Assembly (NCBI GenBank): GCA_035260845.1
Contig: DATFUL010000003.1
Location: 75,620 to 139,619, forward strand
DNA: 64,000 bases
From: Patescibacteria group bacterium
GTDB lineage: Bacteria; Patescibacteriota; Microgenomatia; UBA8517
Direction: 5' to 3'
Shown: piece by piece, positions 1 to 64,000 of the stretch
How positions within the stretch are numbered: the stretch's first letter is position 1
Layout of the letters: every line of letters starts with the position of its first letter
Program-made: the position numbers and the translations under genes
The notes under the pieces: generated by a model
The model's input: only the letters and a program-made list of their open reading frames with translations
The model's database searches: none
What the model was told of the DNA's origin: nothing

Positions 1-631
1 TTTTAGTATTAAAGGTTAGAAAACGCTTATATTCATCGATTAGATTATGAATGTTCAAACTAATAAATTCTTTGTAATTTATATCGTTATTCCAAACATA
101 AATAAATTCAGGACTTCCCAACCATTTTACAATATGAAAATCACTTGTATATAAAATCGGGAAATTTTTTGGAATGACTTTTATAATTCCCTTTTCTTTT
201 ACGAAAAACCATTTATGGTGCGCTTGTCCTGGAACTCTTCTAAATCCTGTTAACCAATCTGTAAAATCAATATCAGAAAAGACCATATCAATTCCCATGG
301 ATGGAGTTACTATAATTCCCCTTTTGGCAACCCTGCTCATTTCATTCATTATCAAAAAGGGATTAGAAAGATCCTCCAAAGTATGTGTGCATAAACAAAC
401 ATCAAATTCTTTATCTTTAAAAGGAAGTTTGTCTCTTGTTATGTCAGCTTGCACAAACCTAGCAGCTTTAAGATTTGAAGATATATAAGGAGCTTCCTCC
501 GGTCTAATAATATCCACAAGAGTGTCTATTTGAATTAGCTCGTGTTGTTGCATACTACCTCCAACGTCAAGGACACGGTCTTTTGATTTTATTTTTAATC
601 TCTTTATTATTTCGCGGTCATTAATTAGCAC
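1..631 (-). CDS. Class I SAM-dependent methyltransferase. The 3' end lies beyond the window start, and the likely start is GTG at 631.
   Basis: Minus-strand translation of 1..631 gives ...DREIIKRLKIKSKDRVLDVGGSMQQHELIQ...FDVCLCTHTLEDLSNPFLIMNEMSRVAKRGIIV.... It has a Gly-rich motif I (VLDVGG) and a motif II-like acidic patch. It is not in the ORF track because the stop lies outside the window. Confidence 0.5.
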   Translation of the reverse strand, partial: MLINDREIIKRLKIKSKDRVLDVGGSMQQHELIQIDTLVDIIRPEEAPYISSNLKAARFVQADITRDKLPFKDKEFDVCLCTHTLEDLSNPFLIMNEMSRVAKRGIIVTPSMGIDMVFSDIDFTDWLTGFRRVPGQAHHKWFFVKEKGIIKVIPKNFPILYTSDFHIVKWLGSPEFIYVWNNDINYKEFISLNIHNLIDEYKRFLTFNTK

Positions 632-671
632 GGCTTGATTATACCAAAATATCAGATATGATACGCTTAAG

Positions 672-1373
672 ATGAAAATCAAAAAACTTTCAATTATTGT
701 CCCTGCATATAATGAAGCAGCTACAATCGCAAAAACCTTACGCCGCGTACTCAAGATAAAAATTAAAGGGATAAAAACCGAAATTGTTATAGTCGATGAC
801 GGTTCAAAAGACAAAACACTTGCGGCTATTAAGAATATTAAAAACAAACGCATTAGTTTAATAAGTAAACGTAAAAACGAAGGTAAAGGAGCTGCTATAA
901 AGAGTGCACTTAAAAAGGTTACGGGTGACGTAATAACTATCCAAGACGCAGATCTTGAATATAACCCTGATGAAATAAAGAAAATGATTGCACCAATAGT
1001 GAATGGTGATGCTGATGTTGTTTATGGCTCAAGATTTATAGGCAGCGAGCCACATAGGGTTTTACTTTTTTGGCATATGATTGGGAACAAGATCTTAACT
1101 CTTTTTTGCAACATGGTTACAAATTTAAATTTAACCGACATGGAAACATGCTACAAGATGTTTACTAAAGATGTAGCCAAAAAGTTAATTATCAAAGAAG
1201 ATCGTTTTGGTTTCGAACCGGAATTTACTATAAAAATTGCAAAACTTAAAGCGCGGGTATACGAAATTGGCATCGGCTATTCTGGACGTAGTTATGCTGA
1301 AGGCAAAAAAATAAATTGGAAAGATGGACTCCAAGCTGTTTGGTGTATTATTAAATACGGAATTTTAAAATAA
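672..1373 (+). CDS. GT2 polyprenol-phosphate sugar synthase-like glycosyltransferase (DPM1/ArnC/GtrB-like)
   Basis: N-terminal LSIIVPAYNEAATI, then VDDGSKD, then DADLEYNP. These are the classic GT-A DXD and DPM1-like signatures, and the protein is about 230 aa. Confidence 0.85.
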   Translation: MKIKKLSIIVPAYNEAATIAKTLRRVLKIKIKGIKTEIVIVDDGSKDKTLAAIKNIKNKRISLISKRKNEGKGAAIKSALKKVTGDVITIQDADLEYNPDEIKKMIAPIVNGDADVVYGSRFIGSEPHRVLLFWHMIGNKILTLFCNMVTNLNLTDMETCYKMFTKDVAKKLIIKEDRFGFEPEFTIKIAKLKARVYEIGIGYSGRSYAEGKKINWKDGLQAVWCIIKYGILK

Positions 1374-1955
1374 ATGAGGAAATCTTCACACGGGCAAGTA
1401 CGTGAACCTGCTTTAGAATATATTTTAAGCTTAATTCGTATTCAAGTTGCAAATAAATATATAAAAGAGGGTACAAAGGTCGCCGACCTTGGCTGTGGTT
1501 ACAATGGTATTTTTTTAAGAAGAATTGCTAAGAGAATTAAGTTGGGTGATGGCTATGATGTTTCGGTAAAAAATAAAAATCTACCCAAAAATATTATATT
1601 AAATAATACCGATCTTAATAAAAATAATTTTGGGAAAAGCAAATATTACGATCACGTTACTGCTCTGGCAGTTTTAGAGCATGTAGAAAATCCGAATCGT
1701 TTTTTAAAACTTGCAAAAAAGATATTAAAACCAGGGGGTACATTAATTATCACTACTCCACATAAGAGATCTAAGAAAATCCTTGAACTTTTTTCAAGAA
1801 TTGGTATTTTGAGCAAAGAAGAAATAGGTGATCATAAGAATTACTTTGACGAACATCGCATGAAAACAGATTTAAAGAATTTGGATTTTAAAATTATCAA
1901 ACTTGGAACTTTTGAATTTGGCTTAAATATATGTTGTGTTGCTAAGAAAGTCTAA
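1374..1955 (+). CDS. Class I SAM-dependent methyltransferase
   Basis: VADLGCGYNG (motif I), LEHVENP, LKPGGTLII (post-II). It starts directly after the GT2 stop. Confidence 0.75.
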   Translation: MRKSSHGQVREPALEYILSLIRIQVANKYIKEGTKVADLGCGYNGIFLRRIAKRIKLGDGYDVSVKNKNLPKNIILNNTDLNKNNFGKSKYYDHVTALAVLEHVENPNRFLKLAKKILKPGGTLIITTPHKRSKKILELFSRIGILSKEEIGDHKNYFDEHRMKTDLKNLDFKIIKLGTFEFGLNICCVAKKV

Positions 1956-1959
1956 TTAT

Positions 1960-3579
1960 TTATTTCTTAACAAGAAGAATTGATTTGAAATCAGATTTCT
2001 CATAATCATCATTCCACACGACTTTATAGGAATTCTTAAACTTAAACTCTTTTGCTATTTCTTGACAGCTTTCGCACTTCCATTTCTTAGGGTCCGATGG
2101 ATTATCAAAAATTTGATGCCAGTCATCTCCCATATCGTAATTTGGGTCATCAATTAAGTAATCAGTTAAATATATTACATCAAATGGAATAGTGCCTGTT
2201 GATGGATTGATTATTTGTTTTGGTTCGATCGGAAACCAAACGGAGCTGCGTTCACCATACCAACTTGCCCAGGTATCAAGGTTTGTTAAAACTTTTTGAT
2301 CACTTGCTGTATTGTCTTTTAATATCCATGCCAATTTTACATATGCGGGTGGCGATTTTAGATTAAATCTATTTGAGTTAAATCGTGAATCTAAGAATAT
2401 TATTCCGACAGTCTGTCCTACAACTAAACATAGTACCAAAATAGTTGCAATCAAAGGAATTGATCTATTTTTAGTTATCAATCCTACTATCCAGACAAGT
2501 GTTTCAATGGCCATCAGATAAATCAAAGGAGCTACTGGATGTATATATCGATAAAATGGAATACTAATAGCTGTAACTCCAACAGTGACTACAATCATAA
2601 ATAGAGCCGATATCTTAAAGGCTGTCTCTGTTTTATTCTTAGACCAACGAAAAACTCCAATTACAAAAAGTAAAAATAAATAAGGATTAAGTATTTGGGG
2701 TAAGAGTTTGTAAAAGTTGTATAGGTTGTAGAATACTTTTTTTGCTATTGCCAAAACTGATGCTGACATACTGCCACCCCTTAAGGCATTTGATACGGAA
2801 ACACTTGGCAAATATTGAGATAGTGAATTTTGACCTCTAGCGAAGATTGAAATAAGAAATATGTTCTGAGGAAGAATTGGTATAAGTAGCTTATCTACAA
2901 TAACTGCCAAGAAAGATAATATACCAAACCATATAAATGCTTTTTTGGTTTTATAATTTATTAGAAGCCAGAATAAAATTGCACCAGCAATATAAATAAA
3001 AGATTGAGGTCTGGTTAAATACATTGCAATTAAAATTAAAACGGCTACAACACTAGCCCATCTTTTTCTAAGACTTATAAAATACAGAGTCGATAATATT
3101 TCAAAAATGAATGGGGATTCAGATGCACCCGAGGCCGCGTAATTAATTAAATCATAATTCGTTCCAATAGCTAAAGTTGATAAAAGTGCTACTAAATTAT
3201 TTTTAAAAATACTTTTTGCAAGCAAAAATGAAAACAACATTGTGAGTACAAAGAAAATTAATGAAGTAATAATAACTGCCAGATCTGTAACACCAACCAA
3301 ACGATAAAACATACTAATTATAAAGGGTGTAAAAACAGGTATTCCTCTTGCGGAATAAAAACCGGTATTTATTGATGAAAATATACTGGGACCAAAAAAA
3401 CTAAAACTAGCAGTAAAACCCCTACCATTGACTAGGTTTCGTGCTATATCTGCAAATTTAGCTGCATCAGAAAAAGTTAAAAAACGAGGAAGGTTGTATT
3501 TTAAATTAAAAACAGTCAGAAAAATACAAAATACAAAAATAAAAATCAGCCAAAACCAAATCGATTTATCCTTTAACAT
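1960..3579 (-). CDS. Polytopic membrane protein, divergent GT-C (ArnT/PMT-like) glycosyltransferase. The ORF track extends it to a TTG at 3630; the ATG at 3579 is preferred.
   Basis: There are at least 10 predicted TM segments. The first-loop sequence SDAAKFADIARNLVNGRGF resembles the ArnT DE/acidic loop. There is a C-terminal soluble region of about 150 aa. Start MLKDKSIWFW sits 1 nt after the upstream stop. Confidence 0.5.
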   Translation of the reverse strand: MLKDKSIWFWLIFIFVFCIFLTVFNLKYNLPRFLTFSDAAKFADIARNLVNGRGFTASFSFFGPSIFSSINTGFYSARGIPVFTPFIISMFYRLVGVTDLAVIITSLIFFVLTMLFSFLLAKSIFKNNLVALLSTLAIGTNYDLINYAASGASESPFIFEILSTLYFISLRKRWASVVAVLILIAMYLTRPQSFIYIAGAILFWLLINYKTKKAFIWFGILSFLAVIVDKLLIPILPQNIFLISIFARGQNSLSQYLPSVSVSNALRGGSMSASVLAIAKKVFYNLYNFYKLLPQILNPYLFLLFVIGVFRWSKNKTETAFKISALFMIVVTVGVTAISIPFYRYIHPVAPLIYLMAIETLVWIVGLITKNRSIPLIATILVLCLVVGQTVGIIFLDSRFNSNRFNLKSPPAYVKLAWILKDNTASDQKVLTNLDTWASWYGERSSVWFPIEPKQIINPSTGTIPFDVIYLTDYLIDDPNYDMGDDWHQIFDNPSDPKKWKCESCQEIAKEFKFKNSYKVVWNDDYEKSDFKSILLVKK

Positions 3580-3580
3580 C

Positions 3581-4708
3581 TTATGACTTTTGAGAGAAAA
3601 ACTCAGCAACCTTTGCCGATACATAATCAACTTCCTTTAAACTCATAAACTGATGACATGGAATAGATAATATTTCATTTACAAATCTTTCTGAAACTGG
3701 AAGCTTGGGAACTTTTATATTTAATGTTCTTAAAACAGGCTGTTGAGGGATCGTTATAGGGAAATGAATTAAGGATGGTATACCATTATCCATAAGAAAC
3801 TTTTTAAGTTCATCTCTTTTTTTTGTTTTGATAACGAACAGATGAAAATTTGAATCACTTATTTTTTTAGGCAAGACTAAAGTTAAACCTTTAATTTTAG
3901 AAAGGTTGTCAACATATCTTTTAGCAAGCTCTCTTCTAAAATCGTTGTCTTTTTGTAAAAATTTCAACTTAACTCTTAATATTCCTGCGTGTAGTTCGTC
4001 CAGACGACTATTTAAACCATAAACAACATGCTTATATTTATATTCCTGGCCATAATCACGCAGTTGTTTAAATTTATTTGCCAAAATTTTATCATTCGTT
4101 ATTAAAGCTCCCCCATCACCAAAAGCTCCTAAATTTTTTGTAGGATAAAAACTAAAACAACCAACATCACCAAAAGTCCCCAACTTTTTATTTTTAAAAT
4201 AAGATCCATGTGCCTGACATGAATCTTCAATCAAATATAATTCATGCCTCTTACATATAGACTTTATTTGATCAAGATCACAGGGCTGACCATATAAATC
4301 AACCGGTAGAACTGCCCTAGTTTTTTTTGTAATTAATTTCTCAATTTTACCTGCATCAATCTGTCCATTTTCGTTAATATCAGCAAAAACGGGCCTTGCT
4401 CCGACCGCAACAATTGCTAACGTGGTCGCTACTGCAGAAAGAGGCGTGGTTATTACTTCATCCCCCTTTCCAATTCCATAAGCCATTAAAGCAATCTGAA
4501 TAGCTTCAAGGCCATTGGCAACACCAACACAATATTTTGTTCCTAAATATTTAGCAAATTCTGTCTCAAACTTTTCAACCTCACTCGATAGTACATAGGA
4601 TCCAGATTTAAGAACCGTTGATACAGCCTTCATATACAATCTGCCACGAACCTTAACTTCTTTGGGAAAATCCAAATAGTTAATTTTTTTAATTTTATTG
4701 TTCACCAT
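3581..4708 (-). CDS. DegT/DnrJ/EryC1/StrS-family PLP-dependent sugar aminotransferase (FdtB-like)
   Basis: DVGCFSFYPTKNLGAFGDGGALITND, plus the active-site-Lys region and GLEAIQIAL. This is the textbook DegT family pattern. Confidence 0.9.
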   Translation of the reverse strand: MVNNKIKKINYLDFPKEVKVRGRLYMKAVSTVLKSGSYVLSSEVEKFETEFAKYLGTKYCVGVANGLEAIQIALMAYGIGKGDEVITTPLSAVATTLAIVAVGARPVFADINENGQIDAGKIEKLITKKTRAVLPVDLYGQPCDLDQIKSICKRHELYLIEDSCQAHGSYFKNKKLGTFGDVGCFSFYPTKNLGAFGDGGALITNDKILANKFKQLRDYGQEYKYKHVVYGLNSRLDELHAGILRVKLKFLQKDNDFRRELAKRYVDNLSKIKGLTLVLPKKISDSNFHLFVIKTKKRDELKKFLMDNGIPSLIHFPITIPQQPVLRTLNIKVPKLPVSERFVNEILSIPCHQFMSLKEVDYVSAKVAEFFSQKS

Positions 4709-5261
4709 ATGATTTTAGAAAGTCATCATAACTTCTTACATAATCTTGAGGGTCATGCCGTTCTGAGGCAAGAACTAAGAGAATAGTATCTTTTTTAAAA
4801 CCCTGCATCTCATGCCAAACTCCTGGCTCTAATAATACACCAATATTTGATTTATTTAATAATACTTTTTCTTTCTTCTTACCATCGTCTAAAACAATAA
4901 TAATACTACCTTGAATACAAAATAAAACCTGGATAGTCTCTTTGTGTGTATGAGCCCCGCGCACAGCACCAACTGAAACTCCAAAAATGTAATAGACTCT
5001 TTTGATGTCAAATGGAACGTCAGGAGATTGGAGTTGACATAAAGAACCATCTGTTGACATTAAGGGGGCCGTAATCAATTTTACAAGCTTACCTTTGTCT
5101 ATTTCAGAAATAATCGGATCGCTCTTTAAATTTAAAATATTTTCAAAAAAGAAGACTGCAAGGAGATAAAAAGGTTTGCCTATTAAAACTAATATCTTAA
5201 CAACATTTCTTAAAAAATCTCTCATCCGCAGAATTATATCGCACCAGGATCGAAAGTCCAC
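4695..5261 (-). CDS. FdtA/WxcM-like NDP-4-keto-6-deoxyhexose 3,4-ketoisomerase (cupin). The N-terminal extent is uncertain.
   Basis: STDGSLCQLQSPDVPFDIKRVYYIFGVSVGAVRGAHTHKETIQVLFCIQGS...VWHEMQGF...LVLASERHDPQDYVRSYDDF matches the FdtA consensus (RG-L...PF-IKRvYyi...RG-HaH, WHe, YdE-DYiRdYd-F). The cupin domain occupies 4695..about 5081. The first 60 aa of the longest ORF (GTG start) are hydrophobic and atypical for FdtA. Confidence 0.75.
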   Translation of the reverse strand: MDFRSWCDIILRMRDFLRNVVKILVLIGKPFYLLAVFFFENILNLKSDPIISEIDKGKLVKLITAPLMSTDGSLCQLQSPDVPFDIKRVYYIFGVSVGAVRGAHTHKETIQVLFCIQGSIIIVLDDGKKKEKVLLNKSNIGVLLEPGVWHEMQGFKKDTILLVLASERHDPQDYVRSYDDFLKSYGEQ

Positions 5262-5273
5262 TATAACAATAAA

Positions 5274-5948
5274 TCATGGTCTTGTATCCAAAAACGGAGG
5301 CTTTGGTGAAGAGCCAAGTAAACTTATTATTGGTTGATGACCATTTACAGGCGGCAGATCCTTAATTTTATAAGAGACTAGTGATTCAATTATTGGTTTA
5401 TGTTGGTCTATAACTTTCAAAAACTTTTCTTCACTATCAACCAAAACAAAATCATCCTGCAAGACACTTCGAGTAACTGGAACGGTAAGGATTTGAGTAT
5501 ATGCAACAGTTTTTCTTTCAGGTTCCGGATATTTAACAAATCCAAGAAGATTTACTTCATTAATAATATTTTCAGCAAGGTCCGGAGTTTTAAATATTTC
5601 TGATATTAACAATTTTGGTATAACTTTTTCACCACGAACAATTGTTAAATCTGCGTTTCCTGGAATATGCAGCCCACCCTCCCAATCCAGTTCTCCTTTT
5701 GACGCAGTTGGGTCATGTCTTACTTTCAAATATGGAAGTGTTGTTTCATAATCAACAGGAATAATTTCTACACACGAATAATTTCCATGTAATTCTAAAT
5801 CCTTCAACCATATAAGTTTAGGCGCCCTATCATCATGTGTTTTCTTATATGCAATAATGGCATCAGCCAAATATGCAAAAGTTTTTGCAAATAGCGGCGA
5901 CTCAACTAATCTATTTTTGAAATTATGTTCAACTGACATTAGAGCCAA
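5274..5948 (-). CDS. Hypothetical protein of 224 aa with no recognisable motif, sitting between the FdtA-like and GT genes
   Basis: Clean ORF with a 12-nt gap to the downstream gene. It is soluble-looking. No family signature was recognised. Confidence 0.5.
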   Translation of the reverse strand: MALMSVEHNFKNRLVESPLFAKTFAYLADAIIAYKKTHDDRAPKLIWLKDLELHGNYSCVEIIPVDYETTLPYLKVRHDPTASKGELDWEGGLHIPGNADLTIVRGEKVIPKLLISEIFKTPDLAENIINEVNLLGFVKYPEPERKTVAYTQILTVPVTRSVLQDDFVLVDSEEKFLKVIDQHKPIIESLVSYKIKDLPPVNGHQPIISLLGSSPKPPFLDTRP

Positions 5949-5990
5949 GATTGTAACAAAATATACTGAAAAAGCAAAAGAAAGGTGGAA

Positions 5991-6986
5991 TTAATTACTA
6001 AGCCAGGCTTTGAAGTTGCTAGCCAATGATGTAAATCTCCAGTAAATTGGCCCAATATACTTTGCTATTGTTTGCTGAAAAACTTTAGCGGTACTGACTA
6101 GTGGTGGGCGGATCTCGAAGGTTTTATCAAAATTTCTTATTTTTCTATATTGTTTGGCAATTTCTGCTTCATACGATTTGTAAATAAATTCAACCACATT
6201 TTTTGGCAAAGTATAACCATATACCCGGTTAAAACTCTTCGGTCCTAAGATTTGGAATTGATGAAAATGATAACAAACTAATTTATCATTATTTATAAAG
6301 ACACTCCCATTCTTCTTACTTACTTTGTATTGAGAAATATTCCAGGGAGCTGCGTCAAGTCCAAGGTTTTTTGATATAACTAAGTTCTTGTATAGTTTTG
6401 GCCATTCATCCAAATAGCCCTGATCACCCATTTTTCCCTCTTCAGGTTTCCAATAGCACCAATCAAGACATTGCTTTCTCCACCTCTTAAGACATTTAAG
6501 TCCCTCAGAGTCGTTTTTGAAAACATTAAAAGCTAAATTAAATCTACCATTACGCTTTGCCAACCCCTCTAATCCTTTTGGAAACCTGTGTTCAATTGAC
6601 AAAAGTGAACCCTTACCAATCTCATCAACCCCAACCATTGCACTAGAGAAAAAGTACAAGTCAGCATCGAGATAAATAACATATTTTACGTCAGGATTTT
6701 TTTTGAATATATAAAGTGGCCAAGAAGGTGAACATGTCCAATAATACTCGACTACGCTTCTTGAACTTTTAACAGCAAGAAGTTCCTTGTCTTCAAAGTC
6801 GGCCATTGGTACAACTGTCATCCCAGGTAATCTCATTTTCTTTAATATTTTTTCAGTATATTTATCCAGAGCCAAAACCCACAATTCCACACCCGGTGTA
6901 GTTCTATGAAGCGAGTCATACAAAGCCAAACCTTTAAGTAAAAAGCCCTTGTCAAAATAAACACAAAAGATTGATTTTTCCTTCAT
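5991..6986 (-). CDS. Putative GT-A fold glycosyltransferase (DxD-containing nucleotide-sugar transferase)
   Basis: N-terminal beta-alpha Rossmann-like start (IFCVYFDKGF...LALD), then a DxD motif YLDADLYFF about 100 aa in. Length 331 aa. The family is not assignable. Confidence 0.45.
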   Translation of the reverse strand: MKEKSIFCVYFDKGFLLKGLALYDSLHRTTPGVELWVLALDKYTEKILKKMRLPGMTVVPMADFEDKELLAVKSSRSVVEYYWTCSPSWPLYIFKKNPDVKYVIYLDADLYFFSSAMVGVDEIGKGSLLSIEHRFPKGLEGLAKRNGRFNLAFNVFKNDSEGLKCLKRWRKQCLDWCYWKPEEGKMGDQGYLDEWPKLYKNLVISKNLGLDAAPWNISQYKVSKKNGSVFINNDKLVCYHFHQFQILGPKSFNRVYGYTLPKNVVEFIYKSYEAEIAKQYRKIRNFDKTFEIRPPLVSTAKVFQQTIAKYIGPIYWRFTSLASNFKAWLSN

Positions 6987-7017
6987 TGACGGCTAAATAA
7001 TACCACAACTTCCTGCC

Positions 7018-7047
7018 TTGTGTCGAACCTAAGATTATCGCTATAAT
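7018..7047 (+). promoter_or_regulatory. Putative sigma70-like promoter (TTGTGT, 18-bp spacer, TATAAT) for the 7059 methyltransferase gene. It implies a very short or leaderless 5' UTR.
   Basis: TTGTGT at 7018-7023 and a perfect TATAAT at 7042-7047 in the 72-bp divergent intergenic region. The ATG is at 7059. Confidence 0.3.
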
Positions 7048-7058
7048 AGCCCTTATAA

Positions 7059-7736
7059 ATGAAAAGGCCGCCACAGCCAATTGCTAAAAAACATTACCTT
7101 TCAAATAAGTATGAAGATTTTAATCTTTGGATTGATTATTGGTATCAAAAAAAGTTTTTAATAGAAACAAAACCAAATAAAATACTCGAAATTGGTAAAG
7201 GCACGGGAACCTTGGAAATGATATTGGAAAGAGATGGCTATAACTTTACCACGCTAGATATAGATAAAGACTTATCTCCAGATGTTGTTGGGGATGTTAC
7301 AAAACTTCCATTTAAAGATAACAGTTATGACACGTCGTGTGCATTTGAAGTCCTAGAACATATTCCATTTGAGGAATTTAGCATCGCGCTTAAAGAATTA
7401 AGGCGTGTGTCTAAAAAATATGTAGTGATTTCGTTACCTTATGCAACAATCTTTTTTAGTTTTGCATTTCAACTTTTTTATATGAAATCATTCAGTAAGA
7501 TTTTTAGGTTTCTAGGACTTAAACCTTTTGAACCGAGTTATATTAATTTTTCAATCCCATTATTTTTTCTTGACAAAAAAGGTATGATCAAGGCTCACGC
7601 CTGGGAGATAGGCAGAAAGAATTTATCAATATTTAAAATCAGAAAAGTGATTAGAGAACAAGGGTTTTTGATAGTAAAGGAGTCGGGGAGAATTTTTTAT
7701 CCATACCACAGATTTTTTGTCCTAAAGAAGTTATAA
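7059..7736 (+). CDS. Class I SAM-dependent methyltransferase
   Basis: ILEIGKGTGT (motif I), DVVGDVTKLPFKDNSYD, LEHIPFEE. Confidence 0.7.
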   Translation: MKRPPQPIAKKHYLSNKYEDFNLWIDYWYQKKFLIETKPNKILEIGKGTGTLEMILERDGYNFTTLDIDKDLSPDVVGDVTKLPFKDNSYDTSCAFEVLEHIPFEEFSIALKELRRVSKKYVVISLPYATIFFSFAFQLFYMKSFSKIFRFLGLKPFEPSYINFSIPLFFLDKKGMIKAHAWEIGRKNLSIFKIRKVIREQGFLIVKESGRIFYPYHRFFVLKKL

Positions 7737-7737
7737 A

Positions 7738-8856
7738 TTATTTTTGGCCAACCATTTGCACAGCCTTATTCATTATTTGTGCAGAATTTAAGGGTGTCCA
7801 CTCCTTTATAATTTGTAACGACATCTCTCCCATTCTTTTTAATACATTTCGATGTTTCAACAATAATTCAATTTTTAATTTGAGGTCAGAGACAGATCCT
7901 GACTTAAAAATGTAACCATTGACCTTATTTCGGATTAGGTCGGTGGAAGAACCAGAAGAATTTGAAACAATAACGGGAAGCCCACTTGCCATTGCTTGAT
8001 TAACTACAAGGCCCCAAACTTCTTCCCTTGACGGCAGGACAAAAATATCCGCCATTGAGAAATATCGATCCATTTTATTATCACCAGGATTTTCTATAAA
8101 TTTTACCTGTTCCGATATATTTAGTTTTTCTGTAAGCTTGGCCAAGGTATTTTTAAACTGACCAGACCCGACAATATATAATTCCAAATTTTTATATCTC
8201 TTAAGAAGAGATTCAAATGCTTTAAACAGAATGTCTATCCCTTTTCTTTCAATTAGTTGTCCATAATATAAAATGATTTTTTTATCCTTTACTTGATGTG
8301 TTTGATGGCTTTTATGATTCATATATTTTTGAATGTCCAATGTGTGCATGTAATTCAATATGTTTTTACTTTTTGCACCATTTTCAATTAAGTATTCTTT
8401 TGCTCGTGAGCCATAAGCAAGAAACATATCCGATCCCCAAATTATAAATTTAACTAAGGGTAAACTTAGAGCTCTCCTCCAGCTTTTCTCATATTTAGTA
8501 CTTCCAGTCCATAAAATAACTTTTATCCCTTTAATTTTGCAGTAAATGAATGCAACCTGATAAGCAAATATGTCCCAACCTGCAATTATCACAACTCGCG
8601 GATTAGCTTTTTTAATTTCTTGTAGGATTGTTGGATTGATAAAATATGTGAATAAGTCTCGCCCGCGAAACTTTATGGAGTAATTGGGTAGTATTTTATA
8701 TTTAAATCCATTTACATTTCCCTTCCATGTTCGATTTTCTTCGCCCATAGCGCAATAAAGAACTGTTAGATCTACAAGCTTAGAAAATTCCTGAAAAAGT
8801 TTAGTTACATGAGGTGAAACAATGTTATGAATAACAACTACTTTTGTTTTTTGCAT
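7738..8856 (-). CDS. GT4 (GT-B fold) glycosyltransferase
   Basis: C-terminal VLPSREEVWGLVVNQAMASGLPVIVSNSSG (EX7E motif). Length 372 aa. Confidence 0.85.
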   Translation of the reverse strand: MQKTKVVVIHNIVSPHVTKLFQEFSKLVDLTVLYCAMGEENRTWKGNVNGFKYKILPNYSIKFRGRDLFTYFINPTILQEIKKANPRVVIIAGWDIFAYQVAFIYCKIKGIKVILWTGSTKYEKSWRRALSLPLVKFIIWGSDMFLAYGSRAKEYLIENGAKSKNILNYMHTLDIQKYMNHKSHQTHQVKDKKIILYYGQLIERKGIDILFKAFESLLKRYKNLELYIVGSGQFKNTLAKLTEKLNISEQVKFIENPGDNKMDRYFSMADIFVLPSREEVWGLVVNQAMASGLPVIVSNSSGSSTDLIRNKVNGYIFKSGSVSDLKLKIELLLKHRNVLKRMGEMSLQIIKEWTPLNSAQIMNKAVQMVGQK

Positions 8857-9527
8857 AAATAAATGATATCTCCAGCTAAAAGGTCAGGATATATTTTTCT
8901 CAAAGATGGTAAAACTCCGGAATTGGTTTTCAGTTCAATTTTGAAACCGTTTTGTGCAAGCGTTTCTTTGAGAGAGGCATATGTAAAATAATGGAGTGCA
9001 CCCCCGTCCTCAGGCCCCAGGAAAGAAGATGTTTTTGGCATAAATCCAAAAAGAAGCGCTAGTCGCCTTGTAAAAAATGCATAATTGGGAACTTCAATTA
9101 CAAACCTTCCTGAAGGTTTCAGTATTCTTGCTACTTCTGAAAGTATAAAATTCAAATCATAAAAATAACTTAAAGAGGCTTCACAAAGAACAATGTCAGC
9201 AGTTTTGTCTCTTAGAGGCAATCCTTTATCAAAGTCAGAGTTCATAAATTTAACATTTTTAAATCCAAGTCTGACTGTTTTTTCTTTTGCAAATTTAATT
9301 CTATTCTTAGCTATATCAAGTCCTACAACATATTTGAATCGTTTGGCAATTGAAAAAATAGTATCACCGCTCCCGCATGCAATATCAATAAAGGTGTCCC
9401 CATTTTTAGGAAGAATCTCAGAAATCACATCTCTGCGCGACACTTCTAATCTTTTGATTAATTTTTCGAATAAATTTGGCCTAAAGTTATCAGAAAATTC
9501 TTTCTCCCATTTAGATACTTTTGCCAT
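8838..9527 (-). CDS. Class I SAM-dependent methyltransferase
   Basis: IDIACGSGDT motif I, then ILKPSGRFVIEVPN. Confidence 0.75.
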   Translation of the reverse strand: MAKVSKWEKEFSDNFRPNLFEKLIKRLEVSRRDVISEILPKNGDTFIDIACGSGDTIFSIAKRFKYVVGLDIAKNRIKFAKEKTVRLGFKNVKFMNSDFDKGLPLRDKTADIVLCEASLSYFYDLNFILSEVARILKPSGRFVIEVPNYAFFTRRLALLFGFMPKTSSFLGPEDGGALHYFTYASLKETLAQNGFKIELKTNSGVLPSLRKIYPDLLAGDIIYLCKKQK

Positions 9528-9529
9528 AT

Positions 9530-10351
9530 TTACTTCTTTTTGAGGACTAAAATGTAACCCCTAGGATAAAAGGTGAATATATTGTCCAATTCAGATACCA
9601 CTAATAGAATTGGGCTTAAAATTAAATTTAAGATAGTAAATTTATTTTTATACAAAAACTGCTGTGTTTTAACCATATATCGACTTACAAAAAAGAAGTA
9701 TTTCTTAATAGAAACAACTCTTAAGCCTGCATTCCGAGCTAGTTTTTTAAGATCTGATACCTCATAACCGCTCCTGACATGTTCATACTTAACTGGCTTA
9801 AAATTTGGATCATTTTCTTGTTCTTTAGTGAGTGCCGTCCCTTTCATTGGCACAGAAATTACAAAAATTCCTCCCTTAATTAAATTTTTTGAAAGTCTTT
9901 TAATAACTCCTGCGTCGTCGTAAATGTGCTCCAAAACCTCAAGACAGATAGCTTTATTGAATTTTCTTTTACCTAAATTAACTTTTTCTAAAGTAGAAGT
10001 TATAAAGACATCGTCTCTTCCAAGGTATTTATTAATTTTTTCAGCACTGTTGACTCTGTTTCTTCGTGCATCAATACCAACACCCTGTGTATTAAACTTA
10101 ACGCCGAATTCTTGAAGATATATGCCATTTCCACAACCGGCATCTAATACTCTATCCCCATTCTTAAGTTTCAATAACTTCTCAACAATTAAATAGCGCC
10201 TTTGGCTGGCAATATCTGGATAGCCAAATAAACTAAAATAAATTTTGGCAAAATAAGAAAAACCCGAATTTATTTTTGCGGAAAGCTTAAGGTTATTTAA
10301 TTGGTTTATTGAAAGTTTTGAATATACCTTTCCGTAGCTAAAAATATTCAT
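9530..10351 (-). CDS. Class I SAM-dependent methyltransferase
   Basis: VLDAGCGNGIYL motif I, ICLEVLEHIYDD, LIKGGIFVISVP. Confidence 0.75.
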   Translation of the reverse strand: MNIFSYGKVYSKLSINQLNNLKLSAKINSGFSYFAKIYFSLFGYPDIASQRRYLIVEKLLKLKNGDRVLDAGCGNGIYLQEFGVKFNTQGVGIDARRNRVNSAEKINKYLGRDDVFITSTLEKVNLGKRKFNKAICLEVLEHIYDDAGVIKRLSKNLIKGGIFVISVPMKGTALTKEQENDPNFKPVKYEHVRSGYEVSDLKKLARNAGLRVVSIKKYFFFVSRYMVKTQQFLYKNKFTILNLILSPILLVVSELDNIFTFYPRGYILVLKKK

Positions 10352-10402
10352 AGTTTTGTCATTAGCTTGTATGATACATCCTTTTGATCTTACAGGCTAG
10401 AT

Positions 10403-11806
10403 TTAGGATTTTTGTCTATTAGATTGAAGTTTATACAACAAAATAGCACTCGAGAAGAATACAAAAGGTAAGTAATGATTTGTAAACCTAGTAAAGTCTG
10501 CCGAAAGCCACCAACTTAATCCTCCATAACCGCCGGTTAAGGTTGGTGAAAATAAAATTATAATAAAAACTATTAAAAAATTGACTAATATAATTAGTGT
10601 GCTAAATATAGTTACGAAGTCTCGGATTTTTATAAAACTCAATATTGAGATCAAGGTAAAGATGGTAAGTACAAAGTAACCAGTTGCAATCTTTCCGATC
10701 TCTTGCCAAAAGAAAGCAAGTATTTGAACAGATTTCTGAAGCATATAGCTTAAATTATTCCAATTTTCATTAAATCCTGAAACTGCAACATTGAAGTTAT
10801 CATTAGAAATACTGTGAATATGAAGATAAATTTGCCATGGTAAATAATAAATTAATAGAATAAATATTAAAAGTGCAAAACTTTTTAATGCGTTTATTTT
10901 ATTTATAAAGAATGTGACTAGACAAAATACCAAAATAGCAGCAAGTGAATACAATACACCCTCTGTTCTTATCTGAGATACCATTCCTAAAAGGATTCCA
11001 ATAAATCCAACATTCTTCCATTGAATTTGCTGATCGACAATTAAAAGCATAAGAATTAAAGCCAAAGAATAAAATACTGAAAGAGGTAGGTCGGAATATG
11101 GTGCTCCCCAACCAATATTTATAAATGCACCAGCAACAACAAGCGATAAGGGAATATAGCTTATGAGATTTCTAATCTTTATGAACCTAAAGGATGCGGT
11201 AATCGCAAATACCCAGTAAACATAATATAGGATTATTGGAATAATTTGTGTTAATTTATCTTGAAGAATCATAAAGTCTGCAAGAAGTATTGACCAAAAC
11301 CTTGGATACTCTTCAAACGGTATCAAATCCAGGTCCTTAAATGATCCAGATTCGATTAAAACTTTCGCCTTTGGAATCCAATGTATAATTTCATCCCACC
11401 AAATGGGTGGATTATTAAATAACTGAACTGCAGCCGCCAAATACCAAATCGTGCCAAAAATAAATAGACGGAGTGTAATTTTTTTTGTATCACCATTTAA
11501 AAAAACAGTATTGGCAACAACTTCTTTGATATCTTTTTTATAAACAAGAAAAGTAATCCTATTTATTAAAACCATAAACACTACGCTTAATAAAAGAGCT
11601 ATTAAAATTAATGGCCAGCCAAAATCTAAAAATTGAAGGAGAAGGAATTCTGTGAACACAAAAATACTAAGTCCTACAAGCACTGAAAGAGAAATTAATT
11701 CGGGAATCAAGAATTGCTTAACCAACCTCTTTGCAAAAACCATTTTGGTTATAAAATAAAAAATAAAAAGTGGTGCAAGATATAAAAATATTCTTAGTAT
11801 TAACAT
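10403..11806 (-). CDS. Uncharacterised polytopic membrane protein (about 12 TM). Candidate GT-C-like transferase or polymerase.
   Basis: 467-aa ORF, hydrophobic throughout. It shares a TAATG stop/start overlap with the upstream gene. Confidence 0.5.
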   Translation of the reverse strand: MLILRIFLYLAPLFIFYFITKMVFAKRLVKQFLIPELISLSVLVGLSIFVFTEFLLLQFLDFGWPLILIALLLSVVFMVLINRITFLVYKKDIKEVVANTVFLNGDTKKITLRLFIFGTIWYLAAAVQLFNNPPIWWDEIIHWIPKAKVLIESGSFKDLDLIPFEEYPRFWSILLADFMILQDKLTQIIPIILYYVYWVFAITASFRFIKIRNLISYIPLSLVVAGAFINIGWGAPYSDLPLSVFYSLALILMLLIVDQQIQWKNVGFIGILLGMVSQIRTEGVLYSLAAILVFCLVTFFINKINALKSFALLIFILLIYYLPWQIYLHIHSISNDNFNVAVSGFNENWNNLSYMLQKSVQILAFFWQEIGKIATGYFVLTIFTLISILSFIKIRDFVTIFSTLIILVNFLIVFIIILFSPTLTGGYGGLSWWLSADFTRFTNHYLPFVFFSSAILLYKLQSNRQKS

Positions 11807-12240
11807 TATTTTTTTAGTATTATAAATGGATACAATGTTGAACTGTCTGTTGCTTCTAAAATCGATGGGGAATCTGTAATTGAGTATTCACAGTTACTAC
11901 AGTTCACTACCAGTTTTCTTCCGAGCAAAAAATACGGTGCATACCAGGCCTTGGATAAACTAACAAAATCGTCTGTTGCATTTATTTTTGCATTATACGG
12001 CGTCTTACCTTCTATGATGGAGAAATAAATTGCTGCTTCTCCAATTGATCTAGCAATTGCATCACGATATGGAGGCAGAGGGCTTCTTGTAAAATCAGAT
12101 AAATTCAACTGTAAAAGTGGCCCTATAAAATTACCTTTAACAAGAGCTAAGAAAATAAATACAACAACTATATAGTTCAAAGATTTTAAGTAGAAATTGC
12201 TTATCTTTTTATTCATGCCGATGCGTTTTCTTGAATACAC
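11806..12240 (-). CDS. Hypothetical signal-anchored protein of 144 aa
   Basis: One N-terminal TM segment then a soluble domain with a CSNC pair. No family was recognised. Confidence 0.4.
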   Translation of the reverse strand: MYSRKRIGMNKKISNFYLKSLNYIVVVFIFLALVKGNFIGPLLQLNLSDFTRSPLPPYRDAIARSIGEAAIYFSIIEGKTPYNAKINATDDFVSLSKAWYAPYFLLGRKLVVNCSNCEYSITDSPSILEATDSSTLYPFIILKK

Positions 12241-13856
12241 ATCTTTAATTTGTCGGCTTTAACTTTTGGCCAATACAACGTTTTATAGTCAGAGTCTTGA
12301 ATATAGCAATTTTTTAATATCTTAGGAAAATTAATTACTCTTCCTTCAAAGGATTTATAGTCAAGATCTCCGGCTGTTGGATTGTAAATTATTGCGGAAG
12401 GGGTATTTGTAATAATATTACTTTTGTATTCAAGTCTTTGCCAGTCTTCTACTACAAGGTTTGCGATAAAAAACCTTGTACAGGGCCTTCTTTCCGAATA
12501 AAGATATGTCGTCCCCACTCCCCAACCATATATATCTAAGATACATTCATCCTTAGTTGTTTTCGTGTCTATCTTATCCAAAATCGGAGTAACTTTGTTC
12601 TTGTCTGCCCAAATTGCTAACTTGGGAATAAATCTTATGTTCAAAATATTATTAAAATTATAATCTATAAAATACGCTTTCTTTGGAAACAGAAAGGACA
12701 AAAAAAATAAAAGCATTAATACTCTCAACCATTTTGTTTTCTTTATAGAAGCTAGTTTTTTATCTGTATAATAAAAACAAAGAGTTATAAAAATAATAAG
12801 TGGCATTACTAAAACAATGTAATAATGAGATCCTAAACTTCTTTGCATCACAAAACCTATAGATAATCCTAATACAAAAAATATCATTGGCCACACCTTT
12901 CCTTCAACTAAATTGGAATTGAAAGTACTCTTAATATATTTTTGCCCATTATTGCTAACAATCTTGAGGTTTAGTGATTTGTTGCGTAACTTAATGAATA
13001 CTGTAACAGCTAATAATATTAATATGGGTAAGAAAATTGAGTACCCTAAATAAAAAAATACATCCTTACCAAAGTCAATATGAACTAAAAAGTTTTCGGA
13101 AAGCCACGAAAGGTCAAATACATTAAAGGCAATACTTTTATAATTCAAGATTGAAATATAATCTTTTATTGATCCTAGTAAAAACAAATAAAGTATATTT
13201 ATACCGGCTGAAGATATAACACCCAAAACTGAAAAAAGAATCCCATCGTAGAAATCTTTTTTTGATTTGAGAAGTAAAAATAGAACATAAGGCAAAAGAG
13301 CTAATCCAGAAAGAAGAAACGGATCTTTTACTTGGCCAGAGAAAAAAAACAAGAAGGCACTTATAAATATAGCTTTTCTATAGTTCTTAAAATAATAAAG
13401 TGAGGCTAGACCCGCAATGGAAAACAATGAGGCTAATATTTCTGCTGGAAGAATAAAAGTCGTCAGCCTTGTTGAAAATAGGAAAAAATATATAAGGCCA
13501 GCAGAGATATTTAAATAAACTCCAGATACCACATTCCTAAGGGTATAAAACACTAAAAAGACAATCAAAATAGAGGCAACTAAATGAAGTGTCTTTATAG
13601 ACAAAGGTGAGAAACCAAAAAACTGGGACCACACGTCAAGAACAATGTAATGTCCTGGAGGAGTGATTTCCCAAAAATTTTTATACGGAACTCCAAGTCC
13701 AATCCTATGTGCCTCGGCTGGTAAAACTCTAGATACAATATCAGCACCTAATGTTGGTTCACCGGCGTAATGAAAAATATTAATTAATGCAAACAATATT
13801 CCTGCAAAAATCGTAACTAAATTAAACATTTTCAATATAAAAGATTCTTTCATCAA
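12213..13856 (-). CDS. Uncharacterised polytopic membrane protein with a C-terminal soluble domain of about 150 aa
   Basis: 547 aa, at least 10 TM, then a hydrophilic tail. This architecture resembles GT-C enzymes. Confidence 0.5.
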   Translation of the reverse strand: MMKESFILKMFNLVTIFAGILFALINIFHYAGEPTLGADIVSRVLPAEAHRIGLGVPYKNFWEITPPGHYIVLDVWSQFFGFSPLSIKTLHLVASILIVFLVFYTLRNVVSGVYLNISAGLIYFFLFSTRLTTFILPAEILASLFSIAGLASLYYFKNYRKAIFISAFLFFFSGQVKDPFLLSGLALLPYVLFLLLKSKKDFYDGILFSVLGVISSAGINILYLFLLGSIKDYISILNYKSIAFNVFDLSWLSENFLVHIDFGKDVFFYLGYSIFLPILILLAVTVFIKLRNKSLNLKIVSNNGQKYIKSTFNSNLVEGKVWPMIFFVLGLSIGFVMQRSLGSHYYIVLVMPLIIFITLCFYYTDKKLASIKKTKWLRVLMLLFFLSFLFPKKAYFIDYNFNNILNIRFIPKLAIWADKNKVTPILDKIDTKTTKDECILDIYGWGVGTTYLYSERRPCTRFFIANLVVEDWQRLEYKSNIITNTPSAIIYNPTAGDLDYKSFEGRVINFPKILKNCYIQDSDYKTLYWPKVKADKLKMCIQENASA

Positions 13857-13857
13857 A

Positions 13858-15276
13858 TTAATCTAGAATTTTAGTTATACCAAACTTAAACAACGCCTGA
13901 AAAGCCTTTTTGCCTTGAACAATGTAATCATCGGAGACAGTGGCAGTAAAAATTATAAGCAAGGGAACAATAAAACTTGATAGACGCTGCTGTGAATCTA
14001 TAATAGCTTTCCAGTTTTCTGGCCATATATAACTAAATATATAAGTCCCAAAAAATAGCAGTGCAATATTTGCTAATACAAAATATAAAAATATCCTGGC
14101 TTTTTTAATATCCTTCCTGGCAAACATACCAACAAAAAACGCAATTAAAAGATAAGGTTGCCATGTAGGGATAGTTCCTTGGATTGTAGTCGCAACTACA
14201 TCGATAAGTCTTGGTAAATTAAATACCTGGATTGAATGAATTGCATACCCTGCTTGATCGCTAATGTTTCTACCACCACCAATCATACTTGTCTCATACA
14301 ACCTCCATGGTTGCTGTATTGCAAAAAATATTCCAAATGAAATTGCAACAATAAGTAGCGTGGAAAAGAATCTCTTTTTCATTTCAGGAACTAATAAAGC
14401 AACTACGAATAACATATTTACAACCCAAAAAGGTTCAGTTTGTCTCACCCATGTACTTAAACCAACAAGAATTGAACCAATCAATAAAAATGCTTTATTC
14501 TTTTCTTTTGTATAGCGGCACAAATATAAAATTGAGGAGATTAGATAAATTAAATACGGAAAATTTGTATAATCAAAATATGATCCTGTATAAATTGACA
14601 TAAGCGAAATTAAAATTAGAGTCGTTAACATTAGTGTCAGTCTGCTTAAGAAAGGTCGAAGACAATAATAAACAATGGGTGTAAAACCGAAATACAAACC
14701 CCAATAGAAAAGGTGTGGATTACCTTTAAAAAAGTACATCCAAGTATGCGCAAGTGACGTCATGAGAGGGTAACCGAAAAAATATCCGCGGGAAATACCA
14801 TCAGCCATCCCTCCAGTTGCAACAAAAGTTATGGCACGAAAATCATATAAGACCAACGAGTCCCATCCATAAACGGGGAAAAACACTCCAACCAACAAGC
14901 TAGTTAAAAGAAGTCCAAATATAGCTGCTACAAACAATTTTGTTAATAAATCAGCTTTAATAAAGCTTGATGATAATTTTTTGAAGAAACTTATTGAATT
15001 GCCAATTTTTAAAAATTTTATGATTTGTTGAAAGGACTTTGTTAAAAAAATGGCAATACTTAAACCCAGAGCTAAACCTAAAACTTCCGCTAAAGAGTTT
15101 AAAAGAGTGAACTTAAGCCCGAAAAGATAAAAGATAAACATAAAGAAAGTCTGAAAGCCAAAACCGAGAAGAATTCCAAGTCCAATTCTTTCTATACGCC
15201 CCACATCCAATCTAAACAAAAAGGTAATCAGAATTCCAAATGTTGTTGTTATAAATAGTCCTATTAATCCATTCAT
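13858..15276 (-). CDS. Uncharacterised polytopic membrane protein
   Basis: 472 aa and hydrophobic throughout. The gap to neighbours is 1 nt. Confidence 0.5.
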   Translation of the reverse strand: MNGLIGLFITTTFGILITFLFRLDVGRIERIGLGILLGFGFQTFFMFIFYLFGLKFTLLNSLAEVLGLALGLSIAIFLTKSFQQIIKFLKIGNSISFFKKLSSSFIKADLLTKLFVAAIFGLLLTSLLVGVFFPVYGWDSLVLYDFRAITFVATGGMADGISRGYFFGYPLMTSLAHTWMYFFKGNPHLFYWGLYFGFTPIVYYCLRPFLSRLTLMLTTLILISLMSIYTGSYFDYTNFPYLIYLISSILYLCRYTKEKNKAFLLIGSILVGLSTWVRQTEPFWVVNMLFVVALLVPEMKKRFFSTLLIVAISFGIFFAIQQPWRLYETSMIGGGRNISDQAGYAIHSIQVFNLPRLIDVVATTIQGTIPTWQPYLLIAFFVGMFARKDIKKARIFLYFVLANIALLFFGTYIFSYIWPENWKAIIDSQQRLSSFIVPLLIIFTATVSDDYIVQGKKAFQALFKFGITKILD

Positions 15277-15277
15277 A

Positions 15278-16273
15278 TTATCGTTTTAAAACTATGATCC
15301 CCCAAAGATCATCATAAGTGTGATCATTTGGATCGTAGTCTTTATCTAAAATTATTGGTGGCTTAGTATAATCATTGTCGGTCATATATAATATTTTTTC
15401 AGCTTTTACAGGAAAGGTTGGCCACTTTTCTATATATTTATCCACTCTTGGCGGCCCATACGCGCGGTGAATAAAGACATATGATATTCGTGGATCATTA
15501 AGTGAATTTTCATCTCCTGCTTTAGTAAACCTGGGGTAAATAAAACTTCTAACATAACCATCATTACTTAAACCTGGCCACTTACTTTGTTGTGTCATCC
15601 TCATTATTACAGCATCTGATGGGGTGTTGTTATCAACAAACAACATATAATCATAAAAGTCGGCAAACAAATATCTACCCTTCCATACTTTGTCTGCAAA
15701 CGGATGCTTTATTACTGCTGACAATTTCGGTTTTATATCATAAAAGTCGCTACTTAAATTCATAAATATTAAATAGACAAAAAGCGAAGTAATGAGGAGT
15801 GATAAAAACACTCTCGGTAACTCATGTAATTTATACTTTCCAAAAAGTCCCTTTCTTGTTGCTGTATCAATCAAAAAAATCAATAACGAAATTGCAAATA
15901 AATAAAAAAAGTAGCTGGGATCAAAATGATATCCGTGTGTATAGACATATCCTTTGTAATGTTGTCTTTCTAAGGAGATAAATATTGCGCCTACTAGTAT
16001 TAGTGCCGGTAAAAATAATGTTGTTAACTTGGAAAGTAGCTCAAAATATTTTGTCTTTTCAATAGTGACCATATTAACAACCACCAAATATCCACTAATA
16101 ACTAATAGTGCAAAAAATATTTGAGGATCCAAAAAAAGGTGGCCATGAATAAATCCAGGATAAGTAACAGCCTCTAAAACCACAATAACTCCAGTAACAA
16201 TTGCAAAAAAAGGAAAAGCAACTGTGTTTAAATATAAAAATCGCTTGAAAAGTTTCTTTTGTGAATTATTCAT
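15278..16273 (-). CDS. Uncharacterised membrane protein with a C-terminal soluble domain of about 150 aa
   Basis: 331 aa, about 5 TM, then a hydrophilic domain. Confidence 0.5.
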   Translation of the reverse strand: MNNSQKKLFKRFLYLNTVAFPFFAIVTGVIVVLEAVTYPGFIHGHLFLDPQIFFALLVISGYLVVVNMVTIEKTKYFELLSKLTTLFLPALILVGAIFISLERQHYKGYVYTHGYHFDPSYFFYLFAISLLIFLIDTATRKGLFGKYKLHELPRVFLSLLITSLFVYLIFMNLSSDFYDIKPKLSAVIKHPFADKVWKGRYLFADFYDYMLFVDNNTPSDAVIMRMTQQSKWPGLSNDGYVRSFIYPRFTKAGDENSLNDPRISYVFIHRAYGPPRVDKYIEKWPTFPVKAEKILYMTDNDYTKPPIILDKDYDPNDHTYDDLWGIIVLKR

Positions 16274-16274
16274 T

Positions 16275-18059
16275 TTATTTATTTACTTTATAAATATCCC
16301 AATAGTAGTTGTCTTGTGATTCTGACAAGATTGGGTTAAAACTGTAGTCACGATTCTTAATTACCATCGATAACCAATGTGGAATATAGTTCTTAAGAAA
16401 TTGCATTGGGGGGTAATATAATTTGTTATCAATATGTATATCAATCCTTATTGGCCCGTCAAGTTTTCCCTTTTTAAAACCTTGATCATTTGAAACCTGC
16501 TTAAACTCACCAGCCCTTAAAAGAACGTCTCCAATTTTTAAGTTATTTACGTTATCGAAGTAAATAACTTTTATGTCGGGTCGATTAAAAAATAGCCTTA
16601 GGTGCAACCCTATTTCCTGTTTTAATTCAAGAGCGGTTCCTGGTGGCGTATCCAAAACAACAGTTCCGTTTTCCTTAACATTGTTTGCAAGATTTGATAT
16701 TAGAGGTTTGTTAAAATTGTTTGTAAGTCCATAGATTCTAGTTATATATTGACCCATCATTAGTAAGTTATAGCTAGTAACTATAAATACCAAAAACCAA
16801 ATTAACTTAACTAAAAAAGTACCATATCCATTAAGACCAAATTTGCGAAGAAATTTATCTTTACTTATTTGATTTAAACCATTAATTGTATTTGATAAGA
16901 GAATACCTAGACAAATACTAAAAAAGTATATGCCGGGAAACAAATATCTGGGTATTTCAAATTCCCACGGAAGTTGAACCATAAAAAAAGACAGAAATAC
17001 CATCCCGAAAATTAAAACAAAATAATCTAAATAAGTTATTTTCCTATTGTTGTAAAGGCCAATCAATTTGAAAATTAAATATATTCCAGTTGTTATTAGG
17101 AGTGGCTCAAACGTAATCCATATGGAAGTTGCATAACCTGTAAAGTTACTTTTTATATTTTGGAAAGTTAATATATAATCGGAAGCATAACTTCCAGATC
17201 TATAATTCATACTTGCACCATATCTAGCTAGCATCAAAAGGGCAAGGTTCCAAATCATATAAAAAAAGACTGGCCCCTTGAGTTTTTTGGAATGATCTAC
17301 AACGGCTGACCATATATAAATCATTACAGGGAATATCACAAAAGCGAGTGAGTTTTCTTTCATAAAATATGCTGGGAAAAGCATGGCGATAGACATGAAA
17401 AAGTAAGCCTTGGCTAATTTATTATTAAATCTAAATATATTTTTAAGATCATTTCTTGAAGGGATAAGTGAAAGTAAATAATAAATTGGTCTTTTAAATA
17501 AATCCTTTAAATTGATACTGTATTTTTGCAATGATTTTTCACTAACGATATAAAAAACCATAAATAAAACAGATAAGGCAAGGAAGAATATGAGAGGTGC
17601 TTCTTGAGGACCAAGTCGATACCAATTTTCCTGATTTAAAGTATTGGCAACAAACAAAATTCCAGCTAAAAATCCGGCCACTTTACTACCAGAAATTTTG
17701 AGTGCGGTTAGATAGCATGCAATAACAATTACCAAGATCAATAAAAATTGAATTAAGCCATGACCAAAATGACTGATTCCAAATTGTGTATAAACCAACC
17801 AGTGATAAAACCAATACGCAGGCCTAAATCTGCCAACTTGAGGATCTGTTAACCATTGGAGTATATGCCCCTTAAATAAAATACCTATCGTCGAAGACAT
17901 TCTTTGAGATACCTCAATCATTTCTCCATCGTCAACAAATGACCAATAAGTTGATGGAGCAAAGCCGCCAATACAAATCGTTGTAATGACGAGTAAGGTT
18001 AAACCAATATTATTTTGGACCTTATTCAATGTTTCTTTTAAAAGTTTCATTAGAGTCAA
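16275..18059 (-). CDS. Uncharacterised polytopic membrane protein of 594 aa with a C-terminal soluble domain. Possible GT-C.
   Basis: N-terminal TM, then an acidic loop (SFVDDGEMIEVSQRM), many further TM segments, and a C-terminal tail of about 170 aa. Confidence 0.5.
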   Translation of the reverse strand: MTLMKLLKETLNKVQNNIGLTLLVITTICIGGFAPSTYWSFVDDGEMIEVSQRMSSTIGILFKGHILQWLTDPQVGRFRPAYWFYHWLVYTQFGISHFGHGLIQFLLILVIVIACYLTALKISGSKVAGFLAGILFVANTLNQENWYRLGPQEAPLIFFLALSVLFMVFYIVSEKSLQKYSINLKDLFKRPIYYLLSLIPSRNDLKNIFRFNNKLAKAYFFMSIAMLFPAYFMKENSLAFVIFPVMIYIWSAVVDHSKKLKGPVFFYMIWNLALLMLARYGASMNYRSGSYASDYILTFQNIKSNFTGYATSIWITFEPLLITTGIYLIFKLIGLYNNRKITYLDYFVLIFGMVFLSFFMVQLPWEFEIPRYLFPGIYFFSICLGILLSNTINGLNQISKDKFLRKFGLNGYGTFLVKLIWFLVFIVTSYNLLMMGQYITRIYGLTNNFNKPLISNLANNVKENGTVVLDTPPGTALELKQEIGLHLRLFFNRPDIKVIYFDNVNNLKIGDVLLRAGEFKQVSNDQGFKKGKLDGPIRIDIHIDNKLYYPPMQFLKNYIPHWLSMVIKNRDYSFNPILSESQDNYYWDIYKVNK

Positions 18060-18105
18060 AGCAGATACAAGACATCAGATATTTTTCATATATAATATCG
18101 ATATC

Positions 18106-19224
18106 ATGAGAAAAAATATTTTCCAGCAATTCTATCACAAAAAGCTTCACAGCATTCATGAATCTTTTAAAAAAACGAAAGATGGGTATTATAAAAAAAT
18201 TATACCTGATGAGACAGTTGGGGGCGTAAAAGACCTACAAGCTTATCTTGAAAATCTGAGGAATTCAATCAAATCAAAATCGCTTATTTTACTAACATAT
18301 CATAACCATCTTTGGGAGCCAGTTCTAAGTATTGCTTCATATTTTGGACTCAGGAAAGAGGTCAAGATTCAAAATTGGCTTGAAGAGGAAGATATAAAAA
18401 ATATATTACAACTTTCTGGATTTGAGATTACAGAAAAACCGAAAAGTTATTTGCTTTCTTTAATTACTAGTGTTATCGCCAGGCCAAATCAAAAATTTAA
18501 GCCGCCTAGTCGTAAATACAGTGTCACTATTGTTGTGCCTGCCAGAAATGAGGCGGGCAATATTCCCAAAATTGTTCCGGCCATTCCTAAATTTGGAAAG
18601 TGGCAGGAAATAATTTTTGTGGAAGGAAATTCAACTGACAATACTTGGATAAAAATAAAAAACCAGATCAAGGGTCAGAAAAAAAATATTGCTTTAAAAC
18701 AAAGTGGAGTTGGAAAGTCCGATGCGGTGAAATTGGGATTTGACAATGCAAAAGGAGATATTCTAATGATTTATGACGCAGATATGACAGTTGCAGCATC
18801 TGATCTAAAGAAATTTTACACTGCTTTGGCACAGAACCCCAGAACCTTTGCAAACGGAAGTCGTATGGTTTATCCAATGGAAGAAGACGCAATGAGGACG
18901 CTAAACAAAATTGGAAATAAAATATTTAGTTTACTTTTTAGTTGGATCTTAAATACAAAATTCAAAGATACTTTATGTGGAACTAAGGCAATATTTAAAA
19001 AGGATTATCTTAAATACAAAGATGACTATATAAATTATTTAAAGGTTGATCCTTTTGGCGATTTTGCATTAATATTCACAGCTATAAAAAATAAACTTAG
19101 AGTTGTTGAAATACCAATACGGTATAAAGAAAGAGTTTATGGAACAACCAATATCAAACGATTCAAACACGGATTAATACTTCTAAAGATGTCGCTTACA
19201 GCATTCCTTGAGTTTAAGCTTTAG
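18106..19224 (+). CDS. GT2 polyprenol-phosphate sugar synthase-like glycosyltransferase with an N-terminal extension of about 150 aa. The ATG at 18106 is preferred over the overlapping longer ORF.
   Basis: YSVTIVVPARNEAGNI, FVEGNSTDNT, YDADMT. The longest ORF starts inside the convergent upstream gene; the ATG at 18106 removes that overlap. Confidence 0.7.
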   Translation: MRKNIFQQFYHKKLHSIHESFKKTKDGYYKKIIPDETVGGVKDLQAYLENLRNSIKSKSLILLTYHNHLWEPVLSIASYFGLRKEVKIQNWLEEEDIKNILQLSGFEITEKPKSYLLSLITSVIARPNQKFKPPSRKYSVTIVVPARNEAGNIPKIVPAIPKFGKWQEIIFVEGNSTDNTWIKIKNQIKGQKKNIALKQSGVGKSDAVKLGFDNAKGDILMIYDADMTVAASDLKKFYTALAQNPRTFANGSRMVYPMEEDAMRTLNKIGNKIFSLLFSWILNTKFKDTLCGTKAIFKKDYLKYKDDYINYLKVDPFGDFALIFTAIKNKLRVVEIPIRYKERVYGTTNIKRFKHGLILLKMSLTAFLEFKL

Positions 19225-19879
19225 TAGCAACAACATATTCAAATATAGAAAATCTTTTAAGTGGGGTTTCTAAATACTTGTTCAAGAAACTTGTAATAAT
19301 TGGTATTTTAATTGGAATCAATAACTTATAATCGTGCTTAATTACTTTCATTCCGGACAACTCCATCTTAATCTTTAATTCTTTATATTTCATTCTATTG
19401 TGAGGCCCTTCAGGCATTTTAAGTCCTAGTTTTTCATAGATTAATTCGACCGGTTCCCAAATCGGATTCATCATGGTACAAATAAAGATTGTTTTTTGTT
19501 TCATTAATTTTGTTGTTTTTTTAAAAATCGTCTCCGGGTTTTCTAAATGCTCAATAACATCTGACATAAATATATAATTAAAATTATCCGAATCATGGGG
19601 CCAGGTCGTTGAAAATTTTAAATTCTTCGATCTTTTATATTTTCTTTTTGCTATTAAGATCATTTCATTACTCAAATCAACGCCATAGCCCCTACGGGGC
19701 CTTAAATGAGCCAACAGATCGCCAGTTCCACAACCAATTTCAAAAACATTTTTGTTTGATGGAATTAAATCAAGTAAAAGTTTTTTCAAATTATCGTAGT
19801 AAAAAGAATTTCTTTTTTTATAAAAATCGTATTTTTTTGCGACTTTGTCAAAATGTATTTGAACTTTTGTTTTTTTCAT
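19214..19879 (-). CDS. Class I SAM-dependent methyltransferase
   Basis: VFEIGCGTGDL motif I, IFMSDVIEHLENP. Confidence 0.75.
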   Translation of the reverse strand: MKKTKVQIHFDKVAKKYDFYKKRNSFYYDNLKKLLLDLIPSNKNVFEIGCGTGDLLAHLRPRRGYGVDLSNEMILIAKRKYKRSKNLKFSTTWPHDSDNFNYIFMSDVIEHLENPETIFKKTTKLMKQKTIFICTMMNPIWEPVELIYEKLGLKMPEGPHNRMKYKELKIKMELSGMKVIKHDYKLLIPIKIPIITSFLNKYLETPLKRFSIFEYVVATKA

Positions 19880-19880
19880 A

Positions 19881-21311
19881 TTAATAATTTAAAAACTGAC
19901 GAGATTTTATCTTGATACCACTAGTCCCGCCATATTTGACGCGTTGTGCAAGTTTTGGAAAAAATACAAAGAAAAAATTATTATCAGACAATGTTGTTTT
20001 TAAAGTTGCTGTTGGTGACCATGGTAAATCAATGTCCGATTCTGTATCCACAAAATCGATTTCATTGCCCTCAAGTTTGACCTCATTAATCTTAAAATAA
20101 TCAAAAACTTTACGGGAAATTATAGCTTCCTGGGATATCCAGTTAGTTTGATAAGTAAATTTCAATGTTAGCCAAGAAGTGAGAGTCCAGATAAAAAGAA
20201 ATAATCCTATAAAAATTTTATTTATTTTGGTTGCAATAAGCAGGTAAGAGATTCTAAAAACAACTCCTATGAGGGGTAATGTTAAATAAAATGTAAATTT
20301 ATGAAACGGTAGAAAAGCTACAGGAAGTAATGCTGCAATAAACCAAACGATGCAAAATATTGAAACTTGATTACTGCTTTTGACTTTCTGTTTTAATGTT
20401 TTTATCAAAACAGATGCCAAAATAATTAGCTCGGCGACAAATAAAAACAAAATGGGTCTAACCTGACTCCCCCAATAAATGAACAAATTCTGGTTTATTT
20501 TTATTCCAGGGCCAATAAAATCGACAAATGACTCCGGAACATTGAAAGACCAAACTAAATACCATAAAACCGTATTAAAAAACCTTTTAACAGATAGGCT
20601 CCAAACATAACTGTCGCCCGTTGCAAAACCATACCAATTAAAACGAATAAATAGATAGACAAATAAAGAAATCATAAATGGAATTATTAAAATCAAAAAT
20701 CTTTGAATTATCTTTTGATTTATTTTGTTTTTTGTTTTATAAAAATAAATTAAACCCAAAAGGATAGGCGTAATCACAGCCGTCTCTTTAGACAAAAGCG
20801 CTAAAACAAAAAATATAAAACTGAGAAGATTTTTATTTTTTACAAACATTAATAAGCTTAGGAGAACAAATAGTGTCATTCCTAATTCTTGAAATGTCGC
20901 CAAATAATATAAATGTCCAAAATGCGTCGCAGAAGTGGCATAAAGAAAAGCTGAAATTAAAGCTATTGTGCTGTTAGCGAATAGAAATTTTCCGAGAATA
21001 TAAACCAAATAAATAATTATAAATAGAAACAAAAATGAAACTACATGTAGATATATTGGATTTGTTCCAAATATTACTCTTCCAAAAAAATAAAAAACTT
21101 GAGTTGTTAGTGGCCTATACATCCCAAAACTGTCAGGAGCATTGAAAATGTTAAAGAAATTAAAAAATTCACCAATGCTTTTTATTGTAGATATCTTTAA
21201 AAAAAAGAAATCATCATTTGTAAAAAAGGTAAATAAGGAGGGATAAAAAATACCAAATGAAATTAGAAATGTGAAGATTAGGTATTTATACTTTTTAAAT
21301 ATATTTATCAT
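19881..21311 (-). CDS. Uncharacterised polytopic membrane protein (GT-C-like)
   Basis: 476 aa with many TM segments. There is an early acidic/aromatic loop FTNDDFFFL. Confidence 0.5.
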   Translation of the reverse strand: MINIFKKYKYLIFTFLISFGIFYPSLFTFFTNDDFFFLKISTIKSIGEFFNFFNIFNAPDSFGMYRPLTTQVFYFFGRVIFGTNPIYLHVVSFLFLFIIIYLVYILGKFLFANSTIALISAFLYATSATHFGHLYYLATFQELGMTLFVLLSLLMFVKNKNLLSFIFFVLALLSKETAVITPILLGLIYFYKTKNKINQKIIQRFLILIIPFMISLFVYLFIRFNWYGFATGDSYVWSLSVKRFFNTVLWYLVWSFNVPESFVDFIGPGIKINQNLFIYWGSQVRPILFLFVAELIILASVLIKTLKQKVKSSNQVSIFCIVWFIAALLPVAFLPFHKFTFYLTLPLIGVVFRISYLLIATKINKIFIGLFLFIWTLTSWLTLKFTYQTNWISQEAIISRKVFDYFKINEVKLEGNEIDFVDTESDIDLPWSPTATLKTTLSDNNFFFVFFPKLAQRVKYGGTSGIKIKSRQFLNY

Positions 21312-22096
21312 ACAAATATACCAACCAACTCCCTTCCAAAATTATTTAATAGATGTAACGCAAGCACTAGCGGATTGTGCGTATACTTTTTAACAACTTT
21401 CCAATCCTCTTTAAGTAGTTGCATGTACATTGTCTTTGTTTTTGTATTATCATCAATTCTAAACTTGGAGATGTTTTTATTAATAACAGTCGGCACAGAG
21501 ATTCTACATAGTTTTAGCCACAGGTCATATTCCATAATAAAATCTTTTGTGCCTGTAAAGGGTCCATATTTTTTCAATGCGGCTTTACTAACAAACACCG
21601 ACGGCTGAATTAAAAAATTATTAGCTAGTAATGAATAATAATTGATCCGAGATAACAAAAAGTTTTTATACCAAGTAACAGGTTTTGCGATTTCGATATT
21701 CTTTTTATTCACCACCGCCCCCCGCCCAGAAAACCACAACGAATCTGGGTGGGTTTGATATGCTTTTGAAATTAAAAAAAGAGCGTTTCTTTCATAACAA
21801 TCATCAGCGTTGATAAAAGTTACAATATCGCCGGTCGCTTTTTCAAGTCCCTTATTTACAGCGTCAAGTTGACCGTTATCTTTCTTTGACTTAAAAATAA
21901 TATTATATCTTTTAACATATTCTTTAATTATCGAAACGGTTCCATCCGTTGACCCACCATCGTTTATAATTACTTCTAAATTTTTATACTTCTGCTCAAA
22001 GATTGATTTTAAAGTTTGATCAATATATTTAACCTTATTATATGAAGGGATAATTATGGAAATTTTTGGGAGAGCGTCATTTTTTTCTCTTCGCAT
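21308..22096 (-). CDS. GT2 glycosyltransferase (SpsA-like)
   Basis: ISIIIPSYNKVKYIDQTLKSIFEQ, DGGSTDGT, NADD. Confidence 0.85.
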   Translation of the reverse strand: MRREKNDALPKISIIIPSYNKVKYIDQTLKSIFEQKYKNLEVIINDGGSTDGTVSIIKEYVKRYNIIFKSKKDNGQLDAVNKGLEKATGDIVTFINADDCYERNALFLISKAYQTHPDSLWFSGRGAVVNKKNIEIAKPVTWYKNFLLSRINYYSLLANNFLIQPSVFVSKAALKKYGPFTGTKDFIMEYDLWLKLCRISVPTVINKNISKFRIDDNTKTKTMYMQLLKEDWKVVKKYTHNPLVLALHLLNNFGRELVGIFV

Positions 22097-22411
22097 TTTT
22101 AAAAGCCTCTTTCCTAACCAAATCCTCTAATTTTTTTTCATTTCGCTTTGTTCTTAAATATGTACTTCCAACCATTGAAATAACCAGGGCAAAACCACCA
22201 ATAACCATTAAGTCGAAGACGCGAGTTACCAGAAAAGTCATAGAAAAAGATCTAAGAAGTTCAGGGAAAACAACAACAATTATTGCAAAGCACCAAAGTA
22301 CTAACCAGGAAATTATTTCGAGCTTTGTCAATTCTCCACGCTTAAAACCAAGAATAGCAAAATAAGTCATACTAAAAGCAAATAAAAGTGCCATAATTTG
22401 CAAACCAATAA

Positions 22412-22430
<19 letters not shown>
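22077..22430 (-). CDS. Small membrane protein, DUF2304-like, companion of the upstream GT2
   Basis: 117 aa with 3 TM and a basic C-terminal tail. It directly overlaps the GT2 gene at 22412..23080. GT2 followed by DUF2304 is a recurrent pair. Confidence 0.55.
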
Positions 22431-24081
<1,651 letters not shown>

Positions 24082-24133
24082 TTAGATTTTTAAGCCAGAC
24101 AATAGTTTTTAATAAAAACCCCCTAAAGGCCAT

Positions 24134-25096
24134 TTAAAAACTTTGGTATACCTTGATCGTTTCTTTTGCTGTCATTTCCCAAGAGTATTCTCTTGTAAGT
24201 TTTTTATTTATATTGGGCTTAATTATTCCACGAGCAATATCTTCGGAATTATAAGCATTTACATATTTGAAATCGTCCCCTAAAATTTCTACCAAACACT
24301 GGTTTTTAGTTACAACTACAGGAGTTGTACAAGCAATTGCCTCTAAAACTGGTAAACCAAAGCCTTCATAGAGCGATGGCTGAACATAAACCGATGCGAG
24401 ATTATAGATATTGACCAAATCATCATCCGGGACAAATCCTAGTCTAACTACATTTGACCAATTTATATTTTTCAAATGGTTAAGCTCAGAATGATTCAAA
24501 TCCATACTTTGAATCTCTTTTGCTTGTTTGCCAGCTATAACAAGGGGTATTCTAGCAATCTCACAAGCCTTAACTAAATTTGGAATATTTTTATTGTAAT
24601 TAACGTCCCCTACATATAGGGCAAAATGTTTTGGCAAACTATATCTTTTTATAACCTCCTGTTTCTTAAATATGGCTCGGGGTGCAAGATAAATAACGTG
24701 CACAATTTCTGGCTTAACCCCTAAAAATCTACAAATATCTTTTTTAGAAGTTTCTGAGATTGTAATTATTGCATCAATGTTTTTATTAATTAAATATTTA
24801 TTTATTAGCCAATTTATTTTTCCTTTAACTCCGGGCGGATAATGGGATGGGTAAATAAGTGGAATTAAATCATATATTGTTAATACAAATTTGGCATTTT
24901 CTGGTTTAACAAAAGGGATTGCAATAAAAAAGGGATTGAACCGTGTAAAATGAACTACATCATACTTACTTAAATCTTCTCTTGAAACATCGACCCCATC
25001 CATCTTTAAAGCCTTAAGAAGTTCTCTGGTATAAACTCCAATGCCACGAACGGAGTCACCACTTGATAACGGCCCTGAATCGATCGCAATCTTCAT
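24134..25096 (-). CDS. GT4 (GT-B fold) glycosyltransferase
   Basis: MKIAIDSGPL...GIGVYTREL N-terminus and C-terminal SLYEGFGLPVLEAIACTTPVVVT. Confidence 0.8.
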   Translation of the reverse strand: MKIAIDSGPLSSGDSVRGIGVYTRELLKALKMDGVDVSREDLSKYDVVHFTRFNPFFIAIPFVKPENAKFVLTIYDLIPLIYPSHYPPGVKGKINWLINKYLINKNIDAIITISETSKKDICRFLGVKPEIVHVIYLAPRAIFKKQEVIKRYSLPKHFALYVGDVNYNKNIPNLVKACEIARIPLVIAGKQAKEIQSMDLNHSELNHLKNINWSNVVRLGFVPDDDLVNIYNLASVYVQPSLYEGFGLPVLEAIACTTPVVVTKNQCLVEILGDDFKYVNAYNSEDIARGIIKPNINKKLTREYSWEMTAKETIKVYQSF

Positions 25097-25122
25097 ATTA
25101 ATCTATTTTACCCTTAAAAGTA

Positions 25123-25959
25123 TTAAGAAGAAACATATTTGAAATAGGAAATTGGAAAGTGGGAAGCTGAGAAGAAACTCCAGAGGAATCCACCTACTCC
25201 GTCGAGAAATCCTAAATGCCGAAAATAAAGGTTGCAGAAGATGTATATTGGCTTGAATATTGTGTATGAGATAAAACTCCAAAAACTTTTAGGAACTTTC
25301 TTGATTCTCAACTCTTCTGCATGTAGGTCTGTATAGCGATTCAAACGAGATAGGTAGCGCTTAAGAGTTGGTGAATCATAATGCAATAAGTCTCCAGTTA
25401 GCCATGATACTTGGCCATCAAGTTGTATTTGCTCATGAACAGATTTTTGAGGAAATTCTGCATTGCCATTTCGAACCAAGCGTATAACTCCGTCTGGGTA
25501 AACACCCGCATGTACTAAAGGCTTCCCGAGAAAAATATTCTTTCTCGGAATAAAGTAGCCAACAACTGTGGAATTTTCATTACCAATTTTCCCATCCCTA
25601 GCTTCGACTAATTGTTGATGCTTCTCAAAGAGTCTATTTTTTGTATAAACATAGTTCCCTACTAATACTTGTATTATATCTTTTGATAATTTTTCAGTAA
25701 CAACTTCATCCGCGTCGAGTTGAAGTATCCAGTCTCCTTTTGCTTTATCAAGCGCCTTTTGTTTAGTTATATGGAATATACCATGATGGGGTTCAAGATA
25801 AACTCTAGCGCCTAACTTTTCAGCGATATCACGAGTTTTATCAGTAGAATATTCATCAACAATTATAATCTCATCAGCAATATCCTTTACAGATTCCAAG
25901 CACCTTGCAATATTTTCCTCCTCATTCCTTGTCGCGAGAACCACAGAAAGTTTTAACAT
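25123..25959 (-). CDS. GT2 glycosyltransferase, WaaE/KdtX-like
   Basis: LSVVLATRNEEENI, DADEVVT and the C-terminal-half motif YPDGVIRLVRNG, which is shared with 46311 and 47054. Confidence 0.75.
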   Translation of the reverse strand: MLKLSVVLATRNEEENIARCLESVKDIADEIIIVDEYSTDKTRDIAEKLGARVYLEPHHGIFHITKQKALDKAKGDWILQLDADEVVTEKLSKDIIQVLVGNYVYTKNRLFEKHQQLVEARDGKIGNENSTVVGYFIPRKNIFLGKPLVHAGVYPDGVIRLVRNGNAEFPQKSVHEQIQLDGQVSWLTGDLLHYDSPTLKRYLSRLNRYTDLHAEELRIKKVPKSFWSFISYTIFKPIYIFCNLYFRHLGFLDGVGGFLWSFFSASHFPISYFKYVSS

Positions 25960-25968
25960 GATAATTAT

Positions 25969-27609
25969 TTAATTAGAAACTACGTCAAAATACTCAAATC
26001 CATTCGTACCATAAATCCTTTTAATTATATTTGCGGATTGAGGAATTTCCTCATGAGTGCCAATTATAAGACTGTTTGGATAATTATTTTGAATGGAGGT
26101 AAAATCGATAGGTCCAAAATGGTATTTGTCAAAATCCGATACAGTTGAAAACCCAAAATCATCTCTGCTTGTTAATGTGTGGTGAAATTGAAATTTTTGC
26201 GGAGGGTATTTTTGGTAGAAAAGAAAAAGAATATATGGCTGATCGTATCTATTAGTCACATAAATATCAGAGTATTTTGATTGATCTTGCAAAACATACT
26301 CAACAAGTTCTTTAACCCCATACTGAGAGGAGTAGGGGTAGGTTTTGCTCATATGCATGTAGTACATATTTAGATACCTTGCAAAGTTCCAAATAATTAA
26401 CAGTGCTAAGAATGTTATACCAATAAACTTCCAAATTTTTCTACCATTCAAATAATTTAGGATTGTAGTAAGACCAAAAGCACTAATGACGGTGAGAGGA
26501 ATTACCATATTCTGAGATCTTAAAGCATTTGGTGATTGGAAAGTTAAAGCTGAGGCAATTGGGCCAATTAAGAGCCAAGAAATAATAAATTTCCAACTAT
26601 TATTGAATTTCTTAGCTATAAAGATAAAACCGACTGCTAGAAATAATAAATCAATCAAATACATCTCCCCTGTTTCTGGAACCTTATTCCTCTCGATAGA
26701 ATCTCCGGACATAAATAAGAACTCACCATTAAAATGAGATGTCCAATTGTTTACAAAAAAGAGACCATAATTTACGAATTTATTGTGAAGTATTTCTGCA
26801 AAATAACCATTTACACTAGAATGTTCTCCTCTTTGTTCGTTAATCCTATTTATCGGTCCCTTGTCTGCAAATAGTCCAACTCCGGCTACCCTTGAAAGTG
26901 CACCGCCTGAAAGAAGATCGTGAGTTAATGGCAGTAAAATAACAACCGAGAAGATAGCAAAAATTAAATAGGGCTTAATGTTTTTGAATATCACATTTCT
27001 ATAAATCAGAATTATCGAGAGTCCTAAAAGTGGAATAATCACTCGGACTGCATGGTATGTGTAAAGGGCAGCAACTAAACAAAGTGAACTCAAAACAAGT
27101 TTAGTAACTTTATGTTTAAATTTAATTTCCCTAAATGAATTAAAAAATAAAAGTAAACCAGCTAAAAGAAAAAAAGTGGCGGTATTGACCTCCCAACCAC
27201 CCCTACTAAACTGTAAATGCCAAGGTGAAATCGCAAGAAAAAGTGCTGATATGAGTGCAAATTTGTCATCTTCAAAAAGCTCTTTTACGAGTAGGTAAAT
27301 TAAAAGAACCGAGAGTACACCAAACATTGCACCTGGAATTCTAACTGACCACGAGTTTAATCCAAGTAATTTAACAAATGGAATGTCTAAATAAACATAA
27401 AGTCCTGGCTTATAATCGTTGAACGATTGGAAAGAAATTGGCCAAGAGTTACCATGCTGATCCATTCCAGTCTGAATCAATGAATAAGCATCGTAACCAT
27501 TTGATGCTTCATCAGCATTTAATGCAGGGTATGTATCAAGTTTCCAAAACCTCAAAACAAAAGCCAAAAACACAATTAAAAATAATAGATATTTGTTAAG
27601 TTTATTCAT
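25969..27609 (-). CDS. GT-C ArnT/PMT-like (GT39/GT83-type) membrane glycosyltransferase, family A paralog 1
   Basis: TM1 then LNADEASNGYDAYSLIQTGMDQHGNSWP...FNDYKPGLYVYL. About 11 TM, then a C-terminal soluble domain of about 170 aa. Confidence 0.75.
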   Translation of the reverse strand: MNKLNKYLLFLIVFLAFVLRFWKLDTYPALNADEASNGYDAYSLIQTGMDQHGNSWPISFQSFNDYKPGLYVYLDIPFVKLLGLNSWSVRIPGAMFGVLSVLLIYLLVKELFEDDKFALISALFLAISPWHLQFSRGGWEVNTATFFLLAGLLLFFNSFREIKFKHKVTKLVLSSLCLVAALYTYHAVRVIIPLLGLSIILIYRNVIFKNIKPYLIFAIFSVVILLPLTHDLLSGGALSRVAGVGLFADKGPINRINEQRGEHSSVNGYFAEILHNKFVNYGLFFVNNWTSHFNGEFLFMSGDSIERNKVPETGEMYLIDLLFLAVGFIFIAKKFNNSWKFIISWLLIGPIASALTFQSPNALRSQNMVIPLTVISAFGLTTILNYLNGRKIWKFIGITFLALLIIWNFARYLNMYYMHMSKTYPYSSQYGVKELVEYVLQDQSKYSDIYVTNRYDQPYILFLFYQKYPPQKFQFHHTLTSRDDFGFSTVSDFDKYHFGPIDFTSIQNNYPNSLIIGTHEEIPQSANIIKRIYGTNGFEYFDVVSN

Positions 27610-27618
27610 GGTTAGTCA

Positions 27619-29250
27619 TTATTTAACTTCAACAACCTCAAAAGCAACATCAATGTTATTCAAATATTTAAGTTCATATAGAAATTTATATTTCTCTGGT
27701 CTACTTATGACTTCAGGTGGAATGGTTGGACCGGTTACAACAAGTGTGCCATTTGTAAACTGAAGTGCACTCCAATCAACTCTTTCAAAACGAACATTAT
27801 CAAGTTTTGTTTCAAAACCAACATCCCCTTTATACTTACTGCTGACTAAATTCGCCTGCTTTTGATATTTAGCAGGGTCGTATTTTTGATAGAAAAGGAA
27901 ATAAATATATGGTTGATTAAATGATTGCTCAAATACGATGTCTTTATATTTAGACTCAAGAGGGGTTACATAATCAACCATCTGTTTATAGCCATATCGC
28001 CAATAATTTGAATTATGAGCTGGAAGATGGACAAAATATGAATCTAAAAAATATATAAAACCAAAAATCCAGACGGCTATGAAGGCCAAAATGACGATTT
28101 TATGGTAATTTATCACCTCATATATTCCAAAAGAAATAACAATAACTAAGGGGATGGCGGTAAGCAAGGATCTAACTGCATTTGTCTGGTCTCTTGAAAT
28201 AGCCGCAGAAAAAGGTGATAGGATTAATAATAAAATTACAAACAATGTTCCTTTATTAAGTTTGTTCTTGAAAATTGTAAAAAGCCCAATTGGAAGCAAA
28301 AGCAAGTCCCCTAGTAATAATATTCCTTGATATGGCGAAGTATGAACTGGATTTGCGGTATCTCCATCGAAAAACAAAAAATGACCTGAATAGAAATTAA
28401 ACCACCTACTCATGACCATTCTAAAATAATTTAATTGATCAGAGTGAAATAAATAAAAGTATCCATCGGAGTATGTTTGTATTTCTTCTGGCAATCTTGG
28501 ATATGAAAAAACACTAAAAATAGTTAAGCGCTGTGCTTGTCCGTTAAATAAAGTTAATATTATTGGGATCGAAATAATTACTCCGAGAACAAATGATGTA
28601 ATAAGATAGTTGAGTTTTATTTTCCAAAAGACTTTCCAATTAATTAAGATAAGCAGTAATAAAACAATTGCTGTAGATAGTTTTGCACCTTGATATGCAA
28701 TTAGAGTCAAAGCAAAAAATATTGAACTTAATATAATATATTTATTTTCATCCAATGATTTCAAAAAGAAATAAATCCCAGCTAAGGTTAAAGTAATTGA
28801 AATGTTTGCCTCCCAAGCACCTCTGGAAAAATAAATTAAGTAAGGATTTGTCGCAGCGACAAAAGCACTGATAATAGCTAGCGACTTATAGTTGGCAAAT
28901 AGTTTACGAACAATTAAATAAATTAAATAAATAGACAGTATCCCAAAGATTGCGGAAGGGAGACGGGTAGAAAACTCAGACAAACCAAAAACAGCTACAG
29001 ATGGTACGGCCAAGTAAACATAAAGGCCTGGTTTGTAATCACCAAACGATTTAAAAACTATTGGTAGAGATTTTCCAAACTCATCACGACCCGTTTTTAG
29101 TATCGAATAGGCATTGTATCCCAAAGAAGCCTCATCTGGAGTTAAGCTTGGAGCAATACTACCAAGATGCCAAAGTCTTAAAATGCCGGCTAAAACAAGT
29201 GCAATTAGTAAAAGGCCTTGAGAACTAAATATCTTGTTAATAATTTTCAT
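27619..29250 (-). CDS. GT-C ArnT/PMT-like membrane glycosyltransferase, family A paralog 2
   Basis: LTPDEASLGYNAYSILKTGRDEFGKSLP...FGDYKPGLYVYL. Confidence 0.75.
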   Translation of the reverse strand: MKIINKIFSSQGLLLIALVLAGILRLWHLGSIAPSLTPDEASLGYNAYSILKTGRDEFGKSLPIVFKSFGDYKPGLYVYLAVPSVAVFGLSEFSTRLPSAIFGILSIYLIYLIVRKLFANYKSLAIISAFVAATNPYLIYFSRGAWEANISITLTLAGIYFFLKSLDENKYIILSSIFFALTLIAYQGAKLSTAIVLLLLILINWKVFWKIKLNYLITSFVLGVIISIPIILTLFNGQAQRLTIFSVFSYPRLPEEIQTYSDGYFYLFHSDQLNYFRMVMSRWFNFYSGHFLFFDGDTANPVHTSPYQGILLLGDLLLLPIGLFTIFKNKLNKGTLFVILLLILSPFSAAISRDQTNAVRSLLTAIPLVIVISFGIYEVINYHKIVILAFIAVWIFGFIYFLDSYFVHLPAHNSNYWRYGYKQMVDYVTPLESKYKDIVFEQSFNQPYIYFLFYQKYDPAKYQKQANLVSSKYKGDVGFETKLDNVRFERVDWSALQFTNGTLVVTGPTIPPEVISRPEKYKFLYELKYLNNIDVAFEVVEVK

Positions 29251-29274
29251 AATATTTACAACTACACCCCAACT

Positions 29275-30918
29275 TTATTCTTGAAAATTGCTATAAATCT
29301 CAAATGCTGATTTTCCATCTAAAAAGTTGACTGCATTAATCTTATTCCATCCTTTTGGATAATTACCAGGGGATGTAATTAATAGGCATCTCATATTTTT
29401 ACAATCTATTTTTACTTTACTTTCCGTGACAAGATCTTTTATTTGCCAGTCATTTACGAAATAAAACTTGTCAAATCTGTCTACCCAATACCAATTTGAT
29501 TGAAAAAAAGTAATCTTACTTGCATCATTTAGATATTTTGATGGATTGTAATATAAATAAAATAGAAAATATTCATGCGGTTCACCATATTTTTTTGTAA
29601 CAATTATCTTGTCATACTCGCTATCGTGCTGTTTTACATAGTCAACAGCTTGTTTGTATCCATATTGCCAACTCCAACTGTAGTTAGTTCTATAAGCAGT
29701 AACATAATTAACGATATAACTTTCGGCAAATATAAATGTAAGAATTGCATATATAGAAACTGTCAAAAACTTGTAATTTTCTTTTACTTTTGATAACAAT
29801 TCAAAAAAACAAATCGAAATTAAGATTTCAGGAATAGGAAGCATGGTTGTAGCCCGAATGACAGCAAAACTTTCGTTTGTTAATGAGGCAGGAATGGGTG
29901 AAAGAATAAGCCATAAAAGCAAAAATCTATAATTTTTGTCTTTTAGTGCCATTGCGATAATAAATATTATTCCTATATAAAAAAATGGCAGGTTTACTGG
30001 GTAAATTAGTCCAAAATTTGGAACACTGAATTGGTACTGAGTGCCACCTTTTATAAACAAAAATTTAGGAGAAAAATAACTAATGTAATTTTTAGAAAAA
30101 TTTTCTATAAAATAAACAGGGCGGTTGTAAATAATCCTCTTAATATTATTAGGAAGTTTTGATGAGTTTCTGGCTTCAATAATTTTATTTACAGCACCCT
30201 GATCAACAAGAAACAGAACATTGCCCCGGGCAGTTGCCCCGGGGTTTATTAAGATATAAGCAGAAAATAATATGAAAATTCCTGCAAAAACATAGATTAC
30301 TTTGCTGCTTATTTCTTTTCCGTAAATAAGAAGTGTTCCAATCAAAAGTAGTGGAGAAAATATTCGTGTTGTATGGTAAGAAAAAAGAGTCAGAAAGAGT
30401 GAAATAAAAGAAAAAGAAAGAAAGTGTTTATTCTTTTCTCTGTTCACAAAGAGTGCAGCAGCTGTAATTAAAAAGAAAACCGATAAATTTGATTGGAGTA
30501 CAAACCTTGATGTAAATACATACCATGGGCTAATTGCAGTCAAGAAGCTGGAAAATAAGCTGATGTCTCGTCTCTTTGTAATTCCAAACGCTAAAAAGTA
30601 AACAGAAATTATTGTTAAAACCCCAAGGATTGCGTGTGGAAAACGAATAGAAAATTCTGTTAAACCAAATAGCGCGATAAAAGGTATTGTTAAATAAAGA
30701 TTTAGTGTGGTTGGATAATCCCCATAAGCTCTAAAATTAAAAAAAGGCAACCTTTGACCCCATTGATCCATCCCCGTCTTAAGAATTGAATAAGCATTGT
30801 AACCATGACTAACTTCATCCCAATTAAGTGCAGGCGGATTCCAAGATAAAAAGGTGAACCTTAAGACGGCTCCCAAAACAATAATTAAAATTAAGTATGT
30901 TAAGTTCTTTCTGCCCAT
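29275..30918 (-). CDS. GT-C ArnT/PMT-like membrane glycosyltransferase, family A paralog 3
   Basis: LNWDEVSHGYNAYSILKTGMDQWGQRLP with the same architecture. Confidence 0.75.
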   Translation of the reverse strand: MGRKNLTYLILIIVLGAVLRFTFLSWNPPALNWDEVSHGYNAYSILKTGMDQWGQRLPFFNFRAYGDYPTTLNLYLTIPFIALFGLTEFSIRFPHAILGVLTIISVYFLAFGITKRRDISLFSSFLTAISPWYVFTSRFVLQSNLSVFFLITAAALFVNREKNKHFLSFSFISLFLTLFSYHTTRIFSPLLLIGTLLIYGKEISSKVIYVFAGIFILFSAYILINPGATARGNVLFLVDQGAVNKIIEARNSSKLPNNIKRIIYNRPVYFIENFSKNYISYFSPKFLFIKGGTQYQFSVPNFGLIYPVNLPFFYIGIIFIIAMALKDKNYRFLLLWLILSPIPASLTNESFAVIRATTMLPIPEILISICFFELLSKVKENYKFLTVSIYAILTFIFAESYIVNYVTAYRTNYSWSWQYGYKQAVDYVKQHDSEYDKIIVTKKYGEPHEYFLFYLYYNPSKYLNDASKITFFQSNWYWVDRFDKFYFVNDWQIKDLVTESKVKIDCKNMRCLLITSPGNYPKGWNKINAVNFLDGKSAFEIYSNFQE

Positions 30919-32369
30919 ATTTTCTTTTTTAAAACATAAATTGCAGCAACAATTATTGTACTCAAACTAATTATGTTACCGATTTTCCTAATAGGAGTAT
31001 CTTTAAAACTGGCGCCACTGGAGGGTATCAATCCATTTTCATCAGGAGTATTGTTCCAACCTGGGAAATAATTAATGTACTTTCCGTTCCCTGGTAAATT
31101 TGGTATTTTGTGTCCGAATTGCGGCCAATAATCTCCAATCGAAGCGGTTCTTTGGCGAGTCCATTCTGCACCAGTTGTAAAATATGAGTCACTTACTTTG
31201 TACCAAATATCTCCACGGAAAAATGATAAGTTAAAAACAATTGCCAATATCGCAACAATTAAACTAACTAAAACTTTTTGTTTTTCAAAAAATTGAAGGA
31301 TTGCACCACTTGATAACGCAAAACAAAATGTAGCTACTCCTAAAAACCTCCAAGGAAACTGAATATATGCCATGCCAGAGATATGAGTCCAAAGGAATGT
31401 TGATTTATTGTGAGTTAAGAAAATATAAAATATGCCAACTATAAACAAAGTCAGAAAAGTCATGTTTTTTGATATTTTATTCCTAATAACAATTGCTATG
31501 AGAATAACGAGTGGCAACAACCACTGAATAGTTCCAATCGAAAGGCTTAGTCCATCCCCAATACCCCATGTGGAACCGCCATAACCCCAAAATCTTGAAA
31601 TAAATATTTGATAAAGTGTTACAAAATGAGCCCTGAAATCAAAATATCCAGTAATTGTACTACCCAAATCAACATATTTAGACTCAAAAATAACCGGTAA
31701 AATATAAAAAGCAGAAATTAAAAATGAAACTACACCTGCCGGAATACTTTTCCAAAATCTTCTATAAATAATCCATATAATAAGTATCGGCAAAAACATA
31801 ACGAGAGATAAATTGTGAGTTAAGATTAAACCAGAAAGTAATATTGAAAACCAAATATATGATTTTTTCTCGATCGATAAAAGTATTAGTGGGAAAAAAA
31901 TAAACGAGAAGGCTTCGGGAAGGGCTCCACGTACCCAAACATCAACTGCACGGTATGGTGCATACAAATAGATTATTGAAGAGATAAAAGCAGAATAATT
32001 ATTTTTCCATATCTCTTTTGCTAAGAAAAACATGGAAACAGAAGAACCAAAAAGTGAAAGTATAAAAAGAAACTTAAGTGAGTTAATTATACTTCCACCA
32101 ACTAAATGATAAATTTCACCGATTGCGTATGGAAGTTGACCATAGAAATTAAAAAGAGGCTCTCCATAACCCAAACCTGCGTCTGGTGACCAACGGCAAG
32201 GAATTTGTAAATTTTGTATACATTTATCAAACTCATAAAGTCTAAAAAAATGAAAGTCCTGCATTGAATAAATTCCGGGTTGAAGCATCTTATAAAAAGT
32301 TGGGATAGACAATAGAAGAATTAAGACAACGAAAATATTTTTACTCAGAAAATTAGTTAGCTTTTGCAT
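30900..32369 (-). CDS. Polytopic membrane protein, family C (possibly YfhO/PTPS-related-like GT-C candidate), paralog 1
   Basis: TM1 then MQDFHFFRLYEFDKCIQNLQIPCRWSPDAGLGYGEPLFNFYGQLPY. Nearly the same motif occurs in 52406..54139. Confidence 0.55.
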   Translation of the reverse strand: MQKLTNFLSKNIFVVLILLLSIPTFYKMLQPGIYSMQDFHFFRLYEFDKCIQNLQIPCRWSPDAGLGYGEPLFNFYGQLPYAIGEIYHLVGGSIINSLKFLFILSLFGSSVSMFFLAKEIWKNNYSAFISSIIYLYAPYRAVDVWVRGALPEAFSFIFFPLILLSIEKKSYIWFSILLSGLILTHNLSLVMFLPILIIWIIYRRFWKSIPAGVVSFLISAFYILPVIFESKYVDLGSTITGYFDFRAHFVTLYQIFISRFWGYGGSTWGIGDGLSLSIGTIQWLLPLVILIAIVIRNKISKNMTFLTLFIVGIFYIFLTHNKSTFLWTHISGMAYIQFPWRFLGVATFCFALSSGAILQFFEKQKVLVSLIVAILAIVFNLSFFRGDIWYKVSDSYFTTGAEWTRQRTASIGDYWPQFGHKIPNLPGNGKYINYFPGWNNTPDENGLIPSSGASFKDTPIRKIGNIISLSTIIVAAIYVLKKKIWAERT

Positions 32370-34044
32370 AGGCTTTATTTAGGGGGTTAACTACATATAT
32401 AGATGGTGTTCCGTCCGGAAAATAAAATGTTTTAATGGCAACGATATTTTTAGGAAAATCGTCTGGGTGCCCAACCAATAGTGTATTTGGAAGATTCACA
32501 TCCGTCTTCCAATCAAAAGATCTAATTGTGTAGTTCGCAAGTGAATAACTTGGTAACTGGTCTAACCAAGAAAGACCAGATTTATCAAAATTCCAATTCT
32601 TTGTATTCTTTTGATAGTCGCTCGGTGGTAATTTGCTTGAAAATGCAATAAATATCTGGGGTTCAGACAAACTACGGCTCAAAATTACATTTCTTCCATT
32701 TGAGTTTTCATGAAGATAATTAGCCATATCTAAATTTCCATACAACATTTGACCATTTACGTTGTTTGGTTGAGGCTTAAAATAGTCACTTTTAAAGATA
32801 AATATTTGATAAATCGAGAATATACAAAAAACTAGTGTCGGCAAAACACTAAATTTTTTGCCTCGAAGAAATAAAGTCCATCCAATAAATCCAAATCCTT
32901 CAAGAATCTGAAGAACGGGAAGCATACCCTCTGCTCTATTGCCAGAATATCCAGTACCAGAAGCTAGCGCAGCAGGGAGTGGAGCAATTAGAAGCCAAAC
33001 AATTATTGGCAATAGAACCAGTCTTGATTTTTTGTTTAATAAAACTGGAATTAAACCAAATAAAAGTATTCCCTCAAATATATAAATTGTACCTACGTTT
33101 GCAACCATACCGTAATAAAATTCTGCTGCACCTTTTGTAAATAGAAATCTTGGAGAAAAATATTGAATATAATTAGTTGTAAAACGGTTTGCCACAACTT
33201 GATATTTATTATGCAATATTTTTGAAACGATTGGGTTTTTACCCATTTGGATAAGTTTTATTTTTGCTTCAGCACCTTCCTCAAGTGCACCTTGGGTAAT
33301 ACTTCTCTCAGATATCCTTGCCCCACCCCCTAGTGTAAAAGAGTAAGCAATTGCGATACAAAATATTATAAAAATAACTAGCGATAAAAATAATTTTCTA
33401 AACCCGATTCGTTTGAGATCTTTATAGAAAATCACAAAAAGTCCAATTATAACCAAAGGTGTAATCAGTTTCGCAGAATGATATGTAAACAGACTTATTC
33501 CAAAAAAAATCGCTGACCAAATAAAGAATTTTGAGTGTTTAAGTCCTTTTAGAAAGAAATAAATTCCTGCCGGAAGAAAGAGGGTTATTAAATTAGCTTC
33601 AAATGCACCCCTACTCATCATAACAGCCCATGGGTTAACAGCAAGGAGAAAAGCTGTAACTATTGCAGGACTAAAAGTATCATTAATTCCAAGATTATTT
33701 TTATATTTTTCAAATAATTCTTTTGTAAGAAGATATACAAATAATACAGCCAAAGTGCCTACAAGCACATTTGGAAAACGGGTAGCAAATACATTTAGAC
33801 CAAAGATTGCTATGAATGGAACATCTAAATACCCATACACTGGAGACTTATAGTCTCCGAATGACTTTAATACTATTGGCAATAAATTACCCCATTGATC
33901 GCGACCAGTATGGAGAATCGAATAAGCATCGTAGCCAAACGATGCCTCGTCAGCATTAAAACCAACGGGAAAGTTTGTAACTGAGGCCACACGAATCAAA
34001 AAAGATATTGCCAATACAATGCAAATTAATAACCTTTTCATCAC
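32353..34044 (-). CDS. GT-C ArnT/PMT-like membrane glycosyltransferase, family A paralog 4
   Basis: FNADEASFGYDAYSILHTGRDQWGNLLP...FGDYKSPVYGYL. Confidence 0.75.
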   Translation of the reverse strand: MMKRLLICIVLAISFLIRVASVTNFPVGFNADEASFGYDAYSILHTGRDQWGNLLPIVLKSFGDYKSPVYGYLDVPFIAIFGLNVFATRFPNVLVGTLAVLFVYLLTKELFEKYKNNLGINDTFSPAIVTAFLLAVNPWAVMMSRGAFEANLITLFLPAGIYFFLKGLKHSKFFIWSAIFFGISLFTYHSAKLITPLVIIGLFVIFYKDLKRIGFRKLFLSLVIFIIFCIAIAYSFTLGGGARISERSITQGALEEGAEAKIKLIQMGKNPIVSKILHNKYQVVANRFTTNYIQYFSPRFLFTKGAAEFYYGMVANVGTIYIFEGILLFGLIPVLLNKKSRLVLLPIIVWLLIAPLPAALASGTGYSGNRAEGMLPVLQILEGFGFIGWTLFLRGKKFSVLPTLVFCIFSIYQIFIFKSDYFKPQPNNVNGQMLYGNLDMANYLHENSNGRNVILSRSLSEPQIFIAFSSKLPPSDYQKNTKNWNFDKSGLSWLDQLPSYSLANYTIRSFDWKTDVNLPNTLLVGHPDDFPKNIVAIKTFYFPDGTPSIYVVNPLNKAYAKAN

Positions 34045-34089
34045 TATCTGATTGTATCATCTGCTGATCCTAATTGTTAAAATATAGAT

Positions 34090-34674
34090 ATGAATTATTT
34101 TAAAAAAATAGTAATTGTATTTTGTATTATTCTTTGGCCTCTAAATTTATTATTAAACTTCAAAGGCAACACCTCATTTGAGACGATTTTTACCAATGAT
34201 TACCAAGGAGAACAGTTAATTCTTAGAAACATACACCTCTATCCGACTATTGCTCTCGCAAGGGTTTTTCAAAACAAACCGAGAATTTATATTTATAAGT
34301 TTTTTAATAATTTGTTTATATTAACTGATCCTAATAATTATTTTTTCGGACTTCATCCGGAACCAATTCCGGGACAAAACAATATTTTCAAATATCAATT
34401 CGTCGCAATTGTATTTTTTGCGTATGGCATATTTAGTATTTCAAAGTACAAATATAAAAATATAATTCTATTCACTTTTATTCCTTTTGTATTATTTCTA
34501 TCAATTTTAAAAAACTTCTACGGATTAGACCTAATTTTGTGGATCCCAATTTCTTTGACAATAGGCAACGGTGTAACACAGATGATGATTGATAATAAAA
34601 AATTGTTCACAGTTACATCAATACTGCTTATCGTATTTGCAGTTCCTGAATTAATAAGGAGTTTTATAAGGTAA
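34090..34674 (+). CDS. Hypothetical small membrane protein of 194 aa
   Basis: ORF with 4-5 hydrophobic segments, divergent from 32353..34044. No family was recognised. Confidence 0.4.
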   Translation: MNYFKKIVIVFCIILWPLNLLLNFKGNTSFETIFTNDYQGEQLILRNIHLYPTIALARVFQNKPRIYIYKFFNNLFILTDPNNYFFGLHPEPIPGQNNIFKYQFVAIVFFAYGIFSISKYKYKNIILFTFIPFVLFLSILKNFYGLDLILWIPISLTIGNGVTQMMIDNKKLFTVTSILLIVFAVPELIRSFIR

Positions 34675-34692
34675 ACAGATCTTGGCAAAATT

Positions 34693-36444
34693 ATGAATTT
34701 TATGAAAAAATATCTTTCCTACATTTTACTTGGGTTGATAGTCTTAATTGCTGTAGTTTTGCGACTTTACAAGCTTGGCGAAGCTCCTGCTGGCTTATAT
34801 GTTGACGAGGCCGGACAGGGGTATAGTGCTTATTCGATCCTAAAAACGGGAAGGGATGAATTTGGAAAATCGTTCCCGATTGTTTTCCGGTCATTAACAG
34901 ATTTTAAAACTCCTGTTTATATTTATCTTATTGTTCCTTTAATTCCCTTATTCGGACTTACTCCATTTACTGTTAGGCTGCCGTCTTTTATTTTTAGTAT
35001 CCTTACAATTCCGGTTTTATTTTTCTTGATAAAACGATTATTTAAAGATAAACAAAGTTTGGCCAAATCAAAATTTGGTGAAAAACTTGCATTATTGTCC
35101 TGTTTTCTACTTGCCATAAGCCCTTGGCACATTTTATTTGGCCGTACAAATTTTGAATGCAATGTAGCCTTATTCTTCTTCCTTTCTGGAGTCTTGTTTT
35201 TTTACAAAGGCTTAGAAAAACCAAAAACATTAATTTTGTCTGCCTTAATGTTTGGGATTGCGATTCCTGCATATCATTCGCAAAGAATAATAACACCGCT
35301 TATAATGACCATCCTTTTTATAAAATTTAGGAAAATATTGTTAGACAAAATCCACAAGAAGTATTTAATCTATTCAATCATTCTTGGTTTTGTTATCACT
35401 TTGCCAACATTGTCTGTAATATCTACACCAGGTTTCTTGGCACGTGCAACAGGACTTAATATATTTTCACATCTTCATCAAATGCCTGATGGGTTTATTG
35501 CAAGTTATAAAGGGATTTTAAGTCCAATTGTTAATGGTTCTTGGTTTTTAACAACTCGGGAATTTTTTTCACTTTACTTTTCTTATTTGTCACCGCGTTA
35601 TATGTTTCTTCTTGGAGATTCTGGACCAAGAAGTTCTTTCCCTGAACTTTCAACATTTTTCCTATGGCAATTCCCTTTTTATATTTATGGAATTTGGATT
35701 TTATTGACTAAAAAAAATATTAGCGATCTTAAATTTCTTACGATAGCATTATTAATTGCATCTCCAATTCCTGCTGCGGTTACTCGTGACCCATATACAA
35801 CAATCAGATCTCTACCTTTAGTAATTCCTCAGTTAATTGTAATCTCACTTGGAATCTTGGAAATATACTCAAAGTTAAAAATCGGTTTTGTTAAAAAAAC
35901 CTCTCTTCTGCTGTTTTATGCGGTAGTCATTTATTCTATTTGTAAACTTTACAGTTCTGTTATTGTTCTGAATGAATATTACCGGGCCAAGGCGTGGGAC
36001 TATGGATGGCAACAGGTTACCAGTATTATCCAAGGGCTTAATACTGATTTACCAATAGTCACAGATAACGCAAGAAGCGATGCTTATCCGCAAATTGCCT
36101 TTTACTTAAAATACGACCCTCTTAAATTCCAAAAAGAAAATTTCGAAGTGCCGACAAATGAATATTATACGAATCTTTACCATAATTCAGAAAAGCATAT
36201 TGGAAAGATTGTTACCCGACCAATAAACTGGGAAAAGGATTTGTTGGTTGATCAATATTTAATTGCTGACGAACTTGGAATATCGCTGCAACAGATAAAG
36301 ACTCACAAACTGATTCTCATTTCGGAAGTTAAATATCCAGATGGAGCAACAGCATATAGAATAGTGCGAACTAATCCAGAATTTACAAAAGAGGAACAAA
36401 GATTATTTAATTCCAGAAAACAAGTAGAACGCGGGTTCCCCTGA
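34693..36444 (+). CDS. GT-C ArnT/PMT-like membrane glycosyltransferase, family A paralog 5
   Basis: LYVDEAGQGYSAYSILKTGRDEFGKSFP...LTDFKTPVYIYL. Confidence 0.75.
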   Translation: MNFMKKYLSYILLGLIVLIAVVLRLYKLGEAPAGLYVDEAGQGYSAYSILKTGRDEFGKSFPIVFRSLTDFKTPVYIYLIVPLIPLFGLTPFTVRLPSFIFSILTIPVLFFLIKRLFKDKQSLAKSKFGEKLALLSCFLLAISPWHILFGRTNFECNVALFFFLSGVLFFYKGLEKPKTLILSALMFGIAIPAYHSQRIITPLIMTILFIKFRKILLDKIHKKYLIYSIILGFVITLPTLSVISTPGFLARATGLNIFSHLHQMPDGFIASYKGILSPIVNGSWFLTTREFFSLYFSYLSPRYMFLLGDSGPRSSFPELSTFFLWQFPFYIYGIWILLTKKNISDLKFLTIALLIASPIPAAVTRDPYTTIRSLPLVIPQLIVISLGILEIYSKLKIGFVKKTSLLLFYAVVIYSICKLYSSVIVLNEYYRAKAWDYGWQQVTSIIQGLNTDLPIVTDNARSDAYPQIAFYLKYDPLKFQKENFEVPTNEYYTNLYHNSEKHIGKIVTRPINWEKDLLVDQYLIADELGISLQQIKTHKLILISEVKYPDGATAYRIVRTNPEFTKEEQRLFNSRKQVERGFP

Positions 36445-38079
36445 AGGAAACGGAATTGATTTAATTAGTTTTAGACCCTCTGGTGTTTTATCCGGGTGCA
36501 ATATCAAATTTTCCCCATCTTCACTAGCGTTGGCTAAGTATAAAGTTTTTGAGTCAATATATTTTCCGAGTCCGTATATTTTAACATTTGGGTCAGGTGA
36601 CCCAAAATAAAACTTACCTGTGTGGGATATCTTTCCAAAACCTGAAACTTCTATGTCGTTTCCGATTGGAAATTCTTTCTGCCAAATAGTTGGATTGTAT
36701 TCATAGTGTCCAGCGAAGAATATCCAAGCAGGTTCACCACTCATAGAGATAATTACACGGTCGTAACTTGAATCAATAGATTTAACTTCACTAATTGCCT
36801 GCCCCCAACCATAATGCCACCAATGTTCACTATTTATTGGATAAACAAGATAATATTCATGAAAGTAAAAAACCATGGACAGAATGTAAAGCGATGATGC
36901 GACAACTATAAAAAATGTTTTATATTTTTGAGAAATAATTTTGTAAATTGAAAGCCACCCAAAGGATATAAAAAATATTAAAACAGGCAAAATTAATATT
37001 AAACGTGTGGCGTGTGTGCCACCGCCAATTGTTAGTGCCGAGGGAAACGCTCCAACCAAAAGCCAAAAAGACATTAACAATTTAGTTTTAGTATTAATAT
37101 TCTTTTCAAAAAAGAAAAATGCCAAACCGAGAAGCAATGGAACTATCTCTATTAAATACAATTCACCAGTTCCGATAGATTGACGTAAATTTGCATCTCC
37201 TTTCAAAAACAAGAAGTCTGTAGAAAATGATCCAAAATAATTATTCAAAATTTCGCTACCCCAATATGTGTATTTATTATAAATAAATTTATTGTTATCT
37301 ATCTTTCTACCTTCTCCAACTGTTTGTTCCATTTTTGAATCATTAAAAACACTAATGTCGTTTATTCTTTGCGTTCCACCTCCAAAAACAGTACTGGTTG
37401 CAATTGGAACTCCAATAATTAACCCAGCAATTAAGACAAAAACAAGTTCGCGCTTAGCCATTCTTAATATTTTTTTCCTGTAAAGAACAAATAAGAATAT
37501 TAAAAGAAGGGGTGTAAATAATTTTGCGGTTGAATACACCCAAGGCATAAGGACTAGTAATGCAACAGAAAGCCAAAGCCTTTTTGAAGTATCTAAAGAT
37601 TTAATAAATAAATAAAGCCCCAGGATCAGCAAAAATAGCATTTCGGTTACTTCAAAACCAGCTCTTGAGTATTGAATTAACCATGGTGAAACCGCTAATA
37701 AAAATGCAGAGACCAAACTAAGATTTTTGTTTTTTGTTAATTGATTTACGAGTAAATACATTGCATATACAATCAAGGTTCCAAAAATCGCAGCAGGTAA
37801 TCTAACACCTAATGGCGTAATACCAAAGATGGCCACAGTTGGAACAGCAGAGTATAAATAAAGCGGAGTTCGCCATTCAGCAAGTGAATGAAAATGAACT
37901 GGCATAAAATTTCCCATATAGTCTCTACCTGTATGAAGAATTGAATATGCCTGGTAGCCCAGATCGAGTTCGTCGCCAAAAAGTGATGGTGGATTAACAG
38001 ACAACCTATATAAACGGAGAATTGAAGCAAGAAGAATTATGGCAATAAGTAAAAATTTAGCGGTTAAAATCTTTCTCAT
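36403..38079 (-). CDS. GT-C ArnT/PMT-like membrane glycosyltransferase, family A paralog 6
   Basis: LFGDELDLGYQAYSILHTGRDYMGNFMP...LAEWRTPLYLYS. Its 3' end overlaps 34693..36444 convergently by 42 nt. Confidence 0.7.
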   Translation of the reverse strand: MRKILTAKFLLIAIILLASILRLYRLSVNPPSLFGDELDLGYQAYSILHTGRDYMGNFMPVHFHSLAEWRTPLYLYSAVPTVAIFGITPLGVRLPAAIFGTLIVYAMYLLVNQLTKNKNLSLVSAFLLAVSPWLIQYSRAGFEVTEMLFLLILGLYLFIKSLDTSKRLWLSVALLVLMPWVYSTAKLFTPLLLIFLFVLYRKKILRMAKRELVFVLIAGLIIGVPIATSTVFGGGTQRINDISVFNDSKMEQTVGEGRKIDNNKFIYNKYTYWGSEILNNYFGSFSTDFLFLKGDANLRQSIGTGELYLIEIVPLLLGLAFFFFEKNINTKTKLLMSFWLLVGAFPSALTIGGGTHATRLILILPVLIFFISFGWLSIYKIISQKYKTFFIVVASSLYILSMVFYFHEYYLVYPINSEHWWHYGWGQAISEVKSIDSSYDRVIISMSGEPAWIFFAGHYEYNPTIWQKEFPIGNDIEVSGFGKISHTGKFYFGSPDPNVKIYGLGKYIDSKTLYLANASEDGENLILHPDKTPEGLKLIKSIPFPSGEPAFYLFSGIK

Positions 38080-38113
38080 TACGTTTAGTTTAACATTTTT
38101 AAAATAAATTTGG

Positions 38114-39448
38114 TTGTATACTACAAATGTGATTTTATTTGTACCTATATTTCTATTTTTAGCCGAGTTGTTTTGGCAAATATATGTTAACTACCCTCCC
38201 ACCTCTGAGCAACTTAATTTTGGTGTTACAAACTATATATTACTTTGGTCATTAAGAATTATTAGTTTTATATTTATTATTGGCACATCATTCTTCCTGT
38301 CAAAAAAGCTAAGAACAAGAATAAAATCTTATTATTTTATTCTGATTCTAATATGCCCATGCATATCCTTGATTTGGATGTCGTACCCCTTAGATGCCTT
38401 AAAATTATTTATAATTTCAGGGATATTTTATTTTTTAACTAGAAAAAACCATAACTATTATTTCGCAGTTATAATAACCACCATCGCCATATTAAGTCTA
38501 AATCTCGGATTTTTTAATCAGAATCCAAATATTTTAAAAATCGTCTCGTTGAAACAACCCCAAAGTGAAGTTAATTTTCGTTTTCTTATTGAGGATAATT
38601 TAAATCCTAATATATCAGTTCCTAAGACTTTAAAAAGATTGGTTTACAATAAAATATTTTTTGCCTTAAGAGATTCTGTAAACGAATCATTAACCTTTTT
38701 TGATTTTGAGACGCTTTTTTTTCAAGAAATACACCCATTGGGACAAAAGGCCTTTGTAATATTCTTTTGGCCTGAAATTGTAATTTTTTGTCTCAGCCTT
38801 TGGCTGGTTATGACTAAAAAGATCTCCTCAAAAAAGGAATTTTTATCAATTTTATTGATATCTTTTATTTATTTTATAACTACCAACGTGTCGACTGAGA
38901 GAAGGTTGATCTTTAGCCTATTCCCGCTTTCTATTATTATGGCGGAATGCATAAACCAGTTTTTGAAAAGCCGTTCCAAAAAAACAAAGTATGGGATTAT
39001 ATTTCTAATTTTATTAACTTCTTATGGATGGCTAACTAATTATTATGATAGATTTGTAAGGCCTAATTTTTGGCTTGATAATCGTCCTATTGCATATAAT
39101 TTTTTTCTATCTTATTTAAAAACACAAACTTTAAACTATAGTCAAATTATTGTATCTGAAAACCTCAGTGAATCTAAAAAATACTGTCTCTTTTACCTCA
39201 AAGATTGTAGTTTATTAAAAACTGACAATTTTGATTTAAGTAAAAATAGACCAAATAGGGGGGTTTTATATATTGGTTTCACAGGTAACTTCCTTGGCCA
39301 AAACTCGGAAAATTCATTCCCACAGGATGCAAATGAAGAAATAAAGAAAAGAGAATTAGAAATACTCAAAAAAACCCATATTCTTGATAATATTGCAAAC
39401 AAGTACGGACAGGAACTTTTTATAGTACAAACTAAAGATAAACAATGA
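38114..39448 (+). CDS. Uncharacterised polytopic membrane protein of 444 aa
   Basis: Hydrophobic N-terminal two-thirds and a soluble C-terminal third. It overlaps the next gene by 4 nt (ATGA). Confidence 0.45.
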   Translation: MYTTNVILFVPIFLFLAELFWQIYVNYPPTSEQLNFGVTNYILLWSLRIISFIFIIGTSFFLSKKLRTRIKSYYFILILICPCISLIWMSYPLDALKLFIISGIFYFLTRKNHNYYFAVIITTIAILSLNLGFFNQNPNILKIVSLKQPQSEVNFRFLIEDNLNPNISVPKTLKRLVYNKIFFALRDSVNESLTFFDFETLFFQEIHPLGQKAFVIFFWPEIVIFCLSLWLVMTKKISSKKEFLSILLISFIYFITTNVSTERRLIFSLFPLSIIMAECINQFLKSRSKKTKYGIIFLILLTSYGWLTNYYDRFVRPNFWLDNRPIAYNFFLSYLKTQTLNYSQIIVSENLSESKKYCLFYLKDCSLLKTDNFDLSKNRPNRGVLYIGFTGNFLGQNSENSFPQDANEEIKKRELEILKKTHILDNIANKYGQELFIVQTKDKQ

Positions 39449-41121
39449 AAAGGCTGATATTTATAATATTAATAATTATTTGGATAGTTGGACTGCTACT
39501 TACACGACTTGTTGGCCTTGAAAAATCACCCATCTCAGTTGGTTTTGATGAGGCCTCTCTGGGATACAATGCATATAGCCTATTATTAACAGGGAAAGAT
39601 GAATACGGAACGAGTTACCCATTAAGCCTTAGATCTTTTAATGACTTTAAACCGGCACTCTACTCATACCTGGATATTCCATTTATTCATTTTTTTGGCT
39701 TAAACCAGACAACAGTTAGAACCCCTTCAGCAATTTTTGGAACATTGTCCTTGGTGTTTCTACTTTTAATTTTTATGAAGCTATCAAAAAGGTCTACCCT
39801 TGTTTGTGTCATTATTTTAACCATAATCTCATTCTTTCCATGGCGTCTTCACTTCTCGCGCGTAGCATTTGAGGCAAACATATCAATGGCTTTCTTTACC
39901 GGAGTAATATGGTGTTTATTAAATTTTAAGAAGAACTTATTTTACAAAGTGAGTACAATCCTTTTTTCAGTACTTGCGATATATAGTTATCATTCGGCTA
40001 GACTTTCTATTCCGATTCTACTTCTTCTGTTTTTCATTGATCCCTTCTCTTTTAATTTTAAGGTGTTTTTGAAACATCCTTTTGAAATAATTAAAAAATT
40101 ATGGCCTCTTTTTGTTGTAATAATACTTTACCTGCCGCTTTTTCTGGAATTTCATACCTCACTCCTACTCACAAGGTTTAGCCAGACGAATGTCTTTAGT
40201 CACTATTATCCGTTTACTCCTCATGAGCTAATTTATACGTCAAATGTTTGGTTAAATTCGCTCGGAAATCCCCTATACTATCTCGGTGGTATTTTAGTGG
40301 GACATATTACAGCCTATTTTTCACCAAAAAACCTTTCACTATTAATTTATCCAGGTGTAATAAAATCAGCTCAAGCAATAAGTGAAAGTGGAATGTTGGG
40401 TTTTTTTGGAGGACTCATGTTTGCGATAGGGCTTGTTTCTACATTTAGAGAATTTATACAGAACAAAGAAAAAAGAATTATAATTTATTGGATTTTGTCA
40501 GGTATCATTCCGGCCGCTGTTACATGGGAATGGTTTTACCCCCTAAGATCATTGAATATATACCCCTCTGTTGATCTAATTGCAGGTTTTGGTTTGTTAA
40601 CTGTTGCTAATTACTTTTCAAGAAATAGGAATATGGTGCTCAAAAATGTGTATTTTTGTATATTTTTATTAATTGCTTTTGGAACATCGTTTTATAACAT
40701 AATAAACGAGTTTAATTACGGAGCTTGGAATACCAGTGGTGAGTTTCAGCCTGGAGGTTTTAAAGAAGGTGTGCCTATATTGATATCTCTTAAGAGTGGT
40801 TATAAAACAATATATTTAGATACTAATCAGGCACAGAGTTACGAGATTTTTTGGTTTTATATGAAATATCCGCCCAAGAATATACAGAAAATTGCTTATA
40901 GAAGAAATGTGCCAGGAATTGAAGGTCCTCCTAGTATAAACTTTGATAATTTTGTGTATAAAAAATTTGATTGGCCAAATGATAAATATAAAAGTGATTT
41001 TATATACTGGACTACATCAGAAGTGAAAGAAGATGAAATCAAATCAATCAAGGGTGCAAAACTTTACAAAATATTAAACCCTGAAGGAAATTGGATTGCT
41101 TCAATAATCACCAAAAAATAA
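39445..41121 (+). CDS. GT-C ArnT/PMT-like membrane glycosyltransferase, family A paralog 7
   Basis: VGFDEASLGYNAYSLLLTGKDEYGTSYP...FNDFKPALYSYL. Confidence 0.75.
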   Translation: MKRLIFIILIIIWIVGLLLTRLVGLEKSPISVGFDEASLGYNAYSLLLTGKDEYGTSYPLSLRSFNDFKPALYSYLDIPFIHFFGLNQTTVRTPSAIFGTLSLVFLLLIFMKLSKRSTLVCVIILTIISFFPWRLHFSRVAFEANISMAFFTGVIWCLLNFKKNLFYKVSTILFSVLAIYSYHSARLSIPILLLLFFIDPFSFNFKVFLKHPFEIIKKLWPLFVVIILYLPLFLEFHTSLLLTRFSQTNVFSHYYPFTPHELIYTSNVWLNSLGNPLYYLGGILVGHITAYFSPKNLSLLIYPGVIKSAQAISESGMLGFFGGLMFAIGLVSTFREFIQNKEKRIIIYWILSGIIPAAVTWEWFYPLRSLNIYPSVDLIAGFGLLTVANYFSRNRNMVLKNVYFCIFLLIAFGTSFYNIINEFNYGAWNTSGEFQPGGFKEGVPILISLKSGYKTIYLDTNQAQSYEIFWFYMKYPPKNIQKIAYRRNVPGIEGPPSINFDNFVYKKFDWPNDKYKSDFIYWTTSEVKEDEIKSIKGAKLYKILNPEGNWIASIITKK

Positions 41122-41157
41122 TTGTATAAAAAGCCTAAATCTGCTATTGTTTCGTTA

Positions 41158-42882
41158 ATGAAAATTGCATTAAAAATTATAAAAAGACCTCTTTTTTGGA
41201 TATTTTTACTAACTTTATTTTTAAGGTTATATCGACTTGGGGAATTTCCATATGGATTCCACATAGACGAAGCCAAAATAGCCTGGAATTCTTTGTCGAT
41301 TCTAAAAACAGGTCATGACGATCATGGAAATCTATTTTCACTTTATTACAATTCTTTTGGTGACTACAGGCCTACAGGACTTTTTTATCTTACCATTCCT
41401 TCGATAGCTATTTTCGGGAGATCAATTTTTGCTACAAGACTCCCAGTTGCTCTTTTTGGAGCTTTAATGATATTTCCAATATATTTTCTAATTAATTTGC
41501 TAGATACAAACAAAGGAAAATCGACAACAAACGCTAAGGCCGGGCTTTTAGGGGCGCTCCTCATGGCGATATCTCCTTGGCAAATTGACTTGAGCAGGGC
41601 TACAAACGAAGTAGTTGTTTCTACTTTCTTCGCTCTGTTTTCTTTATTTTTCCTTATAAAATTGATTAAATCAAAAAAAGAAGTATTCGGAGTGTTGTCG
41701 GTAATAACTATTATTTTTAGCTATTTCTTTTATCATGCAATAAGATTTTTAGCTCCTCCAATTCTACTTATTACGTTTTTGTATTATATCAAGGAGATTA
41801 AAAGAAAAGAGGTAAAAAAATGGATCTACATTTGCCTTATCGTTGCGTTTGTTTTATCTATTTTCTTTAGTACAACAAAGGAAGGTTTGGCAAGGTTTAA
41901 TCAGGTTTCTATATTTAGCGGCGTTGACACAACTTATCAGATTGAAAGGATTAGGGGTGAAAATTCAAAGAGAAATTTATTGACCATATTTTTCGATAAC
42001 AAATATGTAATTTATCTTAAAACTTTTATGGATCAATATAGTAGTTATTTTGCCGGTGATTTTTTAATTGGCCCGTCAGGTAGGCCATACCGATTTGCAA
42101 CACCAGGTTCCGGACTTATTACTTACGTTGAAGCTATTCTCTTAATATCTGGTGGAATTATAATCGTAAAAGGCAAAAAGAACTTGCTACCGCTTTTTTT
42201 ACTATTAGTTACCCCTTTACCTGCAGCTATAACCACCGAGGATGTCCCAAACTTGAGTCGCGCATTTTTAATGCTCCCATTTTTAATTATTATTGAGGCT
42301 TATGGTTTTGAAGCAATTCTCCTGATCTCCAAAAAATACAAAAAACTCATTACAACTACTATTTTTTCGTTATTGACCCTGAATTTTATCTATTTCTCAT
42401 ATATGTATATGGTTCATTCGATAAATCACCGTCCATATCTGAAAAATTACTTTGTCGATAGCCCAACTTATCGAAACATGGGTGCCAAAGAGCTTTCACT
42501 TAAACTTGATACACTCAAACAAAAATATGATAAAGTAATTATCACAAATTTTCCCGACAACCTATATCCATGGTACGCTTTTTTCACCAACAAAAATCCG
42601 TCTGACTTTAATAAAACTTATAGCACCCAGACGATGGAACGAGATTACGAAAATATAATATTCTCACAAGAAAAGTGTCCATCTGATAACAATTTAATTA
42701 AGTATAACAAGCAAAATATTCTCATGGTAGATTCATGGGAATGTGAGTATCAAAGTCAGATTGATCAGGGTTTACCCCTTAAGGTTGTAGGAAGAATCAC
42801 TAGACCCGATGGTACTGAAGCTTATATCTTACTCGAAAGAGACAGGTCAAAGCCTTTATTTCTTAATGGAGTTTATTATTAA
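41158..42882 (+). CDS. GT-C ArnT/PMT-like membrane glycosyltransferase, family A paralog 8. The ATG at 41158 is preferred over the TTG at 41122.
   Basis: FHIDEAKIAWNSLSILKTGHDDHGNLFS...FGDYRPTGLFYL. MKIALKIIKRPLFWIF is a typical N-terminus for this family. Confidence 0.7.
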   Translation: MKIALKIIKRPLFWIFLLTLFLRLYRLGEFPYGFHIDEAKIAWNSLSILKTGHDDHGNLFSLYYNSFGDYRPTGLFYLTIPSIAIFGRSIFATRLPVALFGALMIFPIYFLINLLDTNKGKSTTNAKAGLLGALLMAISPWQIDLSRATNEVVVSTFFALFSLFFLIKLIKSKKEVFGVLSVITIIFSYFFYHAIRFLAPPILLITFLYYIKEIKRKEVKKWIYICLIVAFVLSIFFSTTKEGLARFNQVSIFSGVDTTYQIERIRGENSKRNLLTIFFDNKYVIYLKTFMDQYSSYFAGDFLIGPSGRPYRFATPGSGLITYVEAILLISGGIIIVKGKKNLLPLFLLLVTPLPAAITTEDVPNLSRAFLMLPFLIIIEAYGFEAILLISKKYKKLITTTIFSLLTLNFIYFSYMYMVHSINHRPYLKNYFVDSPTYRNMGAKELSLKLDTLKQKYDKVIITNFPDNLYPWYAFFTNKNPSDFNKTYSTQTMERDYENIIFSQEKCPSDNNLIKYNKQNILMVDSWECEYQSQIDQGLPLKVVGRITRPDGTEAYILLERDRSKPLFLNGVYY

Positions 42883-42890
42883 TCCATTCC

Positions 42891-43793
42891 TTAACCATAT
42901 CTAGAAAATACTACTTCATCTGAGACTCTTGATTCCTTTATCTCCTTCTTTCGTTTTTGCATAACAATTCCAAACCTACTAAGCGCCATTATTACTACCT
43001 TAATATACCCGGGATTTTTTAATAACCTGGAAAATAGTCCTACTATATGTTTTCTTATTAAATTTGGACTTGTGACATTTTTCCAAAGCATTAAAAGTTG
43101 GTTTCTTTCTCTAACTCTTGCAATATATTGTTTGGTAAATTTATTTATTGTCAACTCATGGTGGTGTTCGACAATACCACCCGGTTCCCAAAGTAATTTA
43201 TAACCTCTTTTTGCTGCTCTATAACATAAATCAATATCCTCCCAATAAAATGGTGATAGAAGTTTCTCGTCCATTCCCCCAAGCTCAATCCAAACACTTT
43301 TTCTGAACACCCCACTTCCTCCATTGACATAAAAACTTGGATGATTTTTGTTTCCCTCTTCACCTGTTGCCAACTCTATAAATCCGTGAGCAAAGGTACC
43401 TTTTGCAGATCCAAAGCCTTTTTCATGGAGAGATACAGCAAAGACAGAGCTATCTTCAAAGTGTGGCAATACTTTTACCAAAAAATTTCTATCTGGGAAG
43501 ACGTCTGTATTTATAAGCAGTATGAGCTCGCCCTTGGCAGCTCTCACCCCAGTATTAACCGCCGCAGAAAAACCACGATTTGCAGTATGTTTGAAAAGTC
43601 TAACTTCGGGAAATTTAGTCTTAAGTAATGCAACACTTCCATCCCATGAACCATCATCAACTATAATTATTTCTAAAATATTGTTTGGGGAATAATTTTT
43701 TGCGTCGATAAGTTTGGGTAGATTATTCTCAAGCAATTTCTCTCCATTGAGGTTAGATATAACAACTGAGACTTTTAATTCTTTATTTTTCAT
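42891..43793 (-). CDS. GT2 glycosyltransferase
   Basis: LKVSVVISNLNGEKLL, IIVDDGSWDGS, NTDVFPD. Length 300 aa. Confidence 0.8.
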   Translation of the reverse strand: MKNKELKVSVVISNLNGEKLLENNLPKLIDAKNYSPNNILEIIIVDDGSWDGSVALLKTKFPEVRLFKHTANRGFSAAVNTGVRAAKGELILLINTDVFPDRNFLVKVLPHFEDSSVFAVSLHEKGFGSAKGTFAHGFIELATGEEGNKNHPSFYVNGGSGVFRKSVWIELGGMDEKLLSPFYWEDIDLCYRAAKRGYKLLWEPGGIVEHHHELTINKFTKQYIARVRERNQLLMLWKNVTSPNLIRKHIVGLFSRLLKNPGYIKVVIMALSRFGIVMQKRKKEIKESRVSDEVVFSRYG

Positions 43794-45342
43794 TTTTGAT
43801 TATTCTTTCTTGAACTACCAACTCACCAAAAGTCCTTTGATCATAAAACTTTGATATTGAATCCTGATCTCCCTTTGCATAATCGATGTAAAGACTAGGT
43901 ATCCCATTGGTGGGCTCAATTATAAAGAAGTGATGTGTTAGATTACTAGGTGCAAACTTTAAATTATTGCCAAGCTGACCAATTTGATCACGGCCAATCC
44001 AACTGGGTAAATATCCATATTTAGATTGACCATACCAGTTATATAAATAAGACCAAAGTGTGTTTACAAAAAGTGGGCTTGTTAGAGAACTTATACTAAA
44101 TGGTTCGTTCCCAGATCTCTGATAAGTATAGTCGACTAGGCTGGTTTCATTTCTTAAAATAAGATCAGGTTGTAGTGGAAAGATTGTCTGACCATTTTTA
44201 TTTTCTTTTAATATTGTAGACAAGTTTGCAAAAAGTACAATAATTAGCGCTATAGATAGTATAAATTTGTAATTGCTAAAATATTTCCAAATAAAAATTC
44301 CTGCAAAAATACAAATTGCCGGCGCCACCCCCACCAAGATATGCTTCATATTCCAACCTCCAAACGGAAGTGCTACTGAATAGGCAAAAATCCAAACTGT
44401 TAAAAAAGTTTCCCAAGTCAATATTTTGTTTTTAATTTCATTCAAATTCAAAAAGATTGAAGATATTATCATTGTAAAACCCAAAAGTCCTCCAAATACA
44501 ATGTTTTTTGGATAAAGTGAATATGCAAAAACTTTACCAGATTGATTAATTAAAGTAACAATATAGTCACTTAATGTTTTTGTTTGAACAATTCCGTCTT
44601 GTCCTGTAAGGAGATACAAAATTCCAGAAGTACCGGTTAAACCAAATTTAATCTCTGCTAAGATCATGCTCGAAATACCAATCATAAAACTTAATATGAA
44701 AATTATTAAATCTTTTTTAACTATTTTATCTTTAAAAACCAGAAGCCAAATAATGAGTGGAAAAATATGGTAAGAAAGCGCAACTTCACTTTGAATAGAA
44801 AGCCCTAGACCCAAACCCGCGATGATAGGCGCCCACTTGTTTGATTTTGTAATCCAAAGATATAGTCCAACATAAAAAACTGGAACAAACCAGACAGCCA
44901 TAGATGCATTTATTAAAAAGTTTGCATACTGGGTTGCTTCAAATGAAAATGCAAATATTAAAGAAGCGATGAGTGCAGGTATTTTATTTTTGGTAAGAAG
45001 TTTGGTTAGAAAAAAAACCACAAACACTCCCAAAGAACTAACAAAACTTAAAAAATAAGCAACCACAACAGGATTTCCGTGTCCAAATAAATAGGCAGGG
45101 GCTATAACATAATAATAAAGTACTCCATGGAAAAGTCCCGGAACTCCGCTCACAGGGGGGCCTAAGATTTTAAGGTTGCCACGCAGTAGGTCCTGAACCA
45201 CAAAAGCGTCGCGTGCTTGATCATATGCAAAAGAAATGGCCTTTTGAGGCAAATACCACCATCTTAAAATTAAAGCTGCAACAAAAAAAGCGATTAAAAA
45301 CCAATTAGAGTATTTTGTTAATATTCGATTCAAAGTTTTCAT
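43783..45342 (-). CDS. GT-C-like (PMT_2/ArnT-related) membrane glycosyltransferase, family B paralog 1
   Basis: TM1 then FAYDQARDAFVVQDLLRGNLKILGPPVSGVPGLFHGVLYYYVIAP. The motif is shared with 56930 and 59423. Confidence 0.65.
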   Translation of the reverse strand: MKTLNRILTKYSNWFLIAFFVAALILRWWYLPQKAISFAYDQARDAFVVQDLLRGNLKILGPPVSGVPGLFHGVLYYYVIAPAYLFGHGNPVVVAYFLSFVSSLGVFVVFFLTKLLTKNKIPALIASLIFAFSFEATQYANFLINASMAVWFVPVFYVGLYLWITKSNKWAPIIAGLGLGLSIQSEVALSYHIFPLIIWLLVFKDKIVKKDLIIFILSFMIGISSMILAEIKFGLTGTSGILYLLTGQDGIVQTKTLSDYIVTLINQSGKVFAYSLYPKNIVFGGLLGFTMIISSIFLNLNEIKNKILTWETFLTVWIFAYSVALPFGGWNMKHILVGVAPAICIFAGIFIWKYFSNYKFILSIALIIVLFANLSTILKENKNGQTIFPLQPDLILRNETSLVDYTYQRSGNEPFSISSLTSPLFVNTLWSYLYNWYGQSKYGYLPSWIGRDQIGQLGNNLKFAPSNLTHHFFIIEPTNGIPSLYIDYAKGDQDSISKFYDQRTFGELVVQERIIKNEK

Positions 45343-46330
45343 ATGAGAATTTTTTACTATCGTTAATTGCGGAAAATGATAACTTCCTTAAAAGACTTTT
45401 ATCTTTGATTAACTTATTAGTTATTTCGATAAGTTTTTGTTCAACATCCCATAAATATCCATTTTTATTGTTTTGAATTATCTCTGTATGTCCACCAGCA
45501 TTATAAATAATAGGCACAGCGCCGGCCGCCATTGCTTCGACAACATTTATACCAAAATGCTCGACCTTGGTCGGATTTTTTACTGGATCTTCTCCAAAAC
45601 CAGATGCAGACCAAAATATTCTCGATTTTCCATACAAATCTTTCAAATCTTTAAAACTTGGGCTTGTAATTAATTCAACCGGATATCCTTCCGCCATGTC
45701 CTTAAGTTCATTGAAATATTCATCCACGCCTACCTCCGTGCCGCCTGCTAGAATCAGCTTCCAATCCTTAAGTCCAGAGTCTGTCAATTTTTTAAAATTA
45801 TCTACTAATACATCCTGCCGTTTACTCTGTGTTAAATGTGAGAATCTACCAACATATAAAATAATATTTTCTTTTCGTTTTGGTTTGATTGCCAAAGTAT
45901 CCACTGGGGGATAGACAACAATGCTGTCAACTCCATATTCTGAGTCAATAAATTTTTTAGTAAATTCAGAGTTTACAATTATATTCTCGATACGATAAAG
46001 CTTCATCTTATTTAGAAGAGATCTACCATTAACATTTTGGAATGGAAATTGGAAATGAAGAATATTTTTTCGAGACTTAAGAGTAGGAATACTACCATCG
46101 CTTACCCAAAAACAAAGATCGTAACCATCTCCCCTATTAACATCATTGCGAACACGAACACCAGCTAAATCAAGGCCAAATCTATCCTCTAATTTTTTTA
46201 TTATTTCTGGCGATTTCCACTCCAAATCAACCTCGTAACCAAGGCTTACCAAAACTTTAGCAAAAGAAAGAGTGTATCTTTCTCCTCCACCCAACGTGTC
46301 TAGATATGGATTATGAATTGCTGCCCTCAT
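45305..46330 (-). CDS. GT4 (GT-B fold) glycosyltransferase
   Basis: EHFGINVVEAMAAGAVPIIYNAGGHTEII C-terminal motif. Confidence 0.8.
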   Translation of the reverse strand: MRAAIHNPYLDTLGGGERYTLSFAKVLVSLGYEVDLEWKSPEIIKKLEDRFGLDLAGVRVRNDVNRGDGYDLCFWVSDGSIPTLKSRKNILHFQFPFQNVNGRSLLNKMKLYRIENIIVNSEFTKKFIDSEYGVDSIVVYPPVDTLAIKPKRKENIILYVGRFSHLTQSKRQDVLVDNFKKLTDSGLKDWKLILAGGTEVGVDEYFNELKDMAEGYPVELITSPSFKDLKDLYGKSRIFWSASGFGEDPVKNPTKVEHFGINVVEAMAAGAVPIIYNAGGHTEIIQNNKNGYLWDVEQKLIEITNKLIKDKSLLRKLSFSAINDSKKFSYENFESNINKIL

Positions 46331-47051
46331 TTTTAATTTGCATCTCCCAGAGTTTTGAATATGAAATAAGCCTACTAAAAACTTGGTAGAGTCCGTAAAT
46401 AGTACCTTTTACTCCATCTAGGAATGCCGCCTGAACAACCATCCGTAGCCAAAACTCACGAAATCCGGCAGAAGCAAATCTAAAAAAATTCATGGGTGGA
46501 TGGTGAGCTTTGAACATTAGTTCCGCTTCAATCTCAGACCATTTGTTAGTTTTGTCTACCATATCAGCTATATTATCATGCTTTTGATGTATTAAAGCTT
46601 CCTTCAGGTACCCAATTTTACCAGTAATTTTGGGCTGTTCATGAAGTTTGCCTTCCCAGCCAGAAAATTTTTGTTTATTAATAAGCCTAAGAACATAATC
46701 AGGCCACAACCCACAATGGCGCATTTCTTGACCAAGTACAATATTTTTTCTGGGAATTGCATAAGCTGAATAATTATCTGTCGCAATCACTCTAGAAATT
46801 GATTCTTGAAGTTCTGGTGTTACAATTTCGTCAGTATCCACATAAAGAATCCACTTATTTTTGGCTTTCTTAGCACCTAAATTTCTGAAATCTGAAAAAC
46901 TGCCTTTTAATTTATCTGCTTCTAGTTTAATTATTTCGTCTGCAAAAGAAACTGACTGGAGAGACTTCCTGAACACTTCTTTATCGTACTTTCCACCCTG
47001 TAAGATAATTACTGAAATACTTGGAGTGTTTTTAGTCATATCAAATACCAA
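46311..47051 (-). CDS. GT2 glycosyltransferase, WaaE/KdtX-like
   Basis: ISVIILQGG, DTDEIVT, WPDYVLRLINK. Confidence 0.7.
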   Translation of the reverse strand: MVFDMTKNTPSISVIILQGGKYDKEVFRKSLQSVSFADEIIKLEADKLKGSFSDFRNLGAKKAKNKWILYVDTDEIVTPELQESISRVIATDNYSAYAIPRKNIVLGQEMRHCGLWPDYVLRLINKQKFSGWEGKLHEQPKITGKIGYLKEALIHQKHDNIADMVDKTNKWSEIEAELMFKAHHPPMNFFRFASAGFREFWLRMVVQAAFLDGVKGTIYGLYQVFSRLISYSKLWEMQIKNEGSNS

Positions 47052-47053
47052 TT

Positions 47054-47953
47054 CTAAATCCGAAGCTTCCTTTTTAGCCTTGCAGTTAAACTGCCTGTTT
47101 GTTTATATAAAGCATTATTCTGCCAAAAATGTAGATCCTTTTCTTTTAATCTCATTTCAGAAATTATGTCTGATAAATTTATTTCTTCGTCTCTGAATTT
47201 TTCTGCCTGCCAAATCTTTAAATAAAGTACAAGTTCTGAAAAGCCTTGAAGAATAGAAACTGACAATCCGTGAACACCATCTTTATATCCTTCACCAAAA
47301 AAATATCTACTAAAAAACTCTTCGGCCGGTTTGCTTATTAAATCCTTCCATGAAAATTTATAGTTTTCAGATAACTTCATTTTTGATTGCTGTGAAGTAT
47401 ATCTATTCATTCGATCAATGTACTGATCGATAGAATCATAATGATGATGAATTATTGCAAATTCTTCCTTAACATCCATATCGTAGCCATCTCCTTGAGT
47501 AACTGGAACAGAGTGGATAACTTCATTCCATGAAACGGTACCTTTTTTAAAGAGGCGAATATTATAATCAGGCCACCACCTTGAATGTTTTAGCCACTTT
47601 CCAAAAATGATATTTTTCCGAGGAATTCTATAATATCCAAGTTTATTTTCATGGACTATTTTTCTTATTTTTTTCTTAAGAATCGGCGGAATTTCTTCAT
47701 CTGGGTCTAAAACCAAAATCCACTCTCCAGTTGCTTTCGAAATCCCAAAATTTCTAAGAGGTTCAACATAAGCAGAATAACTATGAGGGAAAACTTTTGC
47801 TCCAAACTTTTTAGCAATCTCACGTGAATTGTCGGTAGACTCTGTGTCTATAACTACAATCTCATCAACTAAATCTTTAATAGAGTTTAATAATCTGGGA
47901 AGAACTTTGGCCTCATTATAGGTATTAATTACAACTGAAAGCTTCGCTGCCAT
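47054..47953 (-). CDS. GT2 glycosyltransferase, WaaE/KdtX-like
   Basis: LSVVINTYNEAKVL, VVIDTESTDNS, DPDEEIP, WPDYNIRLFKK. Confidence 0.75.
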   Translation of the reverse strand: MAAKLSVVINTYNEAKVLPRLLNSIKDLVDEIVVIDTESTDNSREIAKKFGAKVFPHSYSAYVEPLRNFGISKATGEWILVLDPDEEIPPILKKKIRKIVHENKLGYYRIPRKNIIFGKWLKHSRWWPDYNIRLFKKGTVSWNEVIHSVPVTQGDGYDMDVKEEFAIIHHHYDSIDQYIDRMNRYTSQQSKMKLSENYKFSWKDLISKPAEEFFSRYFFGEGYKDGVHGLSVSILQGFSELVLYLKIWQAEKFRDEEINLSDIISEMRLKEKDLHFWQNNALYKQTGSLTARLKRKLRI

Positions 47954-47980
47954 GCCTAAATTGTACCACCAATCTTCCTA

Positions 47981-49678
47981 TTATTCGACTCTATAAATTA
48001 TGACCAAGTCATTCTCAAATATATTTGCTAAAGATAGTTTGCCCAAATCCAAAGGTGATTTACTCGCTTTAATCCAATAAATATATTTAATATCGTTTTT
48101 GACCAAAAATTGCCTAGATTTACCAGTATCAAGTTCTTGATACCAAGACGCTATTTGAGATCTTCTATCTTGCCAGTCGTAACCTGTTATATCTAAATTT
48201 ATTTCATCCTCTAAGAATGTTGGTTGCTTGGAGAAGGCCGAAACATATGCTGTTGATGTATATAGATAAAGTGGTCTTGGCGGATTGTTTTCAGCCATTT
48301 TTGCCAAAAATGAATCAAAAGGCTTTGTCAAAACTATCCCCTGCGGCTGCTTTGATAGAAAGTTTAAAGCCGAAAGCTCGGACTCTGAAACCATTGCCGG
48401 TGGACGGTTAGGTATATATACATCTTTTAAAGTAATTAATGTTGTAGGAATTGTAGCTAAAACAATTAAAGAAATGAGAAGTTTACTTTTTATTTGCGAG
48501 ACAACAGTTCCTGCTAAAATTGATGAGAAAAATAAAGAGTAATAAAAAAATTGGATTGTATTCCAGGGTGAACCTTTTTGTAAAAATAGCATTGGAATTA
48601 CCCCACCTGCAACAATGAATGATCCAATAAAAACTTGCGTCCAAGACAATCTTTTTATGTTTTTAAGCCAGGTAAGAAGCGTAAATTCTTTTAAAATTCT
48701 AGTTCCCATGTTTCCTAACCAAAATATTGCAAAGGCGACTAAATATGCCAGAGTACCTTTAAAGTAATTGTGTGCTAATTTGTAATTGATCATTGCAGAA
48801 TAGAACCTGGGCCAATCCAGACGGTCGGAAAGCCCCATCAATGTCTCTAAAAACCAAAATGGTTGGAAAACAAAAAGACTAACTGAATGGCTATTAAATG
48901 GTAAATAAACAATCAAAGAAAGAATTAAAGATCCCATAAAAATTTTTAGAAGTAGACTCTTTTTATAAAGGATGAATGAATATAATCCCGAAACAAGCAG
49001 TCCACCAAGGGCCAACACTCCCGCATAGGCTTTGATTTCTATTAGGCTACCGAAAAATAAAATCGATAATACGAAGTTCCAAATTTTAAATTTTTCCTCA
49101 AGGCTAAAGATAAGAATAAGTCCAAATAGGAGAAATATTAGAGATAGTGCAAAGGGTGGATTAATGAGAGATGAAACTGCTTGTTGTGCCCAAAACGCAG
49201 ACTCTCCTTTCCCTAAAATCCAACCAAAACTCCCTCCGAAATATACAAAGAATGTTGCCCAAAAAGCTGATTTTTTTGAATTGATAAATAAATCCGTAAA
49301 TTTGTAAGTTAATAGTCCAATCAATATTGAAAAAATTACGGGAAGAATTTGAAAATATAAATTTATAATCGGAATGAAAGTAATTTTGTGTAGTATTGCT
49401 AGAATTAAATCAAAACCAATGTGGTAGTTTTGAATTATGGATCCGGCAAAGATTGGTATCGAGAAAGACCCTTGAGACAAACTTTCGGCAAGAGCAATAT
49501 GCCAAATTCCATCATGACCATTAGCACCCCAAAACCCAAGTCCGGATCCATTGATTCCTAATGAAGAATAAAACCACCCACTTTTGACCATCGTTAAACT
49601 CCAACTTATTGTCCCAAATAAAGTAAGTATAAAGAGTTTATTTTTTTGAAAAAATTGTTTTAAAACTTGTTTTAGCAT
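47981..49678 (-). CDS. Uncharacterised polytopic membrane protein of 565 aa (candidate polymerase/GT-C-like)
   Basis: At least 12 TM and a C-terminal soluble domain. It overlaps the wzx-like gene by 41 nt. Confidence 0.5.
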   Translation of the reverse strand: MLKQVLKQFFQKNKLFILTLFGTISWSLTMVKSGWFYSSLGINGSGLGFWGANGHDGIWHIALAESLSQGSFSIPIFAGSIIQNYHIGFDLILAILHKITFIPIINLYFQILPVIFSILIGLLTYKFTDLFINSKKSAFWATFFVYFGGSFGWILGKGESAFWAQQAVSSLINPPFALSLIFLLFGLILIFSLEEKFKIWNFVLSILFFGSLIEIKAYAGVLALGGLLVSGLYSFILYKKSLLLKIFMGSLILSLIVYLPFNSHSVSLFVFQPFWFLETLMGLSDRLDWPRFYSAMINYKLAHNYFKGTLAYLVAFAIFWLGNMGTRILKEFTLLTWLKNIKRLSWTQVFIGSFIVAGGVIPMLFLQKGSPWNTIQFFYYSLFFSSILAGTVVSQIKSKLLISLIVLATIPTTLITLKDVYIPNRPPAMVSESELSALNFLSKQPQGIVLTKPFDSFLAKMAENNPPRPLYLYTSTAYVSAFSKQPTFLEDEINLDITGYDWQDRRSQIASWYQELDTGKSRQFLVKNDIKYIYWIKASKSPLDLGKLSLANIFENDLVIIYRVE

Positions 49679-51131
49679 CTTCTACTAAACTTAGTCCAAC
49701 CATCGTGACCATTGATACAAGATAAACTATAAAGCCAAGAGATACCAAAACCTCCATTGCAAATAGGTTAGTTGGCAAAAATCTACGAGCTACAATAAGA
49801 ACTGTTCCCATAACAAAGGATCCAATTAGCGGCTTTAGCATCGAATCAGTTATAGAAAAATTAACATATTTTTTGGCAATTATAATAGCTGCTACCGATG
49901 ACGCCCCGACCAAAGAATATCCGATTGAAGCACCAACAACTCCATATTTTATTGCCAATGTTGGAACAAATGCCCAAGTTAAAACCGTCCACATTATCAT
50001 CAAATAAAAAGTAATTTTTATTTTACCAATCGCGTTTAATAGATTTGTTAATTGAGTTGTAGCTGCTGCAAAGATAAAGTTTATAGACACAAAGATAATA
50101 GGGACAAGAGCGGGAATCCATTGGTTATATTTAGGAACGATACGAACCAAAATTGGAGCCAAAATAGAAATACCTACCAAACTAGGAAATACTAATAAAC
50201 ATATAAAAAATATTGACCTTGTAACACTCCGTTCCAAATCCTCTTTTGCATCCTGCATTCTTGAAAAAGCCGGGAAAGTAACACGGGTAACGGTATCCAT
50301 GAAAAACGTTAATGGTAACCGGGAAATTTTTTGGGCAAAAGATAATACCCCGACTCCAATCGGACCAAGGATACTACCCAAAATCAAAGTCATTCCATCA
50401 TCTTTAAAAGTAGCTAGAAATGTATTTATTTGATAAGGCACGCCAAATTTGAAAAGCCCAATTAGAGTGTTTTTAGAAAAAGCGAAGCCGGGTTTCCAAG
50501 GTTCCAAAATATAGATTGTAACAAGACCGACAATTCCCCGGGCAAGTATTGCATAGGTAAAACTGCCAAGACCAAGTCCTTTCATTGCCAAAAAGACCAA
50601 GATTACGTTATAAACAACTTGTTCTAAAATTTGGGGAAAAACCAGTTTAATAAAATCGAGTTTCCTTTCTAAAAGAACTGATGGAATACTTTTTAGGGAT
50701 GAAAACAAAAGCGATGAGGCAAGTGCGTATAAAAGTATTTGTCCATCATGGGTCAGCGAATATTTTTGCGTAAAGAAGGGAGTTAAAGCTATAACAATCC
50801 CAATAATTACTAATACTAAAAACTGTTGAACGAAGAAAGTCGTTTTAAGATCGGAGTCGGTTGGTTTTTCTTTTTTCTGAATTAAAGCAGCGGCTAGACC
50901 AATGTCGGAAAAATAAACTAAAAAGTTAACTAAAGCGCTAACTATTGCAAAAACACCAAATTCATATTTGCCTAAATAAGCAAATAAAAAGAGCTGTGCA
51001 ACTAAGCCAATTATTTGAAGAAGAAATGTTCTTCCTGTTAAAACAACGACGCCGCGAACAGAACGTTCTTTTACAGTTTCTAACGATATTTCTGTAGTTG
51101 GGTCTAAGTGTTCTTGGCTTACTTCATTCAC
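49638..51131 (-). CDS. wzx: Wzx-type oligosaccharide flippase (MOP superfamily polysaccharide biosynthesis protein)
   Basis: About 14 TM. N-terminal GRTFLLQIIGLVAQLFLFAYLGKYEFGVFAIVSALVNFLVYFSDIGLAAALIQKKE is the typical Wzx/PST-family start. Confidence 0.75.
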   Translation of the reverse strand: MNEVSQEHLDPTTEISLETVKERSVRGVVVLTGRTFLLQIIGLVAQLFLFAYLGKYEFGVFAIVSALVNFLVYFSDIGLAAALIQKKEKPTDSDLKTTFFVQQFLVLVIIGIVIALTPFFTQKYSLTHDGQILLYALASSLLFSSLKSIPSVLLERKLDFIKLVFPQILEQVVYNVILVFLAMKGLGLGSFTYAILARGIVGLVTIYILEPWKPGFAFSKNTLIGLFKFGVPYQINTFLATFKDDGMTLILGSILGPIGVGVLSFAQKISRLPLTFFMDTVTRVTFPAFSRMQDAKEDLERSVTRSIFFICLLVFPSLVGISILAPILVRIVPKYNQWIPALVPIIFVSINFIFAAATTQLTNLLNAIGKIKITFYLMIMWTVLTWAFVPTLAIKYGVVGASIGYSLVGASSVAAIIIAKKYVNFSITDSMLKPLIGSFVMGTVLIVARRFLPTNLFAMEVLVSLGFIVYLVSMVTMVGLSLVEDAKTSFKTIFSKK

Positions 51132-52422
51132 GCTTAAATTGTATCATGAGGCGCCTTGTAAACGTAACAAAAAGTAAAACCTGTATAACTGAAACTGCAC
51201 GCATCAATAAATAATTATTGTCTATAAAGAAATGATAAAGTTCGTCCGATCCTCTTCTATAGAAGGAATAAGTAATGTTGGCTATTAATATCAAGTTTAT
51301 AATGACCAAAGAGATTAAAAGCCTGGGTTTAGAAAAAGCCAAGATTACCATCGGGGCAAATGCAGGGAAAAAATACCTTTCAAGCATGGTAGGCATAAAA
51401 AGAAAGCTTCCCATGGCAATCATAAAAATTCCAGAAAGCATACTTAAAAGTTTATTTTTTGCCTTACTAAAACTAAGCATTGCAACAAAATTCAAGATTA
51501 TAAAGAAAAACATTCCCCAATGCCCAGAAGTCACACCCAAAAGTTTCTGACTAGAAAAATCGATGTCCATTCTCCAAAAAATAGTTTGAAAATTAAAAGC
51601 AGAGATAGAAGCCTTGCCATCGAAACCAATTGGAATTGGATATCTATCTTTATAGAGTTTGAGACCATAAGTAAACACGTTTCCGCTCGCAAATGGAGCT
51701 GTTGTAACAATAAACAATAAAAGTGTAATTAACGAACCAAATAAAATCTGGCGAAACTTTGGTTTTATTTTATACATAGTAAATAAATAAAATGGTCCTA
51801 GAATTGCCCAACTTGGCTTAAAGTAGATACTCAAAAAAAGGATGGGCATAGAAAGAATGAGATTGCCATCAAGAAGTGTCAAAAAGGAAAGTAGTCCCAA
51901 AATTCCAACAATGCTATCAGTTTGTCCCCAAGCTCCTGAAATAAAAATAGTTATCGGGTTAAAAAGAAAAAAACATAGTCCCGCAAGTGATTTCTTTACA
52001 TTTTTAGTCAACTTGAAAATAAGTTTATAAACAATTAAAGAAAGCCCAAGGTCGCATAAAATTGATGGCAGTTTGATAAGTAATATATTTCCCCACTTAT
52101 AAAAATAAATTATGAAACTACTAGGTGGAAGCCTTATTAAATTATGTACTTGGGCCAAAACATAACGATGTTGATTAAGAATATTAAGTCCGGCAAACAT
52201 CCACATTGATACAGGTGGATAAACAGGTACTGAATAGTACCAACCTTCACTAAAATAAAAGTTTTTGGGGCCGGTTGTAGCTAGTCGTTCTCCCCATTCA
52301 CTATAGTTCATCAAATCTCCAACAACTACTTTATCTATAAAATATGTACGTATAAAAAAACCAGCCAAAAGAAGAATAAAAATTAAGATATTAAGCCGGT
52401 TTTTTTTAATCCAACTTCCCAT
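51124..52422 (-). CDS. Uncharacterised polytopic membrane protein of 432 aa, possibly a GT87/DUF2029-like GT-C
   Basis: Hydrophobic throughout, with a conserved-looking loop FNPITIFISGAWGQTDSIVG. Confidence 0.45.
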   Translation of the reverse strand: MGSWIKKNRLNILIFILLLAGFFIRTYFIDKVVVGDLMNYSEWGERLATTGPKNFYFSEGWYYSVPVYPPVSMWMFAGLNILNQHRYVLAQVHNLIRLPPSSFIIYFYKWGNILLIKLPSILCDLGLSLIVYKLIFKLTKNVKKSLAGLCFFLFNPITIFISGAWGQTDSIVGILGLLSFLTLLDGNLILSMPILFLSIYFKPSWAILGPFYLFTMYKIKPKFRQILFGSLITLLLFIVTTAPFASGNVFTYGLKLYKDRYPIPIGFDGKASISAFNFQTIFWRMDIDFSSQKLLGVTSGHWGMFFFIILNFVAMLSFSKAKNKLLSMLSGIFMIAMGSFLFMPTMLERYFFPAFAPMVILAFSKPRLLISLVIINLILIANITYSFYRRGSDELYHFFIDNNYLLMRAVSVIQVLLFVTFTRRLMIQFKRE

Positions 52423-54139
52423 TTGAAAATCTCTTTTTCCAAAATGGGTAGGATAAAAGTCCAGCCCAAGCCAATATGGATAAATAATTACTGATTGCCC
52501 GTATCGGAGTATTTGCTAATTTTAAAGAGACAGAATGGTTCCCTTTTGGAATATTTGTATACATTCTGCCATAAAGTTCAGTTTCTGGAATGTAGGGTTC
52601 TATAGAATTACCGTCTAAAGTTATTTTCCAATTTGGAAATTGGAACAAGTCTATTCTGACAACTGAATCTGTAGTTAAATTGACATCAAACCTGGCCCAA
52701 TTAGTTCCTTCTAATGTATTCGTAACGTTTCCGTTCCCCGTAAAGATTTCGGCTAGTACAACAGATGGATCTTTTGGATTCTGTTTTGCAGTTACCGGTA
52801 GATAATCAAAAATACCTGCAGTTCGCTGTAAATCCCAAGCTGCACCTGAAAACTTTTGTGCTTCACTTAGTGGACCCATCTTACCTCCAAGTGGTAAAAA
52901 GTAATTCCAATTCAAAATAACTAAAAGGGTAATTAAAACCAACCCAATAACTACTGCAACTTTCCTTGGAAAAATAATCATAACTGATCCGGCAGCAAGA
53001 GAAAATCCTAATATCGCAAGTGTTAAGAAGCGCCAGGGGAACTGAACAAATGCCAAAAAGTGAATTTTTTGCCAAATAAAAGTCGAGTCCTGGTGAGCCA
53101 TAAAGGTAGCAAACCAACCAAAAGCAATCGAAAAGTATATTGTATATAGTATATTGGGGTCGATTTTATATTTCCTTCTGTTTACAAAAACAAGAGTTGC
53201 AAAAATAAGAATCACTAAAGATAAAATCCAGTGAACATGCCCAACCTGAAAAGGCATACCATCATTCGGACCCCAAATTGATGGGCCAAAACCCCAAAAT
53301 CGGGAAAATAAAAGCTGTCCGATCGTTGCAAAGTGGGCAATATATTCATAATAACCTTGAGTTAATGTATCAACGTGAACAAATTTTTGCTCGAATATAG
53401 CAGGAAGTGTAAAAAATGCTGCAAGAGATGCGGCGAGAATACCAGAACAAATTAGTTGGAAAAACTTCTTCCAATCATGCTTTTTAACCCAAAACATAAG
53501 ACACCAAAGTGCAAAAACAGGAGTAAAGATCATAACCATTAAGTTGTGTGACAAAAGTAATCCTGTCCAAGAAAGGCCAAGGCCAATAAGCCATTTAGTT
53601 GTCTCTTTTTTATCACTTTGTATTAATTTATAGGCAACCCAAAGAATAAGCGGAAACCAAACTAACGCCCAAGCTTCATTCATAGCCCCACGGACATAGA
53701 TGTCTACCGAGTGGTATGGTGCCCAAATGTAAAATATTGAGGAGATTACCCCACCCCACTTACCAAAAAATTCTTTAGCAAGAAAATACATAGTGAGCCC
53801 TGAAATAACAAAAGATAATGCAAAAGTTAATTTGACTGTATCTGTAAAGTTAAAGTGTAAAACTCTAAAAACTGTCCCGACAAAGTATGGTAATGGTGGA
53901 TAAAAATTAAATAATGGAAAACCGTATCCATAACCCATATCAGGAACCCAACGGCATGGAACTTGCCCATCAGCAAAACACTTCTCCATCTCAAGCTGCC
54001 TCATCATCTGCAAATCATCATGCATATTAAAGTAGCCTTTTTCGAAAATTAAAGTACGTCCAGCAAGAATTGCAAAAAACAAAACTGCCAGAATTGGCCA
54101 GAAGTTTGTAGATTTAGTTATTTTTTGAAGAAGTTTCAT
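52406..54139 (-). CDS. Polytopic membrane protein, family C paralog 2
   Basis: MHDDLQMMRQLEMEKCFADGQVPCRWVPDMGYGYGFPLFNFYPPLPY. Collinear paralog of 30900..32369. Confidence 0.55.
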   Translation of the reverse strand: MKLLQKITKSTNFWPILAVLFFAILAGRTLIFEKGYFNMHDDLQMMRQLEMEKCFADGQVPCRWVPDMGYGYGFPLFNFYPPLPYFVGTVFRVLHFNFTDTVKLTFALSFVISGLTMYFLAKEFFGKWGGVISSIFYIWAPYHSVDIYVRGAMNEAWALVWFPLILWVAYKLIQSDKKETTKWLIGLGLSWTGLLLSHNLMVMIFTPVFALWCLMFWVKKHDWKKFFQLICSGILAASLAAFFTLPAIFEQKFVHVDTLTQGYYEYIAHFATIGQLLFSRFWGFGPSIWGPNDGMPFQVGHVHWILSLVILIFATLVFVNRRKYKIDPNILYTIYFSIAFGWFATFMAHQDSTFIWQKIHFLAFVQFPWRFLTLAILGFSLAAGSVMIIFPRKVAVVIGLVLITLLVILNWNYFLPLGGKMGPLSEAQKFSGAAWDLQRTAGIFDYLPVTAKQNPKDPSVVLAEIFTGNGNVTNTLEGTNWARFDVNLTTDSVVRIDLFQFPNWKITLDGNSIEPYIPETELYGRMYTNIPKGNHSVSLKLANTPIRAISNYLSILAWAGLLSYPFWKKRFSNGKLD

Positions 54140-54162
54140 TATCTTGATAATATCACAACTAA

Positions 54163-55671
54163 TTACTTTAGAGGGAGTTCAAAAAAAAGAAGTGACTGAT
54201 GAGTGCCATCTGGTCGAATTGCTTTTGGATACTCAGCAATCAGTTTTAAGTTCTCTTTGCTTGCATCTCCTTTAAACCTATCGTTGTTTATTACCAAAAA
54301 TGTAGCATTTCCTGATTTTTGCGAATCAAGAAGAGGGGTTGGAACTTCGCTAAAATTTAACCCGACTCCGATAATTGTAATTTGTTTGTCGTTATTTAGG
54401 TATGCCTCAAGACCATCAGGCAGCGTTCCAAAATAACCTTCTGTACCAATTACTATCTTTTTACTAGGATTTTGAAGTTGATAGTTTTGAATATATTTTG
54501 CAGCCTCAGAAATACCCTGTCCCGCGGTCCATTCTTCCAAATAACCTGATCTTTCACTTCTTGGTAAATTGGCTTTAGCTGGATTTGTAAGAAGATTGTA
54601 ATCAAAGGTCAAAGATTGAACTGCAAAAAGAGCCAAGATTACGGCCAATACCTTCATAGTATTTTTCCTTTCTTCTAAAAATGCGGATGAAGCTATTGTT
54701 ATTAAAAACGGAATCGTAAAAAGAATATAACGAGCTGTTAAGACTTTTGCAAATTCAGATTCAACAAAAATTGGCCCCAAAAACCAAATGGACAAAACTA
54801 ATATTTCCTTCCAATGTTTTCTCCAATTAACCAATAAACCAATCAACAAAATCACCAAAAGTGACCATGGACCCATCATAACAAGCCACTGCCACGATTG
54901 AAGAAGCCACGGCTTGAGTGGATCGAAAGGAGTTGTTAAAAAATGATTAATCGGATAGACATAGTCTAAATTGCGTCTGGCAATTAGTTCGAAGTTTGGA
55001 CCAAGATGAAGAATTGAAAATATTCCGTAACCAATAATTATTGTAACTAAGGTTAGTGGAATAATTTTAATAAGTCTTTTGGGAGACTTGATAAAAAGCC
55101 AAAGAGTCGGCAGCATTAAAGCAAAAAATAGTGCGGGAGATTTGGTAAGCCATGCCCCGCCAAGTGCAAAACCTGAAAGAAGCGCAAAGTCTAAACGCTC
55201 TTTTGTAAATGCAAGGTAGGCAAAAATGAAAGTCCAAATACCAAACATGGTAAGCATTGAGTCGACCAGTGCCATTCTGTCAAAGAAAAACGAAAAAGGG
55301 ATGATCGAATAAATTAGGCCTGCAATTAGTGCAACCTTTTTGTTTTTAAATAGAAGAAAGGATAAAGTTGAAACTCCAACTAACGTTCCCAAGCCAGAAA
55401 CAACGGAGACAAAACGGCCTGCAAATAGTGGATCATGAATAAATTTAATTATTCCCATAAGAACCCACATATAAAGCGGTTCTTTGCCGTCAGATAGCGG
55501 CAGAAAACGCAAAGTTTCTTCAGCTTTCATTACCTGCGCCCAACGTATATAAATTGCCTCATCCGCAAAAACCGGAAGAATGGTTAGATTAAAAAATCTT
55601 AGGGAGAATAAGACTATAACTCCAATACCACTCAAAATATAAACCCAATTATCGCGGAAGAACTTTTTCAC
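54163..55671 (-). CDS. GT-C ArnT/PMT-like membrane glycosyltransferase (divergent), with a GTG start
   Basis: TM1 then PVFADEAIYIRWAQVMKAEE (ArnT-type DE-x-x-Y loop). About 12 TM and a C-terminal soluble domain. Confidence 0.65.
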   Translation of the reverse strand: MKKFFRDNWVYILSGIGVIVLFSLRFFNLTILPVFADEAIYIRWAQVMKAEETLRFLPLSDGKEPLYMWVLMGIIKFIHDPLFAGRFVSVVSGLGTLVGVSTLSFLLFKNKKVALIAGLIYSIIPFSFFFDRMALVDSMLTMFGIWTFIFAYLAFTKERLDFALLSGFALGGAWLTKSPALFFALMLPTLWLFIKSPKRLIKIIPLTLVTIIIGYGIFSILHLGPNFELIARRNLDYVYPINHFLTTPFDPLKPWLLQSWQWLVMMGPWSLLVILLIGLLVNWRKHWKEILVLSIWFLGPIFVESEFAKVLTARYILFTIPFLITIASSAFLEERKNTMKVLAVILALFAVQSLTFDYNLLTNPAKANLPRSERSGYLEEWTAGQGISEAAKYIQNYQLQNPSKKIVIGTEGYFGTLPDGLEAYLNNDKQITIIGVGLNFSEVPTPLLDSQKSGNATFLVINNDRFKGDASKENLKLIAEYPKAIRPDGTHQSLLFFELPLK

Positions 55672-55683
55672 AGTTAAATTTTA

Positions 55684-55702
55684 CCATTTACATTGTAAAT
55701 GG
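55684..55702. promoter_or_regulatory. Perfect 9-1-9 inverted repeat CCATTTACA-T-TGTAAATGG, 13-31 nt upstream of the GTG start of 54163..55671
   Basis: Read directly. The arms are at 55684-55692 and 55694-55702 in a 71-bp intergenic spacer. It is either a terminator-like hairpin for the upstream DUF1761 gene or an operator. Confidence 0.35.
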
Positions 55703-55742
55703 CCAAGCTTTGCTTATCGTTTACACTGAACGAAGCGAAGGG

Positions 55743-56165
55743 TTAAACCCAAAGGGCGAGGAGAACTCCCATCATGCAAAGAAGGGTTAAATAATAACCA
55801 TTGTTAAGAAGCCAAAGTTTCCAAGATTTACCTTCCCAAAGAACACTACCAAGAGTGATTGGGGCTATAAAACCTAGCCAGTTCCAAAAACCAGTTTGAA
55901 GTCCAGCTGAAATTCCACTTTCGTGTAAATAACTACTTGCAAAAACTAATGCGTGAGCAAGAATAAAAGCCATAAACAAAGACCCTATAAATTGAATTCC
56001 ATAAAGTTTAGCCATATCACCGCTTTTCATTCCTTTCATAGATTCTTTACTCATTCCCATCATCTTCATCCAAGGTTTTCCAAAAATTGGGCCATACCAC
56101 AAGGAGCCAAGAACCATAGAAAGAAGTGCTGCAACCAAAATTGCTAAATAATTTACAGGTACCAT
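55743..56165 (-). CDS. Small 4-TM membrane protein, DUF1761-like
   Basis: 140 aa. N-terminus NYLAILVAALLSMVLGSLWYGPIFGKPWM resembles the DUF1761 consensus. Confidence 0.45.
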   Translation of the reverse strand: MVPVNYLAILVAALLSMVLGSLWYGPIFGKPWMKMMGMSKESMKGMKSGDMAKLYGIQFIGSLFMAFILAHALVFASSYLHESGISAGLQTGFWNWLGFIAPITLGSVLWEGKSWKLWLLNNGYYLTLLCMMGVLLALWV

Positions 56166-56177
56166 ATATTCATATTA

Positions 56178-56924
56178 CTAGACTTTATATTTTCCTGCAA
56201 GCGCATTAAAACGTACTAACAATAAACCACGTAGGCCTTCGATTGAGTCTTTGATTGGGTCCACTTTTGTTCCTTCTTTGTGGTGCCAATCAACAGGAAC
56301 TTCGGCAATTTTAAAACCTAATTTACGGGCTACATATAAAACTTCCAAATCAAAGCCTGCGTTGACTGATGCACCAACCGCTTTATTGTTTGAATCAAAA
56401 ATTTCCAACCTTTTGAAAATTTCTTCTGCGGCATGCGCGGAGAATGCCTTAAATCCACACTGAGTATCGCGAAATGGAAGTCTTAAAACTAAAAGCCGAA
56501 GGAAAGAAAATCCAGACGCCATAACTTTACGAATTATGGGCGCCCCTTCCCTGCCCGTTCGAGAACCAATCACAACACTGTAACCCGACTTAAATTTTGG
56601 GAGTATTTTTTCTATTTGATCAATCGGTGTTGCTTGGTCAGTATCTGTAAATAAAATTATTTCCCCAGCAGCTTTTAATATACCAGCAGTTACAGTACCT
56701 GCTTTACCCCTATGTGGTTCTTTTAGAACTGAGAAATTTTTATGTTTGTTTGCAAATTCTTCTGCTAATCTTTTTGTATTATCTGTTGATCCATCATCAA
56801 CAAATAAAATCTCCCAAGAGTATTTTTGTTTGGATAAATAGTTATAAACAGAATCCAAAACTCCAGTTCTTAAATTATGCTCCTCATTATATGCAGGGAT
56901 TACTACGCTTAAAAATGGTTTCAT
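56178..56924 (-). CDS. GT2 polyprenol-phosphate sugar synthase-like glycosyltransferase
   Basis: LSVVIPAYNEEHNL, VDDGSTDNT, DTDQATP. Confidence 0.85.
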   Translation of the reverse strand: MKPFLSVVIPAYNEEHNLRTGVLDSVYNYLSKQKYSWEILFVDDGSTDNTKRLAEEFANKHKNFSVLKEPHRGKAGTVTAGILKAAGEIILFTDTDQATPIDQIEKILPKFKSGYSVVIGSRTGREGAPIIRKVMASGFSFLRLLVLRLPFRDTQCGFKAFSAHAAEEIFKRLEIFDSNNKAVGASVNAGFDLEVLYVARKLGFKIAEVPVDWHHKEGTKVDPIKDSIEGLRGLLLVRFNALAGKYKV

Positions 56925-56929
56925 AATAA

Positions 56930-58468
56930 TTATTTACTATATAAAATTCTTTCTCGCGCTTCCACTGTTATTCCACCAAAAGTTTGTTGTTTTACAATTT
57001 TACCAATTCCTTTCTGTCTATCAAGCCAGGCTTTAAGTCGATTGGGATTTGGTGGATCAACCTCATATAGTGTATATAAAAGCGGAACCTGTTTTTCTAC
57101 TGCAAGTTTGTGATATTTATTTGTCCCCAACCACTTAAATAAATAATCGTATGCAAAAGGAATTACAGGCGGAACATAAACATCTACATTAAAGTCACGT
57201 CTCCCCGCATTTTCGTATACCCAATCAATTGCAGCTTTCTGGTTACTTAAAAGTATTATGTCGTGCCCAGAGTCAGTAGTTACTAAATAAGATTTGGTCC
57301 AAGACCAGTTTTGAGAGAGAAAGAAAAAGAGGAAATAGATAACCAGAACTTTTCCGATAGTTGAAGTTTCAAAAAAGTGGGAAAGTGTATAAGAAACTGC
57401 AATCAAAAATATTAAATAATAACCAGTCAAATAATACTGATAAAAATTGCCGTAGTTACCCTGAAAGAATATAAGTCCAATAATGGGGGATGCTAAAAGA
57501 ATAAAAATTACTTTAAATCTATTGTTTTGAATAAGTTTTGGTAGAAAATAAATAAAAACAGTTCCTAAAACAATTAGGTGGAACCATTCTTTTTCGTACG
57601 GGCTGTGAATTAAGGTTGAAGTTAGATAAACAAAAATAAGTGCAAGTCTGTCATTTAAAAATCTCCATGTTGGAATTCCAAAACTGCTACCAGTTGTGAG
57701 AATTCCACTAACATTATTTTGCAAAATTCCACCATGTTTTAAATTAAAGATGAAAAGAGGTAAGAAAGTAACTAGAAAGGCGATAATTGAATAAAAAATT
57801 ATTTTCCAATTCAATGTCTTTCGTTTCCAAATTGCAAAAACAGCAACTGCTGGAAAATAAAATAGTTCTCCGGAAGACCCAAAGTGGAAGAAGGATGACC
57901 CCAGAATAAAAGACAGAAGAACCCAATAGTATTTTTTACCGTCTTGTATTTGGAACATGCACCACACCAAAATCATCGAGAGTAGTAGCATCGGGGTTGG
58001 ATTGCTGAGCCAACGGCTGGCATAAATTATTTCAAAAGAAAAAGCTCCAAGGATAATAGCAATCATCCCGGTTTTTACCCCACCAATTTTCTTGGCCAAA
58101 TGATACATAATCGCTAAAGCAGCGACTGAAAGAATTGCCAAGAATACCGCAGGGTAAACTGGATTACCCTTCCCTAACCAATAAAAAGGGGCTATTAAAT
58201 AATAATAAAACGGTCCCCTAAAAACTCCAGCCAAACCAGTTGTCGGACCTATTAAGAAAAATTTATGGGAGTGAATTAAATCCCAGATTACCTGAGCGTC
58301 CCTGCCCTGATCATAATAAAAGCCAAGAATTTGGTCGACCCTAAAAACCCGGAGTACAAAAGATATTACCAAAATTATAGAAACCGTAATATATTCTAAA
58401 GTGAAGAATTTTTTACTACGTATCGTGGCCAAACTTTGCTTAATTTTTTCTTGCATACTTTCTGGCAA
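56930..58468 (-). CDS. GT-C-like membrane glycosyltransferase, family B paralog 2
   Basis: FYYDQGRDAQVIWDLIHSHKFFLIGPTTGLAGVFRGPFYYYLIAP. Confidence 0.65.
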   Translation of the reverse strand: MPESMQEKIKQSLATIRSKKFFTLEYITVSIILVISFVLRVFRVDQILGFYYDQGRDAQVIWDLIHSHKFFLIGPTTGLAGVFRGPFYYYLIAPFYWLGKGNPVYPAVFLAILSVAALAIMYHLAKKIGGVKTGMIAIILGAFSFEIIYASRWLSNPTPMLLLSMILVWCMFQIQDGKKYYWVLLSFILGSSFFHFGSSGELFYFPAVAVFAIWKRKTLNWKIIFYSIIAFLVTFLPLFIFNLKHGGILQNNVSGILTTGSSFGIPTWRFLNDRLALIFVYLTSTLIHSPYEKEWFHLIVLGTVFIYFLPKLIQNNRFKVIFILLASPIIGLIFFQGNYGNFYQYYLTGYYLIFLIAVSYTLSHFFETSTIGKVLVIYFLFFFLSQNWSWTKSYLVTTDSGHDIILLSNQKAAIDWVYENAGRRDFNVDVYVPPVIPFAYDYLFKWLGTNKYHKLAVEKQVPLLYTLYEVDPPNPNRLKAWLDRQKGIGKIVKQQTFGGITVEARERILYSK

Positions 58469-59426
58469 CTGCTAAGGCTTTTTCTACAGCCTCGTCAAAT
58501 GGAACATCTTTAACCATTGCCCCCCCTGCCTGTTTATGTCCACCACCACCCAATTCTTCTGCAATTTTGGAAATATCCGATCCTACTTTTGCCCTCATAC
58601 TAACATTCAAGGAGTCTTTTTTTTCTTCAACCATTATCATTCCGAAATCTGTATTTTCAATCGAGGATGCATAAAAGTTTGCAGCCATTCTTGTTACGCC
58701 GCTTGAATCTGGATAAAGAATATATGTTTCGTGAGGAATAGCAGACCAAACAAATCTATTTTCTTTATCTATTTGTAAATTCTTTAAGATTTCACCAATC
58801 AATTTAACTTTATCAAAACTTATATTTCTATAAAAATTAAATATTATTTTATCTTTATCTGCCCCAAGCTCCATAAGATGCGCCATTGTTTTTGCAGTTG
58901 TTATATCTGCGCTTGAGTGCTGCAGAGACGAAGTATCGTAAATTAATCCTGCTAACAAATCCTGGGCTATTTCTGTGGAAATTTTTATATTCCAATCTTT
59001 AAAAATCTTATATACAACTTCTGCTGTTGAACTTCTTTTTGAGTCAACTATATTTATTTCTCCAAAACCTTTATTTGTATAATGATGATCTATAACAATC
59101 TTTTTTATTTCTGGGATCTTGTTGGAAAGACCTGCAACTTGAGACCATTCTGATGAATCTAGTAGTAAAAAGGTATCGTAACCGGAGAAATCAAAAGTGT
59201 CATAGTCAATTCTCTGAACTTTATCTGACGATTCTAAGAATTTAGAGTCAACAGAAATGTTATCCGGACAAACAACCTCTACAGTTTTACCCATATCTAA
59301 CAAAACTTTTCTCATGGCAAGAGCACTACCAACGCTATCTGGATCTGGACTCCTGTGACAATTTATCAAAATCTTGTTGGCTTTTTTTATTTCTTCTAAA
59401 ATTTTTTGCGATTCTTTATAGTTCAT
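58440..59426 (-). CDS. nrnA: DHH-family phosphoesterase, NrnA-like (bifunctional oligoribonuclease / pAp phosphatase type)
   Basis: DHH motifs INCHRSPDPDSVGSALAM, LLDSSE and IVIDHH, plus the DHHA1 GGGGHKQAGGA. Confidence 0.8.
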   Translation of the reverse strand: MNYKESQKILEEIKKANKILINCHRSPDPDSVGSALAMRKVLLDMGKTVEVVCPDNISVDSKFLESSDKVQRIDYDTFDFSGYDTFLLLDSSEWSQVAGLSNKIPEIKKIVIDHHYTNKGFGEINIVDSKRSSTAEVVYKIFKDWNIKISTEIAQDLLAGLIYDTSSLQHSSADITTAKTMAHLMELGADKDKIIFNFYRNISFDKVKLIGEILKNLQIDKENRFVWSAIPHETYILYPDSSGVTRMAANFYASSIENTDFGMIMVEEKKDSLNVSMRAKVGSDISKIAEELGGGGHKQAGGAMVKDVPFDEAVEKALAVARKYARKN

Positions 59427-60961
59427 GGTTTTGAATGGACAAGCCTGTATAGTATCACTCCATCAACTTCCCAACTACTGTCTATTTTACTCCAACCAAA
59501 ATTAGCAACAGCAGCTGAAGGATTATGTGTTGGATCACACTTTGTTTTTTCAAGTTCGCAAACAACAAATAGCTGATCTGTAATGGAATCTTTAGATTGT
59601 GAATCAATATTTACAACTGGTTGATTGTCTTTAAGTAAAAAGTATTTATAACCATCCTCATAATTACGTTCGGCAATTACCCCTAAATTAAATCTCATGT
59701 TCCCTGACTCCTGCTCAATCTTAGCGGCAACGTGGGATGCTCTGCCCAATTGATTATTTGGTGAATATCGAAGTGGATTTTGAATTAAGTTTACAATTAT
59801 TAAATAAAGAACTAGCCCTCCTCCCACGATCTTTCCTAATTTTCCGATTTTTAAAAAATAGGAAATAAATATTCCGATTAAAAAGTAAGGCACTGCAAAT
59901 AAAAATCCAAAATAGTGATCATAAATATTCTGTTTATAAAGCCCAAAACCCAGTAAACCAAATAGCAGCCAGGTGAATAGTAAATAAGACGCAGGTGGAA
60001 TAGTAGAATTCTTTTTCTTAAATAATAGCCAAGCAAAATAGCCCAGTAGCGAAATAATTACAAATGAGGAAATTTCCCCGGCAAGTTCATTCTTACCGCC
60101 AACCAAAGAAGTATTTATTTGATTAAGCATTTCGGGAACTTTTGGAATTGCGGTCCAAGGCTTGATAGAAACAGTTGTTTGTCTTACTGTAAAAAATGTA
60201 TAAATAGCACGAGAGTTTATCCAGTTATGCCGAAGGTCAAAAAAGAACAGAGGTGACATAAGGACCAAAAAAATGATGAATGAATACAGGGAATAGAGCC
60301 AAAACTTCTTTTTGCTTTTACTTTCTTTGGTCTGCCATAAAGTTAAAAGCCAAAATATACCAATAGTTGGCAAAAGAAGAAGAGCTAAGTAATGGGATTG
60401 AATCGCAGCAGCAAATGACATACCAAAAACTAGTAGCCAATTAAAATTCTTCTCTTTCCAGACTTTCCATATCGAATAAATGCAAAGGAGGGCAAAAAAC
60501 GGCATTATGTTTGGGTTCCAGGAAGACCTGGAATAAATTATTATTGTTGGGCTAATTGCATAAAGACCTGCAGCAATAACACTTGCGGTTTTTCCAAACC
60601 ACTTTCTCCCTGCGTACCAAACAAACCAAATAGTAATAATTCCTAAGATTGCAATTTGAACTGCTGGGCCAACTGGTGAAAAGAAAGCTAAAAGAAGTGC
60701 TGGCGCCATTATATAATAATAGAGGGGACCTAAATACATATTTCCAATTGAAGTTCCTGGACCAATAAGTGGCGGGTGGCCTTCTGTTAAAAGTCTTCTA
60801 ACAATAATTACGTCACGGCCTTCGTCCCCTAAAAAGGTCATATACTGATCAATCTTATATAATCTGAGAAAAGCACCAATTATTAAAATCGAGAAGACAA
60901 CCCAAAATTCTAAAGGGTTTTCCATTGCCCAATTTTTGATTTTTAATGCAATTTTTTCCAC
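59423..60961 (-). CDS. GT-C-like membrane glycosyltransferase, family B paralog 3
   Basis: FLGDEGRDVIIVRRLLTEGHPPLIGPGTSIGNMYLGPLYYYIMAP. Confidence 0.65.
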   Translation of the reverse strand: MEKIALKIKNWAMENPLEFWVVFSILIIGAFLRLYKIDQYMTFLGDEGRDVIIVRRLLTEGHPPLIGPGTSIGNMYLGPLYYYIMAPALLLAFFSPVGPAVQIAILGIITIWFVWYAGRKWFGKTASVIAAGLYAISPTIIIYSRSSWNPNIMPFFALLCIYSIWKVWKEKNFNWLLVFGMSFAAAIQSHYLALLLLPTIGIFWLLTLWQTKESKSKKKFWLYSLYSFIIFLVLMSPLFFFDLRHNWINSRAIYTFFTVRQTTVSIKPWTAIPKVPEMLNQINTSLVGGKNELAGEISSFVIISLLGYFAWLLFKKKNSTIPPASYLLFTWLLFGLLGFGLYKQNIYDHYFGFLFAVPYFLIGIFISYFLKIGKLGKIVGGGLVLYLIIVNLIQNPLRYSPNNQLGRASHVAAKIEQESGNMRFNLGVIAERNYEDGYKYFLLKDNQPVVNIDSQSKDSITDQLFVVCELEKTKCDPTHNPSAAVANFGWSKIDSSWEVDGVILYRLVHSKP

Positions 60962-61650
60962 AGTTTTAGTAAGTCAACAAAACTCTTTATTATTACGTTC
61001 AAGTCTCTTCCTGTTCCAACACCTTTCAGTCTTGGATAATGTGTGACAGGAATCTCTGCGATTTGAAAACCACTTTTTTTGGCTTTTATCAAAAGCTCGC
61101 TTGATATAAAAGCTCCCCTTTCGCTTTCAAGCTTTGGTATTGTATTCACAACACTTCTTGAAATTAATTTAAAACCACAGTCAATATCGTGAACTTTTAA
61201 ACCAAAAAGTAAAAATACAGAAAGTTCCCAAATTTTACTTGTTATTATTTTGTATTTTGAAACCTGACGTTTTTTATAATAACCAATTACTAAATCAGCA
61301 TTTGTTTCTTTTTGTTTTTGCAGAAATTTTGTAATTTCTGCAAAATCAAACTGTCCGTCTGAATCGATAAAAGCAATCCAGTTATATTTTGACCCGTAGA
61401 GTCCTGATTTAAACGAAGCGCCATATCCTCTGTTTTTGACATGATTAATAAGTTTAATGTTTGAGTCACTTTGTTGTATATCCTCGACAATTTCTTGAGT
61501 TTTGTCACTTGAACCATCATTAACGACTACTATTTCCCATTTACTTGCAACTTTCTTAAGAACAGATTTTGTTTTGAGAACTACTTCTTTTATATTTTCC
61601 TCTTCGTTGTATGTTGGAAGGAAAACAGAAAGACCTGAGATTTGATCCAT
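60943..61650 (-). CDS. GT2 polyprenol-phosphate sugar synthase-like glycosyltransferase
   Basis: LSVFLPTYNEEENI, VVNDGSSDKT, DSDGQFD. Confidence 0.85.
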   Translation of the reverse strand: MDQISGLSVFLPTYNEEENIKEVVLKTKSVLKKVASKWEIVVVNDGSSDKTQEIVEDIQQSDSNIKLINHVKNRGYGASFKSGLYGSKYNWIAFIDSDGQFDFAEITKFLQKQKETNADLVIGYYKKRQVSKYKIITSKIWELSVFLLFGLKVHDIDCGFKLISRSVVNTIPKLESERGAFISSELLIKAKKSGFQIAEIPVTHYPRLKGVGTGRDLNVIIKSFVDLLKLWKKLH

Positions 61651-61693
61651 TATGCCTAAAGTCTAGCATAGATTGGGGCTAGCGTGTTAATAT

Positions 61694-62854
61694 ATGGGTA
61701 TGAAAGAGACAACCAGAAAGTTTTTTTTTGTTGCACTTTTTTCGCTTCTTCCGACGATTTTAATATGGCTGCCATTTTTTCTTAGAATTCCAGTTTTTTG
61801 GAACATTCCGCTCCCCACAAATGGCCTGGCAACTATTGTTGCTAACTATGACGGTCCTCTTTATTTGGTTGCCGCTAAAACCCTCTACAATAAGGCAGTA
61901 ATTGGGAGCAATTTTCAATTTCCTTTATCCTCTGAATACTACACAGCCCACTTTCCTCTTTTTCCACTTTTAATTAGATTTTTTGGGTTTGTTATGAATT
62001 ACCCGTACGCAATGCTTGTTGTTACGCTTTTAACAAGTATTTTGGCAATTTATTTCTTCGAAAAACTTATAAGTGAATATGTAGATAAAAAAGATGTCAT
62101 GTTTTTAACTTTTCTTTTTGCAATATTTCCAGCTCGTTGGCTTATTGTTAGATCAGTAGGATCTGCCGATCCTCTTTTTGTTGGGGCAATTATCGCGTCA
62201 GTTTATTACTTTAAGAACAAAAAATATTTATTAGCCGGAATTTGGGGTCTTATTGCTCAAATTACCAAGTCTCCCGGGATTTTACTTTTTATTTCTTACT
62301 CTTTGTACCTTCTTATGCCAATTGTTACCGAAAAACTTGGAGTAACAAAGTGGCTACGAAGTTTAAACTTAAAAAAGACTTATCCAATATTTTTAATCCC
62401 AGTTGGTCTTTTATTAGTATTCAGTCTTTATCGTCTTACTCAAGGCGACTTCTGGGCATATTTTAAGTCGGGGGATAATATTCATTTATTCTTCCCTCCT
62501 TTTCAGATCTTTAATTACTCAGCACCGTGGGTGGGGACTTTTTGGCTTGAAGAAGTAATCTTTATTTACATGCTTGGCGCAATTGGTGTTTATAGACTAT
62601 TCGCTAAAAAGGAATATGAAATTGCTACTTTTTCTGGGGTATTTTTCTTTTTAACCCTATTCATCGCACACAGAGATTTACTTAGATACTCCCTTCCTCT
62701 TTTACCATTTTTATATGTAGCATTTTCGGATGTCTTAGTTAAAAAGGAAGTTAAAGTAGCAACTGCTGTAATTATTATTCCAATTTATTTATTTTCACTT
62801 GCCTTCATTTCCCAAAATGTGATGCCAATTAGTAATTGGGCCCCATTTCTCTAA
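61694..62854 (+). CDS. Polytopic membrane protein, possibly a PIG-V/GT76-like mannosyltransferase-type GT-C
   Basis: NYDGPLYLVAAKTLY...AHFPLFPLLIR resembles the PIG-V-family WDa-hY-IA-GY...FFPlyPll motif. There are 9-10 TM. Confidence 0.4.
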   Translation: MGMKETTRKFFFVALFSLLPTILIWLPFFLRIPVFWNIPLPTNGLATIVANYDGPLYLVAAKTLYNKAVIGSNFQFPLSSEYYTAHFPLFPLLIRFFGFVMNYPYAMLVVTLLTSILAIYFFEKLISEYVDKKDVMFLTFLFAIFPARWLIVRSVGSADPLFVGAIIASVYYFKNKKYLLAGIWGLIAQITKSPGILLFISYSLYLLMPIVTEKLGVTKWLRSLNLKKTYPIFLIPVGLLLVFSLYRLTQGDFWAYFKSGDNIHLFFPPFQIFNYSAPWVGTFWLEEVIFIYMLGAIGVYRLFAKKEYEIATFSGVFFFLTLFIAHRDLLRYSLPLLPFLYVAFSDVLVKKEVKVATAVIIIPIYLFSLAFISQNVMPISNWAPFL

Positions 62855-62909
62855 ATAACAGCCTTCAAAACGTGGGGCAGAGACAAAAAGAAAGACTAAT
62901 TATGTACAC

Positions 62910-63125
62910 ATGGAAATTGCCAGGCATTGGAGGTTGAAGAAAGAAAGATATCAGTTAATGGGTAGCATATGCCTCAAATGTGACCATAAAATATTTCCAC
63001 GCAGACCCATTTGCCAAAATTGCGGTGAAAAGACTTCAAGAGATTTTAATATCTCGCCAACTGGCAATATTTATCAAGCGGGGGTTATTTCTTTGCCCAA
63101 GGAAGTTTCCATGTTTTCCAAATAA
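62910..63125 (+). CDS. Small Zn-ribbon protein or fragment, DUF35 N-terminal-like. Possibly a truncated remnant.
   Basis: ARHWRLKKERYQLMGSICLKCDHKIFPRRPICQNCG matches the rubredoxin-like Zn ribbon of DUF35 proteins. The ORF stops after about 30 aa of the expected OB-fold. Its last 41 nt overlap the convergent GT2-GtrA gene. Confidence 0.3.
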   Translation: MEIARHWRLKKERYQLMGSICLKCDHKIFPRRPICQNCGEKTSRDFNISPTGNIYQAGVISLPKEVSMFSK

Positions 63126-64000
63126 AAATGTTGTAGACAATATAGTTGTACGGAAGGACAACTGCAAAAAGTGCAAAAAGGAGTGCTATCAAATGCACTA
63201 AAGATGTATCTCCAAATAATTTAACAGCACCAGAAACAATAAATGGCTGAACTATTACTGCAAAGAGTGATGAAAAGTTAAATTTAAGAAATTGAGTTAC
63301 AATATCGCTGAATTTAGTTATAACTTTATCTTTAAAGGTCCAAATATTGTTAAATATAAAATTAGAGATTATTGCAGCTTCAGTTGCAAAGAAAGTAGCG
63401 GTAAAAGTGGAAAGTCCGAAACGCTTTAAAAGTTCCAGGCCTAAATAGTTAACCAAAAATCCCGTAAAACCAACTGTCCCAAATTTAATAAATCTAATTT
63501 TGTCGCGAATTCCCAAAATTATTGCAACTTTAAAACTAGCCAAAGTCTCCTTGGTGTTAAACTTTGAAACGTCTTTGGTTCTGGCAGCAAAAGCGAGGGG
63601 AACTTCTACGATTTTTTTAGCGTGTTTGGTAGTTAAATAAAATAAATGAACTTTGTGAGCAAATCGTTTCAATTCCATTAAATGCTCCAAATCAATTTGG
63701 TCCATTACACCTTTTACACGGGTAAGTCTAAAACCGGTAGTCATATCATGAAATTGAGGTTTAATTAAAACAACCCTAATAAACATGTTGCCAAAATAAC
63801 TCACTAATTTTCTGAAAAGAGCCCAGCTCTTAGGAACCGAACCACCTTTTATATATCTACTCCCAATTACATAGTCTGCACCGTTTAAATAGGCTTCGAC
63901 CATTGGTATTACAAAACGAGGGGGGTGTTGGAAATCAGCATCCATTTCCATTACAGCATCGGCATGCAACTTTTCCATTGCGTACTCAAACCCTTTAACG
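63085..64000 (-). CDS. GT2 polyprenol-phosphate glycosyltransferase fused to a C-terminal GtrA-like membrane domain. It is partial, with the 5' end beyond the window.
   Basis: The reading frame continues to the window edge (...VKGFEYAMEKLHADAVMEMDADFQHPP). DADFQHP is the DPM1-type second acidic motif. The C-terminal part has 4 TM, with GTVGFTGFLVNYLGLELL typical of GtrA. Confidence 0.75.
   Translation of the reverse strand, partial: VKGFEYAMEKLHADAVMEMDADFQHPPRFVIPMVEAYLNGADYVIGSRYIKGGSVPKSWALFRKLVSYFGNMFIRVVLIKPQFHDMTTGFRLTRVKGVMDQIDLEHLMELKRFAHKVHLFYLTTKHAKKIVEVPLAFAARTKDVSKFNTKETLASFKVAIILGIRDKIRFIKFGTVGFTGFLVNYLGLELLKRFGLSTFTATFFATEAAIISNFIFNNIWTFKDKVITKFSDIVTQFLKFNFSSLFAVIVQPFIVSGAVKLFGDTSLVHLIALLFALFAVVLPYNYIVYNIFIWKTWKLPWAKK

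Follow-up and report, generated by a model that had tools for sequence, protein, structure and literature searches.

Two paralogous GT-C-fold membrane proteins of the PF10131 family with a conserved first-loop motif in a glycan-assembly island of a Microgenomates bacterium

Introduction

The nearest studied relatives of the membrane proteins described here are the YfhO-family enzymes, with members such as YfhO of B. subtilis and S. aureus, Listeria Lmo1079 and the streptococcal PgtC2 and PgfM1/M2. Together with a GT2 enzyme (CsbB, GtrB or PgfS), YfhO-family enzymes glycosylate teichoic acids or Ser/Thr-rich proteins extracellularly (PMC8035078, PMC5836110, PMC12041528), and YfhO of B. subtilis has an extracellular domain of 389 aa between its last two transmembrane (TM) helices (PMC5836110). 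A second relevant family is PF10131 (“PTPS_related”, the 6-pyruvoyl-tetrahydropterin synthase-related membrane domain), which Pfam places in the GT-C clan CL0111. It is abundant, a profile search at E <= 1e-3 having given 17,781 representative clusters, yet we know of no member with a known reaction. The searchable literature on PF10131, including that on Patescibacteria and GT-C proteins, offered passing mention and nothing functional; in one case the family is given as “function unknown” (PMC7801869), in agreement with an earlier note on the DNA studied here, which had called the family barely characterised.

That DNA (hereafter the window) is a stretch of 64,000 nt from a Patescibacteria group bacterium (GTDB lineage Bacteria; Patescibacteriota; Microgenomatia; UBA8517; assembly GCA_035260845.1, contig DATFUL010000003.1, forward strand 75,620 to 139,619).

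The two genes and their first-loop motif

Two ORFs on the minus strand, for which the coordinates in the earlier note proved exact, encode a short paralog A (30900..32369, 489 aa) and a long paralog B (52406..54139, 577 aa). The proteins are homologous from end to end (33% identity, E 5e-94), the smaller size of A being due to the absence of a C-terminal beta-sandwich that B has, and they are anciently diverged paralogs of one family of putative membrane glycosyltransferases with a GT-C fold, here termed family C. This family is the Microgenomates (Woese-, Shapiro- and Blackburnbacteria) branch of PF10131, and the YfhO enzymes are its nearest studied relatives.

Both translations bear out the motif that had been noticed in the two ORFs, D-x4-R-x6-C-x7-PCRW-x-PD-x-G-x-GYG-x-PLFNFY-x2-LPY, in the first loop after TM1 (EL1). 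It reads DFHFFRLYEFDKCIQNLQIPCRWSPDAGLGYGEPLFNFYGQLPY in A (D38-Y81, with the Cys pair C50/C58; 32127..32258, minus strand) and DDLQMMRQLEMEKCFADGQVPCRWVPDMGYGYGFPLFNFYPPLPY in B (D41-Y85; 53885..54019, minus strand). Between A and B the identity is 53% in the loop and 30% overall in the family alignment, and “almost identical”, as the loop had been described, is thus too strong. No further copy of PCRW or LFNFY occurs in the six-frame translation of the window outside A and B.

EL1 is the lowest-entropy, i.e., most conserved, region of the family alignment of 61 sequences. In B its conserved positions are the invariant Asp (D41/D42), R47, C54/C62, P61, R63, W64, G73, P75, F77, N78 and Y80; beyond the loop, P141, R150, E155 and R370 are also invariant. 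The earlier note had allowed that the motif might be missing from homologs and hence be lineage noise. It is instead retained in the 120 closest homologs and persists across 141 diverse representatives that are mutually <50% identical (R47 in 136, P61 in 138, R63 in 139, G73 in 136, P75 in 140 and Y80 in 136; D41 is Asp in 122, and 16 of the remainder are alignment gaps), and because of this conservation chance or lineage noise can be ruled out as its origin. C54 and C62 are both Cys in 102 of the 141 representatives and both absent in 39, with not a single case of one Cys only. Since the two cysteines are always present or absent together, a disulfide C54-C62 within EL1 is suggested for the Cys-bearing branch. 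The sister group without the cysteines was found by homolog search in Roizman-/Levybacteria.

Family assignment and predicted structure

The earlier note had guessed at a YfhO- or PTPS-related membrane protein and had proposed an HMM search to check this. B indeed scores above the gathering thresholds of both PF10131 (38.2 bits vs 26.4) and PF09586 (33.2 bits vs 28.5), and its sequence agrees at 100% identity with a Patescibacteria protein in NCBI that already bears the name “6-pyruvoyl-tetrahydropterin synthase-related protein”, taken from PF10131; “undescribed-looking” is therefore no apt description of a family that belongs to a Pfam GT-C clan. Both matches are partial. That to PF10131 spans model positions 1-318 of 621 (B residues 77-422), which falls short of whole-model coverage and is equally partial in fused relatives, and that to PF09586 spans model positions 68-237 of 835. 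The PF10131 model opens at “FNFY..LPY”, so that the Pfam domain begins where the motif ends. Because the matches start at B residue 77, the curated Pfam models leave out the greater part of the motif, and its N-terminal two thirds (the Asp, the R, the Cys pair, PCRW and GYG) fall outside PF10131. For A no Pfam match was obtained at E <= 0.1; some A orthologs carry PF10131 or PF09586, and PF10131 was found in many orthologs of A and B and, with few exceptions, throughout the non-Cys sister group. A search of both proteins against NCBIfam gave nothing useful, the sole match of A being to a glycopolymer-formation domain at 18 bits vs a cut-off of 150. Searches of the PDB with B and with a 61-sequence profile returned no match even at E <= 10, which indicates that no close relative has been solved.

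AlphaFold2 models of A (pLDDT 92.1, pTM 0.92) and B are confident. Comparison with GT-C folds, as the earlier note had suggested, shows that both models have the GT-C fold and are similar in three dimensions to solved GT-C enzymes: Foldseek matched A to AftD, STT3, AglB and PglB, and the last three are among the best structural matches of the two models taken together. Membership of the oligosaccharyltransferase (OST) family can nevertheless be ruled out for A and B because its defining motifs are absent: neither protein matches the STT3 Pfam domain (PF02516) at E <= 0.1 or contains a WWD (as in WWDYG) or DxD string, and neither has a large C-terminal periplasmic domain of the STT3/AglB/PglB type. 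The secondary structure of the models was read as ~12 TM helices in each protein, within the GT-C range of roughly 8-13, and a Kyte-Doolittle scan gave 8-10 strongly hydrophobic segments; neither lends support to the “more than 12” counted earlier. In the models both proteins would have their N and C termini in the cytoplasm, where the positive charges lie; that EL1 would face outward is suggested by the fold, the positive-inside rule and the covariation of the Cys pair.

The stretch between the last two TM helices is ~130 aa long in B and contains one predicted extracytoplasmic beta-sandwich (DSSP strands at residues 460-541; 52517..52762, minus strand), which resembles accessory domains of glycoside hydrolases; in A it is ~75 aa long and without a sandwich. 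With a probability of 93%, hhalign places the sandwich and last TM helix of B over the C-terminal end of a YfhO-domain protein of 783 aa. B shares with the YfhO family an above-threshold Pfam match, the GT-C fold and a homologous C-terminal beta-sandwich and TM helix. Between the last two TM helices the layout of B is like that of B. subtilis YfhO, but at a much reduced size. Family C proteins are also shorter overall (489-577 aa vs the 835-position Pfam model and the 783-aa protein), and the first loop of a YfhO-type protein from a related genome, “...QGLAPLWNPY...FYPLN”, has neither the Cys pair nor the PCRW of family C.

In comparison with PMT/ArnT-type GT-C enzymes (GT39/GT83; PF02366, PF13231), B scores 24.9 bits on PMT_2 (PF13231), below the threshold of 26.1, and family C has no MIR domain. 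Its EL1 is ~16 residues longer, a Cys-pair/PCRW insert replacing the plain “DE...GY.AYS” loop. The statement in the earlier note that the motif is not the ArnT/PMT “DE” loop is correct for the string, but probably not in substance, since EL1 directly follows TM1 and has an invariant Asp at its start (D38 in A and D41/D42 in B). This residue lies 8-10 positions past TM1; a conserved acidic residue in EL1 (D/E, modified DXD) is a mark of the GT-C superfamily. In a forced global alignment of N-terminal profiles, of a probability of only 41%, HDD falls over the DE of the PMT-type paralogs in the window and GYGxPLFNF over their G..P.FNF. Position and this forced alignment together make EL1 of family C probably the positional equivalent of the “DE” loop. 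The unforced profile comparison with the eight PMT_2-type paralogs of the window (termed “family A”) aligned TM2-TM6 alone and did not cover the first loops; further along, hhalign placed WAPYH.VD.YVRGA..E of family C over their invariant ..PW....SR...E with a probability of 90%. The shared motif is most likely the outward-facing catalytic loop of A and B.

Gene neighbourhoods and fusions

The window encodes at least 15 GT-C-like membrane proteins. A and B each stand in a conserved gene array of their own across Microgenomates. A lies between two “family A” genes, both on the minus strand and recognised by Pfam: a PMT_2-type gene directly upstream (32353..34044, 17 nt overlap) and a PMT/PMT_2-type gene directly downstream (29275..30918, 19 nt overlap), which is fused to family C elsewhere. 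The order PMT_2 - A - PMT - PMT_2 - PMT - GT2 is kept in six of the six genomes examined. A neighbour of the 32353..34044 type is also found in five other loci (L005, L006, L087, L088 and L089), where the junction with A is a 17 nt overlap in three, a 4 nt overlap in one and a 43-nt gap in one. The earlier note had both paralogs overlapping their upstream GT-C gene; this holds for A, while B is separated by a 23-nt gap from the PMT/PMT_2-type gene upstream of it (54163..55671, minus strand; Pfam).

Among 79 related loci, an ortholog of 54163..55671 occurs in 68 and is the immediate upstream neighbour in 56; in eight loci a GT2 gene takes that position. Two genes upstream of B, 56178..56924 (minus strand; Pfam GT2) encodes a polyprenyl-phosphate sugar synthase-like GT2 of 248 aa, orthologs of which are present in 66 loci and whose best NCBIfam matches (PgfS, ArnC and dolichyl-phosphate hexose transferase) are all under the cut-offs. 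Across their full length, the small GT2s of the island are closest to polyprenyl-phosphate sugar synthases in NCBIfam, and a GT2 joined to GtrA/DPMS-type TM segments is encoded at 63085..63978 (Pfam). Downstream of B, the conserved neighbour encodes a Wzx-type MOP flippase (49638..51131, minus strand; Polysacc_synt_3, E 5e-50; NCBIfam MOP flippase, TuaB and O-glycosylation Wzx), present in 68 of the 79 loci, directly after B in 52, usually with overlapping reading frames, and one gene further on in 13 more. In the window the slot between B and the flippase, a variable one, is filled by 51124..52422 (minus strand; a polytopic protein of 432 aa, ~9 hydrophobic segments), which overlaps B by 17 nt, has no Pfam or NCBIfam match and occurs in only 10 of the loci. 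Directly after the flippase follows a conserved polytopic protein of 565 aa (47981..49678, minus strand; orthologs in 62 of the loci) without a Pfam match. Its first loop is GT-C-like (GFWGPNGHDGIWH ... P.FSG..L.NYH.GFD), and hhalign relates it to family C with a probability of only 10%. Behind the flippase there also follow genes for GT2 and GT4 enzymes, as is usual where repeat units are assembled. Neither an initiating phosphoglycosyltransferase nor a WaaL/Wzy_C-type ligase was recognised in the window.

Conserved adjacency and natural gene fusions speak for a joint action of family C and enzymes encoded next to it. GT2::family C fusions occur in five mutually distant clusters. In P0248 an N-terminus 45% identical to 56178..56924 (E 3e-66) is joined to a B-like domain, and the other four contain a generic GT2 nearest to 42891..43793, which is not of the synthase-like type. 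P0506 (1098 aa, Shapirobacteria) and P0281 join family C to a domain 42-43% identical to full-length 29275..30918, P0367 joins it to a GT-C like that encoded at 19881, and P0241 and P0243 are family C::family C fusions. P0264 and P0506 recur in several independent assemblies, the latter in NCBI, JGI and Logan. The earlier note had seen a partner in the upstream GT-C. Adjacency to it is conserved for B and in the genomes examined for A, but the stronger evidence, that of the fusions, points to 29275..30918, to 56178..56924 and to a GT-C that, in other genomes, stands in the position just downstream of B.

Proposed function and alternatives

Taking homology, fold, motif conservation, cysteine covariation, synteny and gene fusions together, we consider it likely that family C consists of GT-C enzymes of the PF10131 branch which, with EL1 as the catalytic loop, take a sugar off its polyprenyl-phosphate carrier and attach it to a glycan or protein outside the cytoplasm. 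A cytoplasmic GT2 would load the sugar onto polyprenyl phosphate, the lipid-linked sugar would be flipped across the membrane, and on the outside family C would add it to a cell-surface glycan under construction or, possibly, to a protein, A acting among four to five GT-C enzymes encoded one after the other and B in a cluster built around the Wzx flippase. As in other GT-C enzymes, the invariant Asp past TM1 may activate the acceptor or serve as catalytic base; the remainder of EL1 (R47, the PCRW turn and GYG-x-PLFNFY) would form juxtamembrane helices that shape the active site, stapled by the putative C54-C62 disulfide in the family C branch. The P141/R150/E155 segment, which lines up with a Pro and an Arg that are invariant in the PMT_2-type paralogs, could bind the donor phosphate, a conserved low-confidence loop at residues ~254-300 could close over the substrates, and the beta-sandwich of B may help to hold the acceptor. 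Pairing with a CsbB/GtrB/PgfS-like GT2, seen in the loci of B and in the P0248 fusion, is a further resemblance to YfhO systems, with the reservation that this GT2 assignment is below NCBIfam equivalog cut-offs. The acceptors probably differ from those of YfhO, since the patescibacterial hosts are, to our knowledge, not known to make teichoic acids.

Wzx-type flippases handle diphosphate-linked oligosaccharides and not monophosphate-linked single sugars, and the donor of B could differ because its immediate partner belongs to this class. In another reading, family C, or at least B, would serve the Wzx pathway next to it as en-bloc transferase or as ligase, a new oligosaccharyltransferase-like bacterial enzyme that attaches a flipped polyprenyl-diphosphate-linked oligosaccharide to a protein or cell-wall acceptor. 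The position of the flippase behind B, mostly with overlapping frames, the repeat-unit assembly genes that follow, the structural matches to STT3, AglB and PglB and the want of a recognised ligase in the window all speak for this, and we nonetheless regard it as unlikely. The same low probability applies to family C as an obligatory subunit of a hetero-oligomeric GT-C complex with the neighbouring PMT_2-type GT-C, one subunit being perhaps mainly structural or acceptor-binding. Pmt1-Pmt2 and EmbA-EmbB are precedents; the conserved GT-C neighbours and overlapping frames fit translational coupling, and family C is fused to GT-C domains, including its own kind. However, fusion and adjacency demonstrate a functional link and not physical contact, consecutive steps of a pathway also fuse, and B has a GT2 and not a GT-C directly upstream in a minority of loci. 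Moreover, family C shows no variation at any of its putative catalytic residues, which argues against a dead subunit. A bolder combination of the two ideas, with family C as a disulfide-stapled compact GT-C “ligase/oligosaccharyltransferase” that, in Microgenomates, works in a physical complex with neighbouring GT-Cs and links the oligosaccharide exported by Wzx to the acceptor on which it ends up, strikes us as quite improbable. PIG-U/GAB1 shows that a subunit with GT-C architecture can be non-catalytic; that A and B are no enzymes at all and instead polytopic transporters, flippases or scaffolds of that architecture is, in our judgement, very improbable indeed.

Implications

A lipid-linked sugar donor and transfer by family C at the outer face, the reading that we prefer, would overturn nothing; it would extend the familiar scheme of extracytoplasmic glycosylation by GT2, flippase and GT-C to a new lineage, in a compact variant. 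EL1, the covarying Cys pair, the two gene arrays and the fusions supply targets for mutagenesis (D41/D42, R47, C54/C62 and R150) and name candidate partners, the GT2 56178..56924 and the GT-C 29275..30918. Patescibacteria (CPR) have tiny genomes, and glycan assembly takes up most of the coding capacity of the window in spite of this. If the combined reading, ligase and complex in one, were true, the surface glycans of these ultra-small bacteria would be the product of a machine of several GT-Cs outside the cytoplasm, for which no characterised bacterial pathway offers a parallel.

The two genes and the conserved loop

Two minus-strand ORFs, A (30900..32369, 489 aa) and B (52406..54139, 577 aa), are present in the window at precisely the coordinates given earlier, and the first-loop segment that the earlier note had reported for this pair of family C paralogs was found in both translations, at residues 38-81 of A (DFHFFRLYEFDKCIQNLQIPCRWSPDAGLGYGEPLFNFYGQLPY) and 41-85 of B (DDLQMMRQLEMEKCFADGQVPCRWVPDMGYGYGFPLFNFYPPLPY); six-frame translation of the window gave no other PCRW or LFNFY. 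The two proteins are homologous end to end (33% identity, E 5e-94). The loop, described earlier as almost identical, does share the motif D...PCRW...GYG-x-PLFNFY-x2-LPY, although its identity between A and B is 53%, compared with 30% overall in a 61-sequence family alignment (A1). It is also the lowest-entropy stretch of the protein in that alignment (0.79 vs 1.56 bits) and the motif is thus real and non-random. Models of A and B show approximately 12 transmembrane (TM) helices rather than more than 12, and A is the shorter protein because it is devoid of the C-terminal beta-sandwich of B. The proposed overlap with the upstream gene exists for A (17 nt), whereas a gap of 23 nt lies between B and the gene upstream of it.

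A family C profile search of 1.84 billion cluster representatives matched 17,781 representatives at E <= 1e-3 and 5,810 at E <= 1e-30, with named relatives in Woesebacteria, Shapirobacteria, Blackburnbacteria, and “Microgenomates/Patescibacteria group” MAGs. Many GTDB records (L007-L086) in which Microgenomates-type clusters are evident bear the title “uncultured Gammaproteobacteria bacterium,” almost certainly a placeholder or mislabelled MAG name. Since orthologs of both A and B co-occur on long contigs (689,969, 669,374, 954,911, 223,430, and 215,126 bp), the short (A) and long (B) forms are two old orthologous groups and not a recent duplication.

The motif, first noticed in two paralogs, persists in homologs: its core is near-universal in 141 diverse representatives that are mutually <50% identical, with (numbering of B) D41 conserved in 122, R47 in 136, P61 in 138, R63 in 139, W64 in 121, G73 in 136, P75 in 140, F77 in 129, N78 in 120, and Y80 in 136 of them. 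C54 and C62 covary perfectly in this set (both in 102, neither in 39, a single one in 0), because of which a C54-C62 disulfide is predicted; this, in turn, would argue for an outward-facing loop. The Cys-less sister group, which comprises Roizmanbacteria, Levybacteria, and other Microgenomates, has the motif “K[AS]L.DGQFP[VP]RW” and matches PF10131 in almost all cases. Two giant predicted proteins from the profile search, P0272 (3329 aa, six family C profile matches) and P0289 (1670 aa, four), could be multi-GT-C fusions or mis-called genes.

Family assignment and fold

B is 100% identical to a protein on a 608,867-bp Patescibacteria contig that NCBI names “6-pyruvoyl-tetrahydropterin synthase-related protein,” and A to a “hypothetical protein” on the same contig. 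With this name and its Pfam membership, B is not the undescribed-looking protein it was taken for, and the guessed link to PTPS_related and YfhO proved right: B reaches 38.2 bits against PF10131 (PTPS_related; cut-off 26.4) and, more marginally, 33.2 bits against PF09586 (YfhO; cut-off 28.5). By Pfam criteria, B belongs to PF10131 and, at the margin, to the YfhO family. Its score on PMT_2 falls just under the cut-off (24.9 vs 26.1 bits), so that membership of PMT_2 was rejected, as was that of the OST family, whose defining features are absent. All three Pfam matches of B start at residue 77 or later, the curated models cover only the tail of the motif (FNFY..LPY), and B covers half of the PF10131 model and a fifth of that of YfhO. 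A Pfam search of A gave no match of its own. In the searchable literature PF10131 is listed as “function unknown” and no experimental study of it was found.

The models of A and B resemble GT-C enzymes; the comparison list includes Pmt4 (21.9), AglB (19.4), STT3B (19.1), AftD (18.9), Pmt2 (18.5), ArnT (18.0), AftA (17.8), ALG12 (17.2), and PglB (16.4), and Foldseek results for both models agree with this picture. Family C is, therefore, a GT-C-fold glycosyltransferase family already in the databases. The model of B contains a beta-sandwich (residues 460-541) between the last two TM helices, which in structure comparison resembles accessory domains of glycoside hydrolases. Taken together with the last TM helix, this sandwich is homologous (probability 93%) to the C-terminus of a YfhO-domain protein of 783 aa encoded in a related genome. 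B, consequently, repeats the YfhO layout on a small scale, whereas the sandwich has been lost from A.

Topology and candidate catalytic elements

The N-termini (MKLLQKITK..., MQKLTNFLSK...) and C-termini (...WKKRFSNGKLD, ...LKKKIWAERT) are positively charged which, with the ca. 12 TM helices of the models, would leave both ends of A and B on the cytoplasmic side and the loop that follows TM1 on the outer side. An invariant Asp opens this loop, 8-10 residues past TM1, and in the AF2 model of B it is followed by a short helix (44-56), the PCRW turn, and a second helix (83-93). Solved GT-C enzymes have their catalytic or acceptor-activating Asp/Glu at this loop position, e.g., the “DE” of PMTs. 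The modified DXD/DDX motif in an extracellular loop has also been described (PMC5836110). The eight family A paralogs of the window, which are PMT/PMT_2-type GT-Cs, carry an invariant D34-E35 equally far from TM1. An unforced profile-profile comparison of families C and A aligned only TM2-TM6 (probability 90%), placing P141, R150, and E155 of family C on an invariant Pro, an invariant Arg, and a conserved Glu of family A. When a global N-terminal alignment was forced, HDD fell on DE and GYGfPLFNF on G..P.FNF (probability 41%), with the Cys-pair/PCRW segment as an insertion. The earlier statement that the motif is not the ArnT/PMT DE-loop is, given the same spacing from TM1 and this forced alignment, difficult to maintain, and we read the motif as a probable derived, longer form of the GT-C catalytic first loop and not as something unrelated.

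Further invariant positions (H198-N199, E250, RFWGYG.S.W, H349, QFPWRFL, and D445) lie in loops that helix parity would place outside. Model confidence is lowest (pLDDT 52-54) in the conserved segment of residues 276-300, as would be typical of a mobile external, substrate-closing loop in GT-C enzymes.

Gene neighbourhoods

The whole window is a glycan-assembly island. In addition to the eight family A paralogs and at least five more PMT_2-type GT-Cs, it contains several GT2 and GT4 genes, a Wzx flippase (49638..51131), a DegT aminotransferase, FdtA, an epimerase, methyltransferases, and many polytopic proteins of no known family. The family A paralogs (23-35% identical) lie in a row on both strands (25969..42882); further GT-C ORFs start at 1960, 19881, 43783, 54163, 56930, and 59423, so that no fewer than 15 GT-C-like genes fall within 64 kb, in a genome whose contig measures only ca. 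0.6 Mb. Four small GT2s (56178..56924, 60943..61650, 672..1373, and 22412..23080) have polyprenyl-phosphate sugar synthases as their best, full-length matches (PgfS, ArnC, PpgS, AglJ, and dolichyl-phosphate hexose transferase), at scores far under the equivalog cut-offs. A GT2 with a GtrA/DPMS transmembrane domain occurs at 63085..63978 (minus strand); the GT2 match does not begin before model position 79, so the N-terminal part of the domain seems to be missing, and this may represent a split or frameshifted gene or a start mis-set near the window end. Six consecutive minus-strand ORFs inside the island (10403..18059; 467, 144, 547, 472, 331, and 594 aa) gave no Pfam match at E <= 0.001.

Among the matches listed, 79 related GTDB loci largely keep the order around B: GT2, GT-C, (DHH), GT-C, the 56178..56924 GT2, the 54163..55671 GT-C, B, (a 432-aa protein or a 19881-like GT-C), Wzx, a 565-aa protein, GT2, GT2, and GT4. 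An ortholog of the 54163..55671 GT-C is the upstream neighbour of B in 56 of these 79 loci, and Wzx follows B directly in 52 loci and with one gene in between in another 13. Around A the order PMT_2, A, PMT, PMT_2, PMT, GT2, (SDR), GT4 was found in 6/6 genomes examined, with the 17-nt overlap in four of the six, window included.

The 432-aa protein (51124..52422, minus strand) has ca. nine hydrophobic segments, shares 17 nt with the end of B, and yielded no family match; it occupies its slot in only ca. 10 of the 79 listed loci, a homolog of 19881..21311 being found there elsewhere. The polytopic 565-aa protein (47981..49678, minus strand) has orthologs directly after Wzx in 62 related loci among the matches listed, and a Pfam search gave no match. 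Its orthologs share an invariant GFWGPNGHDGIWH past TM1 and “P.FSG..L.NYH.GFD,” a layout reminiscent of the GT-C first loop; hhalign against family C gave a probability of only 10% and one of 23 orthologs a weak PMT match. The protein may represent a further GT-C-like family that is still undescribed, or it may be a polymerase of the Wzy-like kind. The DHH/DHHA1 phosphoesterase gene (58440..59426, minus strand) lies between two GT-C genes, and at the same place in 11 of the 79 listed loci and in two further loci (L001 and L003).

Natural fusions and proposed function

A survey of the best 150 family C representatives revealed fusions of GT2 and family C in five mutually distant clusters. The GT2 part of one (P0248) is 45% identical to 56178..56924 (E 3e-66), and another (P0264) was found on four contigs, one of 779,720 bp. 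In P0281 and P0506, family C is joined to a domain 42-43% identical to 29275..30918 over its full length; P0506 (1098 aa, Shapirobacteria, NCBI MFA6250712.1) was found also in JGI and Logan. P0367 combines family C with a 19881-like GT-C, a type that some genomes carry in the slot after B, while P0241 and P0243 are tandem family C proteins. The fusions fit the inferred topology, in which a GT2 on the cytoplasmic side would precede an N-in TM1 and the C-terminus, likewise cytoplasmic, would lead into the next GT-C. They are also the best evidence that family C acts jointly with a GT2 that forms lipid-linked sugars and with adjacent GT-Cs. For A they indicate the downstream neighbour 29275..30918 as partner instead of the upstream GT-C suggested earlier. 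In a Logan locus (L090:8001-13772, SRR22387938), the genes behind P0248 encode a GHMP kinase, a nucleotidyltransferase, a HAD phosphatase, and an epimerase; as a set they resemble a module for sugar-1-phosphate activation, possibly of the heptose type, and may give a clue to the donor sugar used by that organism.

We consider it likely that family C transfers a polyprenyl-phosphate-carried sugar onto an extracytoplasmic acceptor: a GT2 would load the sugar onto the carrier, the loaded carrier would be flipped, and family C would move the sugar to the acceptor, each enzyme representing one step in a multi-GT-C assembly line. Parallels are provided by the reviewed GT-A, flippase, and GT-C systems (PMC8035078) and by YfhO-family protein glycosylation (PMC12041528). 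The tight coupling of B to Wzx might instead mean that B serves the Wzx pathway next to it as an en-bloc ligase or oligosaccharyltransferase, but OST motifs are absent and GT2::family C fusions occur, which makes this improbable. Equally improbable, though compatible with single-sugar transfer from the carrier, is that family C forms an obligatory subunit of a hetero-oligomeric GT-C complex, and we give very little credence to a non-enzymatic protein with a GT-C fold.

By analogy, lipid-linked sugar transfer by family C would work as in YfhO/PMT-type GT-Cs, from which family C differs in being compact, in having a reduced external domain or none, and in the greater length of its first loop, with a predicted disulfide staple in this branch. 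Its proteins are unstudied members of a known enzyme type and not a new type. Neither their fold nor the scheme would surprise a specialist; new, but modest, are the density of GT-C genes in a small genome, the Cys covariation, and the fusion map.

What the first reader, a model, noticed from the sequence alone, without database searches (positions are those of the whole stretch)
56930..61650. NrnA-type DHH phosphoesterase embedded, with overlaps, between two family B GT-C paralogs and a GT2
Gene order on the minus strand is GT2(60943) - GT-C-B(59423) - DHH(58440) - GT-C-B(56930) - GT2(56178). There are 4-nt and 29-nt overlaps, which implies co-translation.

NrnA normally degrades nanoRNA and pAp, and its presence inside a glycosylation operon is unexpected. 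It may be a streamlined-genome accident. Alternatively the DHH enzyme could act on a phosphorylated glycan intermediate or nucleotide by-product, as seen for other DHH-DHHA1 proteins hydrolysing PAP or c-di-AMP.
Basis: partly seen in the sequence, partly recalled or inferred. Interest (0 to 1): 0.5.

Follow-up and report, generated by a model that had tools for sequence, protein, structure and literature searches.

The report
Housekeeping NrnA-like gene inside glycosylation operon
A normal-looking short-RNA-degrading enzyme gene (NrnA-like DHH/DHHA1) sits between two membrane glycosyltransferase genes in one group of ultra-small bacteria (Woesebacteria); it is most likely a housekeeping gene riding in a cell-surface sugar operon, not a new part of the glycosylation machinery.

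Summary
On the minus strand the order is GT2 (60943-61650), GT-C (59423-60961), DHH/DHHA1 (58440-59426), GT-C (56930-58468), GT2 (56178-56924). The GT-C/DHH junction is a 4-nt ATGA overlap. The "29-nt" overlap uses the longest ORF (TTG start); the conserved ATG gives 17 nt.

The DHH protein is a complete standalone DHH-DHHA1 enzyme. Its closest solved structure is Thermotoga TM1595 (E 5e-35), and all catalytic motifs are intact.

The linkage is conserved in one clade only. The upstream GT-C ortholog abuts the DHH gene in 15/15 Woesebacteria-type relatives (38-67% identity), and 12/15 keep the ATGA overlap. Sister lineages place the ortholog elsewhere: Roizmanbacteria have Ldh-HisPhos-DHH, other Microgenomates have RseP-DHH-YqeY, and two bacterial loci checked have infB-rbfA-DHH (truB downstream in one).

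I found no clade-specific residue changes and no sign of a second paralog. tRNA methyltransferase TrmD is equally fixed in the same island, and 21 of 44 co-directional junctions in the window overlap.

Best reading: the lineage's housekeeping nanoRNase was captured once in a long envelope-glycosylation operon and is held there by overlapping start and stop codons. A biochemical role in glycosylation is not excluded, but nothing supports it. Interest is low to moderate.

The parts
60943..61650 (-). GT2 glycosyltransferase, 235 aa. Resembles polyprenyl-phosphate sugar synthases (DPM1/GtrB/ArnC-like). First gene of the co-directional run.
   Evidence: Pfam Glycos_transf_2, E 1.4e-31. The best NCBIfam matches are ArnC, PgfS, dolichyl-P hexose transferase and PpgS, all below their curated cut-offs. 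Orthologs are 68-79% identical in relatives.
59423..60961 (-). GT-C 'family B' membrane glycosyltransferase, 512 aa (PMT_2). Its stop codon overlaps the DHH start codon.
   Evidence: Pfam PMT_2, E 9.5e-15. The ortholog lies immediately upstream of the DHH gene in 15/15 relatives that have upstream DNA.
59423..59426 (-). ATGA junction: the GT-C stop codon (TGA) and the DHH start codon (ATG) share 4 nt.
   Evidence: Sequence read directly. The same 4-nt overlap occurs in 12 of 15 relatives; the other three have gaps of 2, 6 and 39 nt.
58440..59426 (-). Standalone DHH-DHHA1 phosphoesterase, 328 aa, NrnA-like (TM1595-like). Probably the lineage's nanoRNase / dinucleotide hydrolase.
   Evidence: Pfam DHH plus DHHA1. 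PDB TM1595, E 5e-35 over residues 8-318. D28, D30, D90, D113-H114-H115, D164, R278 and G293-H297 are invariant in 28 homologs and conserved across three lineages. NCBI names the identical protein NrnA. No N-terminal hydrophobic stretch or signal-like sequence is evident by eye in the translation (not tested with a predictor).
58440..58456 (-). 17-nt overlap between the DHH 3' end and the likely ATG start of the downstream GT-C. The ATG is formed by the K-Y-A codons of the DHH C-terminus.
   Evidence: Sequence read directly. The JGI gene call starts here. An in-frame ATG at -17 is listed or visible in 11 of 14 relatives with downstream DNA; two others have it at -20.
56930..58468 (-). Second GT-C 'family B' paralog (508 aa from ATG 58456; 512 aa from TTG 58468).
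   Evidence: Pfam PMT_2, E 2.6e-8. 33% identical to 59423-60961 over 235 aa. The ortholog follows the DHH gene in 13/14 relatives with downstream DNA. In L004 it is absent and the GT2 follows directly. L001, L010 and L090 carry an extra GT-C after it.
56178..56924 (-). Second GT2 glycosyltransferase, 248 aa.
   Evidence: Pfam Glycos_transf_2, E 1.8e-30. 32% identical to 60943-61650. Orthologs are 68-81% identical in relatives.
61651..61693 (.). 43-bp divergent intergenic region. It is the only non-coding gap upstream of the run, so it is the inferred promoter region.
   Evidence: ORF coordinates. Promoter-like and terminator-like matches within 55600-62000 are not clearly above shuffled expectation: 19 promoter-like sites against 21.0 (sd 4.6), and 8 terminator-like sites against 4.6 (sd 2.1). 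The assignment is an inference.
61694..62854 (+). Divergently transcribed 386-aa protein, hydrophobic by eye. Among the best-conserved genes of the block.
   Evidence: No Pfam hit. Weak NCBIfam match to the AZOBR_p60025 cell-surface glycopolymer formation family (31.8 bits against a cut-off of 150). 60-81% identical in relatives.
63085..64000 (-). GT2-GtrA fusion (382 aa on the full contig), cut by the window end.
   Evidence: Pfam GtrA_DPMS_TM plus Glycos_transf_2. The full gene is seen on L006.

Best explanation
The DHH gene encodes this lineage's ordinary NrnA-like enzyme. It is most likely a cytoplasmic, metal-dependent DHH-DHHA1 phosphoesterase of the TM1595 type that cleaves dinucleotides and other very short RNAs to mononucleotides.

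In the ancestor of a Woesebacteria-type clade the gene came to lie between GT-C genes in a long, densely packed envelope-glycosylation operon. It is co-transcribed with them. It is probably translationally coupled through the ATGA overlap upstream and the 17-nt overlap downstream. The overlaps leave no neutral breakpoint, so the arrangement persists.

The neighbouring GT2 and GT-C genes form a standard two-step surface glycosylation module. The GT2 loads a sugar onto a polyprenyl phosphate carrier, a GtrA-type protein is thought to flip the carrier, and the GT-C transfers the sugar outside the membrane. This module needs no DHH enzyme.

**Shown here:** gene order, domains, motifs, clade-limited synteny, different contexts in sister lineages.
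**Inferred:** enzymatic activity, cytoplasmic location, co-transcription, translational coupling, absence of a glycan role.
For: **Identity.** Full-length match to TM1595 (E 5e-35) and to solved NrnA/CnpB structures. Pfam finds DHH plus DHHA1 with no extra domain. Catalytic Asp/His residues and GGGGH are invariant. TM1595 cleaves linear dinucleotides (review PMC9779919).

**Orthology rather than a specialised paralog.**
- In an unbootstrapped NJ tree, 15 of the 16 glyco-linked proteins form one clade. L015 branches just outside it, with the Roizmanbacteria-type pair in between, and the RseP-linked type is the next sister.
- No position is at least 90% conserved in the glyco-linked group and different from both sister groups; 37 positions are shared by all three.
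- Searches with the Roizmanbacteria-type and RseP-type proteins found no protein on any large contig that carries a glyco-linked copy. The best Woesebacterial matches to the RseP-type protein are the glyco-linked proteins themselves, at 44-46% identity (compared).

**Context changes with lineage.**
- Roizmanbacteria: Ldh-HisPhos-DHH, with a convergent LytR gene.
- Other Microgenomates: RseP-DHH-YqeY, seen twice.
- Two other bacterial loci checked (L019, L030): infB-rbfA-DHH, with truB downstream in L030. ORF sizes in further loci look similar.

**Internal control.** TrmD (PF01746), a tRNA methyltransferase with no glycan role, sits about 5 kb upstream in every long locus.

**Overlaps are the genome's norm.** 21 of 44 junctions overlap.

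**No obvious pAp source.** No sulfotransferase or PAPS family appears among the Pfam hits in the window.

**The GT-C family works without an adjacent DHH.** The third family-B GT-C at 43783-45342 has none beside it, and in L004 the downstream GT-C is missing.
Against: - The linkage is unusually stable. It is found in 15/15 relatives down to 38% DHH identity, and the junction geometry is conserved, while genes just downstream of the five-gene block vary (DUF1761, acetyltransferase/GDSL lipase, SDR, extra GT-Cs). Conserved adjacency is a classic hint of functional coupling.
- The DHH gene is the only gene in the 64-kb window whose annotation points outside glycan work (DUF1761 and about 15 ORFs without Pfam hits are unassigned).
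- I could not scan a whole Woesebacterial genome. A divergent second nanoRNase (Orn, NrnB, NrnC) is therefore not excluded.
- The protein scores far below the NCBIfam NrnA equivalog cut-off (82.5 against 350 bits), and substrate classes among standalone DHH-DHHA1 proteins are unresolved (PMC9757072).
- The tree is NJ without support values. One glyco-linked protein (L015) falls outside the Roizmanbacteria-type pair, so either a loss occurred or the tree is wrong at that node.
Confidence: 0.7

Rival explanations
1. Regulatory or physiological coupling without shared chemistry. Selection keeps the nanoRNase in the envelope operon so that its dose tracks envelope synthesis. Alternatively, its dinucleotide-clearing activity (pApA, pGpG) feeds into cyclic-dinucleotide control of the envelope, as proposed for the standalone DHH-DHHA1 protein Pde2.
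For: The linkage and both junction overlaps are conserved in a clade spanning 38-67% DHH identity. Standalone DHH-DHHA1 proteins clear linear dinucleotides that arise from c-di-NMP turnover (PMC9779919).
Against: No cyclase or other c-di-NMP gene appears among the Pfam hits in the window. Sister lineages keep the ortholog in unrelated contexts. TrmD shows the same fixed position with no such rationale.
Confidence: 0.13
2. The DHH enzyme removes a nucleotide by-product of the adjacent GT2 enzymes, for example UDP or GDP to NMP, or pAp from a sulfated glycan. This would relieve product inhibition.
For: From background knowledge, the DHH superfamily includes phosphoanhydride hydrolases (family II pyrophosphatase, PPX1). 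Weak NCBIfam matches to the Mn-dependent pyrophosphatase cover only the N-terminal DHH domain. The gene lies next to two NDP-releasing GT2 genes.
Against: The full-length best matches are dinucleotide/nanoRNA enzymes, not pyrophosphatases. The DHHA1 substrate motifs (SxRx[KR], GGGGH) are the same as in sister orthologs that are not glycan-linked. No sulfotransferase or PAPS family was found. The window contains many other GT2 and GT-C genes with no such partner beside them.
Confidence: 0.07
3. The glyco-linked DHH is a neofunctionalised paralog acting on a phosphorylated lipid or glycan intermediate, and a separate canonical NrnA exists elsewhere in the genome.
For: This is not excluded, because no whole genome could be scanned. 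The NCBIfam NrnA equivalog cut-off is not reached.
Against: No second DHH-DHHA1 protein from the same large contigs appeared in three database searches. There are no clade-specific conserved substitutions. The branch leading to the clade is not long. No second DHH protein is present in the window.
Confidence: 0.04

Closest known systems
TM1595 (TmPDE), the standalone DHH/DHHA1 phosphodiesterase of Thermotoga maritima (PDB 5o1u, 5o25, 5o4z)
   Same: Same length class and two-domain architecture. The proteins align end to end (residues 8-318 against 8-312, E 5e-35). The DHH, DxD and GGGGH motifs match. The degenerate phosphate-binding motif is the same, S-M-R-x-K rather than RxRxR.
   Different: The two sequences are diverged (E 5e-35 over the full length). 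No biochemistry exists for the Woesebacterial protein, and its genomic context is a glycosylation operon.
NrnA of Bacillus subtilis and CnpB/Rv2837c of Mycobacterium tuberculosis (nanoRNase A family)
   Same: Standalone DHH-DHHA1 fold with full-length sequence matches, E 1e-14 to 1e-19. The expected role is clearing 2-5-nt RNA in organisms that lack Orn (PMC9779919 and PMC9757072).
   Different: The strict RxRxR motif is absent. The score is below the NCBIfam NrnA equivalog cut-off (82.5 against 350 bits). In two other bacterial loci checked here the homolog follows infB-rbfA; here it lies between GT-C genes.
GtrA/GtrB/GtrC-type three-component surface glycosylation (also ArnC/ArnT and CsbB/GtcA/YfhO)
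   Same: The flanking genes supply the same parts: GT2 polyprenyl-phosphate sugar synthase-like proteins, a GtrA domain (in the 63085- gene) and GT-C transferases.
   Different: Known systems of this type contain no DHH enzyme (from background knowledge). Here the parts are massively multiplied, with at least 15 GT-C-like genes in 64 kb.

Membership tests
Standalone DHH-DHHA1 phosphoesterases (NrnA-like) | N-terminal DHH domain (PF01368) followed by DHHA1 (PF02272), about 310-340 aa, with no other domain | tested here: met
   DHH at residues 18-160 (64 bits against a cut-off of 28) and DHHA1 at 243-326 (41 bits against 26), in a 328-aa protein.
Standalone DHH-DHHA1 phosphoesterases (NrnA-like) | Catalytic DHH motifs I-IV (DxD, D, DHH, D) and the GGGH motif of DHHA1 | tested here: met
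   H24, D28, D30, D90, D113-H114-H115, D164 and G293-G296-H297 are invariant in 28 homologs. D90 and D164 align where the two deposited TM1595 sequences differ, D in 5o1u and N in 5o4z. All are conserved in three lineages.
NrnA sensu stricto (B. subtilis type) | R-x-R-x-R phosphate-binding motif (R262/R264/R266 in B. subtilis NrnA; PMC9757072) | tested here: not met
   The window protein has S276-M-R278-A-K280. The clade consensus is S-x-R-x-R and TM1595 has S-M-R-S-K. Only the central Arg is invariant.
NrnA sensu stricto (NCBIfam NF053633 equivalog) | Score at or above the curated equivalog cut-off | tested here: not met
   82.5 bits against a cut-off of 350. Even so, NCBI's record names the identical protein NrnA.
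NrnA-like nanoRNases | Hydrolysis of 2-5-nt RNA or linear dinucleotides; complementation of orn depletion | not testable with these tools
   Needs enzymology or genetics.
Sole nanoRNase of its genome (housekeeping ortholog) | Single copy per genome, orthologous to NrnA of sister lineages | tested here: inconclusive
   No second copy in the window. No shared large contig between glyco-linked and other DHH types. Tree topology and lack of clade-specific changes fit orthology. A whole-genome scan was not possible.
Functionally coupled operon partner of GT-C/GT2 (conserved gene neighbourhood) | Adjacency recurring in phylogenetically independent lineages | tested here: not met
   Adjacent in 15/15 members of one clade. 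Absent in the Roizmanbacteria-type, the RseP-type and all 60-odd more distant loci.
GT-C glycosyltransferases (PMT_2 / ArnT-like), the flanking genes | PMT_2 profile above the gathering score; acidic motif near the N-terminus | tested here: met
   PMT_2 scores 55.6 and 34.7 bits against a cut-off of 26.1. The shared motif is D-[EQ]-G-R-D at about residues 45-56 of both paralogs. Topology was not tested.
GT2 polyprenyl-phosphate glycosyltransferases (DPM1/GtrB/ArnC-like), the outer genes | Glycos_transf_2 domain; an equivalog-level match to a specific enzyme | tested here: inconclusive
   The Pfam domain is clearly met (106-110 bits). All NCBIfam equivalogs (ArnC, PgfS, DPM-type, PpgS) are far below their cut-offs, so the sugar and carrier are unassigned.

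The most novel reading that the evidence does not exclude
In Woesebacteria the NrnA-like DHH enzyme has been recruited as a working part of envelope glycosylation. It might clear an inhibitory nucleotide product of the adjacent GT2 enzymes, or it might link dinucleotide signalling to glycan output. Either would explain why its position and both translational-coupling overlaps have survived since the clade's origin.
Probability: 0.1. Interest if true: 0.6.

Novelty: new member of a known kind. Interest (0 to 1): 0.25.

Why it matters
As it stands, this is a caution about guilt-by-association in ultra-compact CPR (Candidate Phyla Radiation) genomes. A gene can be tightly conserved inside an operon across a whole clade, overlaps included, and still be a passenger. 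TrmD in the same island shows the same behaviour.

The finding also documents that the NrnA-like ortholog of Microgenomates changes neighbourhood from lineage to lineage.

If the minority reading were true, it would add a nucleotide-hydrolysing accessory to GtrB/GT-C-type surface glycosylation. It would also give a first functional handle on the very large GT-C expansions of these uncultured bacteria.

Tried and rejected
- **Looked for a pAp source next to the DHH gene.** I searched for a sulfotransferase or PAPS pathway that would make pAp hydrolysis locally useful. No such Pfam family appears among the window's ORFs of 100 aa or more. About 15 ORFs have no Pfam hit.
- **Tested the RseP-linked type (L017, L018) the same way.** It is a separate Microgenomates lineage. 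Identity then drops sharply to the glyco-linked proteins.
- **Looked for clade-specific substitutions suggesting a new substrate.** None were found.
- **Looked for internal promoters or terminators that would isolate the DHH gene.** Counts are not clearly above shuffled expectation.
- **Searched the literature for NrnA in CPR/Patescibacteria and for Woesebacteria glycosyltransferases.** Nothing relevant came up.
- **Considered a tandem duplication of a GT2-GT-C unit around the DHH gene.** The gene order is mirror-like (GT2, GT-C, DHH, GT-C, GT2) on one strand, not tandem. The paralogs are only about 32-33% identical, so this is not a recent duplication.
- **Did not run structure prediction.** The full-length sequence match to solved structures already settles the fold.
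Full report
**1. What is in the sequence**

The window has 30-36% GC in 2-kb steps and about 99% coding density. Its DHH protein is identical to one that NCBI lists from a Patescibacteria-group MAG on a 608,867-bp contig. All ten complete window ORFs compared match a 198,537-bp JGI contig at 100%.

The five ORFs of the finding are at the stated coordinates on the minus strand. Pfam assigns them as follows:
- Glycos_transf_2 to 60943-61650 and 56178-56924
- PMT_2 (GT-C fold) to 59423-60961 and 56930-58468
- DHH plus DHHA1 to 58440-59426

The two GT-Cs are paralogs: 33% identity over the N-terminal 235 residues, E 5e-29. A third member of this 'family B' lies at 43783-45342. The two GT2s are 32% identical.

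**2. The junctions**

The GT-C stop and the DHH start share ATGA.

An ATG at 58456 gives a 17-nt overlap. It is formed by the Lys-Tyr-Ala codons at the DHH C-terminus. That ATG is the start called on the JGI contig, and an in-frame ATG at -17 is listed or visible in 11 of the 14 relatives with downstream DNA.

The overlaps are real but not distinctive. By longest-ORF starts, 21 of 44 co-directional junctions in the window overlap. The five genes head a run of 16 co-directional genes from 61650 to 42891. Promoter-like and terminator-like matches inside the block are not clearly above shuffled expectation.

**3. The surroundings**

Every window ORF with a Pfam hit, apart from the DHH gene and DUF1761, is a glycosyltransferase, methyltransferase, sugar-modifying or polysaccharide-export family:
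- eight tandem family-A GT-C paralogs at 25969-42882
- further PMT_2 and YfhO-like GT-Cs
- many GT2 and GT4 genes
- a Wzx-type flippase
- DegT and FdtA sugar-modifying enzymes
- an epimerase and several methyltransferases

About 15 ORFs have no Pfam hit. No sulfotransferase or PAPS-pathway family was found, and there is no second DHH protein.

**4. What the DHH protein is**

It aligns end to end with Thermotoga maritima TM1595 (E 5e-35). It also matches solved NrnA, CnpB and Pde-type standalone DHH-DHHA1 proteins.

The catalytic residues are invariant in 28 homologs: H24, D28, D30, D90, D113-H114-H115, D164, R278 and G293-H297.

The RxRxR motif described for B. subtilis NrnA (PMC9757072 and PMC9779919) is degenerate here. 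The window protein has S-M-R-A-K and TM1595 has S-M-R-S-K.

The NCBIfam NrnA equivalog scores 82.5 bits against a cut-off of 350. I therefore file the protein as an NrnA-like, TM1595-like standalone DHH-DHHA1 enzyme, not as a proven NrnA equivalog.

TM1595 cleaves linear dinucleotides. pAp and c-di-AMP activities of this group are disputed.

**5. Is the linkage conserved?**

Within one clade, yes. I examined sixteen independent relatives, with DHH identity of 38-67% for the fifteen full-length proteins and locus GC of 0.36-0.46 where it was computed. They came from a genome-collection scan, a metagenome scan and contig look-ups.

| Feature | Count | Source |
|---|---|---|
| Ortholog of GT-C 59423-60961 immediately upstream of DHH | 15/15 with upstream DNA | |
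| ATGA 4-nt overlap kept | 12/15 | |
| Ortholog of GT-C 56930-58468 immediately downstream | 13/14 with downstream DNA | |

The exception downstream is L004, where the GT2 follows the DHH gene directly, again with an ATG at -17. L001, L010 and L090 carry an extra GT-C after the downstream GT-C.

Genes beyond the downstream GT2 vary: DUF1761 here, and an acetyltransferase, a GDSL lipase or an SDR elsewhere.

**6. Where the linkage stops**

The next-closest DHH proteins (38-43% identity) lie in other contexts:
- ArsP permease-DHH (L014)
- His-phosphatase-DHH with a convergent LytR gene (L016)
- RseP-DHH-YqeY (L017 and L018)

A search with the L016 protein showed that its type belongs to Roizmanbacteria-named genomes. 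One 379,609-bp contig showed GT2-Ldh-HisPhos-DHH.

In two more distant bacterial loci the homolog follows infB-rbfA, with truB downstream in L030. Several other loci have the same ORF-size pattern.

In an unbootstrapped NJ tree of 78 proteins, 15 of the 16 glyco-linked proteins form one clade. L015 branches just outside it, with the Roizmanbacteria-type pair in between, and the RseP-type pair is sister to the whole group.

**7. Paralog or ortholog?**

I could not scan a whole genome. The indirect evidence favours orthology:
- The large contigs that carry Roizmanbacteria-type or RseP-type proteins never have the same length as the large contigs that carry glyco-linked proteins.
- In the RseP-type search, identity falls from 57% or more within its own lineage to 44-48%. 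The hits in that lower band that can be traced to one search are the glyco-linked proteins themselves.
- In an alignment of 119 + 119 + 71 sequences, no position is at least 90% conserved in the glyco-linked group and different from both sister groups. Thirty-seven positions, including every catalytic motif, are shared by all three.

**8. An internal control**

TrmD (PF01746) is a tRNA methyltransferase with no glycan role. It lies about 5 kb upstream, between sugar-nucleotide or GT2 genes and the GT2-GtrA gene, in every locus long enough to show it. A housekeeping RNA gene can therefore be fixed in this island without any functional tie.

**9. Verdict**

The most likely explanation is that the lineage's ordinary nanoRNA/dinucleotide hydrolase was captured once in an envelope-glycosylation operon. 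Overlapping start and stop codons then hold it there (confidence about 0.7).

A dosage or signalling link (about 0.13), a nucleotide by-product role (about 0.07) and a specialised paralog (about 0.04) remain possible but unsupported.

The conserved context appears undescribed in the searched literature. It does not define a new kind of system.

Noticed in passing
window 25969-42882: Eight family-A GT-C (PMT/PMT_2) paralogs of 543-586 aa lie almost back to back on both strands. Their pairwise identity is 23-37%. With the other GT-C-like genes, the 64 kb holds at least 15 such genes, a very large expansion for a genome that may be under 1 Mb.
   Followed up: partly
window 61694-62854 (+): A divergently transcribed 386-aa protein, hydrophobic by eye, has no Pfam hit and only a weak NCBIfam match to a 'cell surface glycopolymer formation' family. 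It is 60-81% identical in relatives, which makes it among the best-conserved genes of the block.
   Followed up: partly
L006 4545-5171 (just beyond the window's right end; also in L001, L002, L004, L008, L009 and L090-L093): TrmD stands alone on the opposite strand. It lies between sugar-nucleotide or GT2 genes and a GT2-GtrA fusion, and the position is conserved across the clade. From background knowledge, its usual place is the rpsP-rimM-trmD-rplS operon, which is not seen here.
   Followed up: partly
window 55743-56165 (-): A DUF1761 gene sits between the GT2 and the next GT-C. It has no counterpart at this position in any compared relative, so this slot of the operon is variable.
   Followed up: no
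window 10403-18059 (-): A run of six consecutive co-directional ORFs (144-594 aa) has no Pfam hit and no paralogs in the window. They lie inside the glycan island.
   Followed up: no
window 17986-19224 (+): A 412-aa protein appears to fuse a weak N-terminal methyltransferase region (Methyltransf_23, residues 34-150) to a GT2 domain (residues 181-321).
   Followed up: no
L016 2988-5717; L094 7291-10494: In Roizmanbacteria-type contigs the NrnA-like gene follows a histidine-phosphatase gene and converges on a LytR-CpsA-Psr gene. In L094 that gene is followed by a 'phage metallopeptidase' domain gene, and the same domain also abuts the DHH gene in L014. This is a different lineage-specific neighbourhood.
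   Followed up: partly
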